Made by a program: the position numbers and the translations under genes. A stretch of 32,680 nucleotides of DNA from Patescibacteria group bacterium (GTDB lineage: Bacteria; Patescibacteriota; Minisyncoccia; GWA2-38-13b), in contig JBBTRL010000042.1 in NCBI GenBank assembly GCA_038065195.1, positions 17,735 to 50,414 on the forward strand, in the 5' to 3' direction. Positions within the stretch are counted from its first letter, which is position 1, and each line of letters opens with the position of its first letter. Shown piece after piece: positions 1 through 32,680 of this stretch. Below the pieces are notes generated by a model, which was not told where the DNA came from, searched no databases, and worked only from the letters and a program-made list of their open reading frames with translations.

Positions 1-117
1 TAAGTATTCCGAAAATTAATAAATTTTAAAAATAATATTTCAAAATCATTTTATCATACCAAACTTTTTTTGCATATTGACATATCTTCATTTAACTGTT
101 GCTTTGTAAAAATAATA

Positions 118-147
118 TTGCCAAAAATTAACTAATAATGCTATATT
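118..147 (+). promoter_or_regulatory. Putative sigma70 promoter of the protease gene
   Basis: TTGCCA (118-123) and extended -10 TGcTATATT (139-147); AAGGAGG RBS at 207-213 before ATG 218. Confidence 0.45.
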
Positions 148-217
148 ATAATATACGAAAGTTTTTTAAAAAATTATATTAAATTTTTAAATTTCATTTT
201 AATGAAAAGGAGGCGAT

Positions 218-1753
218 ATGATCAGAAAATCTGTTTTGACTTTTATTCTTTTAATGATTCCCGCATTACTTTCTTGCGGTTTTATGAATTACGAAAACAA
301 CCGCATAGTATCTTATAATACGGGAAAAATTGTCAATATTGATTTATCGGATGCTAAAATAACGAACACCGGCGATGAAAAACCGGAAGTTGTAAAAAAA
401 CTGAAAGAACTGGAAAATGAGCTGAACAAAAACGAAGACTGGACAGAAAGTGTTTGGATGATCCTCGTTTCATTCAAACCAAAAGGCGGTTATTATGAAC
501 CGCCTGGGGTGAAATTTTCCTTTGGTTCTTGCGTTTCAATATCACCCGCTGATCCGGCGTTCAAAATGAATGAATACGATATGGACGCAATGCAAAACCA
601 TGGCATTAATAAAAAAAACTACGACCCGGAAGCCAGTTATATGGACACAAATTATCATGTAGTAAGCATTTGGAACGAAGAAGACAAATTGCCGTTGGAA
701 ATTAAAAAAATATTTCGGACTAAATTTGGCGAAGAAAAAATTATTTCATATACGGCGGAATTGATAGGAATGATTCCCAGGGAAGATTACGCCGTTCTAA
801 AAATAAACAGAACTAAAATCCCCGCCCTGCCCATAGGCAACCTTGAAACGGTAAGCGATTTCCAAAAACAATATGGCTATCCGGTTATGGTCATAGGGTC
901 TCCATATATTATAGAGGGAACACTAAGTGAAGGAAAAGTTTTTTACCCTCCAATACATTTAGGAAATAATTTTTTTAACTTATTCGGCGCAACAGTTGAT
1001 ACACCCTTGAACGAAGAACGATATAGAACTATTGCCGATGTAAATCCCGGAAATTCCGGCGGCGCCTTAATAGGAATGACCGGAGAAAATAAAGGAAAAA
1101 TTATCGGAAAACCCTGCTCCGGATATCCTGGTTCAAGAATAAATTTTGCCATTCCGGATTATTTAATAAAAGAATTTTTTCCATTGATATTAACAGAAAA
1201 AATTCATACTCCAAGTTATTCCGGACTGATAATAGCCGATCCCAAAACGGCAATGAAAGATCTGCTAAATATCGCTTTCTTTGAAAAATTAGGATTAAAA
1301 TCCCTATACTTTGAAGCAGAAAATACCGAAGGAGTTCTAGTGGTAGGCTTTATGGAAGATTCGCCGTTAAAAACGAAAATAACAAATCCCTACGCAAGAG
1401 ATCAAGCCATTGATGATCCCAACTCAATAAAATACGGCGATATTATAACCGCTGTCAATAATAAAGAAACGAAAACTCCCAATGAATTTTTAAAAATACT
1501 CCGCGCCGTCACAGACGAAAAGGTGGAAATCAAGGTTACTAGATTCGCCAGCCACCAAGAAAACGGCAAAGAAATTTGGGAAAAAAAAGAAGTAGTCATT
1601 TCTAAAACCAAAAAGGAAATGACACTGAGAGGAAAAGATTATAAAATTTTATACGAAAGGGTTAAAAAATACGGATTCTCGGCATTATTTCAAAACGCCG
1701 AGATGCGCGGAACCGAAATACCATTTAAAACTGATTTAAAATTATTACAATAA
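218..1753 (+). CDS. HtrA/DegP-like S1C serine protease with PDZ domain, probable lipoprotein
   Basis: Catalytic triad motifs TNYHVV, EDYAVLKI, NPGNSGGAL; PDZ-like GVLVVG...GDIITAVN; hydrophobic N-terminus ending in lipobox-like LLSC. Confidence 0.85.
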   Translation: MIRKSVLTFILLMIPALLSCGFMNYENNRIVSYNTGKIVNIDLSDAKITNTGDEKPEVVKKLKELENELNKNEDWTESVWMILVSFKPKGGYYEPPGVKFSFGSCVSISPADPAFKMNEYDMDAMQNHGINKKNYDPEASYMDTNYHVVSIWNEEDKLPLEIKKIFRTKFGEEKIISYTAELIGMIPREDYAVLKINRTKIPALPIGNLETVSDFQKQYGYPVMVIGSPYIIEGTLSEGKVFYPPIHLGNNFFNLFGATVDTPLNEERYRTIADVNPGNSGGALIGMTGENKGKIIGKPCSGYPGSRINFAIPDYLIKEFFPLILTEKIHTPSYSGLIIADPKTAMKDLLNIAFFEKLGLKSLYFEAENTEGVLVVGFMEDSPLKTKITNPYARDQAIDDPNSIKYGDIITAVNNKETKTPNEFLKILRAVTDEKVEIKVTRFASHQENGKEIWEKKEVVISKTKKEMTLRGKDYKILYERVKKYGFSALFQNAEMRGTEIPFKTDLKLLQ

Positions 1754-1762
1754 TAAAATAGG

Positions 1763-1794
1763 ATAGCTCATTGATTAATCAATGAGCTATTTTT
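1763..1794 (+). terminator. Rho-independent terminator-like perfect palindrome
   Basis: ATAGCTCATTGATT/AATCAATGAGCTAT (1763-1790) followed by a T run, 10 bp after the stop codon. Confidence 0.7.
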
Positions 1795-1814
1795 ATTAAT
1801 TTTATTTAATTTTT

Positions 1815-1844
1815 TCCGCCCAAGGCGGACCAACCTCGGGCTGG
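1815..1844 (+). repeat. 30-bp double-hairpin element (family B), intergenic copy
   Basis: TCCGCC-CAA-GGCGGA-CCAACC-TCG-GGCTGG; 27/30 identical to the reverse complement of 12295-12324 inside gatB. Confidence 0.85.
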
Positions 1845-1861
1845 GATTTATAAAAAATACC

Positions 1862-1870
1862 TGCTATAAT
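1862..1870 (+). promoter_or_regulatory. Extended -10 box, probably a leaderless promoter for dnaE
   Basis: TGCTATAAT lies 6 nt before ATG 1877, the inferred pre-insertion start. Confidence 0.6.
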
Positions 1871-1881
1871 TGGACTATGAA

Positions 1882-2011
1882 CCCCGTTAGAAATCTGATG
1901 ATTTTGTTTAATTATTATTAAAAAGCAATATGCTTAAAGATTCGTTTCAACAATCCAATAACGAGCAAAAAATTTCGGAAGAAAATTTTTTGCCCAAGAT
2001 TTCTAACGGGG
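1882..2011 (+). mobile_element. MITE-like start-codon element (family A), copy 1, at the dnaE start
   Basis: 15-bp perfect TIR CCCCGTTAGAAATCT/AGATTTCTAACGGGG; flanks ATGAA|...|TAAA; internal hairpin GCAAAAAATTT..AAATTTTTTGC; homologous to copy 4. Confidence 0.9.
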
Positions 2012-5000
2012 TAAATTTTACTCACCTCCATGTCCATAGTCATTTCTCGCTCCTTGACGGTCTCGCTAAAATAGACGAACTCTTGGATCGCGTCAAAGAG
2101 TTAGGAATGGATTCGGTGGCCCTTACCGATCACGGCGTAATGTATGGCGCGATTGAATTTTACAAAAAAGCGAAAGCGCGCGGAATAAAACCGATTATCG
2201 GAATAGAACTATATATTGCCCCGAATGGAATGTTGAATAAACGCCCAAAAATTGACGACAAAAGATATCATATAATACTTTTAGCCAAAAATAATATCGG
2301 ATATAAAAATCTCATTAAACTTACAACCCTTGCTCATCTGGAGGGTTTTTATTATAAACCGCGAATTGACAAAGAATTATTAAAAAAATATTCGGAAGGA
2401 TTGATAGGCGCAAGCGCCTGCGTTTCCGGAGAAATATCACGGCTCGCCATCGCCGGAAAATACGATGAAGCGGAAAAAGCCGCGCTTGAATACGAAAATA
2501 TTTTCGGCAAGGGAAATTTCTATCTTGAAATCGGATACCACCCAAACATACCGGAACAAAAAATAGCTAACGAAGCTTTAATTAAAATTGGCAAAAAAAA
2601 TAATATCGGAATTATAGCAACAAACGATATGCATTATTTAAAAAAGGAAGACGCTGAAGCGCAAGATATTTTATTGGCCATCCAAACGAAAAGTTTAATC
2701 AGCGATACCGACCGTCTAACGATGAAAGACGAAGATTTTTCAATGAAATCGCCGGAAGAAATGGCGAAAAACTTCGAAGATATTCCCGAAGCGCTGGAAA
2801 ACACGCAAAAAATAGCGGATTCGTGCGATCTGGAAATAGAACTTGGAAAAACTCAACTTCCCCACTTTGAAGTTCCCAATGGAAAAACCACTGACGAATA
2901 TCTCAAACAGTTATGCGCGGAAGGAATGGAAAAAAAATACGGGATAATAACCGATATTATTGCCCAACGATTAGAATACGAACTCTTGGTCATCAAGCAA
3001 ACTGGCTTCGCTTCTTATATTCTTATTGTATGGGATTTTGTCTCTTGGGCGAAAAACAATAATATAATTGTCGGACCGGGTCGCGGATCGGCTGCGGGCA
3101 GCATAGTTTCTTATTTATTGAATATTACCGCGATTGACCCGCTAAAATACAATCTGCTTTTTGAAAGATTCTTAAATCCGGAAAGAATCAGTATGCCAGA
3201 TATTGATTTAGATTTTGCCGATACCGGAAGAGACAAAGTTATAGAATATGTTTCTAAAAAATACGGCAAAGATCATGTGGCGCAAATTATCACCTTCGGG
3301 ACTATGGCGGCAAAAGCCGCGGTGCGCGATACGGGCAGAGTTTTAGGCTACCCATATGCTTTCTGCGATCAAACCGCGAAAATGATTCCAATGTTTATGT
3401 CTTTGGAGGAAGCGTTGAACAATGTTCCGGAGCTTAAACAAGCGTATAATTCAAATCCAGACACCAAGAAACTGATTGATTCGGCAAGAAAATTGGAAGG
3501 AGTGGCGCGCCATGCCTCAACGCATGCCTGCGGTGTTGTAATTACCAAAGAAAAATTAGAAAACTACGCTCCGCTTCAACGCGCTCCGCAAAACGAAAAC
3601 AGCGTTATCACGCAATACGAAATGCATGCCATAGAAGACTTGGGATTGCTTAAAATGGATTTTTTAGGACTTAAAAATCTGACTATAATTGAAACGGCGA
3701 TACAGATCATTAAAAATACTAAAAATGAAACTATTGATTTCAATACTATTCCATTGGATGACCAAAAAACATTTGAACTTTTTCAAAAAGGAAACACTAC
3801 CGGAATCTTCCAATACGAATCCGGCGGAATGAAAAGAAATTTACGCGCGCTAAAACCGACTGTATTTGAAGATCTGATAGCTATGAACGCTCTCTATCGT
3901 CCCGGACCGATGGAACACATCCCTGAATACATTGACGCCAAACACGGACGAAAAAAAATAAACTACTTGCATCCTAAAATGAAACCGATTCTTGAAAATA
4001 CTTACGGAGTCATAGTTTACCAAGAGCAAGTTTTGGAAATCGTCAAACAACTCGCCGGATTCAGCTATGGAGAGGCGGATGTATTAAGAAAAGCGGTGGG
4101 CAAAAAAATAAAATCCCTACTGGAAGAACAGAAAAATAAACTCATAGAAAAATTGACGAAAAACGGTATTGGCAATGAACTGACGGAAAAAATATGGAAC
4201 TTCATTGAACCATTCGCTCGTTATGGTTTTAATAAATCGCACAGCGCCTGCTATGCCACAATCGGCTATCAAACCGCTTATTTAAAAACGAATTACCCGA
4301 CGGAATTTATGGCGGCGCTGATGAATTCCGAACAAAATGATATTGAAAGAATTGCGGAAATTATCAAAGAATGCAATGATATGGACATAGAAGTATTACC
4401 GCCAAATATCAATGAAAGTTTTTCCAATTTTACCGTAGTAAACCAGAAACAAATAAGATTCGGGCTGGCTGCCGTTAAAAATGTCGGTGAAAATGTAGTG
4501 GCGGCTATCATCGCCGAACGCAAAGAAAATGGAAAATATAATAAAATTGAAGAATTTATAACACGGGTGCAATCAAAAGACCTTAATAAAAAATCTCTTG
4601 AATCGCTCGTCAAATGCGGCGCGACAGAAGAACTTGGCGAAAGAAAAAAACTGCTGGCAAATATTGAAGATCTTTTAAAATTAGCTCGAGATTTTCAAAA
4701 ATCCAAAGAACAGGGTCAATTCAGTCTGTTTGAAAATGCGCCATGCCTATCGGCAGGCAGGCAAAATAAAAATACTCTGCCCCCCATTCGCCTTAAAGAA
4801 AGTTTAGCCGCGACTAAAAACGAACGGCTCCAGTGGGAAAAAGAATTGCTGGGTCTTTATATATCGGAACATCCATTAAAAGAATTTAAAAATCAACTTG
4901 AAGCTCTTGATTCCATAAAAGAAATTCGATCAAAAACAGACGGAAATATAATATGCGGAGGCATTATAAATAAAATTAAAAAAATTCTTACGCGCCAAAA

Positions 5001-5445
5001 TCAAACAATGCTTTTTGTGGAAATGGAAGACCTTACCGGTCAAATAGAAATAATCGTATTCCCCCGCACCCTGGAATCCAATCCGCTTATTTGGCAAAAT
5101 GATAAAATGATTGTTGTTGAAGGCGCGATGAATAATAAAGACGGAGTACCAAAAATAATAGCCAATAAAACATACTTCTTGGAAGAATATTTAAAAAATG
5201 CCGCTAAAAAACCGGCTATCAAGCATTTGCAAATTAATCTGCAGAAAAATTCCGGAAATCGCTTAATGCAAGATTTGCAAAAAATATTCTCGGAGTTTCC
5301 TGCAGGTTCTACGCAAATATCAATTTCTATTCCTAACGACGGACCGAAACCAAATACCATTGAAACTCCTTATAAAATAAAATATGATGAAAGTATAATA
5401 ACAAAACTTAAACAAATGGGAATAAACGAAATACAAATAATTTAA
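1930..5445 (+). CDS. dnaE: DNA polymerase III alpha subunit (first 27-28 aa are element-derived)
   Basis: PHP motif FTHLHVHSHFSLLDG, plus GPGRGSAAGS, ERISMPDIDLDF, LLKMDFLGL, YGFNKSHS. Confidence 0.98.
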   Translation: MLKDSFQQSNNEQKISEENFLPKISNGVNFTHLHVHSHFSLLDGLAKIDELLDRVKELGMDSVALTDHGVMYGAIEFYKKAKARGIKPIIGIELYIAPNGMLNKRPKIDDKRYHIILLAKNNIGYKNLIKLTTLAHLEGFYYKPRIDKELLKKYSEGLIGASACVSGEISRLAIAGKYDEAEKAALEYENIFGKGNFYLEIGYHPNIPEQKIANEALIKIGKKNNIGIIATNDMHYLKKEDAEAQDILLAIQTKSLISDTDRLTMKDEDFSMKSPEEMAKNFEDIPEALENTQKIADSCDLEIELGKTQLPHFEVPNGKTTDEYLKQLCAEGMEKKYGIITDIIAQRLEYELLVIKQTGFASYILIVWDFVSWAKNNNIIVGPGRGSAAGSIVSYLLNITAIDPLKYNLLFERFLNPERISMPDIDLDFADTGRDKVIEYVSKKYGKDHVAQIITFGTMAAKAAVRDTGRVLGYPYAFCDQTAKMIPMFMSLEEALNNVPELKQAYNSNPDTKKLIDSARKLEGVARHASTHACGVVITKEKLENYAPLQRAPQNENSVITQYEMHAIEDLGLLKMDFLGLKNLTIIETAIQIIKNTKNETIDFNTIPLDDQKTFELFQKGNTTGIFQYESGGMKRNLRALKPTVFEDLIAMNALYRPGPMEHIPEYIDAKHGRKKINYLHPKMKPILENTYGVIVYQEQVLEIVKQLAGFSYGEADVLRKAVGKKIKSLLEEQKNKLIEKLTKNGIGNELTEKIWNFIEPFARYGFNKSHSACYATIGYQTAYLKTNYPTEFMAALMNSEQNDIERIAEIIKECNDMDIEVLPPNINESFSNFTVVNQKQIRFGLAAVKNVGENVVAAIIAERKENGKYNKIEEFITRVQSKDLNKKSLESLVKCGATEELGERKKLLANIEDLLKLARDFQKSKEQGQFSLFENAPCLSAGRQNKNTLPPIRLKESLAATKNERLQWEKELLGLYISEHPLKEFKNQLEALDSIKEIRSKTDGNIICGGIINKIKKILTRQNQTMLFVEMEDLTGQIEIIVFPRTLESNPLIWQNDKMIVVEGAMNNKDGVPKIIANKTYFLEEYLKNAAKKPAIKHLQINLQKNSGNRLMQDLQKIFSEFPAGSTQISISIPNDGPKPNTIETPYKIKYDESIITKLKQMGINEIQII
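4740..4762 (+). repeat. Short imperfect GC-rich palindrome (family D), in frame in the dnaE linker, encoding PCLSAGRQ
   Basis: GCCATGCCTATCGGCAGGCAGGC; 17/19 match to intergenic GCCATACCTACCGGCAGGC at 10114-10132. Confidence 0.65.
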
Positions 5446-5455
5446 TTTTTACATT

Positions 5456-6499
5456 ATGGAAAAAATTGAAACAATAAAAAAAACGGAAAATATAAATACA
5501 AATAAAGAGCAATGGATTGTCTGGGAAGAATATGAAAAATTAAAAAAAGATCCCGGCGCTTCATTATCAACCGAGGGATTGCCGACGGAAAACGAAATAG
5601 ATGATTTTTGCCCGTTATTGCCGATTGAAAAATACAAAAAAATATCTGCGCCAACCAAATATTCATTAAGTGGCAAATTATTTATTTTTGAAAAAGAAAC
5701 AAACGCTATTGCCGCTGTCTATCGTATAAAAAAAGAAAATGACGCATTATGCGAAACGAGAAAATTTTTCAATATTTTTAATAAATCCTATAACGGCTTC
5801 ACGAACATAACCATAAAATATTTATTGGAGGAAAACGAACAAAACAATATCGCAACACGAAAACCGATCAATTTAATCGTGACCGATGCCATTGATCTGG
5901 AAAGAATAATAAAATACGAAGATTTAACCATCAACGAAAACTCTATTTTAAAATCAGAAACATCCAATACCGTCAATATGATTACTTTTGAAAAAATAAA
6001 GAGAGAAGATACGAATAATTCAGCTCAAGAATCTGCGAAAAAAGATTACGAAAATTTTCAAAAAAATGGAAAAATCAATTTAAAAACAGAAGAATATTTA
6101 TTCGAAAAATCCTATAAAATGGAAATTTGGGAAAAAACAGATAATTCCGGCAAAAAACAATACAAAGCATTTATGAAAGATGGAAATAATATATTGAGTA
6201 TGATTGACTATGTAACAAATGAAAATGGCGTAACGAATCGCTTTTCTGAAAAAATTTTTAATGTTTTCAATACAACAAACAAAAAATACGAAAACATAAA
6301 GACAGAACGCTTAATGAATGAAAAAAATGAATTGGATGAAATATCAGTAATAAAAACGGATCCGAAAACGAATGAAATTTTAAGTTTTTATGACAGTGAA
6401 AAAATAAATGAAGTCAAAGGAAGCGATCCAATAAATAAATTTATTTTAGAGGGAAATAAAACTATAGAAAATATCTTTAAAAATATAAAAAATCAATGA
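5456..6499 (+). CDS. Hypothetical protein (347 aa, K/E/N-rich)
   Basis: Long ORF between dnaE and thrS with an ATGA overlap on thrS; no recognised motif. Confidence 0.7.
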   Translation: MEKIETIKKTENINTNKEQWIVWEEYEKLKKDPGASLSTEGLPTENEIDDFCPLLPIEKYKKISAPTKYSLSGKLFIFEKETNAIAAVYRIKKENDALCETRKFFNIFNKSYNGFTNITIKYLLEENEQNNIATRKPINLIVTDAIDLERIIKYEDLTINENSILKSETSNTVNMITFEKIKREDTNNSAQESAKKDYENFQKNGKINLKTEEYLFEKSYKMEIWEKTDNSGKKQYKAFMKDGNNILSMIDYVTNENGVTNRFSEKIFNVFNTTNKKYENIKTERLMNEKNELDEISVIKTDPKTNEILSFYDSEKINEVKGSDPINKFILEGNKTIENIFKNIKNQ

Positions 6500-8325
6500 A
6501 AAAAATAAATGAAATTGAAAAAATCCGCCACAGTTTAAGCCATCTTCTTGCGATAGCTGTTTTGGAAATTTTCCCGAACGCAAAACTTGGGATAGGACCA
6601 ATTATTGAAAACGGTTTTTATTACGACTTTGATCTGTCCGCCGTAGCTGAGAGCGAAGGCGGATTAACTCCCGATCAATTACCCAAAATAGAAAAAAGAA
6701 TGCGGGAACTTGTTAAAATGGGTTTATTATTTCAAAAAGAAATAATTGATTTCGCGAAAGCGAAAAAGACATTCAAAAACAAACCATATAAATTGGAATT
6801 AATTAAAGAAATAAATAAAAATAAACAGAAAATAACAGTATACAAAACATTCGCAAAATACCAAATACCAAATACCAAATACCAAATACAATTTACTTAC
6901 TTGTGCGCTGGACCGCATATTAAATCAACAAAAGAAATCAATCCCGCGGCTTTCAAACTGACTAAAGTCGCGGGCGCTTATTGGCGAGGCGATGAAAAAA
7001 ATAAAATGCTTACCCGTATTTATGGAATTGCTTTTAATTCAGAAAAAGAACTCAAAGAACATATTGAAATGCTTGAAGAAGTGGAAAAAAGAGATCATAG
7101 AAAATTAGGCAAAGAACTTGACCTTTTTACTTTCTCGGATGAAGTAGGTGCTGGGTTGCCTCTTTGGCTTCCTAAGGGAGAAACTATTCGTCACGAACTT
7201 GAAAAATGGGCGCGCGAAACGGAAAAAAAATGGGGGTATCAGCATATTGCAACACCGCATATCACCAAAAGTAAACTTTATGAAATCTCCGGTCATCTTC
7301 CTTATTATAAAGACGACCTTTATTCTCCCATTAACATTGAAGGAGAGGAATACTATTTAAAACCTATGAATTGTCCGCATACGCATATGATATATAACGC
7401 GCGGTTAAGAAGTTACCGCGAATTACCTTTGCGTCTCGCCGAATATGGGCAAGTCTACCGCTTTGAAAAATCTGGAACACTGCATGGCTTAATGCGTGTC
7501 CGCGGATTCTGCCAAAACGATGCTCATATATATGTTCAACCGGAAAAAGCGGTTGAAGAATTTATCAATGTTATAAAAATGCACGAATATTATTATAAAA
7601 CACTCGGTATCCAAAATTGGCGAGTGGTACTCGGAACTAGAGATCGTAAAAATTTAAGAAAAAAATATCATGGCAACGACGCAATGTGGGATATGGCCGA
7701 AAAATTATCAAAAGAAGCGCTTGAAAAATCGAGCATAAAATATGAAATTGAAGAGGGCGGAGCGGCGCATTACGGACCAAAAGCAGACATATATATACAA
7801 TCGGTTATCGGTAAAGAATATGCCATAGGCACCGACCAACTTGATCTCTATATGCCGCAACGGTTTAATTTGTCTTATATAGATAAAAACGGAAAAGAAA
7901 CGATGCCATACATCATACATCGCGCGCCATTGGGATCGCACGAAAGAATGATCGGATTTTTAATTGAACACTACGCAGGCGCTTTTCCAATATGGCTATC
8001 ACCCATTCAAGTCCGCATTGTTCCAATAAGCGAAAAATTCAATAAATATGGAATTGAAATTTTAGAAAAACTCAAGCAATTTGATATACGAGCGGAACTT
8101 GACGACAACAACGAAACTTTGGGGAAAAAAATAAGAGAAGGCGAAAAACAAAAAACGCCGTATTTGTTGATACTCGGCGGCAGAGAGGAAGAAAATAAAA
8201 CCGTCGGGGTTCGCCAACGCGGTAAAGGCGATATGGGCGAAATGAAAATGGTCGAATTCTTGGAAAAAATAAAAAATGAAATTAATAATAAAGATCTCCC
8301 GAAAGAGAATAATAAAAAATTATAA
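6496..8325 (+). CDS. thrS: Threonine--tRNA ligase (lacks the N-terminal TGS domain)
   Basis: RHSLSHLL, GFYYDFD, LCAGPH, RDHRKLG, LKPMNCP, IHRAPLGSHER. Confidence 0.98.
   Translation: MKKINEIEKIRHSLSHLLAIAVLEIFPNAKLGIGPIIENGFYYDFDLSAVAESEGGLTPDQLPKIEKRMRELVKMGLLFQKEIIDFAKAKKTFKNKPYKLELIKEINKNKQKITVYKTFAKYQIPNTKYQIQFTYLCAGPHIKSTKEINPAAFKLTKVAGAYWRGDEKNKMLTRIYGIAFNSEKELKEHIEMLEEVEKRDHRKLGKELDLFTFSDEVGAGLPLWLPKGETIRHELEKWARETEKKWGYQHIATPHITKSKLYEISGHLPYYKDDLYSPINIEGEEYYLKPMNCPHTHMIYNARLRSYRELPLRLAEYGQVYRFEKSGTLHGLMRVRGFCQNDAHIYVQPEKAVEEFINVIKMHEYYYKTLGIQNWRVVLGTRDRKNLRKKYHGNDAMWDMAEKLSKEALEKSSIKYEIEEGGAAHYGPKADIYIQSVIGKEYAIGTDQLDLYMPQRFNLSYIDKNGKETMPYIIHRAPLGSHERMIGFLIEHYAGAFPIWLSPIQVRIVPISEKFNKYGIEILEKLKQFDIRAELDDNNETLGKKIREGEKQKTPYLLILGGREEENKTVGVRQRGKGDMGEMKMVEFLEKIKNEINNKDLPKENNKKL
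6637..6663 (+). repeat. 27-bp hairpin insert, in frame in thrS (SAVAESEGG)
   Basis: TCCGCC-GTA-GCT-GAG-AGC-GAA-GGCGGA; same outer TCCGCC/GGCGGA stem as family B. Confidence 0.7.
6856..6890 (+). repeat. Heptamer tandem repeat (AAATACC)x4 + AAATACA inside thrS
   Basis: Directly visible; encodes KYQIPNTKYQIQ just before F-x-x-LCAGPH. Confidence 0.95.
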
Positions 8326-8436
8326 CTTTATTTTTGAAATAAACTAATTTACTTTGAATTACGAAACGCTTTAATTTAATTTTTCATAATTCAAGGTAAT
8401 TAAATTAGTTTATTTCAATAAAACATATAACATCTT

Positions 8437-10098
8437 ATGAATAAAATTTTTAAAAGCGCGGTTATTTTATCAATTATCGCTATTTTTACATTTTACGCCG
8501 ATATAAGTTTAGCTCAAACACAAGGCAATAATGACAATATTTCTAACAATGCAACGACAACCGAACCAAACGAAATTCCTGAAGAAATTCAAGTAATCAT
8601 AAATGAAGATGAAAATATTACGGCTAATGATTTGGAAATTAAAGAACCGACTCTACTGCCCGGAAATCCTTTTTATTTTTTAAAAAACATTGGCAGGACA
8701 TTAAAATCATCAGTCACTTTCAGCCCAATAAAAAAAGCGGAATTAAAATTGCGTTTTACTAACGAAAGATTGATGGAAATCCAAAAAATCGCCGAATCAA
8801 ACAATGATCCGAAATTATTGGAAAAAGCGCTTGATAAATATGGACAAGAATTGAAAAAAATTAAAGAAACAACGGAAAAAATAGGTGAAAAAAATAGTGA
8901 AAAAAATGAAACATTCCTAAATAAATTTATTGATAATCAAATTAAACATCAAAAATTGCTGGAAAAAATAGGAGAAAAAGTTCCGAAAGAAGTTTTTGAA
9001 AAAATACAAGAAAACCAACAGATCGCCATTCAAACACTGTCGGATGTTCCGCTTATGTTCATCAGCGCGGATCGTTTTCAAGAAAAAATAGAAGAAAGAA
9101 TGGAAAATCAAAGCGGCAGCGATTTTAAAAATTTCAGAAATCTGGAAATTTTAAAAGAGCTGGAAGGTAAAGTTCCCGATGCCGCCAAAAACGCGATCAA
9201 ACGCGCGCAGGAAAATACCTTTAAACGACTTAATGAAAAAATAGAAGAAAAAGAAAATACGGCTGAAAATTTCACTCTTTACATCAAGCATATTGGCGGA
9301 GATACGGAAAAACATATGGATACAATCAATAATCTTGAAACAATAAATGATCTTCGAGACAAAAATGCTTCTATGGTAGTAAAAAACGCATTGGAAAAAG
9401 CTAGAGAAATAAATATTGGAAGAATTAAAAATAAAATTGAACGAATGGAAATGGATGAAAAAACAGAAGAAACAACCAAAAATACCGACGACGAAAAATA
9501 CGAAAAAACAGCAACATTTCAACAATCAAGCAAAGAACAAATTGAAAAAGCCGCGTTAATGATAGAAAAAGCGAAGGTAAATTTTGAATCGGCAAAAAAT
9601 AATTCCGCCCTTAGTGATAAATTGAATTCCGCCTCAATACTTATAAAAAATGCTCAAATCCATCTGGAAAAAGCGCGAATGGCATATGTAAAAGAATCAT
9701 TCGGCGAAGCGTTTGGTCAATCCAACGCTGCAATGCACAATGCAAATAATGCCATCGGAATAATCGCAAAATTGGAGATAAACAAAAATTCCGAAGACGA
9801 AAAAGATAATGACAGTAAAAACGAAGATGAGGACGAAAATATTGAAGACGAAACCAACAATAACGATACGACAAAAAATGATGATCCGACGACAATAATT
9901 GACAAGGAACAACTATGCGCTCAAGTAATAACTCCGGCAAAAAATCAAAAAACCGGCGAATGCCGTGAATTCCCGACCGCCTGTATACCGCATGAATGGT
10001 ATAAAGTGCGCGCTTGTGAAAAAAATCAAACAGATCCCAATTATCCTATTCGCCCTGTGGATAAAAATTCCAACACGAACAACATTCCTGTAGAATAA
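8437..10098 (+). CDS. Secreted coiled-coil protein with DUF5667-like domain and C-terminal Cys motif
   Basis: Signal peptide; LLPGNPFYFLK...KKAELKLRFTNERLMEI; acidic low-complexity linker; CAQVITPAKNQKTGECREFPTAC. Confidence 0.75.
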   Translation: MNKIFKSAVILSIIAIFTFYADISLAQTQGNNDNISNNATTTEPNEIPEEIQVIINEDENITANDLEIKEPTLLPGNPFYFLKNIGRTLKSSVTFSPIKKAELKLRFTNERLMEIQKIAESNNDPKLLEKALDKYGQELKKIKETTEKIGEKNSEKNETFLNKFIDNQIKHQKLLEKIGEKVPKEVFEKIQENQQIAIQTLSDVPLMFISADRFQEKIEERMENQSGSDFKNFRNLEILKELEGKVPDAAKNAIKRAQENTFKRLNEKIEEKENTAENFTLYIKHIGGDTEKHMDTINNLETINDLRDKNASMVVKNALEKAREINIGRIKNKIERMEMDEKTEETTKNTDDEKYEKTATFQQSSKEQIEKAALMIEKAKVNFESAKNNSALSDKLNSASILIKNAQIHLEKARMAYVKESFGEAFGQSNAAMHNANNAIGIIAKLEINKNSEDEKDNDSKNEDEDENIEDETNNNDTTKNDDPTTIIDKEQLCAQVITPAKNQKTGECREFPTACIPHEWYKVRACEKNQTDPNYPIRPVDKNSNTNNIPVE

Positions 10099-10113
10099 AA
10101 TTACCAACCCAAA

Positions 10114-10140
10114 GCCATACCTACCGGCAGGCTCGGGCGG
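10114..10140 (+). repeat. Intergenic family-D palindrome remnant
   Basis: GCCATACCTACCGGCAGGCTCGGGCGG, similar to the dnaE in-frame insert. Confidence 0.55.
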
Positions 10141-10163
10141 AAGAAATAAAGTAATTACTACAA

Positions 10164-10193
10164 GCAAAAACAAGGTGTCCGCCTTGTTTTTGC
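10164..10193. terminator. Terminator-like hairpin
   Basis: GCAAAAACAAGG-TGTCCG-CCTTGTTTTTGC, 12-bp stem. Confidence 0.7.
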
Positions 10194-10224
10194 AATAATT
10201 TCCAGTTAAAATTTTATCTATAAA

Positions 10225-10319
10225 CCCCGTTAGATATCTTCCGTCGTTTTATACACAAAATATCCTAACAGGAAATAATCAAGCAAATATGCGAAAATCA
10301 TCAAAAATATCTAACGGGG
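10225..10319 (+). mobile_element. Family A start-codon element, copy 2, at the miaB start
   Basis: 13-bp TIR CCCCGTTAGATAT/ATATCTAACGGGG; flanks ATAAA|...|TGAA; GTG rebuilt at 10319. Confidence 0.9.
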
Positions 10320-11683
10320 TGAAATATCATATCACAACATTCGGCTGTCAAACAAATCAGTCCGATTCGGAAAGAATCGCAGCTATTTTAAATAAAATTG
10401 GTTTTAAACCAGCGCTTTCTCAAGATGACGCCGATTTCATAATCGCCAACGCTTGTTCCGTTCGGCAATCGGCGATTGATAGAATCCACGGCATCGCTCA
10501 TAAAATCCAAAAAAAGAAAAAAAGAGGCGAAAAAACATCAATCACCATTCTCACTGGTTGCGTTTTAGAACAAGACAGAAAAAAACTAGTTCAAAAATTT
10601 GATGCCATAATTGACATCCGAGAAATTGAAAAATTACCGCAAATAATAAAAAAATTGAGAAAAAATAAAAGCATAATCGCCGGCAGAGCAAAACATTCCG
10701 ATATACAACGATGGAAAACTGCCGAAAAATCTACCGATTATTTTAAGATTACTCCGTCTTACGAATCTTCTTTTTCCGCTTTTGTGCCAATAATGACCGG
10801 CTGTAATAATTTTTGCACTTATTGCGCCGTTCCCTATACGCGGGGAAAGGAAGTCTCTCGACCGACAATTAACATAATAAAAGAAGTGAAAAAATTAGTA
10901 AAAAACGGCTATAAGGAAATAACTTTATTGGGGCAAAATGTAAACTCTTACATTGATAACAACGAAAAAAATCCTAAAAATTTCGCCTGTCTGCTTAAAA
11001 TAGTTAATGAAATTCCGGGCGATTTTTGGATACGATTCCATTCTTCCCATCCGAAAGATTTTACGAACGAACTTATTGACACCATCGCTTCTTGCGAAAA
11101 AGTAACAAAATATATCAGCTTACCGGTTCAGGCCGGAAACGATAAAGTGCTTAAAAAAATGAACCGTCCGTATACTATTTTTCAATATAAAAAATTAGTA
11201 AAAAAAATACGGGAAAAAATTCCCAACGCGTCAATATCAACCGATTTTATCGTTGGATTTCCAAGCGAAACAAAAAAACAATTTCAGGACTCCATAAAAT
11301 TATTCAAAAATTTAAAATTTGATATGGCTTATATCGCGCAGTATTCTTCACGTTCAGGCACAACGGCAGAAAAGATTTTTAAAGATAATGTATCGCCCAA
11401 AGAGAAAGAACGGCGCGACCGCGAGCTTACAGCCGTTTTACGAAAAACATCGCTGAATATAAATAAAAAACTTGTCGGAACAACCCAACAAGTTTTAATT
11501 GAAAAAGAAATAAAACGGCAAAATGGCCATTGGCTAATCGGCAAAACGTGCGGATTTAAAACGGTAAAAATACCGCTTGCTTCCGATTCCGATAAAAAAC
11601 TAATCGGCAATTTTGCCGATGTCAAAATAATAAAAGCACTGGATATGGGACTTATCGGTAAAATCAACCAATTATTTCTTTAA
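10289..11683 (+). CDS. miaB: tRNA-i6A37 methylthiotransferase MiaB (start ATG 10289 or GTG 10319)
   Basis: TFGCQxNxxDSE, NACSVRQSA, radical SAM CNNFCTYC, TDFIVGFP, C-terminal TRAM domain. Confidence 0.9.
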   Translation: MRKSSKISNGVKYHITTFGCQTNQSDSERIAAILNKIGFKPALSQDDADFIIANACSVRQSAIDRIHGIAHKIQKKKKRGEKTSITILTGCVLEQDRKKLVQKFDAIIDIREIEKLPQIIKKLRKNKSIIAGRAKHSDIQRWKTAEKSTDYFKITPSYESSFSAFVPIMTGCNNFCTYCAVPYTRGKEVSRPTINIIKEVKKLVKNGYKEITLLGQNVNSYIDNNEKNPKNFACLLKIVNEIPGDFWIRFHSSHPKDFTNELIDTIASCEKVTKYISLPVQAGNDKVLKKMNRPYTIFQYKKLVKKIREKIPNASISTDFIVGFPSETKKQFQDSIKLFKNLKFDMAYIAQYSSRSGTTAEKIFKDNVSPKEKERRDRELTAVLRKTSLNINKKLVGTTQQVLIEKEIKRQNGHWLIGKTCGFKTVKIPLASDSDKKLIGNFADVKIIKALDMGLIGKINQLFL

Positions 11684-13169
11684 GTAAATCTGCCGCTATT
11701 TGCGGATTCGCCTTGCCTTTTGTTTCTCGCATAACTTGACCAATTAAAAACTGCAATGATGCCCCTTGTTTTTTTTTATAATCCTCTACGGCCTTGAAAT
11801 TATTTTTAATAACGGTTTTTACAATCTCCGTTAACGCTTCAATATCGCTTTCTTGCCCCATTCCCCTTTCTTCAATAATTTGCGACGGGTCATTGCCGGT
11901 TTTTACCATTTCGCGCAAAACCTCCTGCGCTCCGGACGACGAAATATCGCCTTTATGCGTTAAAATTATCAATTCCGCAAAATTTTCCGGACTGATTTTT
12001 ATTTCGCCATAATCCTCTATTCCGAATTCTCGCGCTAATTTCTGCAATTCCGTAATCAAATAATTCGCGGAAAGTTTTATAAGCCGCGCCGTATGTTCGC
12101 TTAAATTTTCTATTCTTACTTTATGCGCGTTTTTATCCCACGCCTGAATTTCCGAAATTACCTGCTCAAAATAATCACCCAATTCTTTATTAACAACGAA
12201 TATCTCAATATTTTCTTCCGGCAAACCATATTCTAACGCAAATCTTTTCCGTCTTTTTTGCGGCAATTCCGGTAAATTTGAGATTCGAGATTTGTCAGCC
12301 CGAGGCTGATCCGCCTTGGGCGGAAGATTTGAAATTTTCGATAATGGAATATCCGGTTCCGGAAAATACCGATAATCTTTCGCTGTTTCTTTTGCCCGCT
12401 GGGAAAATGTTTTTTGCTTATCCGCGTCCCAACCGCGCGTTTCCTGCGCAATTTTTTCGCCTTTTTCTAAAATTTCCGCCTGCCGTTCAATTTCGTAATC
12501 AATGGATTTTTCTACCGCCTTAAAAGAATTTAAGTTTTTAATTTCCGCTTTTGTTCCCAATTTCTTGTTTTTTGATAAAGAAATATTCACTTCGCACCTC
12601 ATTTGCCCTTTCTCCATATCAGCATCAGAAATTCCCAAATATCGAAAAATTAATTGAATTTCTTCGCAAAATTTTTTCGCTTCCGCGCCGGAAGAAATAT
12701 CCGGTTCGGTTACAAGCTCCATTAACGGCGCGCCAGCGCGATTAAAATCAACCAAACTATAATCTACGTTCTGCGGATGATAAAGCCGACCGGTATCTTC
12801 TTCTATGTGTATTTCCTTGATGCGAATTTTTTTACCGCCTATTTCAAAAAATCCGTTTTGGCACAACGGTTTCCAAAATTGTGAAATCTGGTATCCTTTT
12901 GGCAAATCGGGATAAAAATAATTTTTTCTGTCAAACTGAATAATTTCCGCCATTTCGCAGTTCAAAGATTTTCCGGTCAAAATAACCGATTCAACGGCTT
13001 TTTTATTCGGAACAGGTAATGTGCCCGGATGCCCCATACAAATAGGACAAACATTAATATTGGGATGCTTTTCGTCGGAATCATTCAAACACGCGCAAAA
13101 CATCTTGGTTTTTGTTTTTAATTCCGCATGTATTTCCAAACCGATTGTTGACTTAAATTTATTTAACAT
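11664..13169 (-). CDS. gatB: Asp-tRNA(Asn)/Glu-tRNA(Gln) amidotransferase subunit B
   Basis: IGLEIHAEL, CPICMGHPGTLP, FDRKNYFYPDLPKGYQISQ, DYRYFPEPD; likely start ATG 13169. Confidence 0.98.
   Translation of the reverse strand: MLNKFKSTIGLEIHAELKTKTKMFCACLNDSDEKHPNINVCPICMGHPGTLPVPNKKAVESVILTGKSLNCEMAEIIQFDRKNYFYPDLPKGYQISQFWKPLCQNGFFEIGGKKIRIKEIHIEEDTGRLYHPQNVDYSLVDFNRAGAPLMELVTEPDISSGAEAKKFCEEIQLIFRYLGISDADMEKGQMRCEVNISLSKNKKLGTKAEIKNLNSFKAVEKSIDYEIERQAEILEKGEKIAQETRGWDADKQKTFSQRAKETAKDYRYFPEPDIPLSKISNLPPKADQPRADKSRISNLPELPQKRRKRFALEYGLPEENIEIFVVNKELGDYFEQVISEIQAWDKNAHKVRIENLSEHTARLIKLSANYLITELQKLAREFGIEDYGEIKISPENFAELIILTHKGDISSSGAQEVLREMVKTGNDPSQIIEERGMGQESDIEALTEIVKTVIKNNFKAVEDYKKKQGASLQFLIGQVMRETKGKANPQIAADLLKEIIG
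12295..12324 (-). repeat. 30-bp double-hairpin element (family B), in frame in gatB (PPKADQPRAD)
   Basis: TCCGCC-CAA-GGCGGA TCAGCC-TCG-GGCTGA, two perfect 6-bp stems, nested in degenerate AAATCTC-like heptamers. Confidence 0.9.
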
Positions 13170-13180
13170 ATTTGGTATAT

Positions 13181-13744
13181 TTAAAACAATACGGAACTGC
13201 AAGTATCAAGCTCGCGGTTTACCAATTTATCCGCTTGTTTATTCCCATCGCGTAAAATATGACGAAAAACAATCAGCGAAAAATCAATTTTTAAATTCCA
13301 GAGTTGCAAAAACAAACTCTGGATTTTTTTATCCAAAACTTTGTATTTTCCGGTAATCTGCTTGAATAAAAGTTCGGAATCAACTAAAACTTCCACTTCC
13401 CTATTCTTAACGCCGACTTTCCCCAAAAGCGCTTTTGTCTTTTTTAAAGCGAAAATCACGGCTTCATACTCCGCTTCATTGTTGGTCTTTTCACCCAAAT
13501 ACTGCGAATATTCTTTAATATTTCCATTATATTCAATTACAACTCCCGAAGCCGACGGTCCGGGATTTCCACGCGATCCGCCGTCGCAATGGATAATCAC
13601 TCTATTCACCCCGTTAGAAGTCTGTTTTACCCGATTATTATGATTTACTTCAGACATAATTCGTTTTTTTTGTACATTCCCCGTTAATCTAATGCGGAAA
13701 AAATTGTTAAATTTTTTCCGCCAAGGACTTCTAACGGGGCTCAT
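13181..13744 (-). CDS. rnhA: Ribonuclease HI (core begins at GTG 13609; the upstream 45 codons are element-derived)
   Basis: CDGGSRGNPGPSASG, TNNEAEYEA, DSELL, NKQADKLVN. Confidence 0.92.
   Translation of the reverse strand: MSPVRSPWRKKFNNFFRIRLTGNVQKKRIMSEVNHNNRVKQTSNGVNRVIIHCDGGSRGNPGPSASGVVIEYNGNIKEYSQYLGEKTNNEAEYEAVIFALKKTKALLGKVGVKNREVEVLVDSELLFKQITGKYKVLDKKIQSLFLQLWNLKIDFSLIVFRHILRDGNKQADKLVNRELDTCSSVLF
13609..13739. mobile_element. Family A start-codon element, copy 3, at the rnhA start (in frame; appears inverted relative to copies 1 and 4)
   Basis: 14-bp TIR CCCCGTTAGAAGTC/GACTTCTAACGGGG; gene-strand flanks ATGAG|...|TGAA; internal hairpin GCGGAAAAAATT-GTTA-AATTTTTTCCGC. Confidence 0.9.
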
Positions 13745-15483
13745 ATTATGCTATTTTTTAAATCAATAATTTTAAATTCTAAATTTCTTCTTCCATTCCA
13801 CTCATTAAGTATTAAATTAAAAACAATATCAATCTTATCTCCCACTTTTATTTTATCATACCATTCGCCCAACCCAAAGCCAATGCAATTAAATTCCTTG
13901 CCGCCGCAATCAATTATTGTTTTTAAATGTCCTGCGCCGTTCTTTCCAACCACTCGCAAGTCTTTTACAACACATTCTCGCAATAAAAAAGTCGGCTCTT
14001 CATTGCTTGGTCCGAAAGGCCGGAAATCTTCCGTAATTTCGTATAAATCCCACCAACTTAAAATTTGAGATTCAATATTTAATTCCATATCTATATCTAT
14101 TTCCGGCATCAAATCCTTGTTTTTAATTTCACTATTGGCTATTTCTATAATGCGCTTTTTAAAAACCGCGATATTTTCATTTTTAATATGAAATCCCGCC
14201 GCCATTGCATGACCGCCGCATTCGTCAAGTAAATCACCGACCCTTCTTAACGCTTCCACTATGTTAAATGATTTAATTGTGCGCGCCGAACCGTCCGAAT
14301 TAATTTCGCCTTGATGAAAAATTAAAGCCGGTCTGCGATATTTTTCCGCTAATTTTCCGGCAATTAAACCAACGATACCCACCGACCAATCAGGTGAACC
14401 ATCAATAATAATTTTATCTTTCGGATCATCTCCTATCTTTGCGCAAACTTCTTTAAAAATTTTATCGCACAAATTCTGCCTATCTTTATTTATCGCATCT
14501 AATTTATTCAATATTCGCCCGATTTCATTTTCATCAGACGAATTCAAAAGTTCAAAAGATGTATTAGCATGCTCCATTCGTCCCGCCGCGTTGAGCCGCG
14601 GACCAATCATAAAACCCAAATCCCGCGCATTAAGTCCAAAAATATCAAATTTTCTGCGTTCGGATTTTTTAACTTTTGCGCTATCTTTACCGATTAATTT
14701 TAAAAGCGCTTTCAATCCCTTGCGTTTTGTTTTCGTAAGAACAACAAGACCGTATTTAACTAATGTCCTATTCTCACCAAGCAAAATCATTCTATCAGTT
14801 ATGGTTGATATTGCCACTAAATCTAAAAACCATTTTTCCCTTTCATTATTTATACCATTTGCGTCAAACAACGCTTTGACGAATTTAAAAACAACCCCCG
14901 CCGCCGACAATTCCTTAAAAGGATAACAATCACCTTTTCGACGAGGATTTATTATCGCGACCGCCTTTGGCAATTTTGGAGGAATTGTATGATGATCAAT
15001 AATTATAACATCCATACCCAAAGAATTCGCCAACTCCACTTCTTTATAATCACTTACGCCACAATCAACAGTCATAATAAGATCGGTTTTTTGTTTTGAC
15101 AAAAAACGCACACTTTCAAAATTCAAACCATAACCCTCTTTATTTCTATCAGGTATATAAATTCCCGGTTCCGCGCCAACTGCCTTCAAGGCGTCCATTA
15201 ATATTGTGGCGCTGCAAATTCCATCCGCGTCATAATCGCCGTAAACAGTTATTTTCTTTTTTTTGATTATCGCCGTTTTCACTCTTTTTATCGCTTTACC
15301 CATATCCTTTAATAATTTAGGATTATGCAAATCCTTATCGTAATCCGGTCCCAAAAATTCATCAATCTCTTTTTGTGTTTTAATGTCGCGATTAAAAAGA
15401 AGCTGTAATGTCACGGCATTCATTTCCGGAAATTTATTAAAAAAAACTTTCGGAACCTTAGATTTTAAAATCCAATTATTCAT
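13741..15483 (-). CDS. recJ: Single-stranded-DNA-specific exonuclease RecJ
   Basis: YGDYDADG, TVDCG, IIDHH, GPRLNAAGR, GGHAMAAG, PFGPSN. Confidence 0.97.
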   Translation of the reverse strand: MNNWILKSKVPKVFFNKFPEMNAVTLQLLFNRDIKTQKEIDEFLGPDYDKDLHNPKLLKDMGKAIKRVKTAIIKKKKITVYGDYDADGICSATILMDALKAVGAEPGIYIPDRNKEGYGLNFESVRFLSKQKTDLIMTVDCGVSDYKEVELANSLGMDVIIIDHHTIPPKLPKAVAIINPRRKGDCYPFKELSAAGVVFKFVKALFDANGINNEREKWFLDLVAISTITDRMILLGENRTLVKYGLVVLTKTKRKGLKALLKLIGKDSAKVKKSERRKFDIFGLNARDLGFMIGPRLNAAGRMEHANTSFELLNSSDENEIGRILNKLDAINKDRQNLCDKIFKEVCAKIGDDPKDKIIIDGSPDWSVGIVGLIAGKLAEKYRRPALIFHQGEINSDGSARTIKSFNIVEALRRVGDLLDECGGHAMAAGFHIKNENIAVFKKRIIEIANSEIKNKDLMPEIDIDMELNIESQILSWWDLYEITEDFRPFGPSNEEPTFLLRECVVKDLRVVGKNGAGHLKTIIDCGGKEFNCIGFGLGEWYDKIKVGDKIDIVFNLILNEWNGRRNLEFKIIDLKNSII

Positions 15484-15485
15484 AT

Positions 15486-16715
15486 TTATTTAAGCGCTTC
15501 AATCCCCGGTAATTTATTTTCCGCCAAATATTCCAGCATAGCGCCGCCACCCGTAGAAATATAAGAAAATTTATCCAAAATACCCATTTTACTGATCGCA
15601 GCAATGGTATCTCCGCCACCTACTATTGAATAAGCGCCCGATTTGCTTATGGCCCCGGCTATAGCTTTTGTTCCGTTTGAAAATATTTCCATATCGGCGC
15701 GTCCCATCGGACCATTCCAAATAATTGTTTTGGATTCTCTGATTAAGGAACAAAACAAATCCACGCTTCGCCCTCCTATATCTAAAATAATATCGTCCCT
15801 TGAAACACTGCCAATCTGCACGGCTGTCGCGCCACTGGCTCCGTCTAAATCTTTAGACACGACGACATCAACCGGAACCGTAAATTTTATATTCGCCACT
15901 TTCATTTTTTTAATCGCCGGAATAACTTCTGGACTGATTATTGAACGACCAACTTCTTCGCCTTTAACCGATAAAATGGTATTTGCCACAACGCCGCCCA
16001 GTATTATAAAATCCGCTTTCGGTAAGAAATTACCAATTACTCTAACTTTTGTTTCGGCTTTTAAACCGCCAATTATTACAGTTACCGGATGCGCGGGATT
16101 TTTAAGCGCTTTATCCAAAATATCAATTTCTTTTGCCAAAGATAAACCAACGAAAGAAGGTAAAAATTCAGTTATCGCCTCAACCGAAGCGTGCGCCCTA
16201 TGGCATACGCTAAAAGCATCATTCACAAAAATATCGGCAAATGACGCTAATTTTTCGGCAAATTTTTTATTATTATTTTCTTCTTCTTTATAAAAACGGA
16301 TATTCTCCAAAAGACAAATTTTATCGCAATTAATATTTTTTAATTCGCGTATATCGTCTTCGATGAAATTAATTTTTTCTCCGATAATATCTTCTAAATG
16401 ACCTATTAAAGGCTTTAAACTATAAGCTTTATGCCATTCACCATTAGGTCTGCCGAGATGCGAAACTAAAATAATTTTATTGCCATCTTTCAGAAGAAAT
16501 TTTATTGTTGGCAATGCTGATTTAACGCGATAATCTTCATCGCTCAAAACTTTGCCATCTGCCGTAGGCAGATTAAAATCAACCCGCAAAAGAACGGTTT
16601 TATTTTTAATTTTACTGTTTTTTAGTAATTTCACCCCGATAGAAGTCCTTGGTAAAAAATTTCCTTCCGAATTTTTTTGTTTGCCATTAAGTTGTTGAAA
16701 TGAATTCTTGAGCAT
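15486..16715 (-). CDS. pgk: Phosphoglycerate kinase (start ATG 16715 or GTG 16634)
   Basis: LRVDFNLP, SHLGRP, LLENIRF, NDAFSVCHRAHAS, WNGPMG, GGGDT, STGGGAMLE. Confidence 0.97.
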   Translation of the reverse strand: MLKNSFQQLNGKQKNSEGNFLPRTSIGVKLLKNSKIKNKTVLLRVDFNLPTADGKVLSDEDYRVKSALPTIKFLLKDGNKIILVSHLGRPNGEWHKAYSLKPLIGHLEDIIGEKINFIEDDIRELKNINCDKICLLENIRFYKEEENNNKKFAEKLASFADIFVNDAFSVCHRAHASVEAITEFLPSFVGLSLAKEIDILDKALKNPAHPVTVIIGGLKAETKVRVIGNFLPKADFIILGGVVANTILSVKGEEVGRSIISPEVIPAIKKMKVANIKFTVPVDVVVSKDLDGASGATAVQIGSVSRDDIILDIGGRSVDLFCSLIRESKTIIWNGPMGRADMEIFSNGTKAIAGAISKSGAYSIVGGGDTIAAISKMGILDKFSYISTGGGAMLEYLAENKLPGIEALK

Positions 16716-16763
16716 ATTGCTTTTAATAATAATTAAATTAAAATCATTGGACTTCTAGCGAAG
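16634..16763 (-). mobile_element. Family A start-codon element, copy 4 (degenerate TIR), at the pgk start
   Basis: CTTCGCTAGAAGTCC...GGACTTCTATCGGGG; 130 bp like copy 1 and alignable throughout; flanks ATAAA|...|TGAA. Confidence 0.88.
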
Positions 16764-16774
16764 TTTATATTTTA

Positions 16775-16783
16775 ATTTTACCA
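16775..16783 (-). promoter_or_regulatory. Extended -10 box for pgk
   Basis: TGGTAAAAT lies 6 nt before the inferred ancestral start position (ATA at 16768). Confidence 0.5.
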
Positions 16784-16805
16784 TATTTGCCTCTCCGCAA
16801 AAATA

Positions 16806-16834
16806 TTGACAAGCAATAAAAATAAAAGTATAAT
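16806..16834 (+). promoter_or_regulatory. Consensus sigma70 promoter
   Basis: TTGACA-N17-TATAAT; RBS AAGGAGGTG at 16867-16875. Confidence 0.85.
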
Positions 16835-16879
16835 GGCGTGATTCCTTGAAAACTTAATCAAACAAAAAGGAGGTGAAAA

Positions 16880-17740
16880 TTGACAGATTTACTGACAAAA
16901 ACGCTTATAAAAATTATATCGATAAAACTAATAAAAAAACTGGCTTGGAAAATAATTGCTCATAAATTTATTGCGGGCGAAGAGATGGAAGATGCGTTAT
17001 ATGAAGCCAATAATTTAAATAAAAAAGGCATTGCGGCGATAATAAATTATCTCGGTGAGAAAGTTAAAACTTCAGAAGAAGTTCGTAAAAACACAAATAT
17101 ATACACTCATCTTATAAGAGAAATCTCTTGCGCAAATTTAAACGCCAAAATCAGCGTTAAACCATCGCAATTGGGTTTAAAAATTAACGAAAATCTGTAT
17201 TTTGAAAATCTGTTTTCCATAGGCACATTATGTTGTCAATATAATGTGCGAATGGAAATAGATATGGAAGAATTTTCCGAAATTGAAAAAACAGTGCAAA
17301 ATTCCATACAACTCAAAAAAGCCCTGCCAAATTTGCATCTTCGTCAATGCCTGCAAATTGCGGCAAAACGAAGCGCTGAAGATATAAAAAAATTGACTGA
17401 TGTTGGTATTCATATACGGCTTTGCAAGGGCGCATATAAAATACCGCATTCTGAGGCATTATTGCCAAAATATTATACGCCATACAGAATAATAGCCTAT
17501 GCAAATTGTGCTTTCATGCCATTTATAGAAGTAGCAACGCATAATACGAAAATAATAAATGCCCTAAAAAACGATATTGGCATACAATTTTTACGAGGTT
17601 TTTGCGCGCAAGAAATCCCGATATTGCAATTATCCGGACATCCAGTGGCAGTTTATGTCCCGTTCGGACCGGAGTGGGTGCCATATGGAGTCCGAAGATT
17701 GTTTTATTTAATAAAAAATCGAGATAAAATTTTTGAGTGA
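16880..17740 (+). CDS. Monofunctional proline dehydrogenase family flavoprotein
   Basis: KFIAGE, ISVKPSQLGL, IDME, IRLCKGAY, VATH, VYVPFGPEWVPYxxRRL; TTG start with strong RBS. Confidence 0.88.
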   Translation: MTDLLTKTLIKIISIKLIKKLAWKIIAHKFIAGEEMEDALYEANNLNKKGIAAIINYLGEKVKTSEEVRKNTNIYTHLIREISCANLNAKISVKPSQLGLKINENLYFENLFSIGTLCCQYNVRMEIDMEEFSEIEKTVQNSIQLKKALPNLHLRQCLQIAAKRSAEDIKKLTDVGIHIRLCKGAYKIPHSEALLPKYYTPYRIIAYANCAFMPFIEVATHNTKIINALKNDIGIQFLRGFCAQEIPILQLSGHPVAVYVPFGPEWVPYGVRRLFYLIKNRDKIFE

Positions 17741-17750
17741 AGGAGCGCAA

Positions 17751-18080
17751 ATGGAAATGAAAATATTGGTAGTATTTGAATGTCAGAGATGCAGGGCGAT
17801 AAACCAACAACCAGGATCTTGTGGATGTGGTTATCCACTTCATACAACCAAAAAAGTTAGCTCAACAAAATACTGCGAGATTTTCGGTCATGTGAAAAAT
17901 TCATTAATAATAGAACATGGAAAAACTAATATTGTAATGAAAAAAAATAATGAATGTCTTTGTTGCGGTGAAAAACTCACATACAACGATGATATTATGG
18001 AAACTGTAGATTGTTGCGGAAATTGCAAAAAAGAAGAAAGCCAGCCGGAAGACTGGCGCGATGATTGTTTAAAATATTAG
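17751..18080 (+). CDS. Small Cys-rich (zinc-ribbon-like) hypothetical protein
   Basis: GAAGGAG RBS before ATG 17751; CQRC, CGCG, CEIFGH, CLCC, CCGNC. Confidence 0.65.
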   Translation: MEMKILVVFECQRCRAINQQPGSCGCGYPLHTTKKVSSTKYCEIFGHVKNSLIIEHGKTNIVMKKNNECLCCGEKLTYNDDIMETVDCCGNCKKEESQPEDWRDDCLKY

Positions 18081-18082
18081 TT

Positions 18083-18111
18083 ATGGGACGATTCAAATCG
18101 TCCCATTTTTT
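18083..18111 (+). terminator. Rho-independent terminator
   Basis: ATGGGACGATT-CA-AATCGTCCCAT followed by a T tract. Confidence 0.85.
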
Positions 18112-18291
18112 ATTTCTCAATCTATTGCCATAATAATGCTTATAAACCAATCAATGAAAAAACATTATCATCGCCGACGCGAAATTCGGCGGTATAAAAT
18201 GCGCCTTGCGATTGCGTAAATTTTTAAAACGCTATAAGGCGCCGAATAAATATAAAATTATTTTAATTGATAAAAACCGTGAAAATAATCA

Positions 18292-19116
18292 TTAAAAACG
18301 ACTAATAACGGTTTTTTGCTCCGCGCTCAAATATTGTCCGCTTACAGCTTTTACTAATCTGGTAAATTCACTGCTATTGATACCGGCGCCGCCTACCAAC
18401 ACGCCGTCAATACCGTCTTCTTTCATAAAATCAATCACATTTTTAGAATCAACACTTCCGCCATATAAAATACGCAATGATCTTGCGATTTTTTCATTAT
18501 ATTTTTGATGCATTGTTTTCCGTATCAAAAGAGAAGCGGATAACGCATCGTCGGGAACAGCCACGCAACTATTTTCCGTAGTGCTAATCGCCCATACCGG
18601 TTCATAAGCAATAATTATATTTGCCATTTGCGATTCATCAATGTCTTCCAAGCATCGTAAAACCTGTTCCCTTAAAACTAAATCAACTTCGCCGGTCCAT
18701 CGTCCGTCTTTATTAAAACTATTCCTGGATTCTTCGCCTACGCACAAAATAATTTTAAGTCGCGATTTTAAAACCGCTTTAATTTTTTTATTTATAATTT
18801 CATCTGTTTCTTTAAAATTTTTCCTTCTCTCCGAATGGCCTAAAATTACATAATCACATCCTATATCTTTCAACATTTGCGGCGATATTTCTCCAGTATA
18901 AGGTCCTTGCCTGTCCCAAAAAATATTTTGACCGCCAAGTTTAATATCCTTGCTTGTTTTCTTTGAAATAAAATCCAAATAAATAAATGGCGGGCATAAA
19001 ATAACTTCTATATTTTGAATACCACAAATTTCTTTCCTAATGGATTCAAAAAGATGCTCGGCTTGCTTGCGAGAAATAGGATTCATTTTCCAATTGGCGA
19101 CTATTAATGGTTTCAT
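18292..19116 (-). CDS. tpiA: Triosephosphate isomerase
   Basis: VANWKMN, GPYTGEIS, ILGHSERR, AYEPVWAI, LYGGSV, GVLVGGA. Confidence 0.97.
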   Translation of the reverse strand: MKPLIVANWKMNPISRKQAEHLFESIRKEICGIQNIEVILCPPFIYLDFISKKTSKDIKLGGQNIFWDRQGPYTGEISPQMLKDIGCDYVILGHSERRKNFKETDEIINKKIKAVLKSRLKIILCVGEESRNSFNKDGRWTGEVDLVLREQVLRCLEDIDESQMANIIIAYEPVWAISTTENSCVAVPDDALSASLLIRKTMHQKYNEKIARSLRILYGGSVDSKNVIDFMKEDGIDGVLVGGAGINSSEFTRLVKAVSGQYLSAEQKTVISRF

Positions 19117-19574
19117 TAAATTATATTACCTATTCCCAATGTTAATAACAATACTGCGACTCCGGCGACTAAACTGCCAGCCGCGATAAATAAAAAAGCT
19201 TTTTTAAAAGGAATTCCAAAAACGAATGCCGCCACGCAACCGCTCCAAACGCCGGTTAACGGCAACGGTATCGCTACGAAAATAAAAAGCGCCGCGCTCG
19301 CCCAGTGTTCAAATTTTTTGGCATTATTGCGCCTTGTTCTTTCAAGTAGCCATTCAAAAAAATACTTAAAAGTATGTGATCTTACGCAAAGAAAATCGGA
19401 AAAAAAATGCAAAAAAAGCAAAATAAACGGTATCGGCAAAATATTGCCCAAAACCGACCATATATAAGCCGACTGCCACGAAAGACCATATAATTCAATT
19501 GCCAACGGTATGGAACCGCGCAACTCCACAATCGGACTCATTGCTATAAAAAATATGTTTAATTCCGGAGACAT
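19116..19574 (-). CDS. Small multidrug-export-family (COG2426-like) membrane protein
   Basis: MSPIVELRGSIP, GNILPIPFILL, FVAIPLPLTGVWSG; hydrophobic segments. Confidence 0.85.
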   Translation of the reverse strand: MSPELNIFFIAMSPIVELRGSIPLAIELYGLSWQSAYIWSVLGNILPIPFILLFLHFFSDFLCVRSHTFKYFFEWLLERTRRNNAKKFEHWASAALFIFVAIPLPLTGVWSGCVAAFVFGIPFKKAFLFIAAGSLVAGVAVLLLTLGIGNII

Positions 19575-19591
19575 TAATTTTATTAAAAAAA

Positions 19592-20638
19592 TTATATCTT
19601 AACTTTCCTTAAAAATTCTGCCGCTTTTTCCGGCTCTATAGTGGAAACTTCTATGCCCGTTCCAAGTTCAAAGCCCGCCCAAATGCCTATTCTCGGCAAA
19701 ATTTCCACATGCCAATGATAATGATGCCAATCCACACTGTCTTTAACCGGCGCAGTATGAATATAAAAATTATAATCCGGGTCATTTAAACCGCAACGAA
19801 GTTTCGCCAATGAAATTCTCAACGCTTCGGAAAATCGCTTTAATTCATCTTCATTTATTTTTTCGAAATAAGACTGATGGATTTTAGGAAATATTCTTAT
19901 TTCAAAAGCTGCGCGACTGATAAAAGGACAGAAAGCAACCACTAATTCATTTTCAAAAATTATTCTTTCCTTATCCATAATTTCCCATTCCAACATAACG
20001 CAATGAACGCATTTTTTATGATTCTGATAATATTTTTCCGAACCAATTAAACTTCTTCTGATGTCAAGGGGAATTATTGGAATAGCCATAATTTGCGAAT
20101 GCGGATGGCTCAATGAAGCGCCGGCGGCGCGTCCATTATTGTGAAATACGGAAATATATTTCACGCATTCACCGGTCATTAAGGCAAGATATCTTTCCTT
20201 GTATGCCCTGATGAGAAATTCCATTTCTTTGCCGGAAAAATAACCCGGGTGATTTATATGGTTCCTTGTAATAACAATCTCATGAGAACCAACTCCATCC
20301 ATCACAAGATATGGTCCTACTTCATGCGTATCTTCGCATATACCTTGTCCTATGGCAGGAAATTTATTCGGTAAAACTTGCAAAAACCAGTCATCTGAAT
20401 TATTTTTCCATTCGCTAAAAATTTTTCGTTTGCCGTCTTGACCGTAAACCAATAACGGATCAAGATTACCGGATTTTTGTGGTAATTCAAACGGGCATTC
20501 TTTTATAGGCTGATTAAATTTTTCTTTTTTAAAATCCACGAAAGCATTCGGCCGTTTCGCCCGCCCTTTTGCTATCAACACCCAATCGCCTGTAACTAAA
20601 TCCCGCCTTAATTCCGATAAAAATTGACGCTTTTTCAT
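19592..20638 (-). CDS. galT: Galactose-1-phosphate uridylyltransferase family (HIT-type nucleotidylyltransferase)
   Basis: ELRRDLVTGDWVLIA..RAKRP, CPF, PNKFPA, AGASLSHPHSQ, YHWHVEILPR, AGFELGTG. Confidence 0.88.
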   Translation of the reverse strand: MKKRQFLSELRRDLVTGDWVLIAKGRAKRPNAFVDFKKEKFNQPIKECPFELPQKSGNLDPLLVYGQDGKRKIFSEWKNNSDDWFLQVLPNKFPAIGQGICEDTHEVGPYLVMDGVGSHEIVITRNHINHPGYFSGKEMEFLIRAYKERYLALMTGECVKYISVFHNNGRAAGASLSHPHSQIMAIPIIPLDIRRSLIGSEKYYQNHKKCVHCVMLEWEIMDKERIIFENELVVAFCPFISRAAFEIRIFPKIHQSYFEKINEDELKRFSEALRISLAKLRCGLNDPDYNFYIHTAPVKDSVDWHHYHWHVEILPRIGIWAGFELGTGIEVSTIEPEKAAEFLRKVKI

Positions 20639-20874
20639 ACCCAGTATATCAAATTCCAGTTTTCAAATACCATTTTTTATTGACATTATGGCATCTTGGA
20701 AATTGGTTAGTATTAAACTTAAAAAAATATTCTTTTTACTATTGCGTTTTTCTGTTTTTGCCCTAAATTATTTTAATGAAATCAATAATATTTTATTTAT
20801 CATCTTTTAAACTTTCCAATGCATATAAACACAGAAAAACGCGCTGGAAGTTGTATTACTGGGCATAAACTTAA

Positions 20875-21660
20875 TTATTTATACAACCCGCGCCAAATAT
20901 TAATTCTTATTTTTATTATCTCCATTAAAATCAGAAAATATACTTTTAATGTTGCTCTGCTATCTAAATTATTCATCCATTTTACCGGCACTTCTTTTAT
21001 TTTATAACGACGCAAAAAACGAACTATGACCAAAGCTTCCACATCAAAAGCCCACCCATCAATCATTCCTCTCATAAATACGGATCTCGTCGCTTTATCA
21101 GTGAAACATTTAAAATCGCATTGAGCGTCAATTATCCCCGACGCCACGATGAACCGAATAAATTTACTGCCGAGACGACTGAATATTTTCCTATAAAACG
21201 GCTGACGAATGGCAATGTTGGCGCCGTCGATTCTTCGAGAACCGATCACGACCGAATACCTTATACTATCATCGCCTTGCCCATAAAAATAAGGAATTAT
21301 TTTTTCAATATGATCTATGGAAATAGAATTATTAGCGCCGGTAAAAAGCCGAAGTTTTCCGCGCGCCTTTATCATTCCCTGCCTTACGACAAAGCCCTTG
21401 CCATAATTAGCTTGATTTTCAATAATTTTTAAATTTTTTATAATACTCTGGAATTTTTTTACCACTTCAACCGTATTATCTTTTGAACCGCTATCCGCAA
21501 TCAATATTTCATACCCCTTCGCGTCTTTGTCAATATTGTACTGCTGCGCAAACTTTTTAAATTTTTCCGAAGATAAATACCGGTCAACATCAAGAAGCGT
21601 ATGAATTATACGCTTTGATTCATTGTGCGTGGGAATGATTTCGGATAGAAACGGCTTCAT
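20875..21660 (-). CDS. Family 2 glycosyltransferase (polyprenyl-phosphate glucosyltransferase-like) with degenerate catalytic motifs
   Basis: IIPxxNE, DSGSKDNT, NYGKGFVVRQG, VIGSR, GWAFDVE; the DxD position reads GAN. Confidence 0.8.
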   Translation of the reverse strand: MKPFLSEIIPTHNESKRIIHTLLDVDRYLSSEKFKKFAQQYNIDKDAKGYEILIADSGSKDNTVEVVKKFQSIIKNLKIIENQANYGKGFVVRQGMIKARGKLRLFTGANNSISIDHIEKIIPYFYGQGDDSIRYSVVIGSRRIDGANIAIRQPFYRKIFSRLGSKFIRFIVASGIIDAQCDFKCFTDKATRSVFMRGMIDGWAFDVEALVIVRFLRRYKIKEVPVKWMNNLDSRATLKVYFLILMEIIKIRINIWRGLYK

Positions 21661-21667
21661 CAATTTT

Positions 21668-21676
21668 ATTATACCA
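21668..21676 (-). promoter_or_regulatory. Extended -10 box, leaderless-type
   Basis: TGGTATAAT lies 7 nt before ATG 21660. Confidence 0.6.
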
Positions 21677-21677
21677 T

Positions 21678-21711
21678 AAAAAAAATCCTTGCCAAAATTT
21701 TAACAAGGATT
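21678..21711 (-). terminator. Rho-independent terminator (minus strand)
   Basis: AATCCTTG...CAAGGATT stem followed by a T tract on the minus strand. Confidence 0.65.
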
Positions 21712-21740
21712 AAATCTATTTGAGTAATAAATAAAATATT

Positions 21741-22205
21741 TTATAAACTTATCGCCACCTTTACGATTTTCCAATCAAACACGACGCCGAAAAGATGAAT
21801 TTTAGCATACTCGCAAATATCTTTTTTACGCCGAAAATACAAAATACTGTCAATCCCCAATGGATTAAGAACCGCGCCGCGTTCGGCCACTATCAACCAG
21901 TTTTTATCCGGAGATGAATTAAAAATATCCAACACTTTTAAAATAAATTCAAGAGCATACTTCTCTTCGGCATTAGTTTGACTCCACGCTCTGGAAAATA
22001 TCTTATCAAAAAAATGCCAATCTATTTTTATTTCGTTTTTTTCAACAGTGAACAAACTACCGTCATACTTTTTTAATAATTTTACAAAACCTTCTTCCTT
22101 GCAACATTCAGAACAAATTTTAGTCTTCACGATCAAATCATTAAGTTTAATATAACCATTCTTAATATTTTCAAAAAACTTCCAACATGCATAGCATCTT
22201 TCCAT
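21741..22205 (-). CDS. Hypothetical protein with two CxxC motifs
   Basis: AGGAGGTT RBS (22211-22218) before ATG 22205; CYAC and CSEC. Confidence 0.65.
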   Translation of the reverse strand: MERCYACWKFFENIKNGYIKLNDLIVKTKICSECCKEEGFVKLLKKYDGSLFTVEKNEIKIDWHFFDKIFSRAWSQTNAEEKYALEFILKVLDIFNSSPDKNWLIVAERGAVLNPLGIDSILYFRRKKDICEYAKIHLFGVVFDWKIVKVAISL

Positions 22206-22279
22206 TTTATAACCTCCTATCATTATAAACTTATGGGAACTACGGCAATCGTATTGACAAAAATCACAAATGAGATAAT

Positions 22280-23071
22280 TTAATGCATAGTTAATACCTC
22301 GCATCCATTCTCCATTACCGCAATCGTATGTTCAAAATGCGCGGATAAACTTTTATCCGCCGTTCTTATACCCCACCCATCATCGCATCCAACGGTTTTA
22401 TAATCGCCCATTGAAACCATCGGCTCCACGGCAATAGTCATTCCCGTTCGCAAAATAACCCCGCCACGACGCTTCCCAAAATTAGGAATTGCCGGCTCTT
22501 CATGCACTTTCTTGCCGACACCATGCCCAAACAAATCACGAATAACGCTAAAACCTTGACTTTTAACATAACGTTCAATGGAATTGCCGATATCGCCGGT
22601 AGTATTTCCCGACTTTATCTTCCTTAACGCCCTTTTAAGCGATTTTTTTGTCACCTTAATAAGCCGCCCCGTTTCCGGTAATATTTTGCCTACAGGAACA
22701 GTGATAGCCATATCAAGACATAATCCCTTGTGCCATATACCACAATCCAAACTTACGATATCGCCTTCCGTCAAAATTCTTTCCGACGGAATAGCATGAA
22801 CTATCTCTTCATTAACTGAAACGCATAAAATATTCGGGTATTTTTGCGATCCCATCAGACTATAATCCTTAAAGGCCGCTTTCACTCCGTATTTTAAAAT
22901 CAATTTTTCCGCCAAAACTTCCAAGTCAAATGTTTTAATTCCCGACTTAACCGCCTCCGACAATTCATTCAAAATAGCGGCCAAAATCCGGCCGCCTTCT
23001 CGCATAATATCAATTTCTTCCCTGCTTTTTATAATCACCCCATCCATCGTTTTTTCTTTATTTTTTATCAT
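22280..23071 (-). CDS. map: Methionine aminopeptidase type I
   Basis: CVSVNEEIVHAIP, GDIVSLDCG, GHGVG..HEEP, AVEPMV, SAHFEHTI. Confidence 0.97.
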   Translation of the reverse strand: MIKNKEKTMDGVIIKSREEIDIMREGGRILAAILNELSEAVKSGIKTFDLEVLAEKLILKYGVKAAFKDYSLMGSQKYPNILCVSVNEEIVHAIPSERILTEGDIVSLDCGIWHKGLCLDMAITVPVGKILPETGRLIKVTKKSLKRALRKIKSGNTTGDIGNSIERYVKSQGFSVIRDLFGHGVGKKVHEEPAIPNFGKRRGGVILRTGMTIAVEPMVSMGDYKTVGCDDGWGIRTADKSLSAHFEHTIAVMENGCEVLTMH

Positions 23072-23733
23072 TTTAAGTGTTTTAATATGTCCGCAAAAAC
23101 TTTTTCTATACTTTGTTCACCATTAATATCAATAACTTTCCTATCCGTTTTCTTATAATAATCAATTATCGGTCTTGTTTCTTCTTCAAAAAGATCCAAC
23201 CTAATTTTTATGCCCTCCGGATGATCATCGTGGCGCACCTTGAGTTCTCCTCCGCATTTATCGCACTTTTCCAATTTCTTAAATTCTCCTATATATGGAA
23301 TAATACGCCCACATTCACCGCATAATTTTCTTGTAGTTAATCTGCTAAAAGATTCTTTACGCGATATATCAATATAAAATATTTTTAAACATTTATCCCA
23401 TTCATACCACTCAAGCGCCTGATCCATCAATTGCGCTTCAAAAATTTTTCTAGGACTCCCGTCTATTATAAATCCTGCCAAATCATTGTTTTTTATTTTT
23501 TCCAATTCATCCACCCATAACTTAAAAATCATCGCCGTTGGCGCGAGACCTCCGCCGCTTAAAACTTTATCCAATTTATTCCCCGTAAAATCTTTTTGCT
23601 TGAATCTGGCCCTTAATATATCCCCGCTACCAATACATTTAAAACCAAATTTTTCTTCCAACAGTTTTGACTGAGTTCCTTTGCCGGAACCAGCGCGACC
23701 CAAAATAATAATAATTCTTTTTTTATTATGCAT
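23068..23733 (-). CDS. adk: Adenylate kinase with Zn-binding LID
   Basis: GRAGSGKGTQS, GDILR, IIDGSPR, CGEC..CDKC; located after secY. Confidence 0.93.
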   Translation of the reverse strand: MHNKKRIIIILGRAGSGKGTQSKLLEEKFGFKCIGSGDILRARFKQKDFTGNKLDKVLSGGGLAPTAMIFKLWVDELEKIKNNDLAGFIIDGSPRKIFEAQLMDQALEWYEWDKCLKIFYIDISRKESFSRLTTRKLCGECGRIIPYIGEFKKLEKCDKCGGELKVRHDDHPEGIKIRLDLFEEETRPIIDYYKKTDRKVIDINGEQSIEKVFADILKHLK

Positions 23734-23759
23734 AAATAAAAAAATATTTATAATATTTT

Positions 23760-25037
23760 TTACCTGAATCCTTCGTAATCTCTCATTACAAGCTGCGAAT
23801 TAATCTGCTTGCTTGTTTCCAAAACAACAGAAACCACGATCAAAAGAGATGTACCGCCGATAGTCATGGTAGTGCTCAAACCCATTCCCCATTGCACCAA
23901 AAATGGCATAACAGCGATAAACCCCAAAAATAAAGCGCCGGCAAGCGTAATCCTGTTTAAAATATAATACAAAAAATCAGCGGTTGATTTCCCTGGCCTT
24001 ATACCGGTAATAAACCCCCCCTGTTTCTGAATGTTTTCTGAAATCGCCTTAGGGTCAAAAGTAATGGCCGTGTAAAAGAAAGTGAAAATAACCACCAATA
24101 TAAAATATAAAATGCCGTAAAAAAGTTGGTTTTGAAAAACCCGGCTGACGGAAGACGCAAAATTTGAAAGCCAAGCAATGCTCGTAACGCTTAAAAAACT
24201 GGAAATCATACCCGGAAAAAGCATAATTGAAAGAGCAAAAATTATCGGTATAACCCCGGCTTGATTGATTCTTAATGGCAAATATGTGGTTGATCCTCCA
24301 TAAACCCGATTCCCCCTGATTCTTTTGGCGTAAGAAACCGGTATATTTCTTTGCGCCTCGGTAATCATTACAACGCCGGCTATAACCGCGATTGTCATTA
24401 CGGCGAAAGAAGCAAGCGTAGGAATTTTGGACACATTAAAATCTACAATAATCCGCCGCAAGACCTCCGGTATTCCGGCGACGATACCGGCAAATATTAT
24501 CAACGATATGCCATTGCCAATTCCCTTCTCGGAAATCAATTCCCCAATCCACATTATAAACATTGTACCAGCCGTAATCAATAAAATATTGGTCAACATT
24601 TGAAACGAGGAAATTTGAGAAATAATTTGATTACTTTGTAAAAGTTTTATAAAACTAAATGCCTGTATTATTGCTAAAGGAACGGTCAATATTCTTGAAT
24701 ACTGGTTAAATTTCTGCCTTCCCTGTTCTCCCGCCTCACTGTACATTTCCTTAAATGCCGGAAAAATCATAGTTAAAAGTTGCATAATAATGGAAGAAGT
24801 GATATATGGTCCGACACCAAGCATAATAATTGAAAGATTTGATAATGCTCCGCCGGAAAAAATATTTAAAAGACCCAAAAATTGATTGCCGGCGAAAAAA
24901 GATTTTAATCGCTCAATATCAACCCCGGGAACAGGAATTGTTGATGCCAACCGAAAAACAGCAAGCAAAAAAATAACAAAAATAATTTTGTTGCGTAATT
25001 CCCGTATTTTAAATAGTAATAAAAGTTTTTGAAACAA
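23760..25037 (-). CDS. secY: Preprotein translocase subunit SecY
   Basis: LGVGPYITSSIIMQLL, GIGNGISLIIFAGI, AGVIPIIFA, GIRPG, GGTSLLIVV. Confidence 0.98.
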   Translation of the reverse strand: MFQKLLLLFKIRELRNKIIFVIFLLAVFRLASTIPVPGVDIERLKSFFAGNQFLGLLNIFSGGALSNLSIIMLGVGPYITSSIIMQLLTMIFPAFKEMYSEAGEQGRQKFNQYSRILTVPLAIIQAFSFIKLLQSNQIISQISSFQMLTNILLITAGTMFIMWIGELISEKGIGNGISLIIFAGIVAGIPEVLRRIIVDFNVSKIPTLASFAVMTIAVIAGVVMITEAQRNIPVSYAKRIRGNRVYGGSTTYLPLRINQAGVIPIIFALSIMLFPGMISSFLSVTSIAWLSNFASSVSRVFQNQLFYGILYFILVVIFTFFYTAITFDPKAISENIQKQGGFITGIRPGKSTADFLYYILNRITLAGALFLGFIAVMPFLVQWGMGLSTTMTIGGTSLLIVVSVVLETSKQINSQLVMRDYEGFR

Positions 25038-25055
25038 AATAATAAAATAATATTA

Positions 25056-25511
25056 TTATTTTTTATCGCTTTCAAGCGCCAATCCCAAAATCCTTTTCAC
25101 GCTCCCTGACATTTTACAATTTTCCACTAATAATTTTTTAGTTAATTGCCCATTTCCCAATAATTTCACTTCCGGTATCTTACCATAAATTTTTTTAATC
25201 AAACCTTTTTCCAATAAAATTTGCGGCGTCACTTTTTCATTATCATTAAAAAAATCATTTAATTGACCAATATTAACAATCGTTCTTGGGTTTTTTATTA
25301 TAGGACCGAATTTAGATCCGCGTCTCTTGGGAATCTTTTTTATCGGCAAAGTATCGCCTCCGGCAAAACCCTGCCGCGGACGAGATTTAGAAGTCGCCCT
25401 GGATCCCTGTCCCTTCATTCCACGGCCAGAATAAGTGCCTTTTATTCCTCCGCGCCCTACCCGTTTGCGTTTTTTTTGCTTATGAATTGGTTTTATTTGA
25501 TGAATCTGCAT
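25056..25511 (-). CDS. rplO: 50S ribosomal protein L15
   Basis: RVGRGG.KGTYSGRGMKGQ, VKLLGNG. Confidence 0.95.
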   Translation of the reverse strand: MQIHQIKPIHKQKKRKRVGRGGIKGTYSGRGMKGQGSRATSKSRPRQGFAGGDTLPIKKIPKRRGSKFGPIIKNPRTIVNIGQLNDFFNDNEKVTPQILLEKGLIKKIYGKIPEVKLLGNGQLTKKLLVENCKMSGSVKRILGLALESDKK

Positions 25512-26004
25512 TATTGTTTTTTAACAACTTAAAACTCTCAAGCGCCTTAATGGTAGCTCTAGCATTATTAAGTTTATTTGACGAACCGAGTATTTTTCCT
25601 ACAACATCGACTATTCCAGCCAAAGAACATACAACTCGCACAGCGCCTCCGGCAATAATCCCCCTCCCACTAACCGCCGGCTTTAATAGAATACTAGCGC
25701 TTCCATATTTCATTCTAACTTCATGCGGTATGGTTCCTTTGATAATTTTCACAAAAGTCAATCGTTTTTTCGCTTTTTCCACGGCTTTATCAACCGCGCC
25801 GGAAACATCAACGCCCTTGGCTGATCCAACTCCAACTCTTCCTTGACGATCGCCAACGACAACCGTAGCCCTAAAACGAAATCTTTTTCCTCCGGCGACC
25901 ACACGAGCCACTCTTCTTATTTCCAGTAAAGACTGCTCAATCCCTCCTTCTCTTGGAGAAAACTTTTCTGTCTTTTTTCTAAATTGTCCCGATCTTTGAT
26001 CCAT
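25480..26004 (-). CDS. rpsE: 30S ribosomal protein S5
   Basis: RVARVVAGGKRFRF, VVVGD, GIIAGGAVR. Confidence 0.97.
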   Translation of the reverse strand: MDQRSGQFRKKTEKFSPREGGIEQSLLEIRRVARVVAGGKRFRFRATVVVGDRQGRVGVGSAKGVDVSGAVDKAVEKAKKRLTFVKIIKGTIPHEVRMKYGSASILLKPAVSGRGIIAGGAVRVVCSLAGIVDVVGKILGSSNKLNNARATIKALESFKLLKNNNADSSNKTNS

Positions 26005-26024
26005 ATAATATTACGGCTAAATTA

Positions 26025-26354
26025 TTAAAAACTTAATCCTTCTTCTCGCGCGCCATCCGCCACTGCTTTTATCTTTCCATGATATTTAAATCCACCGCGA
26101 TCAAAAGTTACATTTTTTATTTTAACATCTTTAGCTTTTTTTGCCATTTCCTTACCCAGCTCTTTTGATTTTTCCAAAATAGTGCGACCCAATTTAATTT
26201 TCTTTGTATTTCCGGAAACCAAAGTGCAACTTAATTGATCATCAATGATTTGAGCGTATAAATATTTATTTGATCTAAATACAGAAAATCGCGGACGCTC
26301 CTTTGCCCCCTTAACCTTAGCCCTTATTCTTTTGTGCCGCCATTTACGATTCAT
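26025..26354 (-). CDS. rplR: 50S ribosomal protein L18
   Basis: RPRFSVFRSNK, FDRGGFKYHGKIKA; likely start ATG 26354. Confidence 0.95.
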   Translation of the reverse strand: MNRKWRHKRIRAKVKGAKERPRFSVFRSNKYLYAQIIDDQLSCTLVSGNTKKIKLGRTILEKSKELGKEMAKKAKDVKIKNVTFDRGGFKYHGKIKAVADGAREEGLSF

Positions 26355-26364
26355 AGAAAACCCT

Positions 26365-26910
26365 TTAAAATCCCGAACCAATAGCTTTTTTACCGGCTTT
26401 TTGCCTTACATATTCTCCGACATAACGAATACCCTTTCCTTTATACGGCTCCGGTTTCTTCATATCGCGAATTTTCGCCGCTATTTCACCAACTAATTGA
26501 TTATCAATACCGGAAACGGTAATTATATTCTTTTCCACATTAAAAGCAATGCCTTGAGGAGCAGTAATTTCCATAGGGTGCGAAAAACCCAATAACAAAA
26601 TCAATTTATTCCCCTGAACACTTGCCCGATAACCTACGCCTTTGATTTCAAGCTGTCGACTAAAACCGCTTACCGCTCCCTTGACGGCATTGGAAACCAA
26701 CGCATTAATAAGTCCCCATATGGCCATTGTTTTTTTTTCTTTTGATTTTGGAAACAAGAAAAATTCCTTTGCTTCCAATTTAAATTCCAATACTGACGGA
26801 ATTTCCACAGAAATCTCGCCTTTTGGGCCTTTAACCCTGGCAATATTCGCTTCAATCCTAAAGTCAACATTATCCGGAATATTAATTTTTCGCTTACCTA
26901 TATGAGACAT
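26365..26910 (-). CDS. rplF: 50S ribosomal protein L6
   Basis: MSHIGK, VKGPKG, GVGYRA, PEPYKGKGIRY; start ATG 26910. Confidence 0.97.
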   Translation of the reverse strand: MSHIGKRKINIPDNVDFRIEANIARVKGPKGEISVEIPSVLEFKLEAKEFFLFPKSKEKKTMAIWGLINALVSNAVKGAVSGFSRQLEIKGVGYRASVQGNKLILLLGFSHPMEITAPQGIAFNVEKNIITVSGIDNQLVGEIAAKIRDMKKPEPYKGKGIRYVGEYVRQKAGKKAIGSGF

Positions 26911-26999
26911 GGAATAATCTCGAATATACGAATACTCGCAAATATACAAATAACATATTCGTATATTAGTTTAAAATTCGTATATTCGCGAATAGTTCT
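26911..26999. repeat. Palindromic CGAATATA-unit spacer element (family C), copy 1, between rpsH and rplF
   Basis: Direct CGAATATA-like units followed by inverted TATATTCG-like units; alignable with 28561-28641. Confidence 0.85.
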
Positions 27000-27389
27000 T
27001 TACCACACTTCGCAAATAATTTCTCCTCCTATTTTATTTTTAATCGCATCTTTATTGGTCATCAAGCCCAGAGGAGTGGAAATTATACTCATTCCATAAC
27101 CATTTAAAATCGGTTTTATTTTATCATATCCGATATAAATTCTTTGCCCGGACTTACTAATTCGCCGTATATTTCTAATAACCGGTTTATTATTCAAATA
27201 TTTTAATGCCAACACTATCTTTCGGCCAATTCCATTACCGCTTATTTCCGCCTGCGCTATATAACCATTATTCAATAACAATTTCGCCAATTCAAATTTA
27301 AAAGCGGAAAAGGGAACATTAACGGTTTCTTTTCCAACCGCCTGATTATTGCGTATTCTTGTTAACATATCGGATATTGGATCGGTCAT
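27000..27389 (-). CDS. rpsH: 30S ribosomal protein S8
   Basis: MTDPISDMLTRIRN, IISTPLGLMT, GGEIICEVW. Confidence 0.98.
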   Translation of the reverse strand: MTDPISDMLTRIRNNQAVGKETVNVPFSAFKFELAKLLLNNGYIAQAEISGNGIGRKIVLALKYLNNKPVIRNIRRISKSGQRIYIGYDKIKPILNGYGMSIISTPLGLMTNKDAIKNKIGGEIICEVW

Positions 27390-27393
27390 TGCA

Positions 27394-27457
27394 ATCTAAA
27401 GTCTAAAATCTAAAATTTAAAGTTAGATTTAAGATTTTACATTTAAAATTTAAAATT
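27394..27457. repeat. Heptamer ATCTAAA-type direct plus inverted repeat tract
   Basis: ATCTAAA GTCTAAA ATCTAAA ATTTAAA, then TTAGATT TAAGATT TTACATT TAAAATT TAAAATT. Confidence 0.7.
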
Positions 27458-27478
27458 GAATTACCTTTGGCAACGAAT

Positions 27479-27664
27479 TTACCATGAAGATTTTTTAATT
27501 CCGGGAATCTCTCCCTTATTCGCCAATTCCCTAAAACAAATACGACATAGATCAAACATTCTCATATAACCGCGTCTCCGCCCGCACCTAAAACATCGCC
27601 GTATGATACGAGTTGAATACTTTGGTTTCTTTTTTGCTTTTGCTATCCAAGCAGCTGTTGCCAT
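27479..27664 (-). CDS. rpsN: 30S ribosomal protein S14, Zn-binding type Z
   Basis: [26 protein letters not shown]. Confidence 0.97.
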
Positions 27665-27683
27665 AAATATTTAAACTATTAAT

Positions 27684-28226
27684 CTATTTACTTTTTAACG
27701 GAAATCCCAACGCTTCAAATAATACTTCCGCCTCCTCTTTATTTTTAGCACTAGTAACTATATTAACTTCCAAGCCAAAAATTTTTCTTATATCATCAGA
27801 TGAGGCTTCCGGAAAAATTACATGCTCCTTAATCCCAATATTCAAATTTCCATTCTGATCAATATTTTTCCTGTCAATACCCCGAAAATCACGACTCCTC
27901 GGAAAAGCGATATTAATCAAACGACACAAAAAATCATACATTTTATTGCCATGCAATGTAACTTTCAAACCGGCGGGCATACCTTGCCTAATCTTAAAAG
28001 CGGAAATTGATTTTTTGGCCGCCACCAAAACCGGCCATTGTCCGGTTATCAAACTTAAATCTTTCCTGATATCCTCAATCATACCGCTCTCCTTGGCTAT
28101 TCTGCCTATGCCCGTATTTACTACAACCTTGATTATTTTCGGACAAGACATAATGTTTTTATAACCCAACTTCTCCAGTATCGCCGGTACCGCCTCTTTT
28201 TTATATTTTTCCTGTAAATCAAACAT
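27684..28226 (-). CDS. rplE: 50S ribosomal protein L5
   Basis: KVVVNTGIG, ITGQ, FKIRQG, RDFRG, IFPE. Confidence 0.97.
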   Translation of the reverse strand: MFDLQEKYKKEAVPAILEKLGYKNIMSCPKIIKVVVNTGIGRIAKESGMIEDIRKDLSLITGQWPVLVAAKKSISAFKIRQGMPAGLKVTLHGNKMYDFLCRLINIAFPRSRDFRGIDRKNIDQNGNLNIGIKEHVIFPEASSDDIRKIFGLEVNIVTSAKNKEEAEVLFEALGFPLKSK

Positions 28227-28254
28227 TTTTAATTTTATTTATACAATATTCCGA

Positions 28255-28560
28255 TTATATTTCCTGATTGCATTTCTTGCAAATTCTGTATTTTTTATTC
28301 TCCGTTATTTTATATCCTATTCTCGCGGCTTTACCGCATTTTGAACAAACTAATTTAGCATTAGAAGCATCAATGTATCCGGGAATTTCCAATCGCTGAC
28401 CCTTTTCTCCTTGGCGCTTTGGACGCACATGTTTCTTCATTATAAACACTCCTTCCACCATTATTCTTTTTTTGTTCGGCAAAACACGAAGAATTTTCCC
28501 CTTTTTTCCCTTATCTTTTCCGCTTATTATTAAAACCGTATCTCCTTTTTTTAATTTCAT
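28255..28560 (-). CDS. rplX: 50S ribosomal protein L24
   Basis: KKGDTVLIISGKDKGKKG. Confidence 0.97.
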   Translation of the reverse strand: MKLKKGDTVLIISGKDKGKKGKILRVLPNKKRIMVEGVFIMKKHVRPKRQGEKGQRLEIPGYIDASNAKLVCSKCGKAARIGYKITENKKYRICKKCNQEI

Positions 28561-28641
28561 AGAGTAATCACGAATATACGAATGTACACAAATATACGAA
28601 TTCGTATATTATTTAAAATTTGTGTATTCGTGAATAGTCCT
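28561..28641. repeat. Family C spacer element, copy 2, between rplN and rplX
   Basis: CACGAATATACGAAT...AATATACGAATTCGTATATT...TATTCGTGAATAG; homologous to 26911-26999. Confidence 0.85.
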
Positions 28642-29007
28642 TTAAACTATTTCACTGGCCATTGAAACGATAGTATCATAACCCCTTTCTTTAATTTCTC
28701 TCGGTATCGGCCCGAATATGCGCCCACCTTTCGGTTCTTTCCCGTCCAACAAAACAACAGCATTATCGTCAAATCTTATATATGAACCGTCTTTTCTTCT
28801 AAACTCTTTTCTTTGTCGCACAAGAAGCGCCTTAACAATATCTTTTTTCTTTACAGCTTTTCGTGGTAAAGCTTTTTTCACCGAAGCGACGATTACATCT
28901 CCTATTCTAGCATAACGCCGCCTTGTTCCGCCCAATACCTTAAAACACTGGACCATTAAAGCTCCCGAATTATCCGCTACCCTAAGTTGTGAACGAGGCT
29001 GAATCAT
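28642..29007 (-). CDS. rplN: 50S ribosomal protein L14
   Basis: [34 protein letters not shown]. Confidence 0.98.
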
Positions 29008-29010
29008 TTG

Positions 29011-29328
29011 TTATATATTTTCTTTTTTTTTATTATTAATTAATTGTTTTACAATCCACCTTTTTTCTTTTGACAATGGCCTACACTCTTCAATTACAAC
29101 CCGATCTCCAATCTTATATTCATTTCCTTCGTCATGAGCTTTAAAATTCTTACTGACAGTAAAATACTTATGATAACGAGAATGCTTTTTAAGAACATCT
29201 ATTCTAACCACTATAGTCTTGTCCATTTTATCGGATACCACGATGCCCTTAAGCCGCCTTTTTTTTATTACATTATCGGTGTTTTTTATATCCACCCCGT
29301 TAGAAATTTTTTGCCCTTGTGATTCCAT
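29011..29328 (-). CDS. rpsQ: 30S ribosomal protein S17 (start ATG 29328 or GTG 29295)
   Basis: [30 protein letters not shown]. Confidence 0.96.
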
Positions 29329-29396
29329 AAAATTCTTTACTTAATTCAATATTATTATATTTTCCCGCAAAATCAATAATAAGATTTCTAACGGGG
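29295..29396 (-). mobile_element. Family A start-codon element, copy 5, at the rpsQ start
   Basis: 13-bp TIR CCCCGTTAGAAAT/ATTTCTAACGGGG; perfect flanking duplication ATGGA|...|TGGA. Confidence 0.92.
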
Positions 29397-29403
29397 TCCA
29401 TAT

Positions 29404-29607
29404 TTATTTTTCGCGCGATGAAACGCTTTTAGATTTTAAAACGGTTAAAATTCTGGCAATATCTTTTTTTGATTTCCCGATATCGGAAGTATTTTTAACT
29501 TTCCCCTCATTTAAATTAATTCTCAAATCAAAAAGCTTTCTCCTGTTTTCAACAAGCATTTTTTCCAAATCTTCGTCCTGTTTTTGTTTTAATTCCGCCA
29601 CATTCAT
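29404..29607 (-). CDS. rpmC: 50S ribosomal protein L29
   Basis: ELK..EDL, LFDLR, KKDIARILT; operon position. Confidence 0.93.
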   Translation of the reverse strand: MNVAELKQKQDEDLEKMLVENRRKLFDLRINLNEGKVKNTSDIGKSKKDIARILTVLKSKSVSSREK

Positions 29608-29613
29608 TTTATT

Positions 29614-30024
29614 TTACTTATTTATAAATTTCGTTTTAACAGATAATTTATGACCCGCTTTCCTAAAAGCTTCCATTGCCGATTCCTTGGTTATACCGTC
29701 AATTTCAAAAATAATTCTTCCGCTTTTTACCGGCGCCACATAATACTCAACGGCTCCCTTTCCTCCGCCCATTCCCACCTCGGCGCCCTTTTGCGTTATC
29801 GGCTTATCCGGGAAAATCCGTATCCACATTTTTCCGCCTTTTTGACAAAAACGCACAAGCACTTTTCTGGCGGCTTCAATTTGACGCGAACTTAACCAAC
29901 CGTTACTTTGCGCCTTAAGACCGAAACTTCCGAAACTTATATTGTTTCCCCGAGTACTTATACCGCCAAATCTCCTTCGTCCCTTTTGCCATTTTCTATG
30001 TTTTACTTTTTTAGGAAACAGCAT
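29614..30024 (-). CDS. rplP: 50S ribosomal protein L16
   Basis: [33 protein letters not shown]. Confidence 0.98.
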
Positions 30025-30027
30025 AAT

Positions 30028-30735
30028 TTATTGATTACTAATATTTTTATCGCTTGCTTCCGTTTTTTTATTATTAAATATTTCTCCTTTATATAACCAC
30101 ACTTTAACACCAATCACGCCATAAGTAGTATAAGCGCCCGTTTGAAAATAATCTATATCCGCCCTCAAGGTATGTAACGGTATCCTCCCTTTGGACAACC
30201 ATTCAGTCCTCGCTATTTCCGAACCGTTTAATCTTCCGGATAAAGATATCTTAACGCCTTTTATACTTTTATTCTCCATCGCTTTTTCTATTATTTTCTT
30301 TAAAATACGACGAAAAGGCAAGCGTCTTTCCAGATCGGAAGCCGCTTCATACGCCAATAACGATGCGTACGCTTCCGGATTACGAATCTCGCGAATTTCT
30401 ATCTTTATAACCGGCATCTTAAAGTCTTTAACCGACTTTCGCAAATTGAATATAATAGACTCAATCTTCTTTTTTATATTTTCTATGCCCGAACCGCCAC
30501 GACCGATTAATATCCCCGGTCTGGCCGTATTAACAAAAATATTGATTAAATTAACTGTCCTTTCAATCTCTATTTTTTGTATGGCGGCATCTCGCGATAA
30601 TTTTCCGTCAAAAAACTTTCTAATAGTAATATCTTCTTTCAAAAAATGCTTGTATTTGGCAATATTAAACCAACGAGATGTCCAATCTTGTATAACTCCC
30701 AAGCGAAATATTGTCGGATGAACTTTTTGACCCAT
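30028..30735 (-). CDS. rpsC: 30S ribosomal protein S3
   Basis: MGQKVHP..FRLG, RPGILIGRGG, GRLNGSEIAR, PLHTLRADIDY. Confidence 0.98.
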   Translation of the reverse strand: MGQKVHPTIFRLGVIQDWTSRWFNIAKYKHFLKEDITIRKFFDGKLSRDAAIQKIEIERTVNLINIFVNTARPGILIGRGGSGIENIKKKIESIIFNLRKSVKDFKMPVIKIEIREIRNPEAYASLLAYEAASDLERRLPFRRILKKIIEKAMENKSIKGVKISLSGRLNGSEIARTEWLSKGRIPLHTLRADIDYFQTGAYTTYGVIGVKVWLYKGEIFNNKKTEASDKNISNQ

Positions 30736-30741
30736 ATTTCA

Positions 30742-30776
30742 ATTTAAAAAATAAAATCTAAAATTTAAAATCTTAC
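30742..30776. repeat. Degenerate heptamer ATCTAAA/ATTTAAA tract
   Basis: ATTTAAA AAATAAA ATCTAAA ATTTAAA ATCTTAC; same unit as 27394-27421. Confidence 0.5.
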
Positions 30777-30807
30777 TATAAATCATCGTCTTCGCGGACA
30801 AAACTCT

Positions 30808-31356
30808 TTATACGCTTTTCCTTCTAAAAAATTTCTTACCAAAACTCTTTAATTGCTTGCTTGAAAACTTTTTTTTCACTTCATCAGACGACCCGTACGA
30901 TTTCCCCGGAACATAACCAACGCCGGAATGTTTATTATCAATATCGGTCTTTTCTCGTTTAATATTTGAAACAACATCTGTTTCTGCCTCATTAATCTTA
31001 TTTTTATTTACTTTAACCTCTTTGGTCTCTAAAATCAAGTTAATATGACTTATTCTTTTCATAATAGGATACGCTCTCCCCATAGCTCGCGGAAAAAATC
31101 TTTTTAAGGAATGCGGCCCCTCGTCCACTCTTATTTCCTTAATGTGCAATAAACTGGCATCCTGAACATTAAAATTTATTTTAGCATTAGCCTTAGCCGA
31201 CCTTAAAAGTTTAAGCACCGGCAATGCTGATTTTTTATCGGAAAACATTAACTGGCGTTCAGCTTCGCCAAAAGACGCGCCACGAATTAAATCGGCCACT
31301 AATCTTACTTTTCTCGGCGCTATTCTTATATTGTTTAACGAAGCTTTAATTAACAT
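30808..31356 (-). CDS. rplV: 50S ribosomal protein L22 with C-terminal extension
   Basis: RIAPRKVRLVADLIRG, LLRSAKANA, PRAMGRA, SHI; about 70 extra residues after the domain. Confidence 0.96.
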   Translation of the reverse strand: MLIKASLNNIRIAPRKVRLVADLIRGASFGEAERQLMFSDKKSALPVLKLLRSAKANAKINFNVQDASLLHIKEIRVDEGPHSLKRFFPRAMGRAYPIMKRISHINLILETKEVKVNKNKINEAETDVVSNIKREKTDIDNKHSGVGYVPGKSYGSSDEVKKKFSSKQLKSFGKKFFRRKSV

Positions 31357-31384
31357 TGTTTAACTGATTATACTATTTTTTATA

Positions 31385-31720
31385 TTATTTTGTTTTTTCC
31401 GCCGTTCTGGCGACTTTTTCCGCTTCCACTTTCTTTAACTCCAATTCTTTCTGCATTTTGCCTCCATGCCTGACAAATTTCCGTGTCGGAGAAAATTCTC
31501 CCAATTTATGCCCAATCATTTCTTCTGTAATAAACACCGGCAAATGATCCTTCCCGTTATGCACACCAAAGGTAAAACCAATCATTTCGGGAATAATCGT
31601 GCTGCTTCTTGCCCATGTCTTAATAATCTCTCCTCCTTTATTATTCTTAACGGAAAGTTTAGATATTTTTTTTAATAATTTTTGATCCACAAACGGACCC
31701 TTCTTTAATGATCTAGACAT
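31385..31720 (-). CDS. rpsS: 30S ribosomal protein S19
   Basis: [37 protein letters not shown]. Confidence 0.98.
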
Positions 31721-31738
31721 AATTTAATTTATTTTTAC

Positions 31739-32563
31739 TTATTTTTTCCTTCTCTTTATAATAAACTTACTTGATCTTTTGCGTTTATTTCTAGTTCTGA
31801 CTCCCAACGCCGGTTTCCCCCATGGCGTCTTGGGATGCTTCAATCCGATTGGCTGTCTACCTTCGCCTCCGCCATGCGGATGATCAACCGGATTCATAGC
31901 CGAACCGCGAACATGCGGTCTTATACCCAACCACCGCGACCGACCCGCTTTTCCCAACACAATTGAACTGTGTTCAATATTACTTATTTTACCAATACTC
32001 GCCATACATTTTTCCGACACCATTCTTACTTCGCCGGAAGGCAAAGATAAATGACTATAACCGCTTTCATTTCCCAATACATGGATTAAAGCGCCGGCCG
32101 ACTTTGCCAATTGCCCTCCCCTACCAGGCTCCAATTCAACATTATGAACTTCCATACCAATTGGAATATTTTTCAACTGCATTCTATTGCCGATTTTTAT
32201 AGACGCTTTTTTTGAAACTATTATTTCATCGCCAATTTTCAACCCATCGGGCGCCAAAATATATCTTCGCTCGCCGTCTTGATAATTTACCAATATTATT
32301 CTCGCCGTTCTGTTTGGATCATATTCTATTGATTTTACTTTGGCCGGAATATCAAACTTATTCATCTTAAAATCAACCATTCTATATCGTTGTTTATGAC
32401 CCCCTCCCTGCCCTCTTACCGTAATTTTACCGGTTGAATTTCTACCTCCTTGTTTGGCGATAGACATCAATAAACTCCGCTCCGGCTTTTTTTTAGACAA
32501 ACCGCTAAAATCGTAACCGAGCATCGCTCTTCTTGATTTTGTTGTTGGTTTATAATGTTTCAT
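31739..32563 (-). CDS. rplB: 50S ribosomal protein L2
   Basis: GRNSTGKIT, IEYDPNR, GKAGRSRW, VRGSAMNPVDHPHGGGEG. Confidence 0.98.
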   Translation of the reverse strand: MKHYKPTTKSRRAMLGYDFSGLSKKKPERSLLMSIAKQGGRNSTGKITVRGQGGGHKQRYRMVDFKMNKFDIPAKVKSIEYDPNRTARIILVNYQDGERRYILAPDGLKIGDEIIVSKKASIKIGNRMQLKNIPIGMEVHNVELEPGRGGQLAKSAGALIHVLGNESGYSHLSLPSGEVRMVSEKCMASIGKISNIEHSSIVLGKAGRSRWLGIRPHVRGSAMNPVDHPHGGGEGRQPIGLKHPKTPWGKPALGVRTRNKRKRSSKFIIKRRKK

Positions 32564-32680
32564 GCCAATTTTCTCAGCGAAGCAAGTCCAAAGGACGCAG
32601 CTGAGATGTTAGAAAATTGAGCACCCCGCCTCTTTTCCATCCATGTATGTTCATTGTCCATGACACTGAGGCGAAGCCGC
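32564..32680. other. GC-richer structured non-coding segment directly upstream of rplB (truncated by the window end)
   Basis: CAATTTTCT/AGAAAATTG, TCTCAGC/GCTGAGA, GTCC-AAA-GGAC and CGCCTC/GAGGCG stems; no rplW-like reading frame seen. Confidence 0.55.

Follow-up and report, generated by a model that had tools for sequence, protein, structure and literature searches.

Where does translation of the replicative DNA polymerase begin in a Patescibacteria group bacterium whose dnaE gene has a short mobile element in its start codon? A sequence-only reading of this DNA had argued that dnaE must initiate inside the element, perhaps by re-initiation after a short upstream ORF (uORF), and had called dnaE the best candidate for a domesticated copy. 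Here we refer to the whole stretch of DNA that was analyzed (32,680 nucleotides) as the window, to the genome that it comes from as G000, and to a relative from the same genus as G001. The relevant features of the window are:

1862..1870, + strand: extended -10 box TGCTATAAT of the ancestral dnaE promoter, read directly from the sequence; it lies 6 nt before ATG 1877, which is a leaderless-type spacing
1877..1921, + strand: ancestral dnaE ATG, now the head of a 14-codon uORF that encodes MNPVRNLMILFNYY, terminates at TAA 1919-1921, and is not in the dnaE frame
1878..1881, + strand: left copy of the target-site duplication, TGAA (4 bp), from the sequence and the comparison to G001
1882..2011, + strand: MITE-like element of 130 nt, with inverted ends at 1882-1895 and 1998-2011
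1930..5445, + strand: dnaE ORF from the element-borne ATG, 1171 aa, with residues 1-27 encoded by the element; most likely the present start
1990..1992, + strand: in-frame TTG within the element, an alternative start, 7 codons upstream of the junction and in a predicted stem
2011..2013, + strand: junction codon GTA, which is GTG in most gene-start copies and is no longer a start codon here
2012..2015, + strand: right copy of the target-site duplication, TAAA (ancestrally TGAA), from the sequence and the comparison to G001
2017..2040, + strand: FTHLHVHS, the first conserved motif of the PHP domain of DnaE, directly after the element
16627..16783, - strand: sister copy from the same subfamily at the start of pgk; its upstream ATG is now ATA, the junction GTG is kept, and it has an in-frame ATG at 16715, 27 codons upstream

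An element inserted at the start of dnaE

The ends of the element are perfect inverted repeats: CCCCGTTAGAAATC at 1882-1895 is the exact reverse complement of 1998-2011 (14/14 nt complementary). The window contains 9 matches to this end, versus 0.23 expected. The RNA of the element is predicted to fold with a free energy of -44.4 kcal/mol (z of -6.4), with the ends paired as a 16-bp closing stem. There is no transposase gene in its 130 nt, and the longest internal frame is the 27-codon stretch that is fused to dnaE. The flanks of the dnaE copy, TGAA and TAAA, agree at 3 of the 4 target-duplication positions, and many other copies have perfect 4-bp duplications (TGAA, TAAA, TTTA, CTTG, or TATG). 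Thus, we found the hallmarks of a bacterial MITE: a short sequence without a transposase, inverted ends, a target duplication, dispersed copies, and an empty site in a relative.

The element belongs to a widespread family. Across 809 kb, we found 101 half-sites, with 51 paired ends, and an 11-mer from the element's end is present in 82 of 151 genomes from the class (a reversed control gave nearly none). No autonomous insertion sequence with the same ends stood out among the listed half-sites of the genome. The 102-nt interior of the dnaE element occurs three times in G000 and is absent from G001. A pattern scan of genome contigs and a BLAST search of G001 gave no further interiors of this type, so the subfamily is known from three copies in G000 only; the stretch upstream of the internal ATG is conserved across all three. 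As for known RNAs, no Rfam family reached its gathering score within the window, and the matches within 1780-2080 were at the level of chance.

The relative shows what preceded the insertion. In G001, whose DnaE is 91-92% identical, the dnaE site is empty and reads TGCTATAAT-tggaat-ATGAAATTC; the same empty site is found in a metagenome locus (L164). The empty site, ATGAAATTCACC, encodes MKFTHLH, and it has the same -10 box at the same spacing as in G000, where the order is ATGAA, element, TAAAT. This shows that the element was inserted at the start of dnaE, right after ATGAA. The pgk site is also empty in G001 (TGGTAAAAT-N8-ATGAAATTG).

Comparison to relatives places the ancestral start of dnaE next to the PHP motif: DnaE begins 0-6 codons ahead of FxHLH in 27 of 28 relatives from the class, and the nearest in-frame ATG is 2-4 codons ahead of the motif's F in 69 of 80 metagenome relatives. 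Another lineage has a 23-codon in-frame MITE between MKF and FTHLH, which is kept in two diverged contigs; additions to the N terminus of DnaE are tolerated.

The reading frames are constrained. The distance from ATG 1877 to the junction is 134 nt, which is not a multiple of 3, so the old ATG is out of frame with dnaE, and its own frame terminates at 1919. The dnaE frame is closed by TAA 1909-1911 and is open only from 1912. GTA 2011-2013 is in frame with VNFTHLHVHS. Upstream of the PHP motif, the only canonical in-frame starts are ATG 1930, which follows the uORF's stop codon after 8 bases (1922-1929), and TTG 1990, and both are carried by the element. Most of this layout had been described correctly by the sequence-only reading, including the GTA, the out-of-frame 14-codon uORF with its 8-nt gap to ATG 1930, and the position of FTHLHVHS. 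Its statement that there is no other ordinary start upstream of the PHP motif overlooked TTG 1990-1992, which is in frame and 7 codons before GTA. Because TTG 1990 also lies inside the element, this does not affect the conclusion that the start is element-borne, which is supported by the logic of the frames and by the comparison to relatives. Tryptic peptides that are encoded by the 5' extension of dnaE include DSFQQSNNEQK, ISEENFLPK, and ISNGVNFTHLHVHSHFSLLDGLAK (or the corresponding forms from the AAA allele).

The GTA does not stem from a mistake in this assembly. Contigs from three DNA runs, which come from two studies, have GTA at the junction, as in the window; they cover all of 1600-2400 (X1), 1600-2394 (X2), and 1600-2131 (X8), although rare variants are hidden in such contigs and the runs may include the window's own source. 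Within the covered stretch, their sole difference from the window is T>A at 2016, which changes AAT to AAA. From a single RNA run, we have a contig over 2084-2272 only, and contigs cannot reveal the 5' end of a transcript.

The gene itself is functional. Pfam identifies all five domains of a complete DnaE in the 1171-aa ORF, with the PHP domain from residue 32. The assembly, which is fragmented (102 contigs) and 94% complete, contains one gene with PF07733, and this was the only C-family polymerase gene that we found. The ratio dN/dS relative to G001 is 0.05 over 798 codons, which indicates strong purifying selection.

Loss of the rebuilt GTG across copies

At gene starts, the rebuilt GTG has been lost only from copies with an in-frame internal ATG. 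Among the start-site copies in G000, GTG was retained in 13/13 that lack an in-frame internal start; the 11 copies with an in-frame ATG comprise 8 with GTG and 3 with GTA (p = 0.08 in G000 alone). Adding independent loci from G001 gives 28 independent start-codon insertions, and GTG was lost from 4 of the 13 with an in-frame ATG versus 0 of the 15 without one (one-sided p = 0.035), but these are small numbers, and copies within one subfamily are not independent.

Two other genes resemble dnaE. A Mur-ligase gene has both GTA and an in-frame ATG in G000 and in G001, with different element interiors in the two genomes. In a 413-aa gene of unknown family, the junction codon is GTG in G001 and GTA in G000, and the ATG is retained in both. 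So dnaE is not unique (the genome has three genes of this kind), nor is it the oldest copy. Of the proposal that dnaE is the best domesticated copy, the element-borne start stands; its special rank does not, given that the Mur ligase and the 413-aa gene are alike.

The wider family fits this pattern. An ATG that is open to the junction is present in the junction's frame in 23/44 copies, versus 8/44 for the other open frame. In 30 loci from five genomes of other families, we found 32 copies with a GTA junction, and seven of these are followed by an ORF of at least 80 aa. All seven have another in-frame start, either within the element or just past the junction. Two copies that seemed to be counterexamples, as they have GTA and a long ORF but lack an internal start (L050 in G001 and C99:11194 in G000), turned out to be intergenic insertions, and the genes have their own ATG a few codons downstream. 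Overall, the comparison of copies favors the internal ATG as the probable start over the other candidates.

The present start and how ribosomes might reach it

We propose the following history. The 130-nt non-autonomous element inserted after ATGAA in the lineage of this genome, duplicating TGAA. The last G of the element and the duplicated TG would first have rebuilt an in-frame GTG, as at most other copies. This subfamily also has an in-frame ATG, 27 codons upstream of the junction, which would have made the GTG redundant, so that it could drift to GTA. Because the native start was disabled and the rebuilt start was lost, the element's ATG is the only canonical ATG left, and the sole replicative polymerase gene would thus depend on selfish DNA for its start codon. 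We consider it probable that translation of DnaE now begins at ATG 1930, which would place 27 residues from the element before the original N terminus.

TTG is a normal bacterial start codon, and TTG 1990 is in frame, so we considered the possibility that dnaE starts there, still within the element. DnaE would then have gained 7 residues from the element, and ATG 1930 would be irrelevant or would yield a minor, longer isoform. The Mur-ligase copy from the same subfamily has a TTG that is likewise 7 codons before the junction, and a weak purine-rich sequence (GGAAGAAAA) lies 7-15 nt upstream of TTG 1990. But GTA copies outside the subfamily (the Mur ligase of G001, the 413-aa gene in both genomes, and L032) have an in-frame ATG and no TTG, and the pgk copy has TTA at the equivalent position. 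Also, TTG 1990 is base-paired within a hairpin stem of the predicted fold, and it is not preceded by GGAG, GAGG, or AGGA. We infer that ATG 1930 is used, and we view a start at TTG 1990 as unlikely.

It seems less likely still that the element has its own promoter, which would yield a new leaderless mRNA that begins at or just before AUG 1930 and would make the old promoter and the uORF irrelevant. Leaderless-type gene starts do occur in this genome, and the conserved stretch before ATG 1930 includes two -10-like hexamers, TATTAT and TATTAA, whose ends are 11 nt and 8 nt upstream of the ATG, respectively. However, these hexamers either lack the final T or are too far upstream. There is no TANNNT hexamer that ends 5-8 nt before ATG 1930, nor a TG extension, and a scan with the consensus found no promoter-like site on the + strand within 1882-2011.

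Another idea is that the start does not depend on the element at all. Translation might begin at GTA or at another non-canonical codon at or past the junction, or ribosomes from ATG 1877 might shift frame or hop over the hairpin. The dnaE frame does open at 1912, shortly ahead of the uORF's stop codon, and the AUGAA and UAAA flanks around a very stable hairpin loosely resemble the take-off and landing sites of translational bypassing. But the codon at the landing site would have lost its match to the initiator tRNA. As two of its three positions differ from those of ATG, GTA is not a near-cognate start codon and would be a very poor start. And if the start were independent of the element, we would not expect the loss of GTG solely where there is an internal ATG. 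We therefore regard an element-independent start as very improbable. A frameshift from the uORF into the dnaE frame was rejected, as 1904-1921 does not contain a slippery heptamer. Finally, the fragmentation of the assembly and the discrepancy at 2016 might hint at an assembly error in the element or the GTA, or dnaE might be turning into a pseudogene, but this is scarcely credible given that contigs from two studies hold the element and the GTA in one piece and that the only C-family polymerase gene has an intact ORF, all of its domains, and a low dN/dS.

If dnaE starts at ATG 1930, how do ribosomes get there? One plausible route is a relay: the old promoter would yield a leaderless mRNA that begins at AUG 1877, the 14-codon uORF would be translated up to its stop at 1919-1921, and ribosomes would re-initiate 8 nt later. 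The other is direct initiation, independent of any Shine-Dalgarno (SD) sequence, in the A/U-rich and weakly structured stretch upstream of AUG 1930. In this SD-poor genome, we consider these two routes to be about equally likely, each a little short of an even chance, with a small share left for other routes to ATG 1930.

The first step of the relay, a leaderless transcript from ATG 1877, is suggested by the geometry of the promoter and by a genome-wide peak in spacing: of 547 ORFs, 16 have a TGnTANNNT whose end is exactly 6 nt upstream of the first ATG, versus about 1-2 at other spacings. For the last step, the available passages of PMC10666635 report re-initiation at short stop-to-start distances, and the 8-nt gap falls within that range. 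As in those cases of termination-reinitiation, a short upstream ORF ends just before the next start; the known cases, however, are native gene pairs that mostly overlap by 1 or 4 nt, whereas the uORF of dnaE was made by a transposon and is probably leaderless.

The other copies of the element are ambiguous about the relay. Two of the subfamily's three copies have an intact uORF, and both have lost GTG; pgk, whose uORF start is dead, keeps it. By hand counts, a uORF stop that precedes the internal ATG by 3-8 nt occurs in 3 of 5 GTA copies versus 0 of 8 GTG copies (p = 0.035), but we put little weight on this: two of those three copies belong to one subfamily, and the GTA of the Mur-ligase gene predates its present interior. 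In the Mur-ligase copy of G001, the uORF runs past the internal ATG and stops about 30 nt beyond it. Roughly one copy in four, among them pgk and the GTA copy in the 413-aa gene, has a decayed upstream ATG, so the uORF is not generally required.

As for direct initiation, neither an SD nor a leaderless-type signal was found for 344 of 545 crude ORFs, so this mode is the norm in this genome. The 17 nt upstream of ATG 1930 do not include an SD-like motif (GGAG, GAGG, or AGGA). A conserved motif at the 3' end of the 16S rRNA, from which the anti-SD sequence would be read, was not found in the assembly. AUG 1930 sits in a domain that is closed by the stable 16-bp stem, and if this predicted stem forms, it could impede a leaderless start at 1877 as well as the internal binding of 30S subunits.

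Relation to known elements and implications

The dnaE case is a variant of known MITE-gene fusions. Passages of PMC3184786 describe bacterial MITEs (BOX, RUP, BRE, Nezha, and others) that are fused to genes at either the 5' or the 3' end, with uncertain significance. The dnaE element shares many features with the fusions in those passages: it is short and non-autonomous, with inverted ends, a target duplication, many copies, and a long RNA hairpin, and a small ORF is fused in frame and lengthens the 5' end of the gene. Unlike the fusions described there, the insertion in dnaE is in the start codon itself, and in the single replicative polymerase gene. The same source describes mycobacterial MIRUs, in which, as in dnaE, a mini-ORF from a repeat follows an upstream translation signal, precedes the downstream gene, and could pass on ribosomes by coupling. 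According to those passages, MIRUs sit between the genes of an operon, with small ORFs that extend over the ends of the neighboring genes of the polycistron, and the inverted ends of MIRUs are imperfect; in contrast, the dnaE element has perfect ends and its mini-ORF is headed by the gene's former start codon.

REP2 is also a dispersed repeat that gives a downstream gene its initiation codon, much as ATG 1930 is in frame with dnaE. But REP2 lacks inverted ends and brings a promoter and a ribosome binding site, whereas in the dnaE element we found an in-frame ATG and neither a promoter-like site nor an SD-like motif.

The palindromic elements of Rickettsia were reportedly described by Ogata et al. 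in 2000, a study cited in PMC3184786, as in-frame palindromic insertions in protein-coding genes. These are another example of selfish palindromic DNA that is tolerated in essential protein-coding genes and is translated as an extra peptide. Whereas those elements lie within genes and preserve the frame, the dnaE copy shifts the frame relative to the old ATG, is not read through from the native start, and works only via a new start.

In the literature that we searched (which did not extend to subscription journals), we did not come across any report of MITEs targeting start codons or taking their place. On MITEs, start codons, and in-frame fusions in bacteria, the only relevant match was the 2011 review with the passages above (PMC3184786). 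Among the matches listed for MITEs and Patescibacteria, there were only mites or microbiomes. For leaderless genes and the Candidate Phyla Radiation, the passages that we checked do not mention leaderless genes in these bacteria. Searches for repeat elements and N-terminal extensions added nothing.

More broadly, we tentatively suggest that the dnaE case is one step of a neutral ratchet, although we think that this is less likely than not. Across the class, start-codon-seeking elements would land in ATGAA and rebuild a GTG, and many would bring an in-frame ATG as well. Because the two starts would be redundant, one of them could decay, and essential genes (the sole replicative polymerase, the Mur ligase, and others) would become irreversibly dependent on the element. 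In leaderless genes, the old ATG might survive as the head of a relay ORF that leads to the new start.

Fusions of MITEs to bacterial genes tend to be catalogued as curiosities without a known consequence. In the dnaE case, a sister genome has the empty site, the loss of the rebuilt start is dated, and there is an internal control, as GTG is kept wherever there is no other start. It may be a concrete example of an essential gene that was captured by selfish DNA via neutral steps. In practical terms, gene callers will misplace many starts near these elements in these groundwater bacteria with small genomes. And the copies are natural constructs for studying the choice of start codons in SD-poor and partly leaderless bacteria, as the intactness of the uORF and the junction codon (GTG or GTA) vary among them.

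Start of dnaE in the window

At the ancestral start of dnaE, CCCCGTTAGAAATC (1882-1895) and its exact reverse complement (1998-2011) delimit a 130-nt MITE-like element at 1882-2011, which is flanked by ATGAA on the 5' side and TAAAT on the 3' side. The end motif has 9 matches in the window, compared to 0.23 expected. The features of the start region are:

1862-1870: extended -10 box TGCTATAAT, 6 nt 5' of ATG 1877, conserved in G001 (a genome of the same genus)
1877 to TAA 1919-1921: uORF from the ancestral ATG, translation MNPVRNLMILFNYY
1930..5445: dnaE ORF, 1171 aa, beginning at ATG 1930, 8 bases past the uORF stop
1990: TTG inside the element, in frame with dnaE, 7 codons 5' of the junction
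2011-2013: junction codon GTA (the element's last G and the two following bases), in frame with NFTHLHVHS

The sequence-only reading had described the GTA junction, the uORF, and the 8-nt gap before ATG 1930, and all three are confirmed. It had also stated that no other ordinary start lies 5' of the PHP motif, but it overlooked TTG 1990.

According to Pfam, ORF 1930..5445 is a complete DnaE (PHP, NTPase, finger, HhH, and OB domains, with PHP from residue 32). It is the sole PF07733 gene in the 94%-complete assembly. Across 798 codons aligned with G001, it shows 92% identity, dS of 0.83, dN of 0.042, and dN/dS of 0.05.

The GTA codon, which that reading proposed to check in sequencing runs, is present in contigs from three DNA runs from two studies: X1 covers all of 1600-2400, X2 covers 1600-2394, and X8 covers 1600-2131. 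GTA, ATG 1930, TTG 1990, and the uORF are identical across these contigs, which may come partly from the window's own source and from which rare variants drop out. Their sole difference from the window is 2016 T>A, which changes AAT (Asn) to AAA, the lysine of G001. The T in the window reflects either strain variation or an incorrect base in the assembly.

GTA differs from ATG at two positions and is generally a poor start codon. In 27 of 28 class relatives, there is an in-frame ATG 0-6 codons 5' of the F of FxHLH (an additional locus, L025, gave no motif with the search pattern); this is the comparison of dnaE starts that the sequence-only reading had suggested. In 80 metagenome relatives, the distance from this F back to the nearest in-frame ATG is 2-4 codons for 69 of them, 6-11 for 9, and 25 for the other 2. 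Because the relatives' ATGs stand before FxHLH, DnaE must start before 2017 here, and the upstream limit of the frame is TAA 1909-1911. The permitted interval (1912-2016) contains only ATG 1930 and TTG 1990, which both lie within the element, so the proposal that dnaE initiates inside the element is supported. We infer that ATG 1930 is used rather than TTG 1990, as we infer the route to either.

In another lineage, two diverged contigs (L211 and L232, about 525-600) have a different MITE in frame after dnaE codon 3, between MKF and FTHLH (ends CCCCGCACCACTTT, duplication TTTA, 65+4 nt, 23 extra residues). Since this insertion was kept, the extreme N-terminus of DnaE tolerates such additions. 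In these contigs, TATAAT lies 5 nt 5' of the ATG. The DnaE of a relative, G038 (locus L010), has a 15-residue extension ahead of FTHLH, and its DNA holds GCATTAGAAATTC, which is similar to the element end; this may be an old decayed insertion.

The element family and loss of the junction GTG

In the genome that contains the window (G000: 808,814 bases, 102 contigs, 36.7% G+C), the end motif occurs as 101 half-sites when up to one mismatch is allowed, and there are 51 paired ends. Copies are flanked by 4-bp direct repeats, which are TGAA, TAAA, or TTTA, and in some cases CTTG or TATG. About two dozen copies lie exactly at gene starts, in the pattern A-TGAA-[element]-TGAA, and in these the terminal G of the element and the duplicated TG that follows it form an in-frame GTG. 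The element is mobile, because empty sites exist in relatives: at dnaE in G001 and in metagenome locus L164 (TGCTATAAT-tggaat-ATGAAATTCACCCACCTC), and at pgk in G001 (TGGTAAAAT-N8-ATGAAATTG).

By every criterion tested, the element is a MITE. Rfam has no family that matches it. The exact 11-mer of its end is found in 82 of 151 sampled class genomes from many families (up to 75 half-sites per genome), while the reversed control is near zero; such class-wide spread and conservation is unusual for a MITE end. In genomes from four other families, GTG-junction copies lie mostly behind ATGAA or ATGGA, 5' of long ORFs.

The window has three further start-site copies (genes named by eye from N-terminal motifs):

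10225-10319, + strand: MiaB-like gene
13609-13739, - strand: RNase H-like gene
29295-29396, - strand: S17-like gene

All three retain GTG at the junction and contain an internal ATG in the frame of the gene. For the RNase H-like copy, the old ATG is itself in frame and open across the entire element (a possible 45-residue extension). Elsewhere in G000, a 29-nt mini-element, barely more than two ends, is nested at TAAA in a full-size copy at a KsgA-like gene start (L064, G000:C34:10519-10683), and the start-site copy at G000:C99:3860-3955 (among L066-L084) contains a run of N, which is an assembly gap within the element.

Among start-site copies in G000 that lack an in-frame internal start, the junction is GTG in 13/13, including the nested copy at the ksgA-like gene. 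Products read from these GTGs have their N-terminus at the junction; judging by eye, we take these N-termini to be SSB-like and epimerase-like. When an in-frame internal ATG is present (11 copies), the junction is GTG in 8 and GTA in 3; the GTA copies are at dnaE, at a Mur-ligase gene, and at a 413-aa gene without a Pfam match. (C83:2145, C91:5861, C99:11194, C19:1610, and the intergenic copies were left out before the count, as not at a first codon or compound.) Four G001 loci are unfilled in G000: L032 has GTA and an ATG, L041 has GTG and an ATG, and L035 and L094 have GTG without an ATG. Over independent loci, GTA is found in 4/13 with an internal ATG versus 0/15 without (one-sided p = 0.035), or in G000 alone 3/11 versus 0/13 (p = 0.08); these are small samples of related copies. 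About a quarter of the redundant copies have lost GTG. Copies of the element differ by 14-17%, and by our own rough estimate, which was not computed, the loss rate is about that expected from neutral decay at this divergence. This comparative evidence suggests that loss of GTG is allowed only where the element supplies another start.

In 44 start-site copies from G000 and four other families, we compared the frames for an ATG that reads open to the junction. Such an ATG is in the junction frame in 23 copies and in 8 copies in the other frame that the TAA of the element end leaves open (p = 0.0008, which is overstated because copies of the same subfamily are not independent).

The process can be followed over time in two orthologous pairs. 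At the 413-aa gene, the junction reads GTG in G001 and GTA in G000, and both keep an ATG 10 codons upstream. At the Mur-ligase gene, both genomes read ATGAA...GGGGTAAAAAACTGG, and each has an in-frame ATG. Its element occupies exactly the same position, between the same flanks, in G000 (L061, G000:C12:14973-15101, 129 nt) and in G001 (L085, G001:C1:838-909, 72 nt), with interiors of different subfamilies. This suggests that the interiors were swapped by recombination between copies, or that excision was followed by re-insertion at the same site.

In most G000 start-site copies without an internal ATG, there is a conserved TATATAAAG about 17 nt 5' of the junction GTG, which may be an outward-facing -10 box. 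The GTG of these copies lies directly next to a 14-bp stem, and no SD precedes it.

Possible routes of ribosomes to ATG 1930

An upstream terminator lies at 1760-1793, and the dnaE promoter must lie between it and 1877. Using crude gene starts (the first ATG of ORFs of at least 150 aa), we find TGnTANNNT with its end exactly 6 nt 5' of the first ATG in 16 of 547 ORFs; most other spacings yield about 1-2. Of 545 ORFs, 94 have an SD-like 4-mer at -17..-4 (34 in a control window), and 344 have neither an SD-like nor a leaderless signal. Given this peak in the spacing of the -10 box and the few SD-like ORFs, the old dnaE was probably leaderless.

Should the mRNA still begin at 1877, its first event would be translation of the uORF, which would end 8 nt before AUG 1930. 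According to PMC10666635, re-initiation drops steeply with distance and is almost gone by about 20 nt; the 8-nt gap is inside this range. The RNA of 1877-2040 has a predicted folding energy of -44.4 kcal/mol (z = -6.4), with the element ends paired as a 16-bp stem. In this predicted fold, AUG 1930 is in a weak 5-bp hairpin beside A-rich single strands and UUG 1990 is within a stem.

We consider re-initiation after the uORF and direct initiation at AUG 1930 to be equally probable. Within the subfamily that shares the dnaE-type interior, the copies with an intact uORF (dnaE and Mur ligase) lost GTG, while the pgk copy, in which the upstream ATG has become ATA, retains it, a point in favor of re-initiation. 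Also, the old ATG of the Mur-ligase gene overlaps the stop of the preceding gene (TAATG), which suggests a coupling chain. On the other hand, about a quarter of the copies, one of them a GTA copy, no longer have an intact upstream ATG; the uORF of the Mur-ligase copy in G001 ends about 30 nt past the internal ATG; and most gene starts here seem to have neither an SD nor a leaderless signal. A promoter within the element is unlikely, as no promoter-like site was detected there and no TANNNT is at the right spacing.

A 40-nt G+C-rich double-hairpin motif, ttccgcccaaggcggaccaacctcgggctgg, lies at 1811-1849, between the upstream terminator and the dnaE promoter, and is conserved 5' of dnaE in G001. 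It recurs inverted at 12296-12335 with 85% complementarity. In every run, its summed depth is very high and is contributed by many unrelated contigs, which makes it a second repeat family, widespread across these samples.

Relation to known systems

A review (PMC3184786) describes repeats fused to gene ends, REP2 repeats that supply an ATG, overlap of MIRU mini-ORFs with the flanking genes, and palindromic elements that lie in frame in Rickettsia genes. In a search of mainly open-access literature, we found no description of such start-codon capture. As compared to the systems in that review, the dnaE case differs in that the target of insertion is the start codon itself, the host gene is the only replicative polymerase, and the rebuilt start has since been lost, with comparative evidence that this loss occurs only where the element brings another start.

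Follow-up and report, generated by a model that had tools for sequence, protein, structure and literature searches.

Miniature inverted-repeat elements inserted at start codons in a Patescibacteria group bacterium, with probable regeneration of the interrupted signal

Results

Five elements lie at the starts of housekeeping genes

The window analyzed in this study is a stretch of 32,680 nucleotides from the genome of a Patescibacteria group bacterium (contig JBBTRL010000042.1, positions 17,735 to 50,414). Scanning the window with the 10-mer CCCCGTTAGA, one mismatch allowed, gave 9 matches against 1.27 expected, and none of 100 shuffles reached 9, confirming the five elements that had been predicted at the starts of dnaE, miaB, rnhA, pgk and rpsQ. 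The flanks on the gene strand were as predicted, and the gene identities were supported by Pfam domains. Four of the five elements have perfect 10-nt ends, while those of the pgk copy are degenerate (CTTCGCTAGA on the gene-distal side and TCTATCGGGG on the gene side). Rfam 15 gave no matches in the window at the gathering score.

On the plus strand, the 130-bp dnaE element (1882 to 2011), which belongs to the main family in its minority orientation, is preceded by ATGAA (1877 to 1881) and followed by the duplicate TAAA (2012 to 2015). The junction codon is GTA (2011 to 2013), an internal ATG is in frame at 1930, and the PHP domain of the Pol III alpha subunit begins 5 residues past the junction. 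The 95-bp element of the miaB-like gene (10225 to 10319) lies between an upstream copy eroded to ATAAA (10220 to 10224) and the duplicate TGAA (10320 to 10323), with a GTG junction (10319 to 10321) and an in-frame ATG at 10289; counted from the junction, the UPF0004 domain of this radical-SAM protein begins at residue 2.

The other three elements are on the minus strand. The 131-bp rnhA element (13609 to 13739, main family, majority orientation) is flanked by ATGAG (13744 to 13740) and TGAA (13608 to 13605), its junction reads GTG (13609 to 13607), and the RNase H domain starts at residue 2 from the junction. The reading frame is open from the ATG at 13744 across the entire element. The 130-bp pgk element (16634 to 16763) has an upstream copy eroded to ATAAA (16768 to 16764), a TGAA duplicate (16633 to 16630), a GTG junction (16634 to 16632) and an in-frame ATG at 16715, with the PGK domain beginning at residue 5 from the junction. 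The 102-bp rpsQ element (29295 to 29396) lies between ATGGA (29401 to 29397) and TGGA (29294 to 29291), with a GTG junction (29295 to 29293) and an in-frame ATG at 29328; the S17 domain was confirmed, and a short upstream ORF ends 4 nt ahead of the GTG.

The RNAs of all five copies were predicted to fold with paired ends, with z scores of -7.2 for dnaE (a closed rod), -5.0 for the miaB-like gene, -6.2 for rnhA and -3.6 for both pgk and rpsQ. Three features had not been described in the original prediction, namely, the internal in-frame ATG, which is present in all five window copies, the GTA junction of dnaE and the open frame through the rnhA element.

The elements belong to a multicopy family found across phyla

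Curation of the 0.81-Mb source genome (G000) yielded 44 copies of 26 to 218 bp with terminal inverted repeats (TIRs) of 10 to 14 nt, CCCCGTTAGA(AGTC)/..TCTAACGGGG, the consensus ends of the family being CCCCGTTAGAA..TTCTAACGGGG. Nested and tandem copies were seen. Perfect 4-bp direct repeats flank 25 of the 44 copies, and a further 15 have a duplication off by one base; perfect repeats were also found at 17/22 copies in genome G010 and at 79/126 in a cross-phylum sample drawn from other genomes. A reversed-pattern control gave 0 to 3 matches per genome, whereas the real pattern gave as many as 75. Although the original prediction looked to Parcubacteria for relatives, the same ends occur in metagenome-assembled genomes titled Planctomycetota, Deltaproteobacteria/Thermodesulfobacteriota, Nitrospirae and others, and the 11-nt ends are identical across phyla. 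The family thus combines TIRs CCCCGTTAGA/TCTAACGGGG, a 4-bp target duplication, small multicopy elements without an internal transposase gene and presence/absence polymorphism, and it is probably best classed as a non-autonomous DNA transposon (MITE) of 26 to 218 bp. No published description of this element family was found in the literature.

The ends were also compared with integron attC sites, whose core boxes are RYYYAAC first and GTTRRRY last. GTTAGAA and TTCTAAC are present in the ends but in reverse order (GTT box first), and the copies are solitary with 4-bp duplications rather than arrayed, and this candidate was rejected.

Empty sites are present in a same-genus genome

The same-genus genome G001 was used for comparison of insertion sites with G000. 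Clean empty starts were found at four of the five window sites: G001 has an uninterrupted ATGAAA at dnaE (..GGAATATGAAATTCACC..), the miaB-like gene (TTTATTTATGAAATATCG) and pgk (AAAAATATGAAATTGTTAAAA) and an ATGGAA at rpsQ (AAATATGGAAAAAAAT), and the 4-bp word occurs only once in these empty sites. The rnhA start of G001 (ATGACC) likewise has no element. These precise empty sites demonstrate that the window elements are true insertions, and the empty ATGAA and ATGGA sites bear out the predicted insertion with TGNA duplication and formation of an in-frame GTG. Conversely, two start-codon insertions of G001 correspond to empty ATGAA sites in G000. Nine insertions specific to G000 were found, five of those checked being at starts and four at other positions, and at three start codons both G000 and G001 have an element. 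At the start codon of C12_14973, there is a 129-bp element in G000 and a different 78-bp element in G001, which could reflect repeated use of one site. The family is therefore mobile and duplicates 4 bp of its target. The boundary had also been read as ACCCC..GGGGT with a 2-bp duplication; the 4-bp reading is preferred because duplications such as CTTG, TATG and CCAG were observed at copies where bases other than A and T adjoin CCCC and GGGG.

Insertions follow a target motif and adjoin expression signals

The elements use a loose target, R|TNAA. ATGAA fits it, as do TTGAC and TTTAC when the opposite strand is read. The duplicated words include TGAA, TAAA, TCAA and others, and a purine precedes the TNAA duplication in 22/22 cases in G000, 11/14 in G010 and 61/64 in the cross-phylum sample. 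In G000, where ATGAA is the commonest gene start, 21 of ~209 ATGAA starts are occupied, compared with 2 of ~87 ATGGA starts and 2 of ~470 other ATGNN starts. Occupancy of intergenic ATGAA was only 1/~348 (P = 9e-9 versus start ATGAA), and that of intergenic GTAAA was 4/~448. In genome G040, a different register was used at starts, with duplication of TATG in three cases.

The original prediction of elements confined to start codons is true of the five window copies, but genome-wide it fits only 25 of the 44 curated copies. Similarly, a GTG is rebuilt at 22 of these 25 starts rather than at each of them, the remaining three (including dnaE) reading GTA. The GTG was lost only in copies with an internal in-frame ATG (3/3), and those three genes would have to start inside the element. 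Among the 22 GTG-junction copies, 14 have a frame that is closed 4 to 6 codons upstream and contains no other ATG, GTG or TTG. The gene calls of this analysis are crude (ORFs of at least 80 aa begun at the first ATG). When ORFs of 80 codons or more were considered, their first start codon fell at offset -1, the junction GTG, for 21/44 copies in G000, 8/22 in G010 and 22/126 in the cross-phylum sample, and at any other offset for at most 4 copies in the same samples.

Among the non-start copies, some adjoin promoter -35 hexamers, some interrupt pilin genes in frame at the Gly|Phe cleavage site, and others are intergenic. A sigma-70 promoter pattern starts at offset 0 from 7/88 ends in G000, 7/44 in G010 and 14/252 in the cross-phylum sample, in which 14 of the 126 copies adjoin a -35 box; the mean at the remaining offsets was about 1 or less. 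Each pilin insertion keeps the reading frame (110+4, 104+4 and 110+4 nt), and for one of them the TIGR02532 match spans the Gly encoded by the element. One in-frame copy in a glycosyltransferase gene was found in G010.

Start-codon copies show signs of selection

A Shine-Dalgarno-like tetramer was found at none of the 25 occupied starts, compared with 47 of 187 ATGAA genes (P = 0.0017). Copies of the main family are oriented 12:3 (P = 0.035); all three in the minority orientation have an in-frame ATG 27 codons upstream, and two of them have lost the GTG. The upstream ATG is eroded in 7 of the 25 start-codon copies. TIR mismatches were alike in start-codon copies (0.92) and others (0.79), so the start-codon copies do not look longer-lived.

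Search for a mobilizing enzyme

IS1380 and piggyBac-type DDE transposons have ends beginning with CC(C) and a duplication of 4 to 5 bp (IS1380) or TTAA (piggyBac) with outer bases T..A. The family resembles them in its CC(C) ends and in a duplication of similar size with T..A outer bases, yet the IS1380 copies in another carrier genome have ends that differ from those of the family. Among 41 related genomes, none matched the IS1380 transposase model NF033539, PF13358 or the piggyBac-type PF13843, the last of which was also absent from control genomes, so that its absence here is uninformative; PF01609 was found in three genomes, which are MITE-poor, and PF00665 in 11, without correlation. The full-length partner suggested by the original prediction, a transposase gene between the same TIRs, was found neither in G000, which has no long end pairs and no element ends at contig tips, nor in a complete carrier genome of 3.3 Mb, in which 57 ends were counted and the ORFs separating widely spaced ends proved to be ordinary genes. 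Since no transposase with these ends was found, the chemistry of insertion is one that we infer.

Discussion

Whether the start-codon bias arises by targeting or by survival had been left open, and the present analysis narrows the choice. The data establish how the repeats are built, the 4-bp duplication, the mobility of the elements, where they lie, the motif they target and signs that selection has acted on them. In our view, the distribution is probably explained by three things together: the target motif coincides with expression signals, the duplication regenerates those signals, and purifying selection acts on a compact genome. Insertion after ATGAA, by a putative transposase, gives ATGAA-element-TGAA, in which the last G of the element and the duplicated TG form an in-frame GTG, leaving a start codon at the native position. 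At TTGAC or TTTAC on the opposite strand, the duplication rebuilds a -35 hexamer immediately after the element, and in pilin genes the terminal GGG codes for the Gly preceding Phe+1. Insertions elsewhere in a compact genome would mostly be purged, and survivors would accumulate at signal-regenerating sites, which would make the start-codon bias mainly a product of motif coincidence and survival. Motif and survival can account for the excess at starts only if most intergenic sites are constrained, an argument from compactness (the median intergenic gap of G000 is 74 bp by crude gene calls). Against the survival part, the bias is already visible in young, G000-specific copies, and TIR decay is similar at starts and elsewhere. 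A transcript from the native promoter would read through the element, which is predicted to fold into a rod, and, judging from the sequence, either the junction GTG or an internal ATG is presumably the start in actual use. RNase III, which cleaves Correia transcripts at their TIRs according to a MITE review (PMC10969869), may cut the rod in the same way, and G000 has an RNase III gene.

A more far-reaching proposal, which we offer tentatively, is that the ends (..GGGG) and the R|TNAA target of this cross-phylum transposon family are adapted to signal-regenerating insertion. The family would then deliberately exploit three kinds of safe harbor, namely, the first codon of genes, the -35 hexamer and the Gly|Phe site of prepilins. 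It may home to initiation sites and perhaps is moved by a single-copy enzyme without flanking repeats, by analogy with the RAYT enzymes proposed to move REP sequences.

It seems rather unlikely, but deserves weighing, that the transposase is actively guided to sites of transcription or translation initiation, for example by promoter-bound RNA polymerase or distorted DNA at the edge of the open complex, so that leaderless starts and -35 edges are hit far above the rate at R|TNAA sites elsewhere, and selection would do no more than trim this pattern. Start ATGAA is occupied 12- to 39-fold more than intergenic ATGAA and GTAAA, and a -10-like hexamer lies 4 to 8 nt upstream (leaderless spacing) of 15/25 occupied starts, compared with 263/753 genes (P = 0.018). 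Such guidance would also fit the element occurring in both orientations at -35 edges in G010, the bias among lineage-specific insertions, the start codon with different elements in two genomes and the different register in G040. However, ATGAA, TTGAC and TTTAC are one sequence target and need no guide, operon-internal starts such as that of rpsQ are hit without a promoter, in the cross-phylum sample many copies are found upstream of genes at different distances, and the absence of Shine-Dalgarno tetramers together with the orientation bias indicates strong filtering after insertion.

Still less probable is that copies are kept by positive selection as expression modules, serving as a structured 5' leader, regulated start, leader peptide or binding site of a factor specific for the conserved ends. 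No start-codon copy is shorter than 95 bp, with 26- to 34-bp minis at 0/25 starts versus 4/19 other positions (P = 0.029), and shared occupancy of three start-codon sites in G000 and G001 and the identical ends across phyla are in line with domestication, for which one report offers a precedent in REP2 and Borrelia IR repeats (PMC3184786). Pairing of hairpin 1 is preserved by compensatory changes among copies, but these may stem from evolution of source copies rather than selection in place. Moreover, an outward promoter is inconsistent (4/17 copies towards the gene versus 2/17 on the control strand), the upstream short ORF is not consistently coupled to the GTG, stopping 32 to 147 nt before it except at rpsQ, orthologous starts in the sister genome function without the element, and the affected genes are unrelated housekeeping genes. 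That the repeats are instead conserved native 5' leaders or N-terminal extensions, or a chance pattern, might be suggested by the in-frame ATGs and the one wholly open copy in the window, but is refuted by the precise empty sites with a single 4-bp word and contradicted by the shuffles, the reversed control and the nested and tandem copies.

Correia elements (CREE) duplicate TA, and the family was set apart from them on the size of its duplication, 4 bp. Sigma-70 promoters and an IHF site are further features of Correia elements, which are known only from Neisseria, whereas the present family has no consistent promoter and has ends that cross phyla. Both are short, noncoding, multicopy elements with TIRs, target duplication and hairpin RNA, often just upstream of genes (PMC10969869). 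That review describes normal MITE insertion sites as intergenic and contains neither "start codon" nor "initiation codon." It also describes the Rickettsia palindromic elements as palindromic mobile repeats of a reduced genome, in frame within protein-coding genes (PMC10969869), which the present family resembles in habit through its in-frame copies in pilin genes and one glycosyltransferase gene; those elements, unlike the family, lie inside coding regions and are not described as splitting a start codon or regenerating a signal by their terminal bases. The Neisseria REP2 and Borrelia IR repeats lie at 5' gene ends with their own start codon fused to the ORF, REP2 lacking TIRs and supplying promoter, ribosome-binding site and ATG (PMC3184786). 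In our family, by contrast, the start is formed from one element base and a TG duplicated from the host, and the empty sites are proof of insertion; a REP2-type repeat was rejected given the TIRs, the lack of a consistent promoter and the 14/22 GTG-junction copies without an internal start codon.

These elements indicate that selfish DNA can persist in a genome with almost no dispensable sequence when the target duplication and terminal bases rebuild the signal that is split. About 3% of G000 genes (25 of ~780 crude calls) would have as their start either a GTG made by the transposon or an N-terminal extension that the element encodes; automated gene calling will misplace the starts of these genes, and the repeat will also confound annotation in many uncultured lineages. 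The occupied starts are a natural experiment in translation initiation without a Shine-Dalgarno sequence and with a stable hairpin immediately ahead of the start codon, and the exact match of the 11-nt ends between distant phyla points to a widely shared mobilizing enzyme. If the specialization in signal-regenerating sites is true, it would make this family the first example of specialization in start codons among known bacterial mobile elements.

Inverted-repeat elements at five start codons of the window

The window (C42:17735-50414) comes from G000, a MAG estimated as 94% complete, with an assembly of 808,814 bp in 102 contigs and 36.7% G+C. In the window, CCCCGTTAGA was matched nine times with at most one mismatch, compared with 1.27 matches expected, and nine matches were reached in 0 of 100 shuffles. 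As originally predicted, these matches pair up into five elements with terminal inverted repeats (TIRs), each located at the 5' end of a long ORF, and the gene-strand flanks agreed exactly with those reported earlier. Pfam also bore out the gene names, identifying the ORFs as DNA polymerase III alpha (dnaE), a MiaB-like radical-SAM enzyme, RNase H (rnhA), phosphoglycerate kinase (pgk), and ribosomal protein S17 (rpsQ). The first Pfam domain began 1 to 5 residues past the junction codon (the last G of the element plus the first two bases of the duplicate) in the first four ORFs and at residue 17 in S17. Three features had been missed in the original prediction: all five copies contain an in-frame ATG, the dnaE junction codon is GTA rather than GTG, and in the rnhA copy the frame is open from the old ATG across the entire element. 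Rfam gave no matches within the window.

Two other features of the window were observed. A GC-rich hairpin repeat (..CCGCCCAAGGCGGACCAACCTCGGGCTGGG..), unrelated to the element, was found downstream of genes at 1805-1855, about 6855-6891, and 12283-12337, with more than 10 matches at 84-97% identity in G001, a genome of the same genus, and may represent a terminator-like repeat family. At 12180-13247, the summed contig depth rose 4- to 10-fold in all three DNA runs, which is probably due to a conserved or repeated stretch common to other organisms.

Empty sites in a genome of the same genus

G001 is syntenic with G000 at about 80-85% nucleotide identity and has none of the five window elements. 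The corresponding sites were GGAATATGAAATTCACC (dnaE), TTTATTTATGAAATATCG (miaB), AAAAATATGAAATTGTTAAAA (pgk), and AAATATGGAAAAAAAT (rpsQ), with the 4-bp word duplicated in G000 present as a single copy at each empty site, and the rnhA start was the element-free ATGACC. The orthologous empty sites anticipated earlier were thus found, identifying the window stretches as insertions. Conversely, two G001 start codons carried elements where G000 had plain ATGAAATATT and ATGAAAAATC. Three start codons (C100_10546, C22_21838, and C12_14973, given as contig_position) were occupied in both genomes. The C22_21838 copies are of the same family and orientation, and C12_14973 holds a 129-bp copy in G000 and a 78-bp copy of another subfamily in G001. 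Four non-start copies were specific to G000, two lying in pilin genes and the others between genes. No empty-allele joint was found among contigs spanning the elements from three DNA runs (two studies), a result of little weight, as rare variants are dropped from contigs.

G001 carried another kind of insert at locus L003 (G001:C17), roughly 110 bp long and bounded by GC-rich inverted repeats (CACCCTTCGC..GCGAAGGGG..); it lay some 25 nt before the rnhA start and had no counterpart in G000. A similar hairpin-flanked insert was observed upstream of the second pilin gene of G001.

Census of the element in G000

Ends were paired at up to two mismatches and the pairs curated by hand, giving 44 elements of 26-218 bp, several of them nested or tandem, in a census that required near-intact ends and missed decayed copies. 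The element had been described as occurring only at start codons, which proved too strong, since 25 of the 44 lie in a start codon; the excess is nonetheless large. When ORFs of 80 codons or more were considered, their first start codon was at offset -1 in 21 of the 44, and any other offset accounted for at most 2. The further claim that each copy rebuilds a GTG was upheld for 22 of the 25 start-codon copies, every one of which opens an ORF of at least 60 codons, and failed for three with GTA, all of which have an in-frame ATG inside the element, 10-27 codons upstream. In 14 of the 22 GTG copies the frame was closed 4-6 codons before the junction with no other ATG, GTG, or TTG, indicating that the junction GTG is the only start upstream of the conserved N terminus. 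The old upstream ATG was kept in 16 of the 25 copies, decayed in 7 (to ATA in four, ACG in two, and AGG in one), and ambiguous in 2. The paired copy C98_7733 and the unpaired end C91_910 showed a duplicated TATG with the ATG kept.

The assignment of one start-codon copy (G000 C99:3860-3955) is less certain, as it contains a 10-N run (scaffold gap) and its flanks differ (TTTA versus TGCA). At G000 C34:10519-10683, a copy of the main 130-bp family held a nested mini element whose ends, CCCTGATAGAAAC..GTTTCTATCAGGG, are variants and whose duplication is TAAA, indicating that a sister end type exists. Past hairpin 1, copies of the main family (e.g., window 13609-13739) contain a third half-site, ..TTAACGAGG/TTAACGGGG, and on this sequence pattern the family looks like an old composite of an element of about 65 bp and extra sequence.

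Distribution across genomes

Of the 41 class genomes, 26 contained TTCTAACGGGG, the reversed-pattern control giving 0-3 per genome. The ends numbered 60 in G000, 75 in G010, 32 in G040, 28 in G028, 27 in G002, and 20 in G001. They were followed by TGRA in 12/60 (G000), 5/20 (G001), 7/27 (G002), 13/75 (G010), 3/12 (G032), 0/28 (G028), and 0/32 (G040) cases; G040 had TATG duplications at three starts instead. G010 is a genome from another family, and in the 20 of its 31 listed sites that were examined, 8 of 22 elements were at offset -1 of a long ORF.

A cross-phylum scan with CCCCGTTAGAA-N50-80-TTCTAACGGGG, using one genome per species, returned at least 120 stretches, the sample comprising only 72-102-bp copies with perfect 11-nt ends. 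Among the 80 record titles listed were Patescibacteria/Parcubacteria lineages, Planctomycetota, Deltaproteobacteria/Thermodesulfobacteriota, Nitrospirae/Thermodesulfovibrionia, Gammaproteobacteria, KSB1, Cloacimonadota, Omnitrophota, Ratteibacteria, and Clostridia, and the carrier records included a 1.2-Mb contig and a complete 3.3-Mb genome. The profile covered 126 elements at least 90 nt from the locus end in the first 120 loci, the related genomes not being independent; 22 of the 126 were at offset -1 of a long ORF, with other offsets reaching at most 4. The genes hit in this sample include rpmJ (L36) in a Doudnabacteria MAG. A scan of viral contigs yielded one short copy only.

Target motif and duplication

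Perfect 4-bp direct repeats flanked 25 of 44 elements in G000, 17 of 22 in G010, and 79 of 126 in the cross-phylum sample, and one-mismatch pairs flanked an additional 15, 3, and 17, respectively. Most duplications were TNNA (TGAA, TAAA, TCAA, TCCA). The alternative reading of the boundary as a 2-bp duplication was ruled out by the occurrence of CTTG, TATG, and CCAG duplications, which establish 4 bp. A purine preceded the TNAA duplication in 22/22 (G000), 11/14 (G010), and 61/64 (cross-phylum) cases (p = 3e-16 on a first count of 72/77), defining the target as R/TNAA, where the slash marks the junction. The target words used were ATGAA, GTCAA (TTGAC on the other strand), and GTAAA (TTTAC). 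Occupancy of G000 starts was 21 of ~209 for ATGAA, 2 of ~87 for ATGGA, and 2 of ~470 for other ATGNN, showing that the sequence preference is real.

Insertions at promoters, in pilin genes, and elsewhere

Promoters were scored by a sigma-70 rule (at least 4/6 matches to TTGACA starting TT, a 16-18-nt spacer, and at least 4/6 matches to TATAAT with A2 and T6). The pattern started at the first base past the element at 7 of 88 G000 ends, compared with a sum of 19 over offsets 1-44, and adjoined 14 of 252 cross-phylum ends, compared with a sum of 31 over 44 other offsets. In G010, the ends of 7 of the 22 elements abutted it, in either element orientation. By eye, the sites read GGGG/TTGACA or TTTACA, N16-17, and (TGn)TAnnnT.

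Three in-frame copies were found in pilin-like genes (C12_4650, C12_6497, and C91_5861), the element plus 4 nt being 114, 108, and 114 nt, respectively. These copies end ..ACG GGG/TTT ACx, encoding Thr-Gly/Phe-Thr-Leu-(Val or Ile)-Glu. The C12_4650 counterpart in G001 has the uninterrupted leader MIKNQNFG/FTLVE, and the interrupted gene matched TIGR02532 (prepilin N-terminal cleavage/methylation domain) at 20.7 bits (cutoff, 16.3) across the element-encoded Gly. Pseudopilin matches of the C91_5861 gene were below threshold, and the C12_6497 gene was assigned as a pilin by motif only. The pilin Gly/Phe insertion was also observed in a Planctomycetia MAG, and G010 had one in-frame 84-nt insertion within a glycosyltransferase gene. 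The intergenic copies of G000 included four minis of 26-34 bp, barely more than two ends.

At G002:C16:6607-6788 and G040:C19:23079-23125, element ends adjoin tRNA-like sequence, including the T-arm-like GGAGTTCGATTCTCC; these may be insertions beside or inside tRNA genes.

Search for a partner enzyme

No transposase with the element ends was found by searches of G000, the 41 class genomes, and two carrier genomes. In G000, ends neither paired over long distances nor lay at the tips of contigs, and a 389-aa rve-type integrase-core transposase ORF on a 2.4-kb contig (G000 C78:1069-2238) was rejected because element ends do not flank it. The 41 class genomes gave no matches to NF033539 (IS1380) or PF13358 (DDE_3); PF13843 (piggyBac-type DDE) was likewise at 0/41 in a search that was uninformative, the control genomes being equally silent. 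PF01609 (DDE_Tnp_1) was found in 3/41 genomes, all MITE-poor, and PF00665 (rve) in 11/41, with no correlation with element copy number. The complete 3.3-Mb carrier genome has 57 ends, with only ordinary genes (histidine kinase, radical-SAM protein, acyltransferase, and others) between distant ends. The CC.. ends and the 4-bp T..A duplication resemble those of IS1380 and piggyBac; in one further carrier genome, IS1380 was rejected as the partner, as its copies there end in different sequences.

Expression of genes carrying the element

A consistent outward promoter was not supported in the main family (4/17 copies versus 2/17 on the control strand), and a promoter scan of the window was negative for the rnhA and pgk copies. 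Nor was the GTG consistently coupled to a short ORF upstream, an arrangement seen for rpsQ only, with the stop 4 nt before the GTG. Transcription is therefore most likely to start at the native promoter and read through the element. Ribosomes are unlikely to bypass the element between the upstream ATG and the GTG, as that ATG was lost in 7 of 25 copies. The five window copies are predicted to fold into an RNA rod with paired ends (z-scores of -3.6 to -7.2), with the stem foot holding both the old AUGA and the new GUG. G000 encodes RNase III (139.6 bits), and a 2024 review describes cutting of Correia-containing mRNAs by RNase III at the TIRs (PMC10969869). A similar cut of the terminal stem would release the GUG on a short leader. 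RNA-library contigs lay on the bodies of dnaE, miaB, rnhA, and pgk with none across the elements and were uninformative on starts.

Why start codons

Occupancy was calculated on crude gene calls, in which each ORF of 80 aa or more was started at its first ATG; the 779 ORFs so called cover 86% of the genome. Unoccupied ATGAA words in G000 numbered 188 at starts, 347 in spacers, and 2551 in genes, and occupied ones 21 at starts and 1 elsewhere (C19_1610; p = 9e-9), so that the motif alone is insufficient as an explanation. A Shine-Dalgarno-like tetramer was present at 0/25 occupied starts, compared with 47/187 ATGAA genes (p = 0.0017) and 129/753 of all genes. The orientation of the main family was biased 12:3 (p = 0.035); each of the three minority copies had an in-frame ATG, and two of them had no GTG. 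The junction GTG was lost only in copies with an internal ATG. Together with the in-frame pilin and glycosyltransferase insertions, these patterns suggest that selection acted on the inserted copies.

A -10-like hexamer, spaced as in leaderless genes, preceded 15/25 occupied starts and 263/753 genes (p = 0.018), and the median gap between genes on the same crude calls was 74 bp. In leaderless genes the spacer would be essentially all promoter, and the only tolerable sites would then be the outer edge of the -35 hexamer and the start codon, both of which happen to be target words whose signal the duplication would restore. We regard this combination of motif coincidence, signal restoration, and selection after insertion as the probable explanation. 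Three points count against it. TIR decay was the same in start copies (0.92 mismatches) and non-start copies (0.79), which also led us to reject a greater age of the start-codon copies; the bias was already present among G000-specific insertions (5 of 9 checked at starts); and the C12_14973 start holds different elements in G000 and G001. On these grounds we keep active targeting of start codons and -35 edges as a rather unlikely alternative, and retention of copies for a function as an improbable one.

Comparison with known systems

By structure and behavior the element is a MITE, with five of six defining features found and the sixth, an autonomous partner, not found in the genomes searched. 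It resembles Correia elements in its position near gene starts, Correia RNA being processed by RNase III, and Rickettsia palindromic elements in its in-frame persistence within genes. An integron attC reading was rejected because the box order is wrong. Neisseria REP2 and Borrelia IR repeats likewise supply a start codon but, unlike the element, are without terminal inverted repeats (PMC3184786). The 2024 review of prokaryotic MITEs describes them as normally intergenic, and "start codon" and "initiation codon" do not occur in it (PMC10969869). Searches of openly accessible papers gave no description of a start-codon MITE, and a prior description in supplements, ISfinder, or subscription-only papers is possible; among the papers listed as containing the end sequences, the matches were unrelated, such as primers.

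The element type is ordinary. What appears to be new is that it occupies start codons and rebuilds a GTG there, at about 10% of the ATGAA starts in G000, that it uses -35 hexamers and prepilin cleavage sites in parallel, and that its ends are identical across phyla.

Follow-up and report, generated by a model that had tools for sequence, protein, structure and literature searches.

A MITE-like element on start codons of a Patescibacteria genome rebuilds GTG and probably provides the N-termini of some proteins

Two unrelated proteins, DnaE and Pgk, are encoded in one 32,680-nt stretch of DNA (the window) of a Patescibacteria group bacterium from groundwater. Both open reading frames begin within a repeat. 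Is this leader translated, and how did the repeat come to lie at the starts of these genes? Translation by script confirmed that the two 28-codon leaders are identical at 19 of 28 positions, and that each begins with an ATG inside an element of about 130 bp, 27 codons before the junction valine. The original prediction also attributed the common ending S-N-G-V to the right inverted repeat, which indeed reads TCT AAC GGG G+TG in the gene frame, and noted an in-frame ATG within the element at all five affected genes (those of DnaE, Pgk, MiaB, RNase HI and S17), as we observed as well. It overlooked the main point, namely the exact position of the element on the ancestral start codon and the rebuilding of that codon. 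The likely overall explanation, judging from the sequence comparisons below, is that a MITE-like element inserted on start codons rebuilds GTG, and that some genes now start inside the element.

The repeat family

The family has about 46 copies in the host genome of 0.81 Mb (G000). It is MITE-like and non-autonomous, with the terminal inverted repeat CCCCGTTAGAA, extending as CCCCGTTAGAA(A/G)T.., and a 4-bp target duplication. Forty-five paired copies, with both ends reading CCCCGTTAGAA.. / ..TTCTAACGGGG, were detected by script, and the pgk copy is the 46th. There are 20 exact matches to the repeat pair in G000, far above chance, and none to the reversed control pattern. As in MITEs, the copies are small (26-135 bp), numerous, bounded by terminal inverted repeats and devoid of an internal transposase gene. 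The duplication is perfect in 21 of the 46 copies and varies in sequence (TGAA, TAAA, TGGA, TATG, CTTG), TGAA or TAAA being the commonest. The window holds five copies, at the starts of dnaE, miaB, rnhA, pgk and rpsQ (Table 1).

The interiors are unrelated between subfamilies, and nested copies occur. Subfamilies A and B have in common a conserved hairpin module, found in opposite orientations, and the stems inside subfamily A are maintained through compensatory and G-U changes. The two repeats themselves are predicted to pair in a long stem, with z = -6.3 in the dnaE copy. Many families of the class share the 11-nt repeat without any difference, and it is also present in other classes. A third copy of the DnaE/Pgk leader element (G000:C12:14973-15101), 88% identical to the dnaE copy, encodes the leader MFKNSLQQSNGEQKILEKNFLPKTSNGV; in 401 genomes of the class, no further copies of subfamily B were observed beyond short marginal matches outside G000. 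No Rfam family matched the element in a search of the window. In two other genomes the genes of tRNA-Ala and tRNA-Pro are flanked by the same repeat pair, without target duplication. A candidate orientation bias of the module, which is gene-distal in 11 copies of subfamily A and its variants and gene-proximal in three copies of subfamily B, was dropped at this ratio of 11:3. A candidate conserved small ORF behind a GAGG-ATG motif in subfamily A was ruled out, as the ATG is not conserved.

The search for a mobilising enzyme covered the transposase families PF13701, PF01609 and PF13843 and one rve-type element. PF13701 was found in none of 41 related genomes, PF13843 in none of five, with all control genomes negative for this family too, and PF01609 in three of 41, its presence being unrelated to the repeat copy number. 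The rve-type element, on contig C78 of G000, has different repeats. No repeat pair wider than 260 bp, as expected for an autonomous partner, was found in G000 or G010, a genome from a different family. Since the repeat is identical across many families and no transposase could be detected among the families searched, these data point to an unrecognised mobilising enzyme.

Placement on start codons

Twenty of the approximately 46 copies (about 43%) are positioned exactly on the start codon of a gene, and the adjoining ORFs encode products with canonical N-termini, including SSB, uL4, S17, trigger factor, Pgk and DnaE. When insertion takes place behind the A of ATG(A/G)A, the old ATG stays on the gene-distal side. 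ATGAA thereby becomes ATGAA-element-GTGAA, where the last G of the element and the duplicated TG form an in-frame GTG. Both inverted repeats are free of stop codons in the frame of the gene, translating as ..PVR.. at one end and ..SNG-V at the other. The share of copies on start codons expected by chance is about 2% from TRAA sites, and about 17% for ATG[AG]A limited to tolerated sites. The corresponding binomial probabilities are 2e-21 (20/46) and 8e-12 (17/19), both based on crude longest-ORF gene calls and on copies that are not independent within one subfamily. The count leaves out the copy C99:11194, in the 5' region of pheS and off its start, and the copies C91:5861 and C59:1089, whose adjoining frames are not gene-like.

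In the genome of the same genus, G001, 17 of the 20 sites were located. Thirteen of these are empty, including those of dnaE, miaB, pgk, rnhA and S17; they have the ATG exactly at the duplication site and carry the 4 bp once, as does an unoccupied MITE target.

The junction codon is GTG in 16 of the 20 start-codon copies and GTA in four. The old ATG is preserved in 11 copies, and in at least six, including miaB and pgk, it has decayed (ATA, ACG, AGG, ATT) with the rebuilt GTG retained. An in-frame ATG occurs inside the element in 12 copies. Eight copies of the commonest subfamily, A, have no ATG, and a stop in frame lies 4-6 codons ahead of their junction codon; as read from their frames, these eight donate no leader. 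Two candidate rules were rejected. Targeting of leaderless promoters was considered with regard to dnaE, miaB and pgk, in which a -10-like box precedes the old ATG by 6-8 nt; S17, uL4 and rnhA are operon-internal. As to translational coupling as a general mechanism, the distance from the end of the old-ATG frame to the GTG is 4 nt in S17, and that to the leader ATG is 7-8 nt in dnaE and a Mur ligase gene; for the remaining copies the distance is 12-130 nt.

The genes with GTA at the junction encode DnaE, the Mur ligase and two other proteins; in two of the three non-DnaE genes this is so in both sister species. All four changes from GTG are in the third position and synonymous as valine codons, the C100 copy having also GGG changed to GGA. 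All four genes have an in-frame ATG inside the element and no stop before the junction. With GTA at the junction and the ATG in the element, the N-termini of DnaE, the Mur ligase and the two other proteins would necessarily be element-encoded.

The state of the junction may be compared with the age of the insertion. Among the 13 young insertions, at sites empty in G001, GTG is retained in 12, the exception being dnaE. Four older insertions are common to both species; all three that have an internal ATG show GTG to GTA in at least one species, and the only one without, at an S21-like gene, has GTG in both. The Mur ligase junction is GTA in both species, with an in-frame ATG 27 codons upstream in G000 and 11 codons upstream in G001. 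The two Mur ligase elements differ internally, and reading them as one shared old insertion assumes later replacement of the interior. The 18 codons after this junction differ between G000 and G001 by two synonymous and two conservative changes and are therefore translated.

Table 1. Coordinates of the element copies and associated features within the window
Feature	Position	Strand	Remarks
MITE-like copy, subfamily B, 130 bp, dnaE start	1882..2011	+	CCCCGTTAGAAATCT (1882-) / AGATTTCTAACGGGG (-2011); empty site in G001
Old dnaE ATG (1877-1879) and upstream frame	1877..1921	+	TATAAT at 1865-1870, 6 nt before the ATG
Left target duplication of dnaE, TGAA	1878-1881	+	
Predicted element-encoded leader of DnaE, 28 codons	1930..2013	+	ORF and translation
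Junction codon of dnaE, GTA (decayed rebuilt start)	2011-2013	+	
Right target duplication of dnaE, reading TAAA	2012-2015	+	
MITE-like copy, 95 bp, miaB start	10225..10319	+	empty site in G001
MITE-like copy, 131 bp, rnhA start	13609..13739	-	within ATGA stop/start overlap with upstream 580-aa gene
MITE-like copy, subfamily B, 130 bp, pgk start	16634..16763	-	gene-distal repeat degenerate; empty site in G001
Rebuilt GTG of pgk	16634-16632	-	
Candidate leader ATG of Pgk	16715	-	
Distal duplication of pgk, TAAA	16767-16764	-	
Old pgk ATG, decayed to ATA	16768-16766	-	
MITE-like copy, 102 bp, S17 (rpsQ) start	29295..29396	-	target duplication TGGA on both sides

The five loci

The longest frame of dnaE in the ORF list is 1930..5445 (+), and its leader, translated by script, is MLKDSFQQSNNEQKISEENFLPKISNGV. 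At this junction the original prediction had a rebuilt GTG; the codon is GTA instead. The old ATG now opens an upstream frame of 14 codons, which ends at TAA 1919-1921, 8 nt before ATG 1930. As the old ATG is thus cut off and the rebuilt codon has decayed to GTA, translation would have to begin inside the element, at an ATG 27 codons or a TTG 7 codons upstream of the junction. The next in-frame start after the junction is a TTG about 23 codons in, past the HLHVH motif. Such a downstream start is unlikely, because in 68 of 76 DnaE homologues from Patescibacteria the starting ATG precedes the HLH motif by 3-7 codons. ATG 1930 is the most likely start, with an extension of 27 residues, but the TTG could be used alternatively, giving an extension of only 7 residues. 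The translated junction reads ..ISNGV-NFTHLH, and the tryptic peptide predicted across it is ISNGVNFTHLHVHSHFSLLDGLAK. The element is covered by contigs from two independent DNA studies, with no junction variants listed.

The longest frame of pgk is 15486..16715 (-) in the ORF list, and the leader translated from it is MLKNSFQQLNGKQKNSEGNFLPRTSIGV. The dnaE and pgk elements are inverted relative to each other: the segments 1862-2018 and 16627-16783 show 74% complementarity along 157 nt. The original prediction called for a comparison of the leader frame across copies in terms of dN/dS. Counts of substitutions in the three codon positions, made pairwise for the three subfamily-B leaders, are 5/3/3, 4/7/8 and 5/6/7. 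No coding signature was found in these three copies: there is no excess of substitutions in the third position. Thus the likeness of the leaders is explained by common element DNA, part of which is the conserved hairpin, and not by selection on the peptide. Translation of Pgk may start at the GTG or at the ATG.

The other three loci of the window also retain GTG. The miaB copy has TAAA as its left duplication and ATA where the old ATG decayed; its rebuilt GTG occupies 10319-10321, and 10 codons before the junction, at 10289, there is an ATG in frame. In rnhA, where the rebuilt GTG begins at 13609, in-frame ATGs occur 16 codons upstream and, as the old start, 45 codons upstream at 13744; from the latter the frame is open through the entire element. 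In rpsQ, the rebuilt GTG occupies 29295-29293, and 11 codons before the junction, at 29328, there is an in-frame ATG; the frame of the old ATG crosses the element and stops at a TAA in the right repeat, 4 nt before the GTG. The candidate leaders of MiaB, RNase HI and S17 end in ..ISNG-V or ..TSNG-V. Either the intact GTG or the ATG within the element is a possible start in all three genes.

Initiation of translation

An in-frame ATG is present in 11 of 23 element ends adjoining ORFs and in 8 of the 67 remaining ends (Fisher p = 7e-4). Several gene-start copies in G010 have an ATG 8-9 codons before the junction. The predicted probability of being unpaired is 0.06-0.28 for the junction and 0.43-0.72 for the internal ATGs, the C100 copy excepted. 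Neither ATG 1930 nor any other internal ATG is preceded by a suitably spaced Shine-Dalgarno motif. Such motifs are rare in G000, with only about 100-150 of 662 crudely called genes having one. One metatranscriptome run yielded contigs of about 200 nt, at a depth of about 2, inside dnaE, miaB and other genes; none spans an element.

Directly after insertion, a gene may start at the rebuilt GTG, which in the predicted fold would be buried in the stem of the two repeats. If the element has an in-frame ATG, ribosomes may start there, this codon lying in a more open predicted fold than the GTG. Once the ATG is in use, the GTG would become a mere internal valine codon, free to drift to GTA; this drift would have been completed in the genes of DnaE, the Mur ligase and the two other proteins. 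In dnaE, ATG 1930 might be reached by re-initiation after the 14-codon frame that opens at the old, possibly leaderless ATG. This explanation does not account for initiation in the eight subfamily-A copies that have no ATG and a GTG predicted to be buried.

Alternative explanations

One could assume that the leaders are never translated and all genes start at the rebuilt GTG or downstream, the ATGs being accidents of AT-rich DNA extended by ORF finders. Indeed, GTG is kept at 16 of 20 junctions, in eight copies a stop in frame directly precedes it, the three subfamily-B leaders lack third-position bias, the internal ATGs lack a Shine-Dalgarno motif, and the DnaE homologues have no leader. However, GTA at the junction of four genes, including the essential dnaE, leaves no other start before the conserved residues, the codons right after GTA in the Mur ligase gene evolve as coding in two species, and in-frame ATGs are four times commoner at gene-adjoining ends, all of which makes this assumption unlikely. 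The claim of the original prediction that the element donates new N-termini to unrelated proteins thus finds support in the four GTA genes, where such donation would be obligatory; with the GTG kept elsewhere and the eight stops, it does not stand as a general rule.

Another possibility is that the element is removed from the RNA: by cutting of the stem of the repeats and joining of the ends, or by other processing, an AUG-AA.. message would be restored, making both the GTG and the leader irrelevant. The length of the stem and the old ATG still present in 11 of 20 copies agree with this, as does the same pair around the two tRNA genes, where without duplication it looks like a processing stem. 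On the other hand, at least six copies have lost the old ATG to decay and kept the GTG, whereas removal predicts the opposite; at the thin RNA cover, no listed read joint skips an element; and no bacterial pathway that cuts and rejoins mRNA is known. We regard removal as highly improbable. The least probable reading is that many genes have inherited the same cis-regulatory leader vertically, for instance an attenuator or a structured 5' UTR, and that the repeat is not mobile DNA at all. The identity of the 11-nt repeat across families and its presence in other classes would fit such a leader, as would the compensatory and G-U changes in the subfamily-A stems and the failure to find a transposase. 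It is contradicted by the 13 of 17 orthologous sites in the sister species that have no element and the 4 bp unduplicated, by the varied duplication sequences, by the unrelated interiors and nested copies, and by the lack of an Rfam match in the window.

Implications

For a selfish DNA in a very compact genome, the element occupies the one base position where a broken start codon gets restored. As the start is restored at insertion, essential genes are occupied: dnaE, ssb, rplD, rpsQ, pgk and tig. We suggest, with considerable reservation, that the ends of the element are adapted to start codons, that its insertion is directed to, and not just tolerated at, the position behind the A of ATG(A/G)A start codons, that it is moved by an enzyme of a non-recognised family, and that it might act as a portable start cassette for the N-termini of housekeeping proteins in Patescibacteria; the same repeats may also serve as an RNA-processing stem at tRNAs. 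The start-cassette reading draws on the last G that rebuilds the start, on the absence of stops from the repeats in frame, and on the many subfamilies with an in-frame ATG of their own. The insertions form a dated series of how proteins can gain new N-termini. There is also a consequence for annotation: gene callers can be expected to pick the ATG of the element in some genes and the GTG in others, and the predicted proteomes of Patescibacteria hold ..SNGV leaders, spurious or real.

Comparison with known repeats

Rickettsia palindromic elements (RPEs) are described, in the relevant part of a 2024 review of MITEs, as short palindromic repeats lying in frame in or at protein-coding genes and adding peptides to unrelated housekeeping proteins (PMC10969869). 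The element is similar in being short and palindromic, having no known transposase, and being placed in frame at unrelated housekeeping genes. Read from the frames, an RPE-like mode of translation would be possible in rnhA, miaB and two ORFs of G010, and obligatory in the four genes with GTA; in G010, an 80-bp subfamily has two copies within ORFs and in frame with them. Unlike the element, RPEs are described as internal in-frame insertions, and that part of the source does not report start-codon placement, a 4-bp duplication or rebuilding of the start. The host phylum of RPEs is also different from Patescibacteria, the comparison being one of descriptions and not of sequences.

The Neisseria REP2 and Borrelia IR repeats occur immediately upstream of genes and supply a promoter, a ribosome-binding site plus an ATG, according to the relevant part of the review (Delihas 2011, PMC3184786). 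The element would likewise donate a start codon and hence the first residues. The same part states that REP2 has no terminal inverted repeats (Delihas 2011, PMC3184786), whereas the element has these and a target duplication, and its target is the ancestral start codon itself, which is rebuilt. No gene-strand promoter was detected within the dnaE or pgk copies by a simple scan, and a ribosome-binding site is not evident. The element departs from the combination that defines REP2, that is, promoter, ribosome-binding site and ATG without terminal inverted repeats.

Correia elements (NEMIS) are similar to the element in being 100-155 bp long, in having inverted repeats as their boundaries, and in occurring near genes in many copies that are co-transcribed and fold into long stems. 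However, the Correia target duplication is TA, whereas that of the element is 4 bp, with about 43% of the copies on start codons. Correia units also contain promoters and an IHF site, as given in the part consulted (Delihas 2011, PMC3184786). Unlike Correia, the element combines a repeat conserved throughout a whole class with interiors that vary greatly.

Transposons of the IS1380 and piggyBac types have a TTAA-like 4-bp target duplication and ends beginning with CC(C). The element has a 4-bp duplication of similar composition and CC(C) ends, but the respective families were not detected (PF13701 0/41, PF13843 0/5), and no long element with these repeats occurs in G000 or G010. A full-text literature search, covering main texts, found no published report of start codons being targeted or rebuilt by a bacterial MITE, and none of MITEs in bacteria of the Candidate Phyla Radiation. 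The element resembles RPEs and the Neisseria REP2 repeats and is probably a member of neither.

Element structure and distribution

The element is a transposon with terminal inverted repeats and a 4-bp target duplication. All five copies in the window start with CCCCGTTAGAA.. and end with ..TTCTAACGGGG. A script identified 45 repeat pairs of 26-135 bp in the source genome (808,814 bp in 102 contigs), with a few doubtful pairs of up to 202 bp; a 46th copy, at pgk, has a degenerate distal repeat. The 4-bp flanking direct repeats are perfect in 21 of 46 copies and vary in sequence (TGAA, TAAA, TGGA, TATG, CTTG), and the flanks yield the target consensus R|TRAA.

The interiors belong to unrelated subfamilies. 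Subfamily A (about 120-135 bp) contains a hairpin module and an internal repeat copy, and its second stem is maintained through compensatory and G-U changes. The same hairpin module is found in reversed orientation in subfamily B (the copies at dnaE, pgk and C12:14973), which was found in the source genome alone when 401 genomes of the class were searched. The exact repeat pair is shared by many families, being present in 19 of 41 related genomes, and the 15-mer TTCTAACGGGGTGAA turned up in 13 of the 301 genomes of a phylum-wide sample, other classes included (one match for the reversed control). No matching family was found when the window was compared with Rfam.

Nested or tandem copies were observed in three places of the source genome: short 26-40-bp forms, barely more than the two repeats, lie inside or next to longer copies. 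The copy at the S21-like gene on contig C11 of a same-genus genome (G001) contains a nested short insert. In two other genomes, the same repeat pair (CCCCGTTAGAAATTAC .. AAATTTCTAACGGGG) directly surrounds a tRNA gene, tRNA-Ala(CGC) in one and tRNA-Pro(CGG) in the other; in both cases TTCA stands on the left and the right side lacks a matching duplication. The pair could be a processing stem, or the tRNA could be element-borne. The start of DnaE in another Patescibacteria genome (locus L146) is preceded by ..GCTTCAAACGGG directly before the ATG and reads ..ASNG-M; this looks like a diverged repeat end of the same family with a junction ATG instead of GTG.

No autonomous partner with these repeats was found: wide repeat pairs are absent from the source genome and from G010, a genome of a different family. 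PF13701 occurs in none of 41 genomes, PF13843 in none of five, and PF01609 in three of 41, with no relation to element copy number. An rve-type element on contig C78 has different repeats. Its 376-aa rve-domain ORF, on a 2.4-kb contig, is flanked by the 12-nt inverted repeat TGTATAACGCCA / TGGCGTTATGCA; the element is IS-like and has no relation to the start-codon repeat family.

Coordinates of the features discussed (window numbering unless a contig or locus is named; contigs are from the source genome unless stated)
Feature	Position	Strand	Remark
Window	C42:17735-50414
DnaE longest frame	ATG 1930	+	ORF list
Pgk longest frame	ATG 16715	-	ORF list
Inverted repeat pair including the DnaE and Pgk leader DNA	1862-2018 / 16627-16783
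Old dnaE ATG	1877-1879		out of frame with the gene
Stop of the frame opened by the old dnaE ATG	1919-1921		TAA
Variable A run	1920		upstream of ATG 1930
Insertions in ATGA stop/start overlaps	13739-13744; C14:8747-8751
Nested or tandem copies	C22:21838-21888; C91:5846-5970; C93:1664-1814
Pair around tRNA-Ala(CGC)	L202:301-410		G002:C16
Pair around tRNA-Pro(CGG)	L203:301-405		G024:C1
80-bp subfamily, open copies	L018; L025:2191-2270		G010
rve-domain ORF (L200)	C78:1069-2245
GC-rich repeat	1804-1843		upstream of dnaE
GC-rich repeat, inverted	12296-12335		85% complementary to 1804-1843
Sigma-70-type promoter match	16806-16834	+	adjoins pgk element
CGAATATAC-rich repeats	26908-26951; 28558-28601; 28552-28649		ribosomal-protein gene cluster

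Insertion into start codons

The element has been placed on start codons, which it rebuilds as GTG. Of the 46 copies, 20 coincide exactly with gene starts, and the proteins that follow (SSB, S21-like protein, RfbB, Mur ligase, DnaE, MiaB, RNase HI, S17, uL4, trigger factor, ATP-cone (NrdD-like) protein and Pgk among them) begin at canonical N-termini. The left flank is ..ATGAA and the right flank TGAA.., so that the last G of the element and the duplicated TG form an in-frame GTG; both repeats are free of stops in the reading frame of the gene. By crude ORF calls, T[GA]AA overlaps 164 gene starts versus 7,277 intergenic TRAA/TTYA sites, giving about 2% expected at starts (p = 2e-21 for the observed 20 of 46). 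Even with ATG[AG]A as the assumed target and the count limited to tolerated sites, the expectation is 17%, and 17 of 19 were observed (p = 8e-12).

In the whole G001 genome, about 80-90% identical in these genes, 17 of the 20 sites were located, the other three having no match. Thirteen are empty, with ATG exactly at the single 4-bp copy (ssb, rfbB, dnaE, miaB, rnhA, rpsQ, glycosyltransferase, exonuclease, C93, rplD, tig, NrdD-like gene, pgk), which shows that the start codon was the insertion site and in which direction the change went. The S21-like gene, Mur ligase, C83 and C100:10546 sites are occupied.

Two insertions fall within ATGA stop/start overlaps of adjacent genes; there the left duplication retains the TGA stop of the upstream gene and the right one supplies the GTG of the downstream gene.

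In G010, 23 copies were scored within 20 stretches. About ten adjoin ORFs of at least 137 codons, at the start codon or in frame within, and have duplications TGAA, TGGA or TTGA; the remaining copies have TTGA/TCAA duplications, many at TTGACA-like sites. An 80-bp subfamily of this genome is open end to end and reads (D/N)PVRN...SNGV, 28 residues including the duplication; two cases are in frame within longer ORFs, as in Rickettsia palindromic elements.

Leader peptides

The original prediction described similar leaders in DnaE and Pgk, and their first 28 codons, MLKDSFQQSNNEQKISEENFLPKISNGV and MLKNSFQQLNGKQKNSEGNFLPRTSIGV, are indeed identical at 19 positions. It also held that MiaB, RNase HI and S17 carry in-frame element ATGs; these lie 10, 16 and 11 codons before the junction Val. 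The nearest relatives of this DnaE in the genome collection are from Candidatus Staskawiczbacteria, Nealsonbacteria and other Patescibacteria.

The broader claim, that the element donates new N-termini, is partly supported: it finds support in some genes and fails in others. The junction codon is an intact GTG in 16 of the 20 start-codon copies and GTG has been lost in four, dnaE, Mur ligase (C12:14973), C83:2100 and C100:10546, all with GTA and an in-frame element ATG. All losses affect the third position and, with the codon read as Val, are synonymous. In dnaE the first in-frame start past the junction comes after the HLHVH motif, while 68 of 76 Patescibacteria homologues start with ATG 3-7 codons ahead of it. 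The Mur ligase junction is GTA in both species, with an in-frame ATG 27 (source genome) or 11 (G001) codons upstream, and the 18 post-junction codons show two synonymous and two conservative substitutions between the species. At C100 the junction is GTG in G001 versus GTA, together with GGG>GGA, in the source genome, with ATG 10 codons upstream in both; at C83 both species have GTA and an in-frame ATG. The sole old insertion without an internal ATG, at the S21-like gene, keeps GTG in both. On these patterns the leader is obligatory in the four GTA genes.

A general role of leader translation is contradicted by the 16 intact GTG junctions and by all eight subfamily-A copies; the latter lack an ATG and meet an in-frame stop 4-6 codons upstream of the junction codon, which excludes a leader there. 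The three subfamily-B leaders differ evenly across the three codon positions (5/3/3, 4/7/8, 5/6/7). The internal ATGs lack a preceding Shine-Dalgarno motif, though the crude gene set of this genome shows one in no more than about 100-150 of 662 genes. On the other side, in-frame ATGs occur at 11 of 23 element ends adjoining ORFs of at least 90 codons versus, as a control, 8 of the 67 remaining ends (p = 7e-4; members of one subfamily are not independent). When read-through transcripts were modelled, the junction came out mostly paired (unpaired probability 0.06-0.28) and the internal ATGs less so (0.43-0.72), with the C100 copy as the exception. No contig of the RNA run, where contigs are only about 200 nt, crosses any element. 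In Pgk, MiaB, RNase HI and S17 the leader may or may not be used.

DNA contigs from two studies span the dnaE, miaB, rnhA and pgk elements. Within the dnaE copy, the sole listed difference is in an A run, whose length varies by 1 nt; the variant accounts for about half of contig depth in two DNA runs of different studies and takes one base from the stop region of the upstream frame.

Other repeats and signals of the window were also observed. The GC-rich repeat (..TTCCGCCCAAGGCGGACCAACCTCGGGCTG..) is a small family of its own, and the stretch of about 40 nt matches more than 10 places on several G001 contigs. A perfect promoter match (TTGACA, 17 nt, TATAAT) points to the divergent gene at 16880. 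One of the CGAATATAC-rich intergenic repeats is a 49-nt palindrome.

Possible mechanism and comparison with known systems

The rebuilt GTG would be used first as the start; where an accessible in-frame ATG is present, it would replace GTG, which could then drift. In both species a TATAAT box stands 6 nt upstream of the old dnaE ATG, which in the source genome opens a 14-codon frame ending 8 nt before ATG 1930, making re-initiation at ATG 1930 plausible; an alternative start would be TTG 7 codons upstream of the junction. The Mur ligase copy has the same upstream-frame layout. For subfamily-A genes, with a predicted buried GTG, initiation might rely on a promoter inside the element, on cutting of the repeat stem, or on the left repeat pairing with the internal repeat copy.

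A full-text literature search found no description of a start-codon-rebuilding element of this type. According to two papers (PMC10969869, PMC3184786), Rickettsia palindromic elements add in-frame peptides, and Neisseria REP2 and Borrelia IR repeats supply ATG to the downstream gene. The present family would act like the former in adding peptides in frame and like the latter in bringing an ATG. Unlike either, it combines inverted repeats with a 4-bp duplication, occupies the ancestral start codon, and rebuilds that codon.

Follow-up and report, generated by a model that had tools for sequence, protein, structure and literature searches.

Repeats on start codons of a Patescibacteria group bacterium are probably gene-less copies of a mobile DNA hairpin family

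Results

Repeats within the window

The window analyzed here is a 32,680-nt stretch of a Patescibacteria group bacterium genome (assembly GCA_038065195.1, contig JBBTRL010000042.1, positions 17,735 to 50,414). It contains five copies of a repeat, each situated on the start of a gene, at the positions given in the original prediction (Table 1). In the five host proteins, Pfam domains start 2–17 residues past the codon formed at the repeat-gene junction, including the PHP domain behind copy 1 (residue 5), the UPF0004 domain behind copy 2 (from residue 2) and the PGK domain behind copy 4 (from residue 5). As had been noted from the sequence, both ends of a copy change together: copies 1 and 5 have AGAAAT/ATTTCT, copy 2 has AGATAT/ATATCT, and copies 3 and 4 have AGAAGTC/GACTTCT. 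Copies 1 and 4 indeed share an interior, falling in the same cluster, and carry different self-complementary ends. The 5' arm of copy 4 has decayed (CTTCGCTAGAAGTCC vs CCCCGATAGAAGTCC), and the suggestion that its CTTC arm would still pair as G-U holds for two U.G pairs and fails at one C.U mismatch on the sense strand.

Table 1 Repeat copies in the window and the start codons at their junctions.
Copy	Position	Strand	Length (nt)	Ends	Location	Flanking target	Old start	Junction codon	In-frame ATG in element	RNA fold z
1	1882..2011	+	130	CCCCGTTAGAAATCT / AGATTTCTAACGGGG	start of DNA polymerase III alpha gene	TGAA 1878-1881; duplicate now TAAA, 2012-2015	ATG 1877-1879	GTA 2011-2013	1930	-7.1
2	10225..10319	+	95	CCCCGTTAGATAT / ATATCTAACGGGG	start of MiaB-like radical-SAM methylthiotransferase gene	left decayed to TAAA, 10221-10224; right TGAA 10320-10323	ATG now ATA	GTG 10319-10321	10289	-5.6
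3	13609..13739	-	131	CCCCGTTAGAAGTC / GACTTCTAACGGGG	ATGA stop/start overlap of recJ and RNase H gene (subfamily A)		ATG 13744-13742, overlapping recJ stop TGA	GTG 13609-13607	entire element open in frame from old ATG	-5.6
4	16634..16763	-	130	CTTCGCTAGAAGTCC (5' arm)	start of phosphoglycerate kinase gene	TAAA 16767-16764	now ATA	GTG 16634-16632	16715-16713	-3.2
5	29295..29396	-	102	CCCCGTTAGAAAT / ATTTCTAACGGGG	start of ribosomal protein S17 gene	TGGA intact on both sides, 29400-29397 and 29294-29291	ATG 29401-29399	GTG 29295-29293	29328-29326	-4.1

RNA folding predicted the terminal stem in all five copies, and none of 200 shuffles equalled any of them. Folded as single-stranded DNA, the copies gave z values of -2.1 to -7.2 (-5.7 and -6.8 for the two strands of copy 3). 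Copy 4 was the weakest in both forms, at -2.1 as DNA, where it was equalled by 7 of 200 shuffles. No Rfam family matched the window.

Mobility and rebuilt start codons

The elements are mobile. A syntenic sister species with 75–85% nucleotide identity has intact empty sites for copies 1 (uninterrupted, ...GGAATATGAAATTCACC), 2 (TTTATGAAATATC, where the flanking alignments overlap by 4 nt) and 4 (AATTTCATATTTT, with the flanks abutting exactly), and at least six elements of the sister species are missing at matching sites of this genome. Since the sister species retains an intact ATGAA at all three sites, 4 nt (TGAA) were duplicated on insertion. Copy 3 has no usable empty site because its position is occupied in the sister species by a different, ~140-nt spacer, and a counterpart of the copy 5 region was not found within the part of the sister genome compared. 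The duplicated target is mostly TGAA or TAAA, and identical 4-nt flanks were observed in 105 of 175 elements.

At a duplicated TGAA, the last G of the element and the duplicated TG form an in-frame GTG (ATG in relatives with T...A ends), so that a host gene targeted at ATGAA retains a start codon. Among the 50 copies curated in this genome, 23 head an ORF of 71–1144 codons. All 15 insertions with a retained TGAA lie at start-like sites, compared with 2.8% of all 10,098 TGAA sites and 24.8% of those outside long ORFs (p = 8e-10 for the latter). A junction GTG survives in 20 of these 23 copies; the remaining three, which have GTA, all contain an open in-frame ATG inside the element. The RNA excision or ribosome bypass proposed in the original prediction is thus unneeded. 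Five copies most likely add 9–27 residues to the N terminus of the host protein through translation of element sequence.

Anatomy and co-variation of the element ends

The curated elements are 26–220 nt long, and their two ends form a terminal stem of 13–15 bp. The outer 10 bp have the fixed sequence CCCCGTTAGA, almost invariant in the 50 copies of this genome, which were collected without anchoring on it. Copies from other genomes (n = 125) were selected on positions 1–9, so that position 10 alone carries information among them. Going by record titles, sequence conservation of the outer 10 bp extends over many lineages. The next 3–5 bp are free to vary provided that they pair. Nuclease-bearing cassettes of ~280 nt keep the terminal stem, and so do minimal hairpins of 26–34 nt, whose sequences are fully or almost fully palindromic.

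The co-variation analysis covered 174 unique elements, of which this genome contributed 50 and other genomes 124. Watson-Crick pairs made up 91, 86 and 82% at positions 11, 12 and 13, compared with 51, 45 and 48% when partners were shuffled, and none of 2000 shuffles matched the observed values. All four pair types were present at these positions, with both sides changed in 51, 66 and 38 elements, respectively. The signal disappeared when the partner was slid by one or two columns, weakened at positions 14–15 (51 and 46% vs 31%) and was absent from position 16 onward. The co-variation anticipated across many copies is therefore significant, and the proposal that pairing matters more than sequence applies to positions 11–13, and up to 15, while in the outer 10 bp it is the sequence that matters. 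The wider family behaves likewise at its terminal pair, which is T..A in 17, C..G in 7 and G..C in 1 of 25 cassettes, with the two arms in agreement in all of them.

Several end variants occur side by side in one genome. Of the 26 copies in the largest subfamily, 20 have the same variable triplet and all six deviants are uncompensated, which places the co-variation between element lineages; the alternative of distinct subfamilies, also raised originally, was in that respect partly right.

Matched ends could also arise if one end were repaired or re-synthesized from the other, for instance through correction of mismatches in an extruded hairpin or through fold-back synthesis as the element transposes, with pairing itself unselected. 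The palindromic 26–34-nt copies are compatible with such copying, as are the matched but differing ends of copies 1 and 4 and a half-changed end intermediate between these two types (contig C12 at 14973). One site with the same flanks and different interiors in the two sister species additionally hints at exchange among family members. Resident copies, however, contain 77 mismatched pairs in 141 oriented elements, and both pairs of same-site copies show uncorrected one-sided changes, so no continuing homogenization is seen. Arm-to-arm copying also leaves the fixed sequence at positions 1–10 unexplained, and we regard it as quite unlikely to account for the co-variation.

Nuclease-bearing relatives

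Full-length relatives of ~280 nt contain a single gene, encoding an 86-aa single-domain GIY-YIG nuclease. In 151 genomes of the class, 7 of 16 matches of 239–324 nt contained a nuclease ORF of 79–86 aa. Four proteins, three from the cassettes of these genomes and one from a second-family cassette of this genome, all matched Pfam GIY-YIG (E 1e-15 to 6e-19). The nuclease gene reads through the right arm. It usually lacks its own stop codon and terminates at a flanking TGA or TAA, its stop overlapping the rebuilt host start as GTGA or ATGA. These termini were found at 37 of 80 metagenome nuclease loci. At 19 of the 37 the nuclease gene stopped at the first triplet of the flank, at 15 it ran on to a stop farther away, and at 3 it terminated within the element; the flanks had the form TTTA...TGAA in 8 of the 37 and a direct repeat in 9. 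A long co-oriented ORF was headed by 17 of 25 cassettes from the class.

No nuclease cassette with CCCCGTTAG ends was found in this genome, which instead has only a related cassette whose ends are CCCAGTA, together with two tRNA-associated GIY-YIG genes and a single broken copy. Across genomes, a nuclease match at E <= 1e-8 was present in 27 of 27 genomes with at least 10 motif hits and in 93 of 124 others (p = 0.0013), and at E <= 1e-15 in 23 of 27 and 81 of 124 (p = 0.065). The link between nuclease and repeat is modest, as related genomes are not independent and weak matches may represent other GIY-YIG domains.

The terminal inverted repeats, 4-nt duplication, small size and many copies would equally describe an ordinary MITE of a DDE transposon, with double-stranded ends recognized by a transposase acting in trans and end variants representing master-copy subfamilies, as the constant triplet of the largest subfamily might suggest. 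If a transposase read each end on its own, joint change of the two ends would go unexplained, yet four pair types occur at positions 11–13 and 38–66 of 174 elements are changed on both sides, with several variants within one genome. Moreover, the only coding relatives found hold the GIY-YIG gene alone. Among the families searched in this genome, which is 94% complete, DDE_Tnp_1, DDE_3 and the TnpB zinc-ribbon domain were unmatched, and a single rve-type gene lies on a contig without these termini. A MITE origin is accordingly considered very unlikely.

Stem pairing at start codons and elsewhere

In a transcript, the stem had been proposed to set the old ATG beside the new GTG and to occlude part of the latter. 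Predicted folds agree: 22 of the 23 start-codon copies have a terminal stem probability of 0.62–1.0, and the junction codon is buried on its 5' side (mean unpaired probability around the junction ~0.2). Contigs from the single RNA run overlapped none of the elements. An mRNA hairpin functional in place, with its stem kept at each locus to control host-gene translation, could occlude the GTG or could link initiation at the host start to translation from the old ATG or the nuclease gene. Consistent with this, all five window copies out-fold shuffles by far, and 16 of the 23 start-codon copies still have the old ATG. In cassettes, moreover, the stop of the nuclease gene overlaps the start of the host gene, so that ribosomes translating the right arm would unfold the stem. 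Subfamily A, in addition, has 25 of 26 copies in one orientation relative to the host gene and a weak excess of G.U over A.C mismatches on the sense strand (10 vs 3, p = 0.09).

Evidence from pairing quality and decay argues against such a function. Mismatches numbered 28 in 41 x 13 pairs for copies with TAAA on both flanks, which are not on start codons, and 38 in 82 x 13 for TG-type copies, and minimal hairpins pair equally well. Since stems are equal or no better at start codons than elsewhere, the original claim of a hairpin maintained over the start codon for translational control, RNA excision or ribosome bypass is not supported. The strand-biased G-U tolerance it considered was likewise absent overall (G.U 29 vs 23 for the opposite strand, p = 0.49) and in start-type copies (17 vs 10, p = 0.25). 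In same-site copies common to the sister species (n = 2), arm changes were one-sided and uncompensated. At a shared insertion on contig C100, the copy in this genome has a 1-nt arm deletion and a GGGG>GGAG change, and its stem probability is 0.01; the gene persists, and the in-frame ATG inside the element is retained in both species. Coupling from the old ATG is not built in, because its reading frame ends 7–162 nt short of the junction in 20 of 23 start-codon copies. Sequence conservation of the outer 10 bp is expected of a protein site and not of a generic RNA stem, and the window is without an Rfam match. A function of the hairpin in mRNA at its resident sites is thus judged unlikely.

The inner hairpin of subfamily A shows compensatory changes, and these, like the G.U excess of this subfamily, are equally explicable by an RNA role. 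Its orientation bias has no explanation in a symmetric stem.

Discussion

The repeats are probably gene-less copies of a hairpin mobile family, in which pairing is required for propagation and the mRNA hairpin is a by-product. Pairing looks like a propagation requirement and not like a device acting in mRNA. Only elements with pairable ends would be recognized and propagated, the likely substrate, by analogy with the Ssn system discussed below, being a single-stranded DNA stem bound by the small nuclease, and a limit of this kind would explain why the ends co-vary between element lineages. Once inserted, the arms would decay uncompensated, and the hairpin over a start codon would be tolerated by the host, not built by it as a regulator. 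The element thus resembles a selfish DNA hairpin, and the tests run do not point to a host-evolved translation switch.

Several known repeat families share parts of this description. Correia/NEMIS of Neisseria, ERIC/IRU of enterobacteria and RUP are short non-coding MITEs with inverted ends and target duplication that are co-transcribed with adjoining genes, form long hairpins and are tied to DDE transposases and TA-type targets. They are not known to occur on start codons, and unlike them, the family described here has co-varying inner ends and coding relatives that hold a GIY-YIG nuclease only. In REP/REPIN with RAYT (Y1 HUH) transposases and in IS200/IS605 'peel and paste' elements, hairpins are recognized in single-stranded DNA, insertion is tetranucleotide-specific and palindromic repeats spread within a genome. 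IS200/IS605 elements insert without the target duplication that is present here. In this genome, the sole Y1 gene lacks the present repeats on its flanks, and Y1 relatives do not track them across the 151 genomes (18 of 27 vs 64 of 124, p = 0.20).

Rickettsia palindromic elements and yeast mitochondrial GC clusters are small palindromic insertions, in frame inside genes, that are tolerated within or at the edge of coding sequence; the present element is similarly tolerated at a coding edge, with five copies most likely translated. Neither a start-codon preference nor a nuclease gene within the element is known in either group. Programmed bypass (phage T4 gene 60; mitochondrial 'byp') involves a structured mRNA insert, an otherwise broken ORF and matched take-off and landing codons, whereas each host ORF here can be started from a codon at the junction or ahead of it. 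No published description of a start-codon hairpin element family was found in a literature search.

The closest parallel considered is Ssn with its NTS/SRM repeats, as described by Chenal et al. (Nat Commun 2025, PMC11893778). SsnA is a 94-aa single-domain GIY-YIG nuclease that binds its hairpin only as single-stranded DNA. Recognition depends on hairpin sequence as well as pairing, the loop plays no part, and cleavage falls a few nucleotides upstream. The systems have in common a single-domain GIY-YIG protein of ~90 residues, a gene bracketed by hairpin-forming repeats and repeats scattered genome-wide; the recognition described for SsnA also matches the anatomy found here, which combines an outer stem of fixed sequence with a co-varying inner stem and a loop that is arbitrary, from 3 to ~250 nt. 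The present family differs in that the nuclease-flanking repeats pair with each other, which places the gene within the loop, that a 4-nt duplication and empty sites are proven, and that the element sits on start codons and rebuilds them while the nuclease borrows its stop from the flank. There, mobility of Ssn is raised only as a hypothesis, the discussion cites REP/REPIN-RAYT and IS200/IS605, and neither start codons nor Patescibacteria occur as terms. The likeness is an analogy and not an assignment of the present nuclease to the Ssn clade cd10448. The best solved relatives of the cassette nuclease are UPF0213 proteins.

Insertion of the hairpin elements at gene starts

The five hairpin elements of the window, referred to as copies 1–5, each lie at the start of a host gene, as listed in the table below. 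Their left ends read CCCCGTTAGA... and their right ends ...TCTAACGGGG. The end variants that the original prediction had named for the five copies were all correct, and the interior it had described as common to copies 1 and 4 was confirmed by clustering.

Hairpin elements of the window and the genes on which they lie
Element	Position in window (nt)	Host gene
Copy 1	1882-2011	DNA polymerase III alpha
Copy 2	10225-10319	MiaB-like methylthiotransferase
Copy 3	13609-13739	RNase H, in ATGA overlap with recJ
Copy 4	16634-16763	phosphoglycerate kinase
Copy 5	29295-29396	ribosomal protein S17

The genome of a sister species of the same genus is syntenic with the window at 75–85% identity, and the alignment breaks fall exactly at the elements. 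Uninterrupted sites were found there for copy 1 (..ATATGAAATTCACC), copy 2 (..TTTATGAAATATC) and copy 4 (..AATTTCATATTTT), and these three empty sites show that 4 nt (TGAA) were duplicated on insertion. One of the two TGAA duplicates has since become TAAA in each of the three copies. A different spacer occupies the place matching copy 3, and no counterpart of copy 5 was found in the examined part of the sister genome. The reverse case was also observed, as at least six sister-genome elements are missing at the matching sites of our genome; at the site matching window ~30025, the boundary of ORFs 29614-30024 and 30028-30735, the sister species carries a 64-nt family element and our genome is empty. 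DNA contigs from two other runs, belonging to two other studies, read straight through copies 2, 3 and 4. Identical 4-nt flanks were present in 105 of 175 elements, most commonly TAAA (41) and TGAA (35). Where the two flanks are mixed, the one 3' of ...GGGG is invariably the canonical T(G/A)AA, an order that the reading proposed below does not explain.

Distribution and anatomy of the family

The source assembly of the window (809 kb, 102 contigs, 37% G+C) contains 111 occurrences of the 10-nt end motif at one mismatch or fewer, and 50 paired elements of 26–218 nt were curated from it, some nested within others. Of 151 genomes sampled from the class, 82 contained the exact 11-mer; a reversed control motif occurred 0–3 times per genome. 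A wider scan using one genome per species detected at least 123 loci. Among the matches listed, 120 of 125 outside copies have A at position 10, the arms continue past the 9-mer used as anchor and 4-nt flanks occur; judged by sequence, nearly all of the outside loci listed are true relatives. As labelled, with binning errors possible, they span many Patescibacteria lineages together with Omnitrophota, Planctomycetota and others. Literature searches returned no paper describing the family among the results listed, and a search with the terminal sequence returned primers and unrelated matches only.

Interiors vary widely from one part of the family to another, and only one subfamily is alignable, within which the ends do not vary. 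In the largest of the subfamilies (subfamily A, 26 members), the 5' half consists of the left end, an A/T-rich inner hairpin and then TAACGGGG or TAACGAGG, as in copy 3. This half alone constitutes a complete mini-element of ~61 nt, and the 131-nt form thus combines a single left end with two right ends.

Reconstruction of host start codons

Nearly half of the curated copies (23 of 50) head an ORF of 71–1144 codons, and in silico removal of the element at these 23 copies yields ATG or a one-letter variant. The original start to the left of the element is an intact ATG in 16 of the 23 and otherwise ACG, AGG or ATA. The junction codon, composed of the element's last base and the duplicated TG, is GTG in 20; the remaining three, including copy 1, have a GTA junction and an open in-frame ATG inside the element. 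All five GTA-junction copies in the set, three of which are among the 23, are predicted to start at an ATG inside the element, which would add 9–27 residues ending ..SNGV. Four of the five host proteins in the window (Pol III alpha, MiaB-like, RNase H and PGK) have a conserved domain beginning 2–5 residues past the junction codon, and the S17 domain begins at residue 17. Since host genes begin at an element-made GTG or an internal ATG, automatic annotation would often misplace their starts or add false N-terminal extensions.

When sites were classified by a start-like criterion, all 15 insertions with retained TGAA were start-like, against a background of 2.8% of the genome's 10,098 TGAA sites and 24.8% of the sites interrupting no long ORF (p = 8e-10). 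This enrichment may reflect targeting of starts as such or, equally, a target motif that resembles gene starts. Two further ideas about these starts were discarded: built-in coupling from the old ATG, as in gene-less copies that frame mostly ends 32–162 nt before the junction, and a short upstream ORF behind the GAGG..ATG motif of subfamily A, which is not conserved among copies. Subfamily A is co-oriented with the host gene in 25 of 26 cases, which the reading proposed below does not explain.

Co-variation of the two ends

Covariation between the ends, as originally predicted, was significant at arm positions 11–13 counted from the element end, and the outer positions 1–10 are fixed in sequence. 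The 50 copies of our genome, which were not selected by motif, already have nearly constant positions 1–10, and their arms match at positions 11–13 in 84–92% compared with 45–71% expected. Across 174 unique elements, comprising our own copies and the outside matches listed, Watson-Crick pairing at positions 11, 12 and 13 reached 91, 86 and 82%. Shuffling of partners gave 51, 45 and 48%, and 0 of 2000 shuffles reached the observed values. All four pair types were found at these positions and slid-partner controls collapsed; the signal is weaker at positions 14–15 and absent from position 16 on.

This signal lies between element lineages. Within subfamily A, whose 26 members come from several genomes, the triplet AGT stands on both arms in 20; the other six deviate through a nested insertion or through a change in one arm only. 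Copies 1 and 4 belong to a small subfamily in which one double change is apparent, together with an intermediate altered on one side. Compensatory changes among copies were also observed in the inner hairpin of subfamily A, and these are likewise unexplained by our main reading.

DNA stem or mRNA structure

All five window copies fold with the terminal stem both as RNA (z-scores −3.2 to −7.1) and as single-stranded DNA (−2.1 to −7.2), far better than shuffled sequences, copy 4 being the weakest. The predicted probability of the terminal stem in the transcript was 0.62–1.0 in 22 of the 23 start-codon copies, with the junction region mostly paired, so that in these models the stem would certainly form in mRNA. 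The original prediction went further and suggested that a hairpin is kept over the start codon, which could allow translational control and for which strand-biased tolerance of G-U pairs would be expected. This proposal was not supported on three counts: stems are as good away from starts, G.U pairs show no strand bias overall and decay is one-sided. Stem mismatches numbered 38 pairs in 82 TG-type elements and 28 in 41 TAAA-type elements, the TG-type being no better, and the minimal copies of 26–34 nt, mostly TAAA-flanked, are near-perfect palindromes. One-sided transitions read on the sense strand gave 29 G.U versus 23 A.C overall (p = 0.49) and 17 versus 10 in start-type copies (p = 0.25). 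In subfamily A alone the counts were 10 and 3 (p = 0.09), an excess that could also stem from a strand-biased mutation spectrum.

Same-site comparison with the sister species comprised two shared insertions. In the first, one base of an arm has been lost from our copy, GGGG has become GGAG and GTG has become GTA, leaving a stem probability of 0.01; both species retain the in-frame ATG within the element. The second, C12:14973-15101 (129 nt) in our genome and L147:838-909 (72 nt) in the sister, has the same flanks in both (ATGAA left, TAAA right) and one uncompensated arm change in each; the interiors differ, which suggests that one family member was replaced by another. A cis-regulatory RNA, such as a translation operator, thermometer or riboswitch-like structure, was not supported, as compensatory change at orthologous loci was not seen and both same-site pairs, a very small sample, are one-sided. 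Rfam gave 0 matches in the window at gathering score. None of the tests supports a structure maintained in mRNA at each locus.

RNA-level excision and ribosome bypass, also raised originally, are not needed: host ORFs are readable without skipping the insert in all 23 start-codon copies, from the junction GTG or the in-frame ATG, a difference from translational bypass and RNA-excised inserts. A single RNA run yielded short, low-depth contigs over gene bodies, none spanning an element. The DNA contigs are colinear, with no clean joint removing an element among them; the joints at 13623>13711 and 13629>13713 have just 21–22 letters on one side and most likely derive from other family copies.

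Nuclease cassettes and candidate mobilising enzymes

Sixteen matches of 239–324 nt with these termini were found in the 151 class genomes, seven of which contain an ORF of 79–86 aa. The encoded protein is a lone GIY-YIG domain (E 1e-15 to 6e-19; PF01541 on residues 1–68 of 86), whose closest solved relatives are the UPF0213 proteins 1zg2 and 1ywl. Such nuclease ORFs range overall from 79 to 102 aa, and the sole further Pfam match was a borderline T5orf172 hit (20.6 bits, cut-off 20) on the 102-aa protein of our genome. A profile of the nuclease proteins identified 80 metagenome loci, with these termini at 37 and a commonest cassette length of 279 nt. Across three surveys (7 of 16, 37 of 80 and 25 of 26), coding relatives with these ends carried a GIY-YIG ORF only.

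The nuclease frame continues through the right arm (...SLTG). At the 37 metagenome loci its stop codon is the flanking triplet next to the element (TGA or TAA) in 19, lies farther away in 15 and falls within the element in three. The variable arm triplets agree in 34 of these 37 cassettes. In 25 class-genome cassettes the terminal pair co-varies (T..A 17, C..G 7, G..C 1); in 16 of the 17 T..A-ended cassettes the junction codon is ATG, which the nuclease stop overlaps as ATGA. A long co-oriented ORF is headed by 17 of the 25, and the left side keeps ATGAA, ATGAG, ATGG or ATGGA in 12. The T(G/A)AA target preference serves both parties, giving the nuclease its stop codon and the host its start codon. 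Flanks of TTTA...TGAA at eight of the 37 loci, against a direct repeat at nine, are unexplained by the main reading.

Our own genome has no cassette with CCCCGTTAG ends and contains a related intact cassette with CCCAGTA ends. Of the other enzyme families searched, DDE_Tnp_1, DDE_3 and TnpB-type domains had no match in it, and its one rve gene is on a contig without these termini. A possible IS1380/piggyBac-like origin, suggested at first by the CC.. ends together with the 4-nt duplication, was dropped once the GIY-YIG cassettes had come to light. A RAYT/Y1 transposase was also rejected as mobiliser. The Y1 gene (contig C11) is not repeat-flanked: no repeats lie within 1.2 kb, and 6 loose matches were found versus 6.2 expected by chance. 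Nor does it track repeats across genomes (18 of 27 versus 64 of 124, p = 0.20). The nuclease follows the repeats more closely than Y1, yet only modestly (p = 0.0013 at a loose and 0.065 at a strict cut-off in the 151 genomes).

Two small GIY-YIG ORFs also stand in tandem on contig C14 (~2000-2790) of our genome; the intact downstream tRNA gene is partly duplicated, from its 5' half, in front of each.

Relation to known systems and proposed mechanism

Short non-coding elements with 13–15-nt inverted ends and a 4-nt target duplication, established at three empty sites, resemble MITEs. They differ from MITEs of DDE-type insertion sequences in that a DDE-encoding partner with the same ends was not found among the DDE_Tnp_1, DDE_3, TnpB-type and rve families. 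They differ from REP/REPIN sequences with their RAYT in the Y1 results. Rickettsia-type palindromic elements offer a comparison for the five GTA-junction copies, in which element sequence is predicted to form the host N-terminus.

By domain and stem anatomy, Ssn/NTS appears to be the nearest described system. In the available text of its description (PMC11893778), the 94-aa nuclease SsnA consists of a single GIY-YIG domain and binds a hairpin as single-stranded DNA only. Recognition requires the sequence of the stem as well as its pairing but not the loop, and the cut falls just upstream; hairpin repeats often lie on both sides of the gene. The likeness here lies in the single-domain ORF of 79–102 aa. 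The layout is comparable in part: the gene stands between two arms and the repeat is dispersed (~50 copies in our genome), but the arms pair with each other, whereas in Ssn/SRM, as far as that text describes, each flank is its own hairpin, and the association of nuclease and repeat across genomes is modest. The same text describes for Ssn no target duplication, start-codon placement, gene-in-loop layout or borrowed stop codon, and its main text contains neither 'start codon' nor 'Patescibacteria'. SsnA-like recognition of a single-stranded DNA stem would fit the anatomy observed here and would give a reason for the co-variation without an RNA function.

We tentatively propose, giving the whole reading slightly less than even weight, that the family is an undescribed class of mobile element built for essential-gene starts in minimal genomes. 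The ~86-aa GIY-YIG nuclease, its sole gene, would recognise a stem that the ends of its own element form in single-stranded DNA, and the element would target T(G/A)AA at start and stop codons. A stop codon in the flank would complete the element's reading frame, and the host start codon would be rebuilt from the element's last base and overlapped by the nuclease stop (ATGA or GTGA), an overlap that may couple host translation to that of the nuclease. If this is true, the bacteria with the smallest genomes carry a very compact selfish element able to occupy the starts of essential genes, represented in the window by DNA polymerase III alpha, phosphoglycerate kinase and ribosomal protein S17. 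The stem, in which the outer 10 bp are fixed, the inner base pairs may vary as long as they pair and the loop is unconstrained, would be a concrete candidate substrate for tiny nucleases of a new, possibly single-strand-specific, group. The arrangement would also bear on how ribosomes initiate when a 13–15 bp stem locks the 5' side of the start codon.

Other repeats in the window and genome

A second element family is represented by a 224-nt copy at window 20640-20863 (ends CCCAGTATATCAA.. and ..TTGTATTACTGGG), which occupies the start codon of a GalT/HIT-like ORF (19592-20638, minus strand) with duplication of CATA (= TATG) and has an empty site in the sister species. The intact parent, on another contig, is 315 nt long and contains a 102-aa GIY-YIG gene starting at the host's ATG. 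The family has ~14 copies in our genome, and in every one the left and right ends disagree at the same fixed positions.

A GC-rich double-hairpin repeat of ~40 nt occurs at window 1804-1843 and, in opposite orientation and 85% complementary, at 12296-12335 inside a 512-codon ORF (11664-13202, minus strand). Many copies are present in the sister genome, and the sequencing contigs show many loose ends and joints at this repeat. A CAAATAC tandem run lies at window 6848-6898, and a pair of CGAATATAC-rich repeats at 26908-26951 and 28558-28601 is located near ribosomal protein genes.
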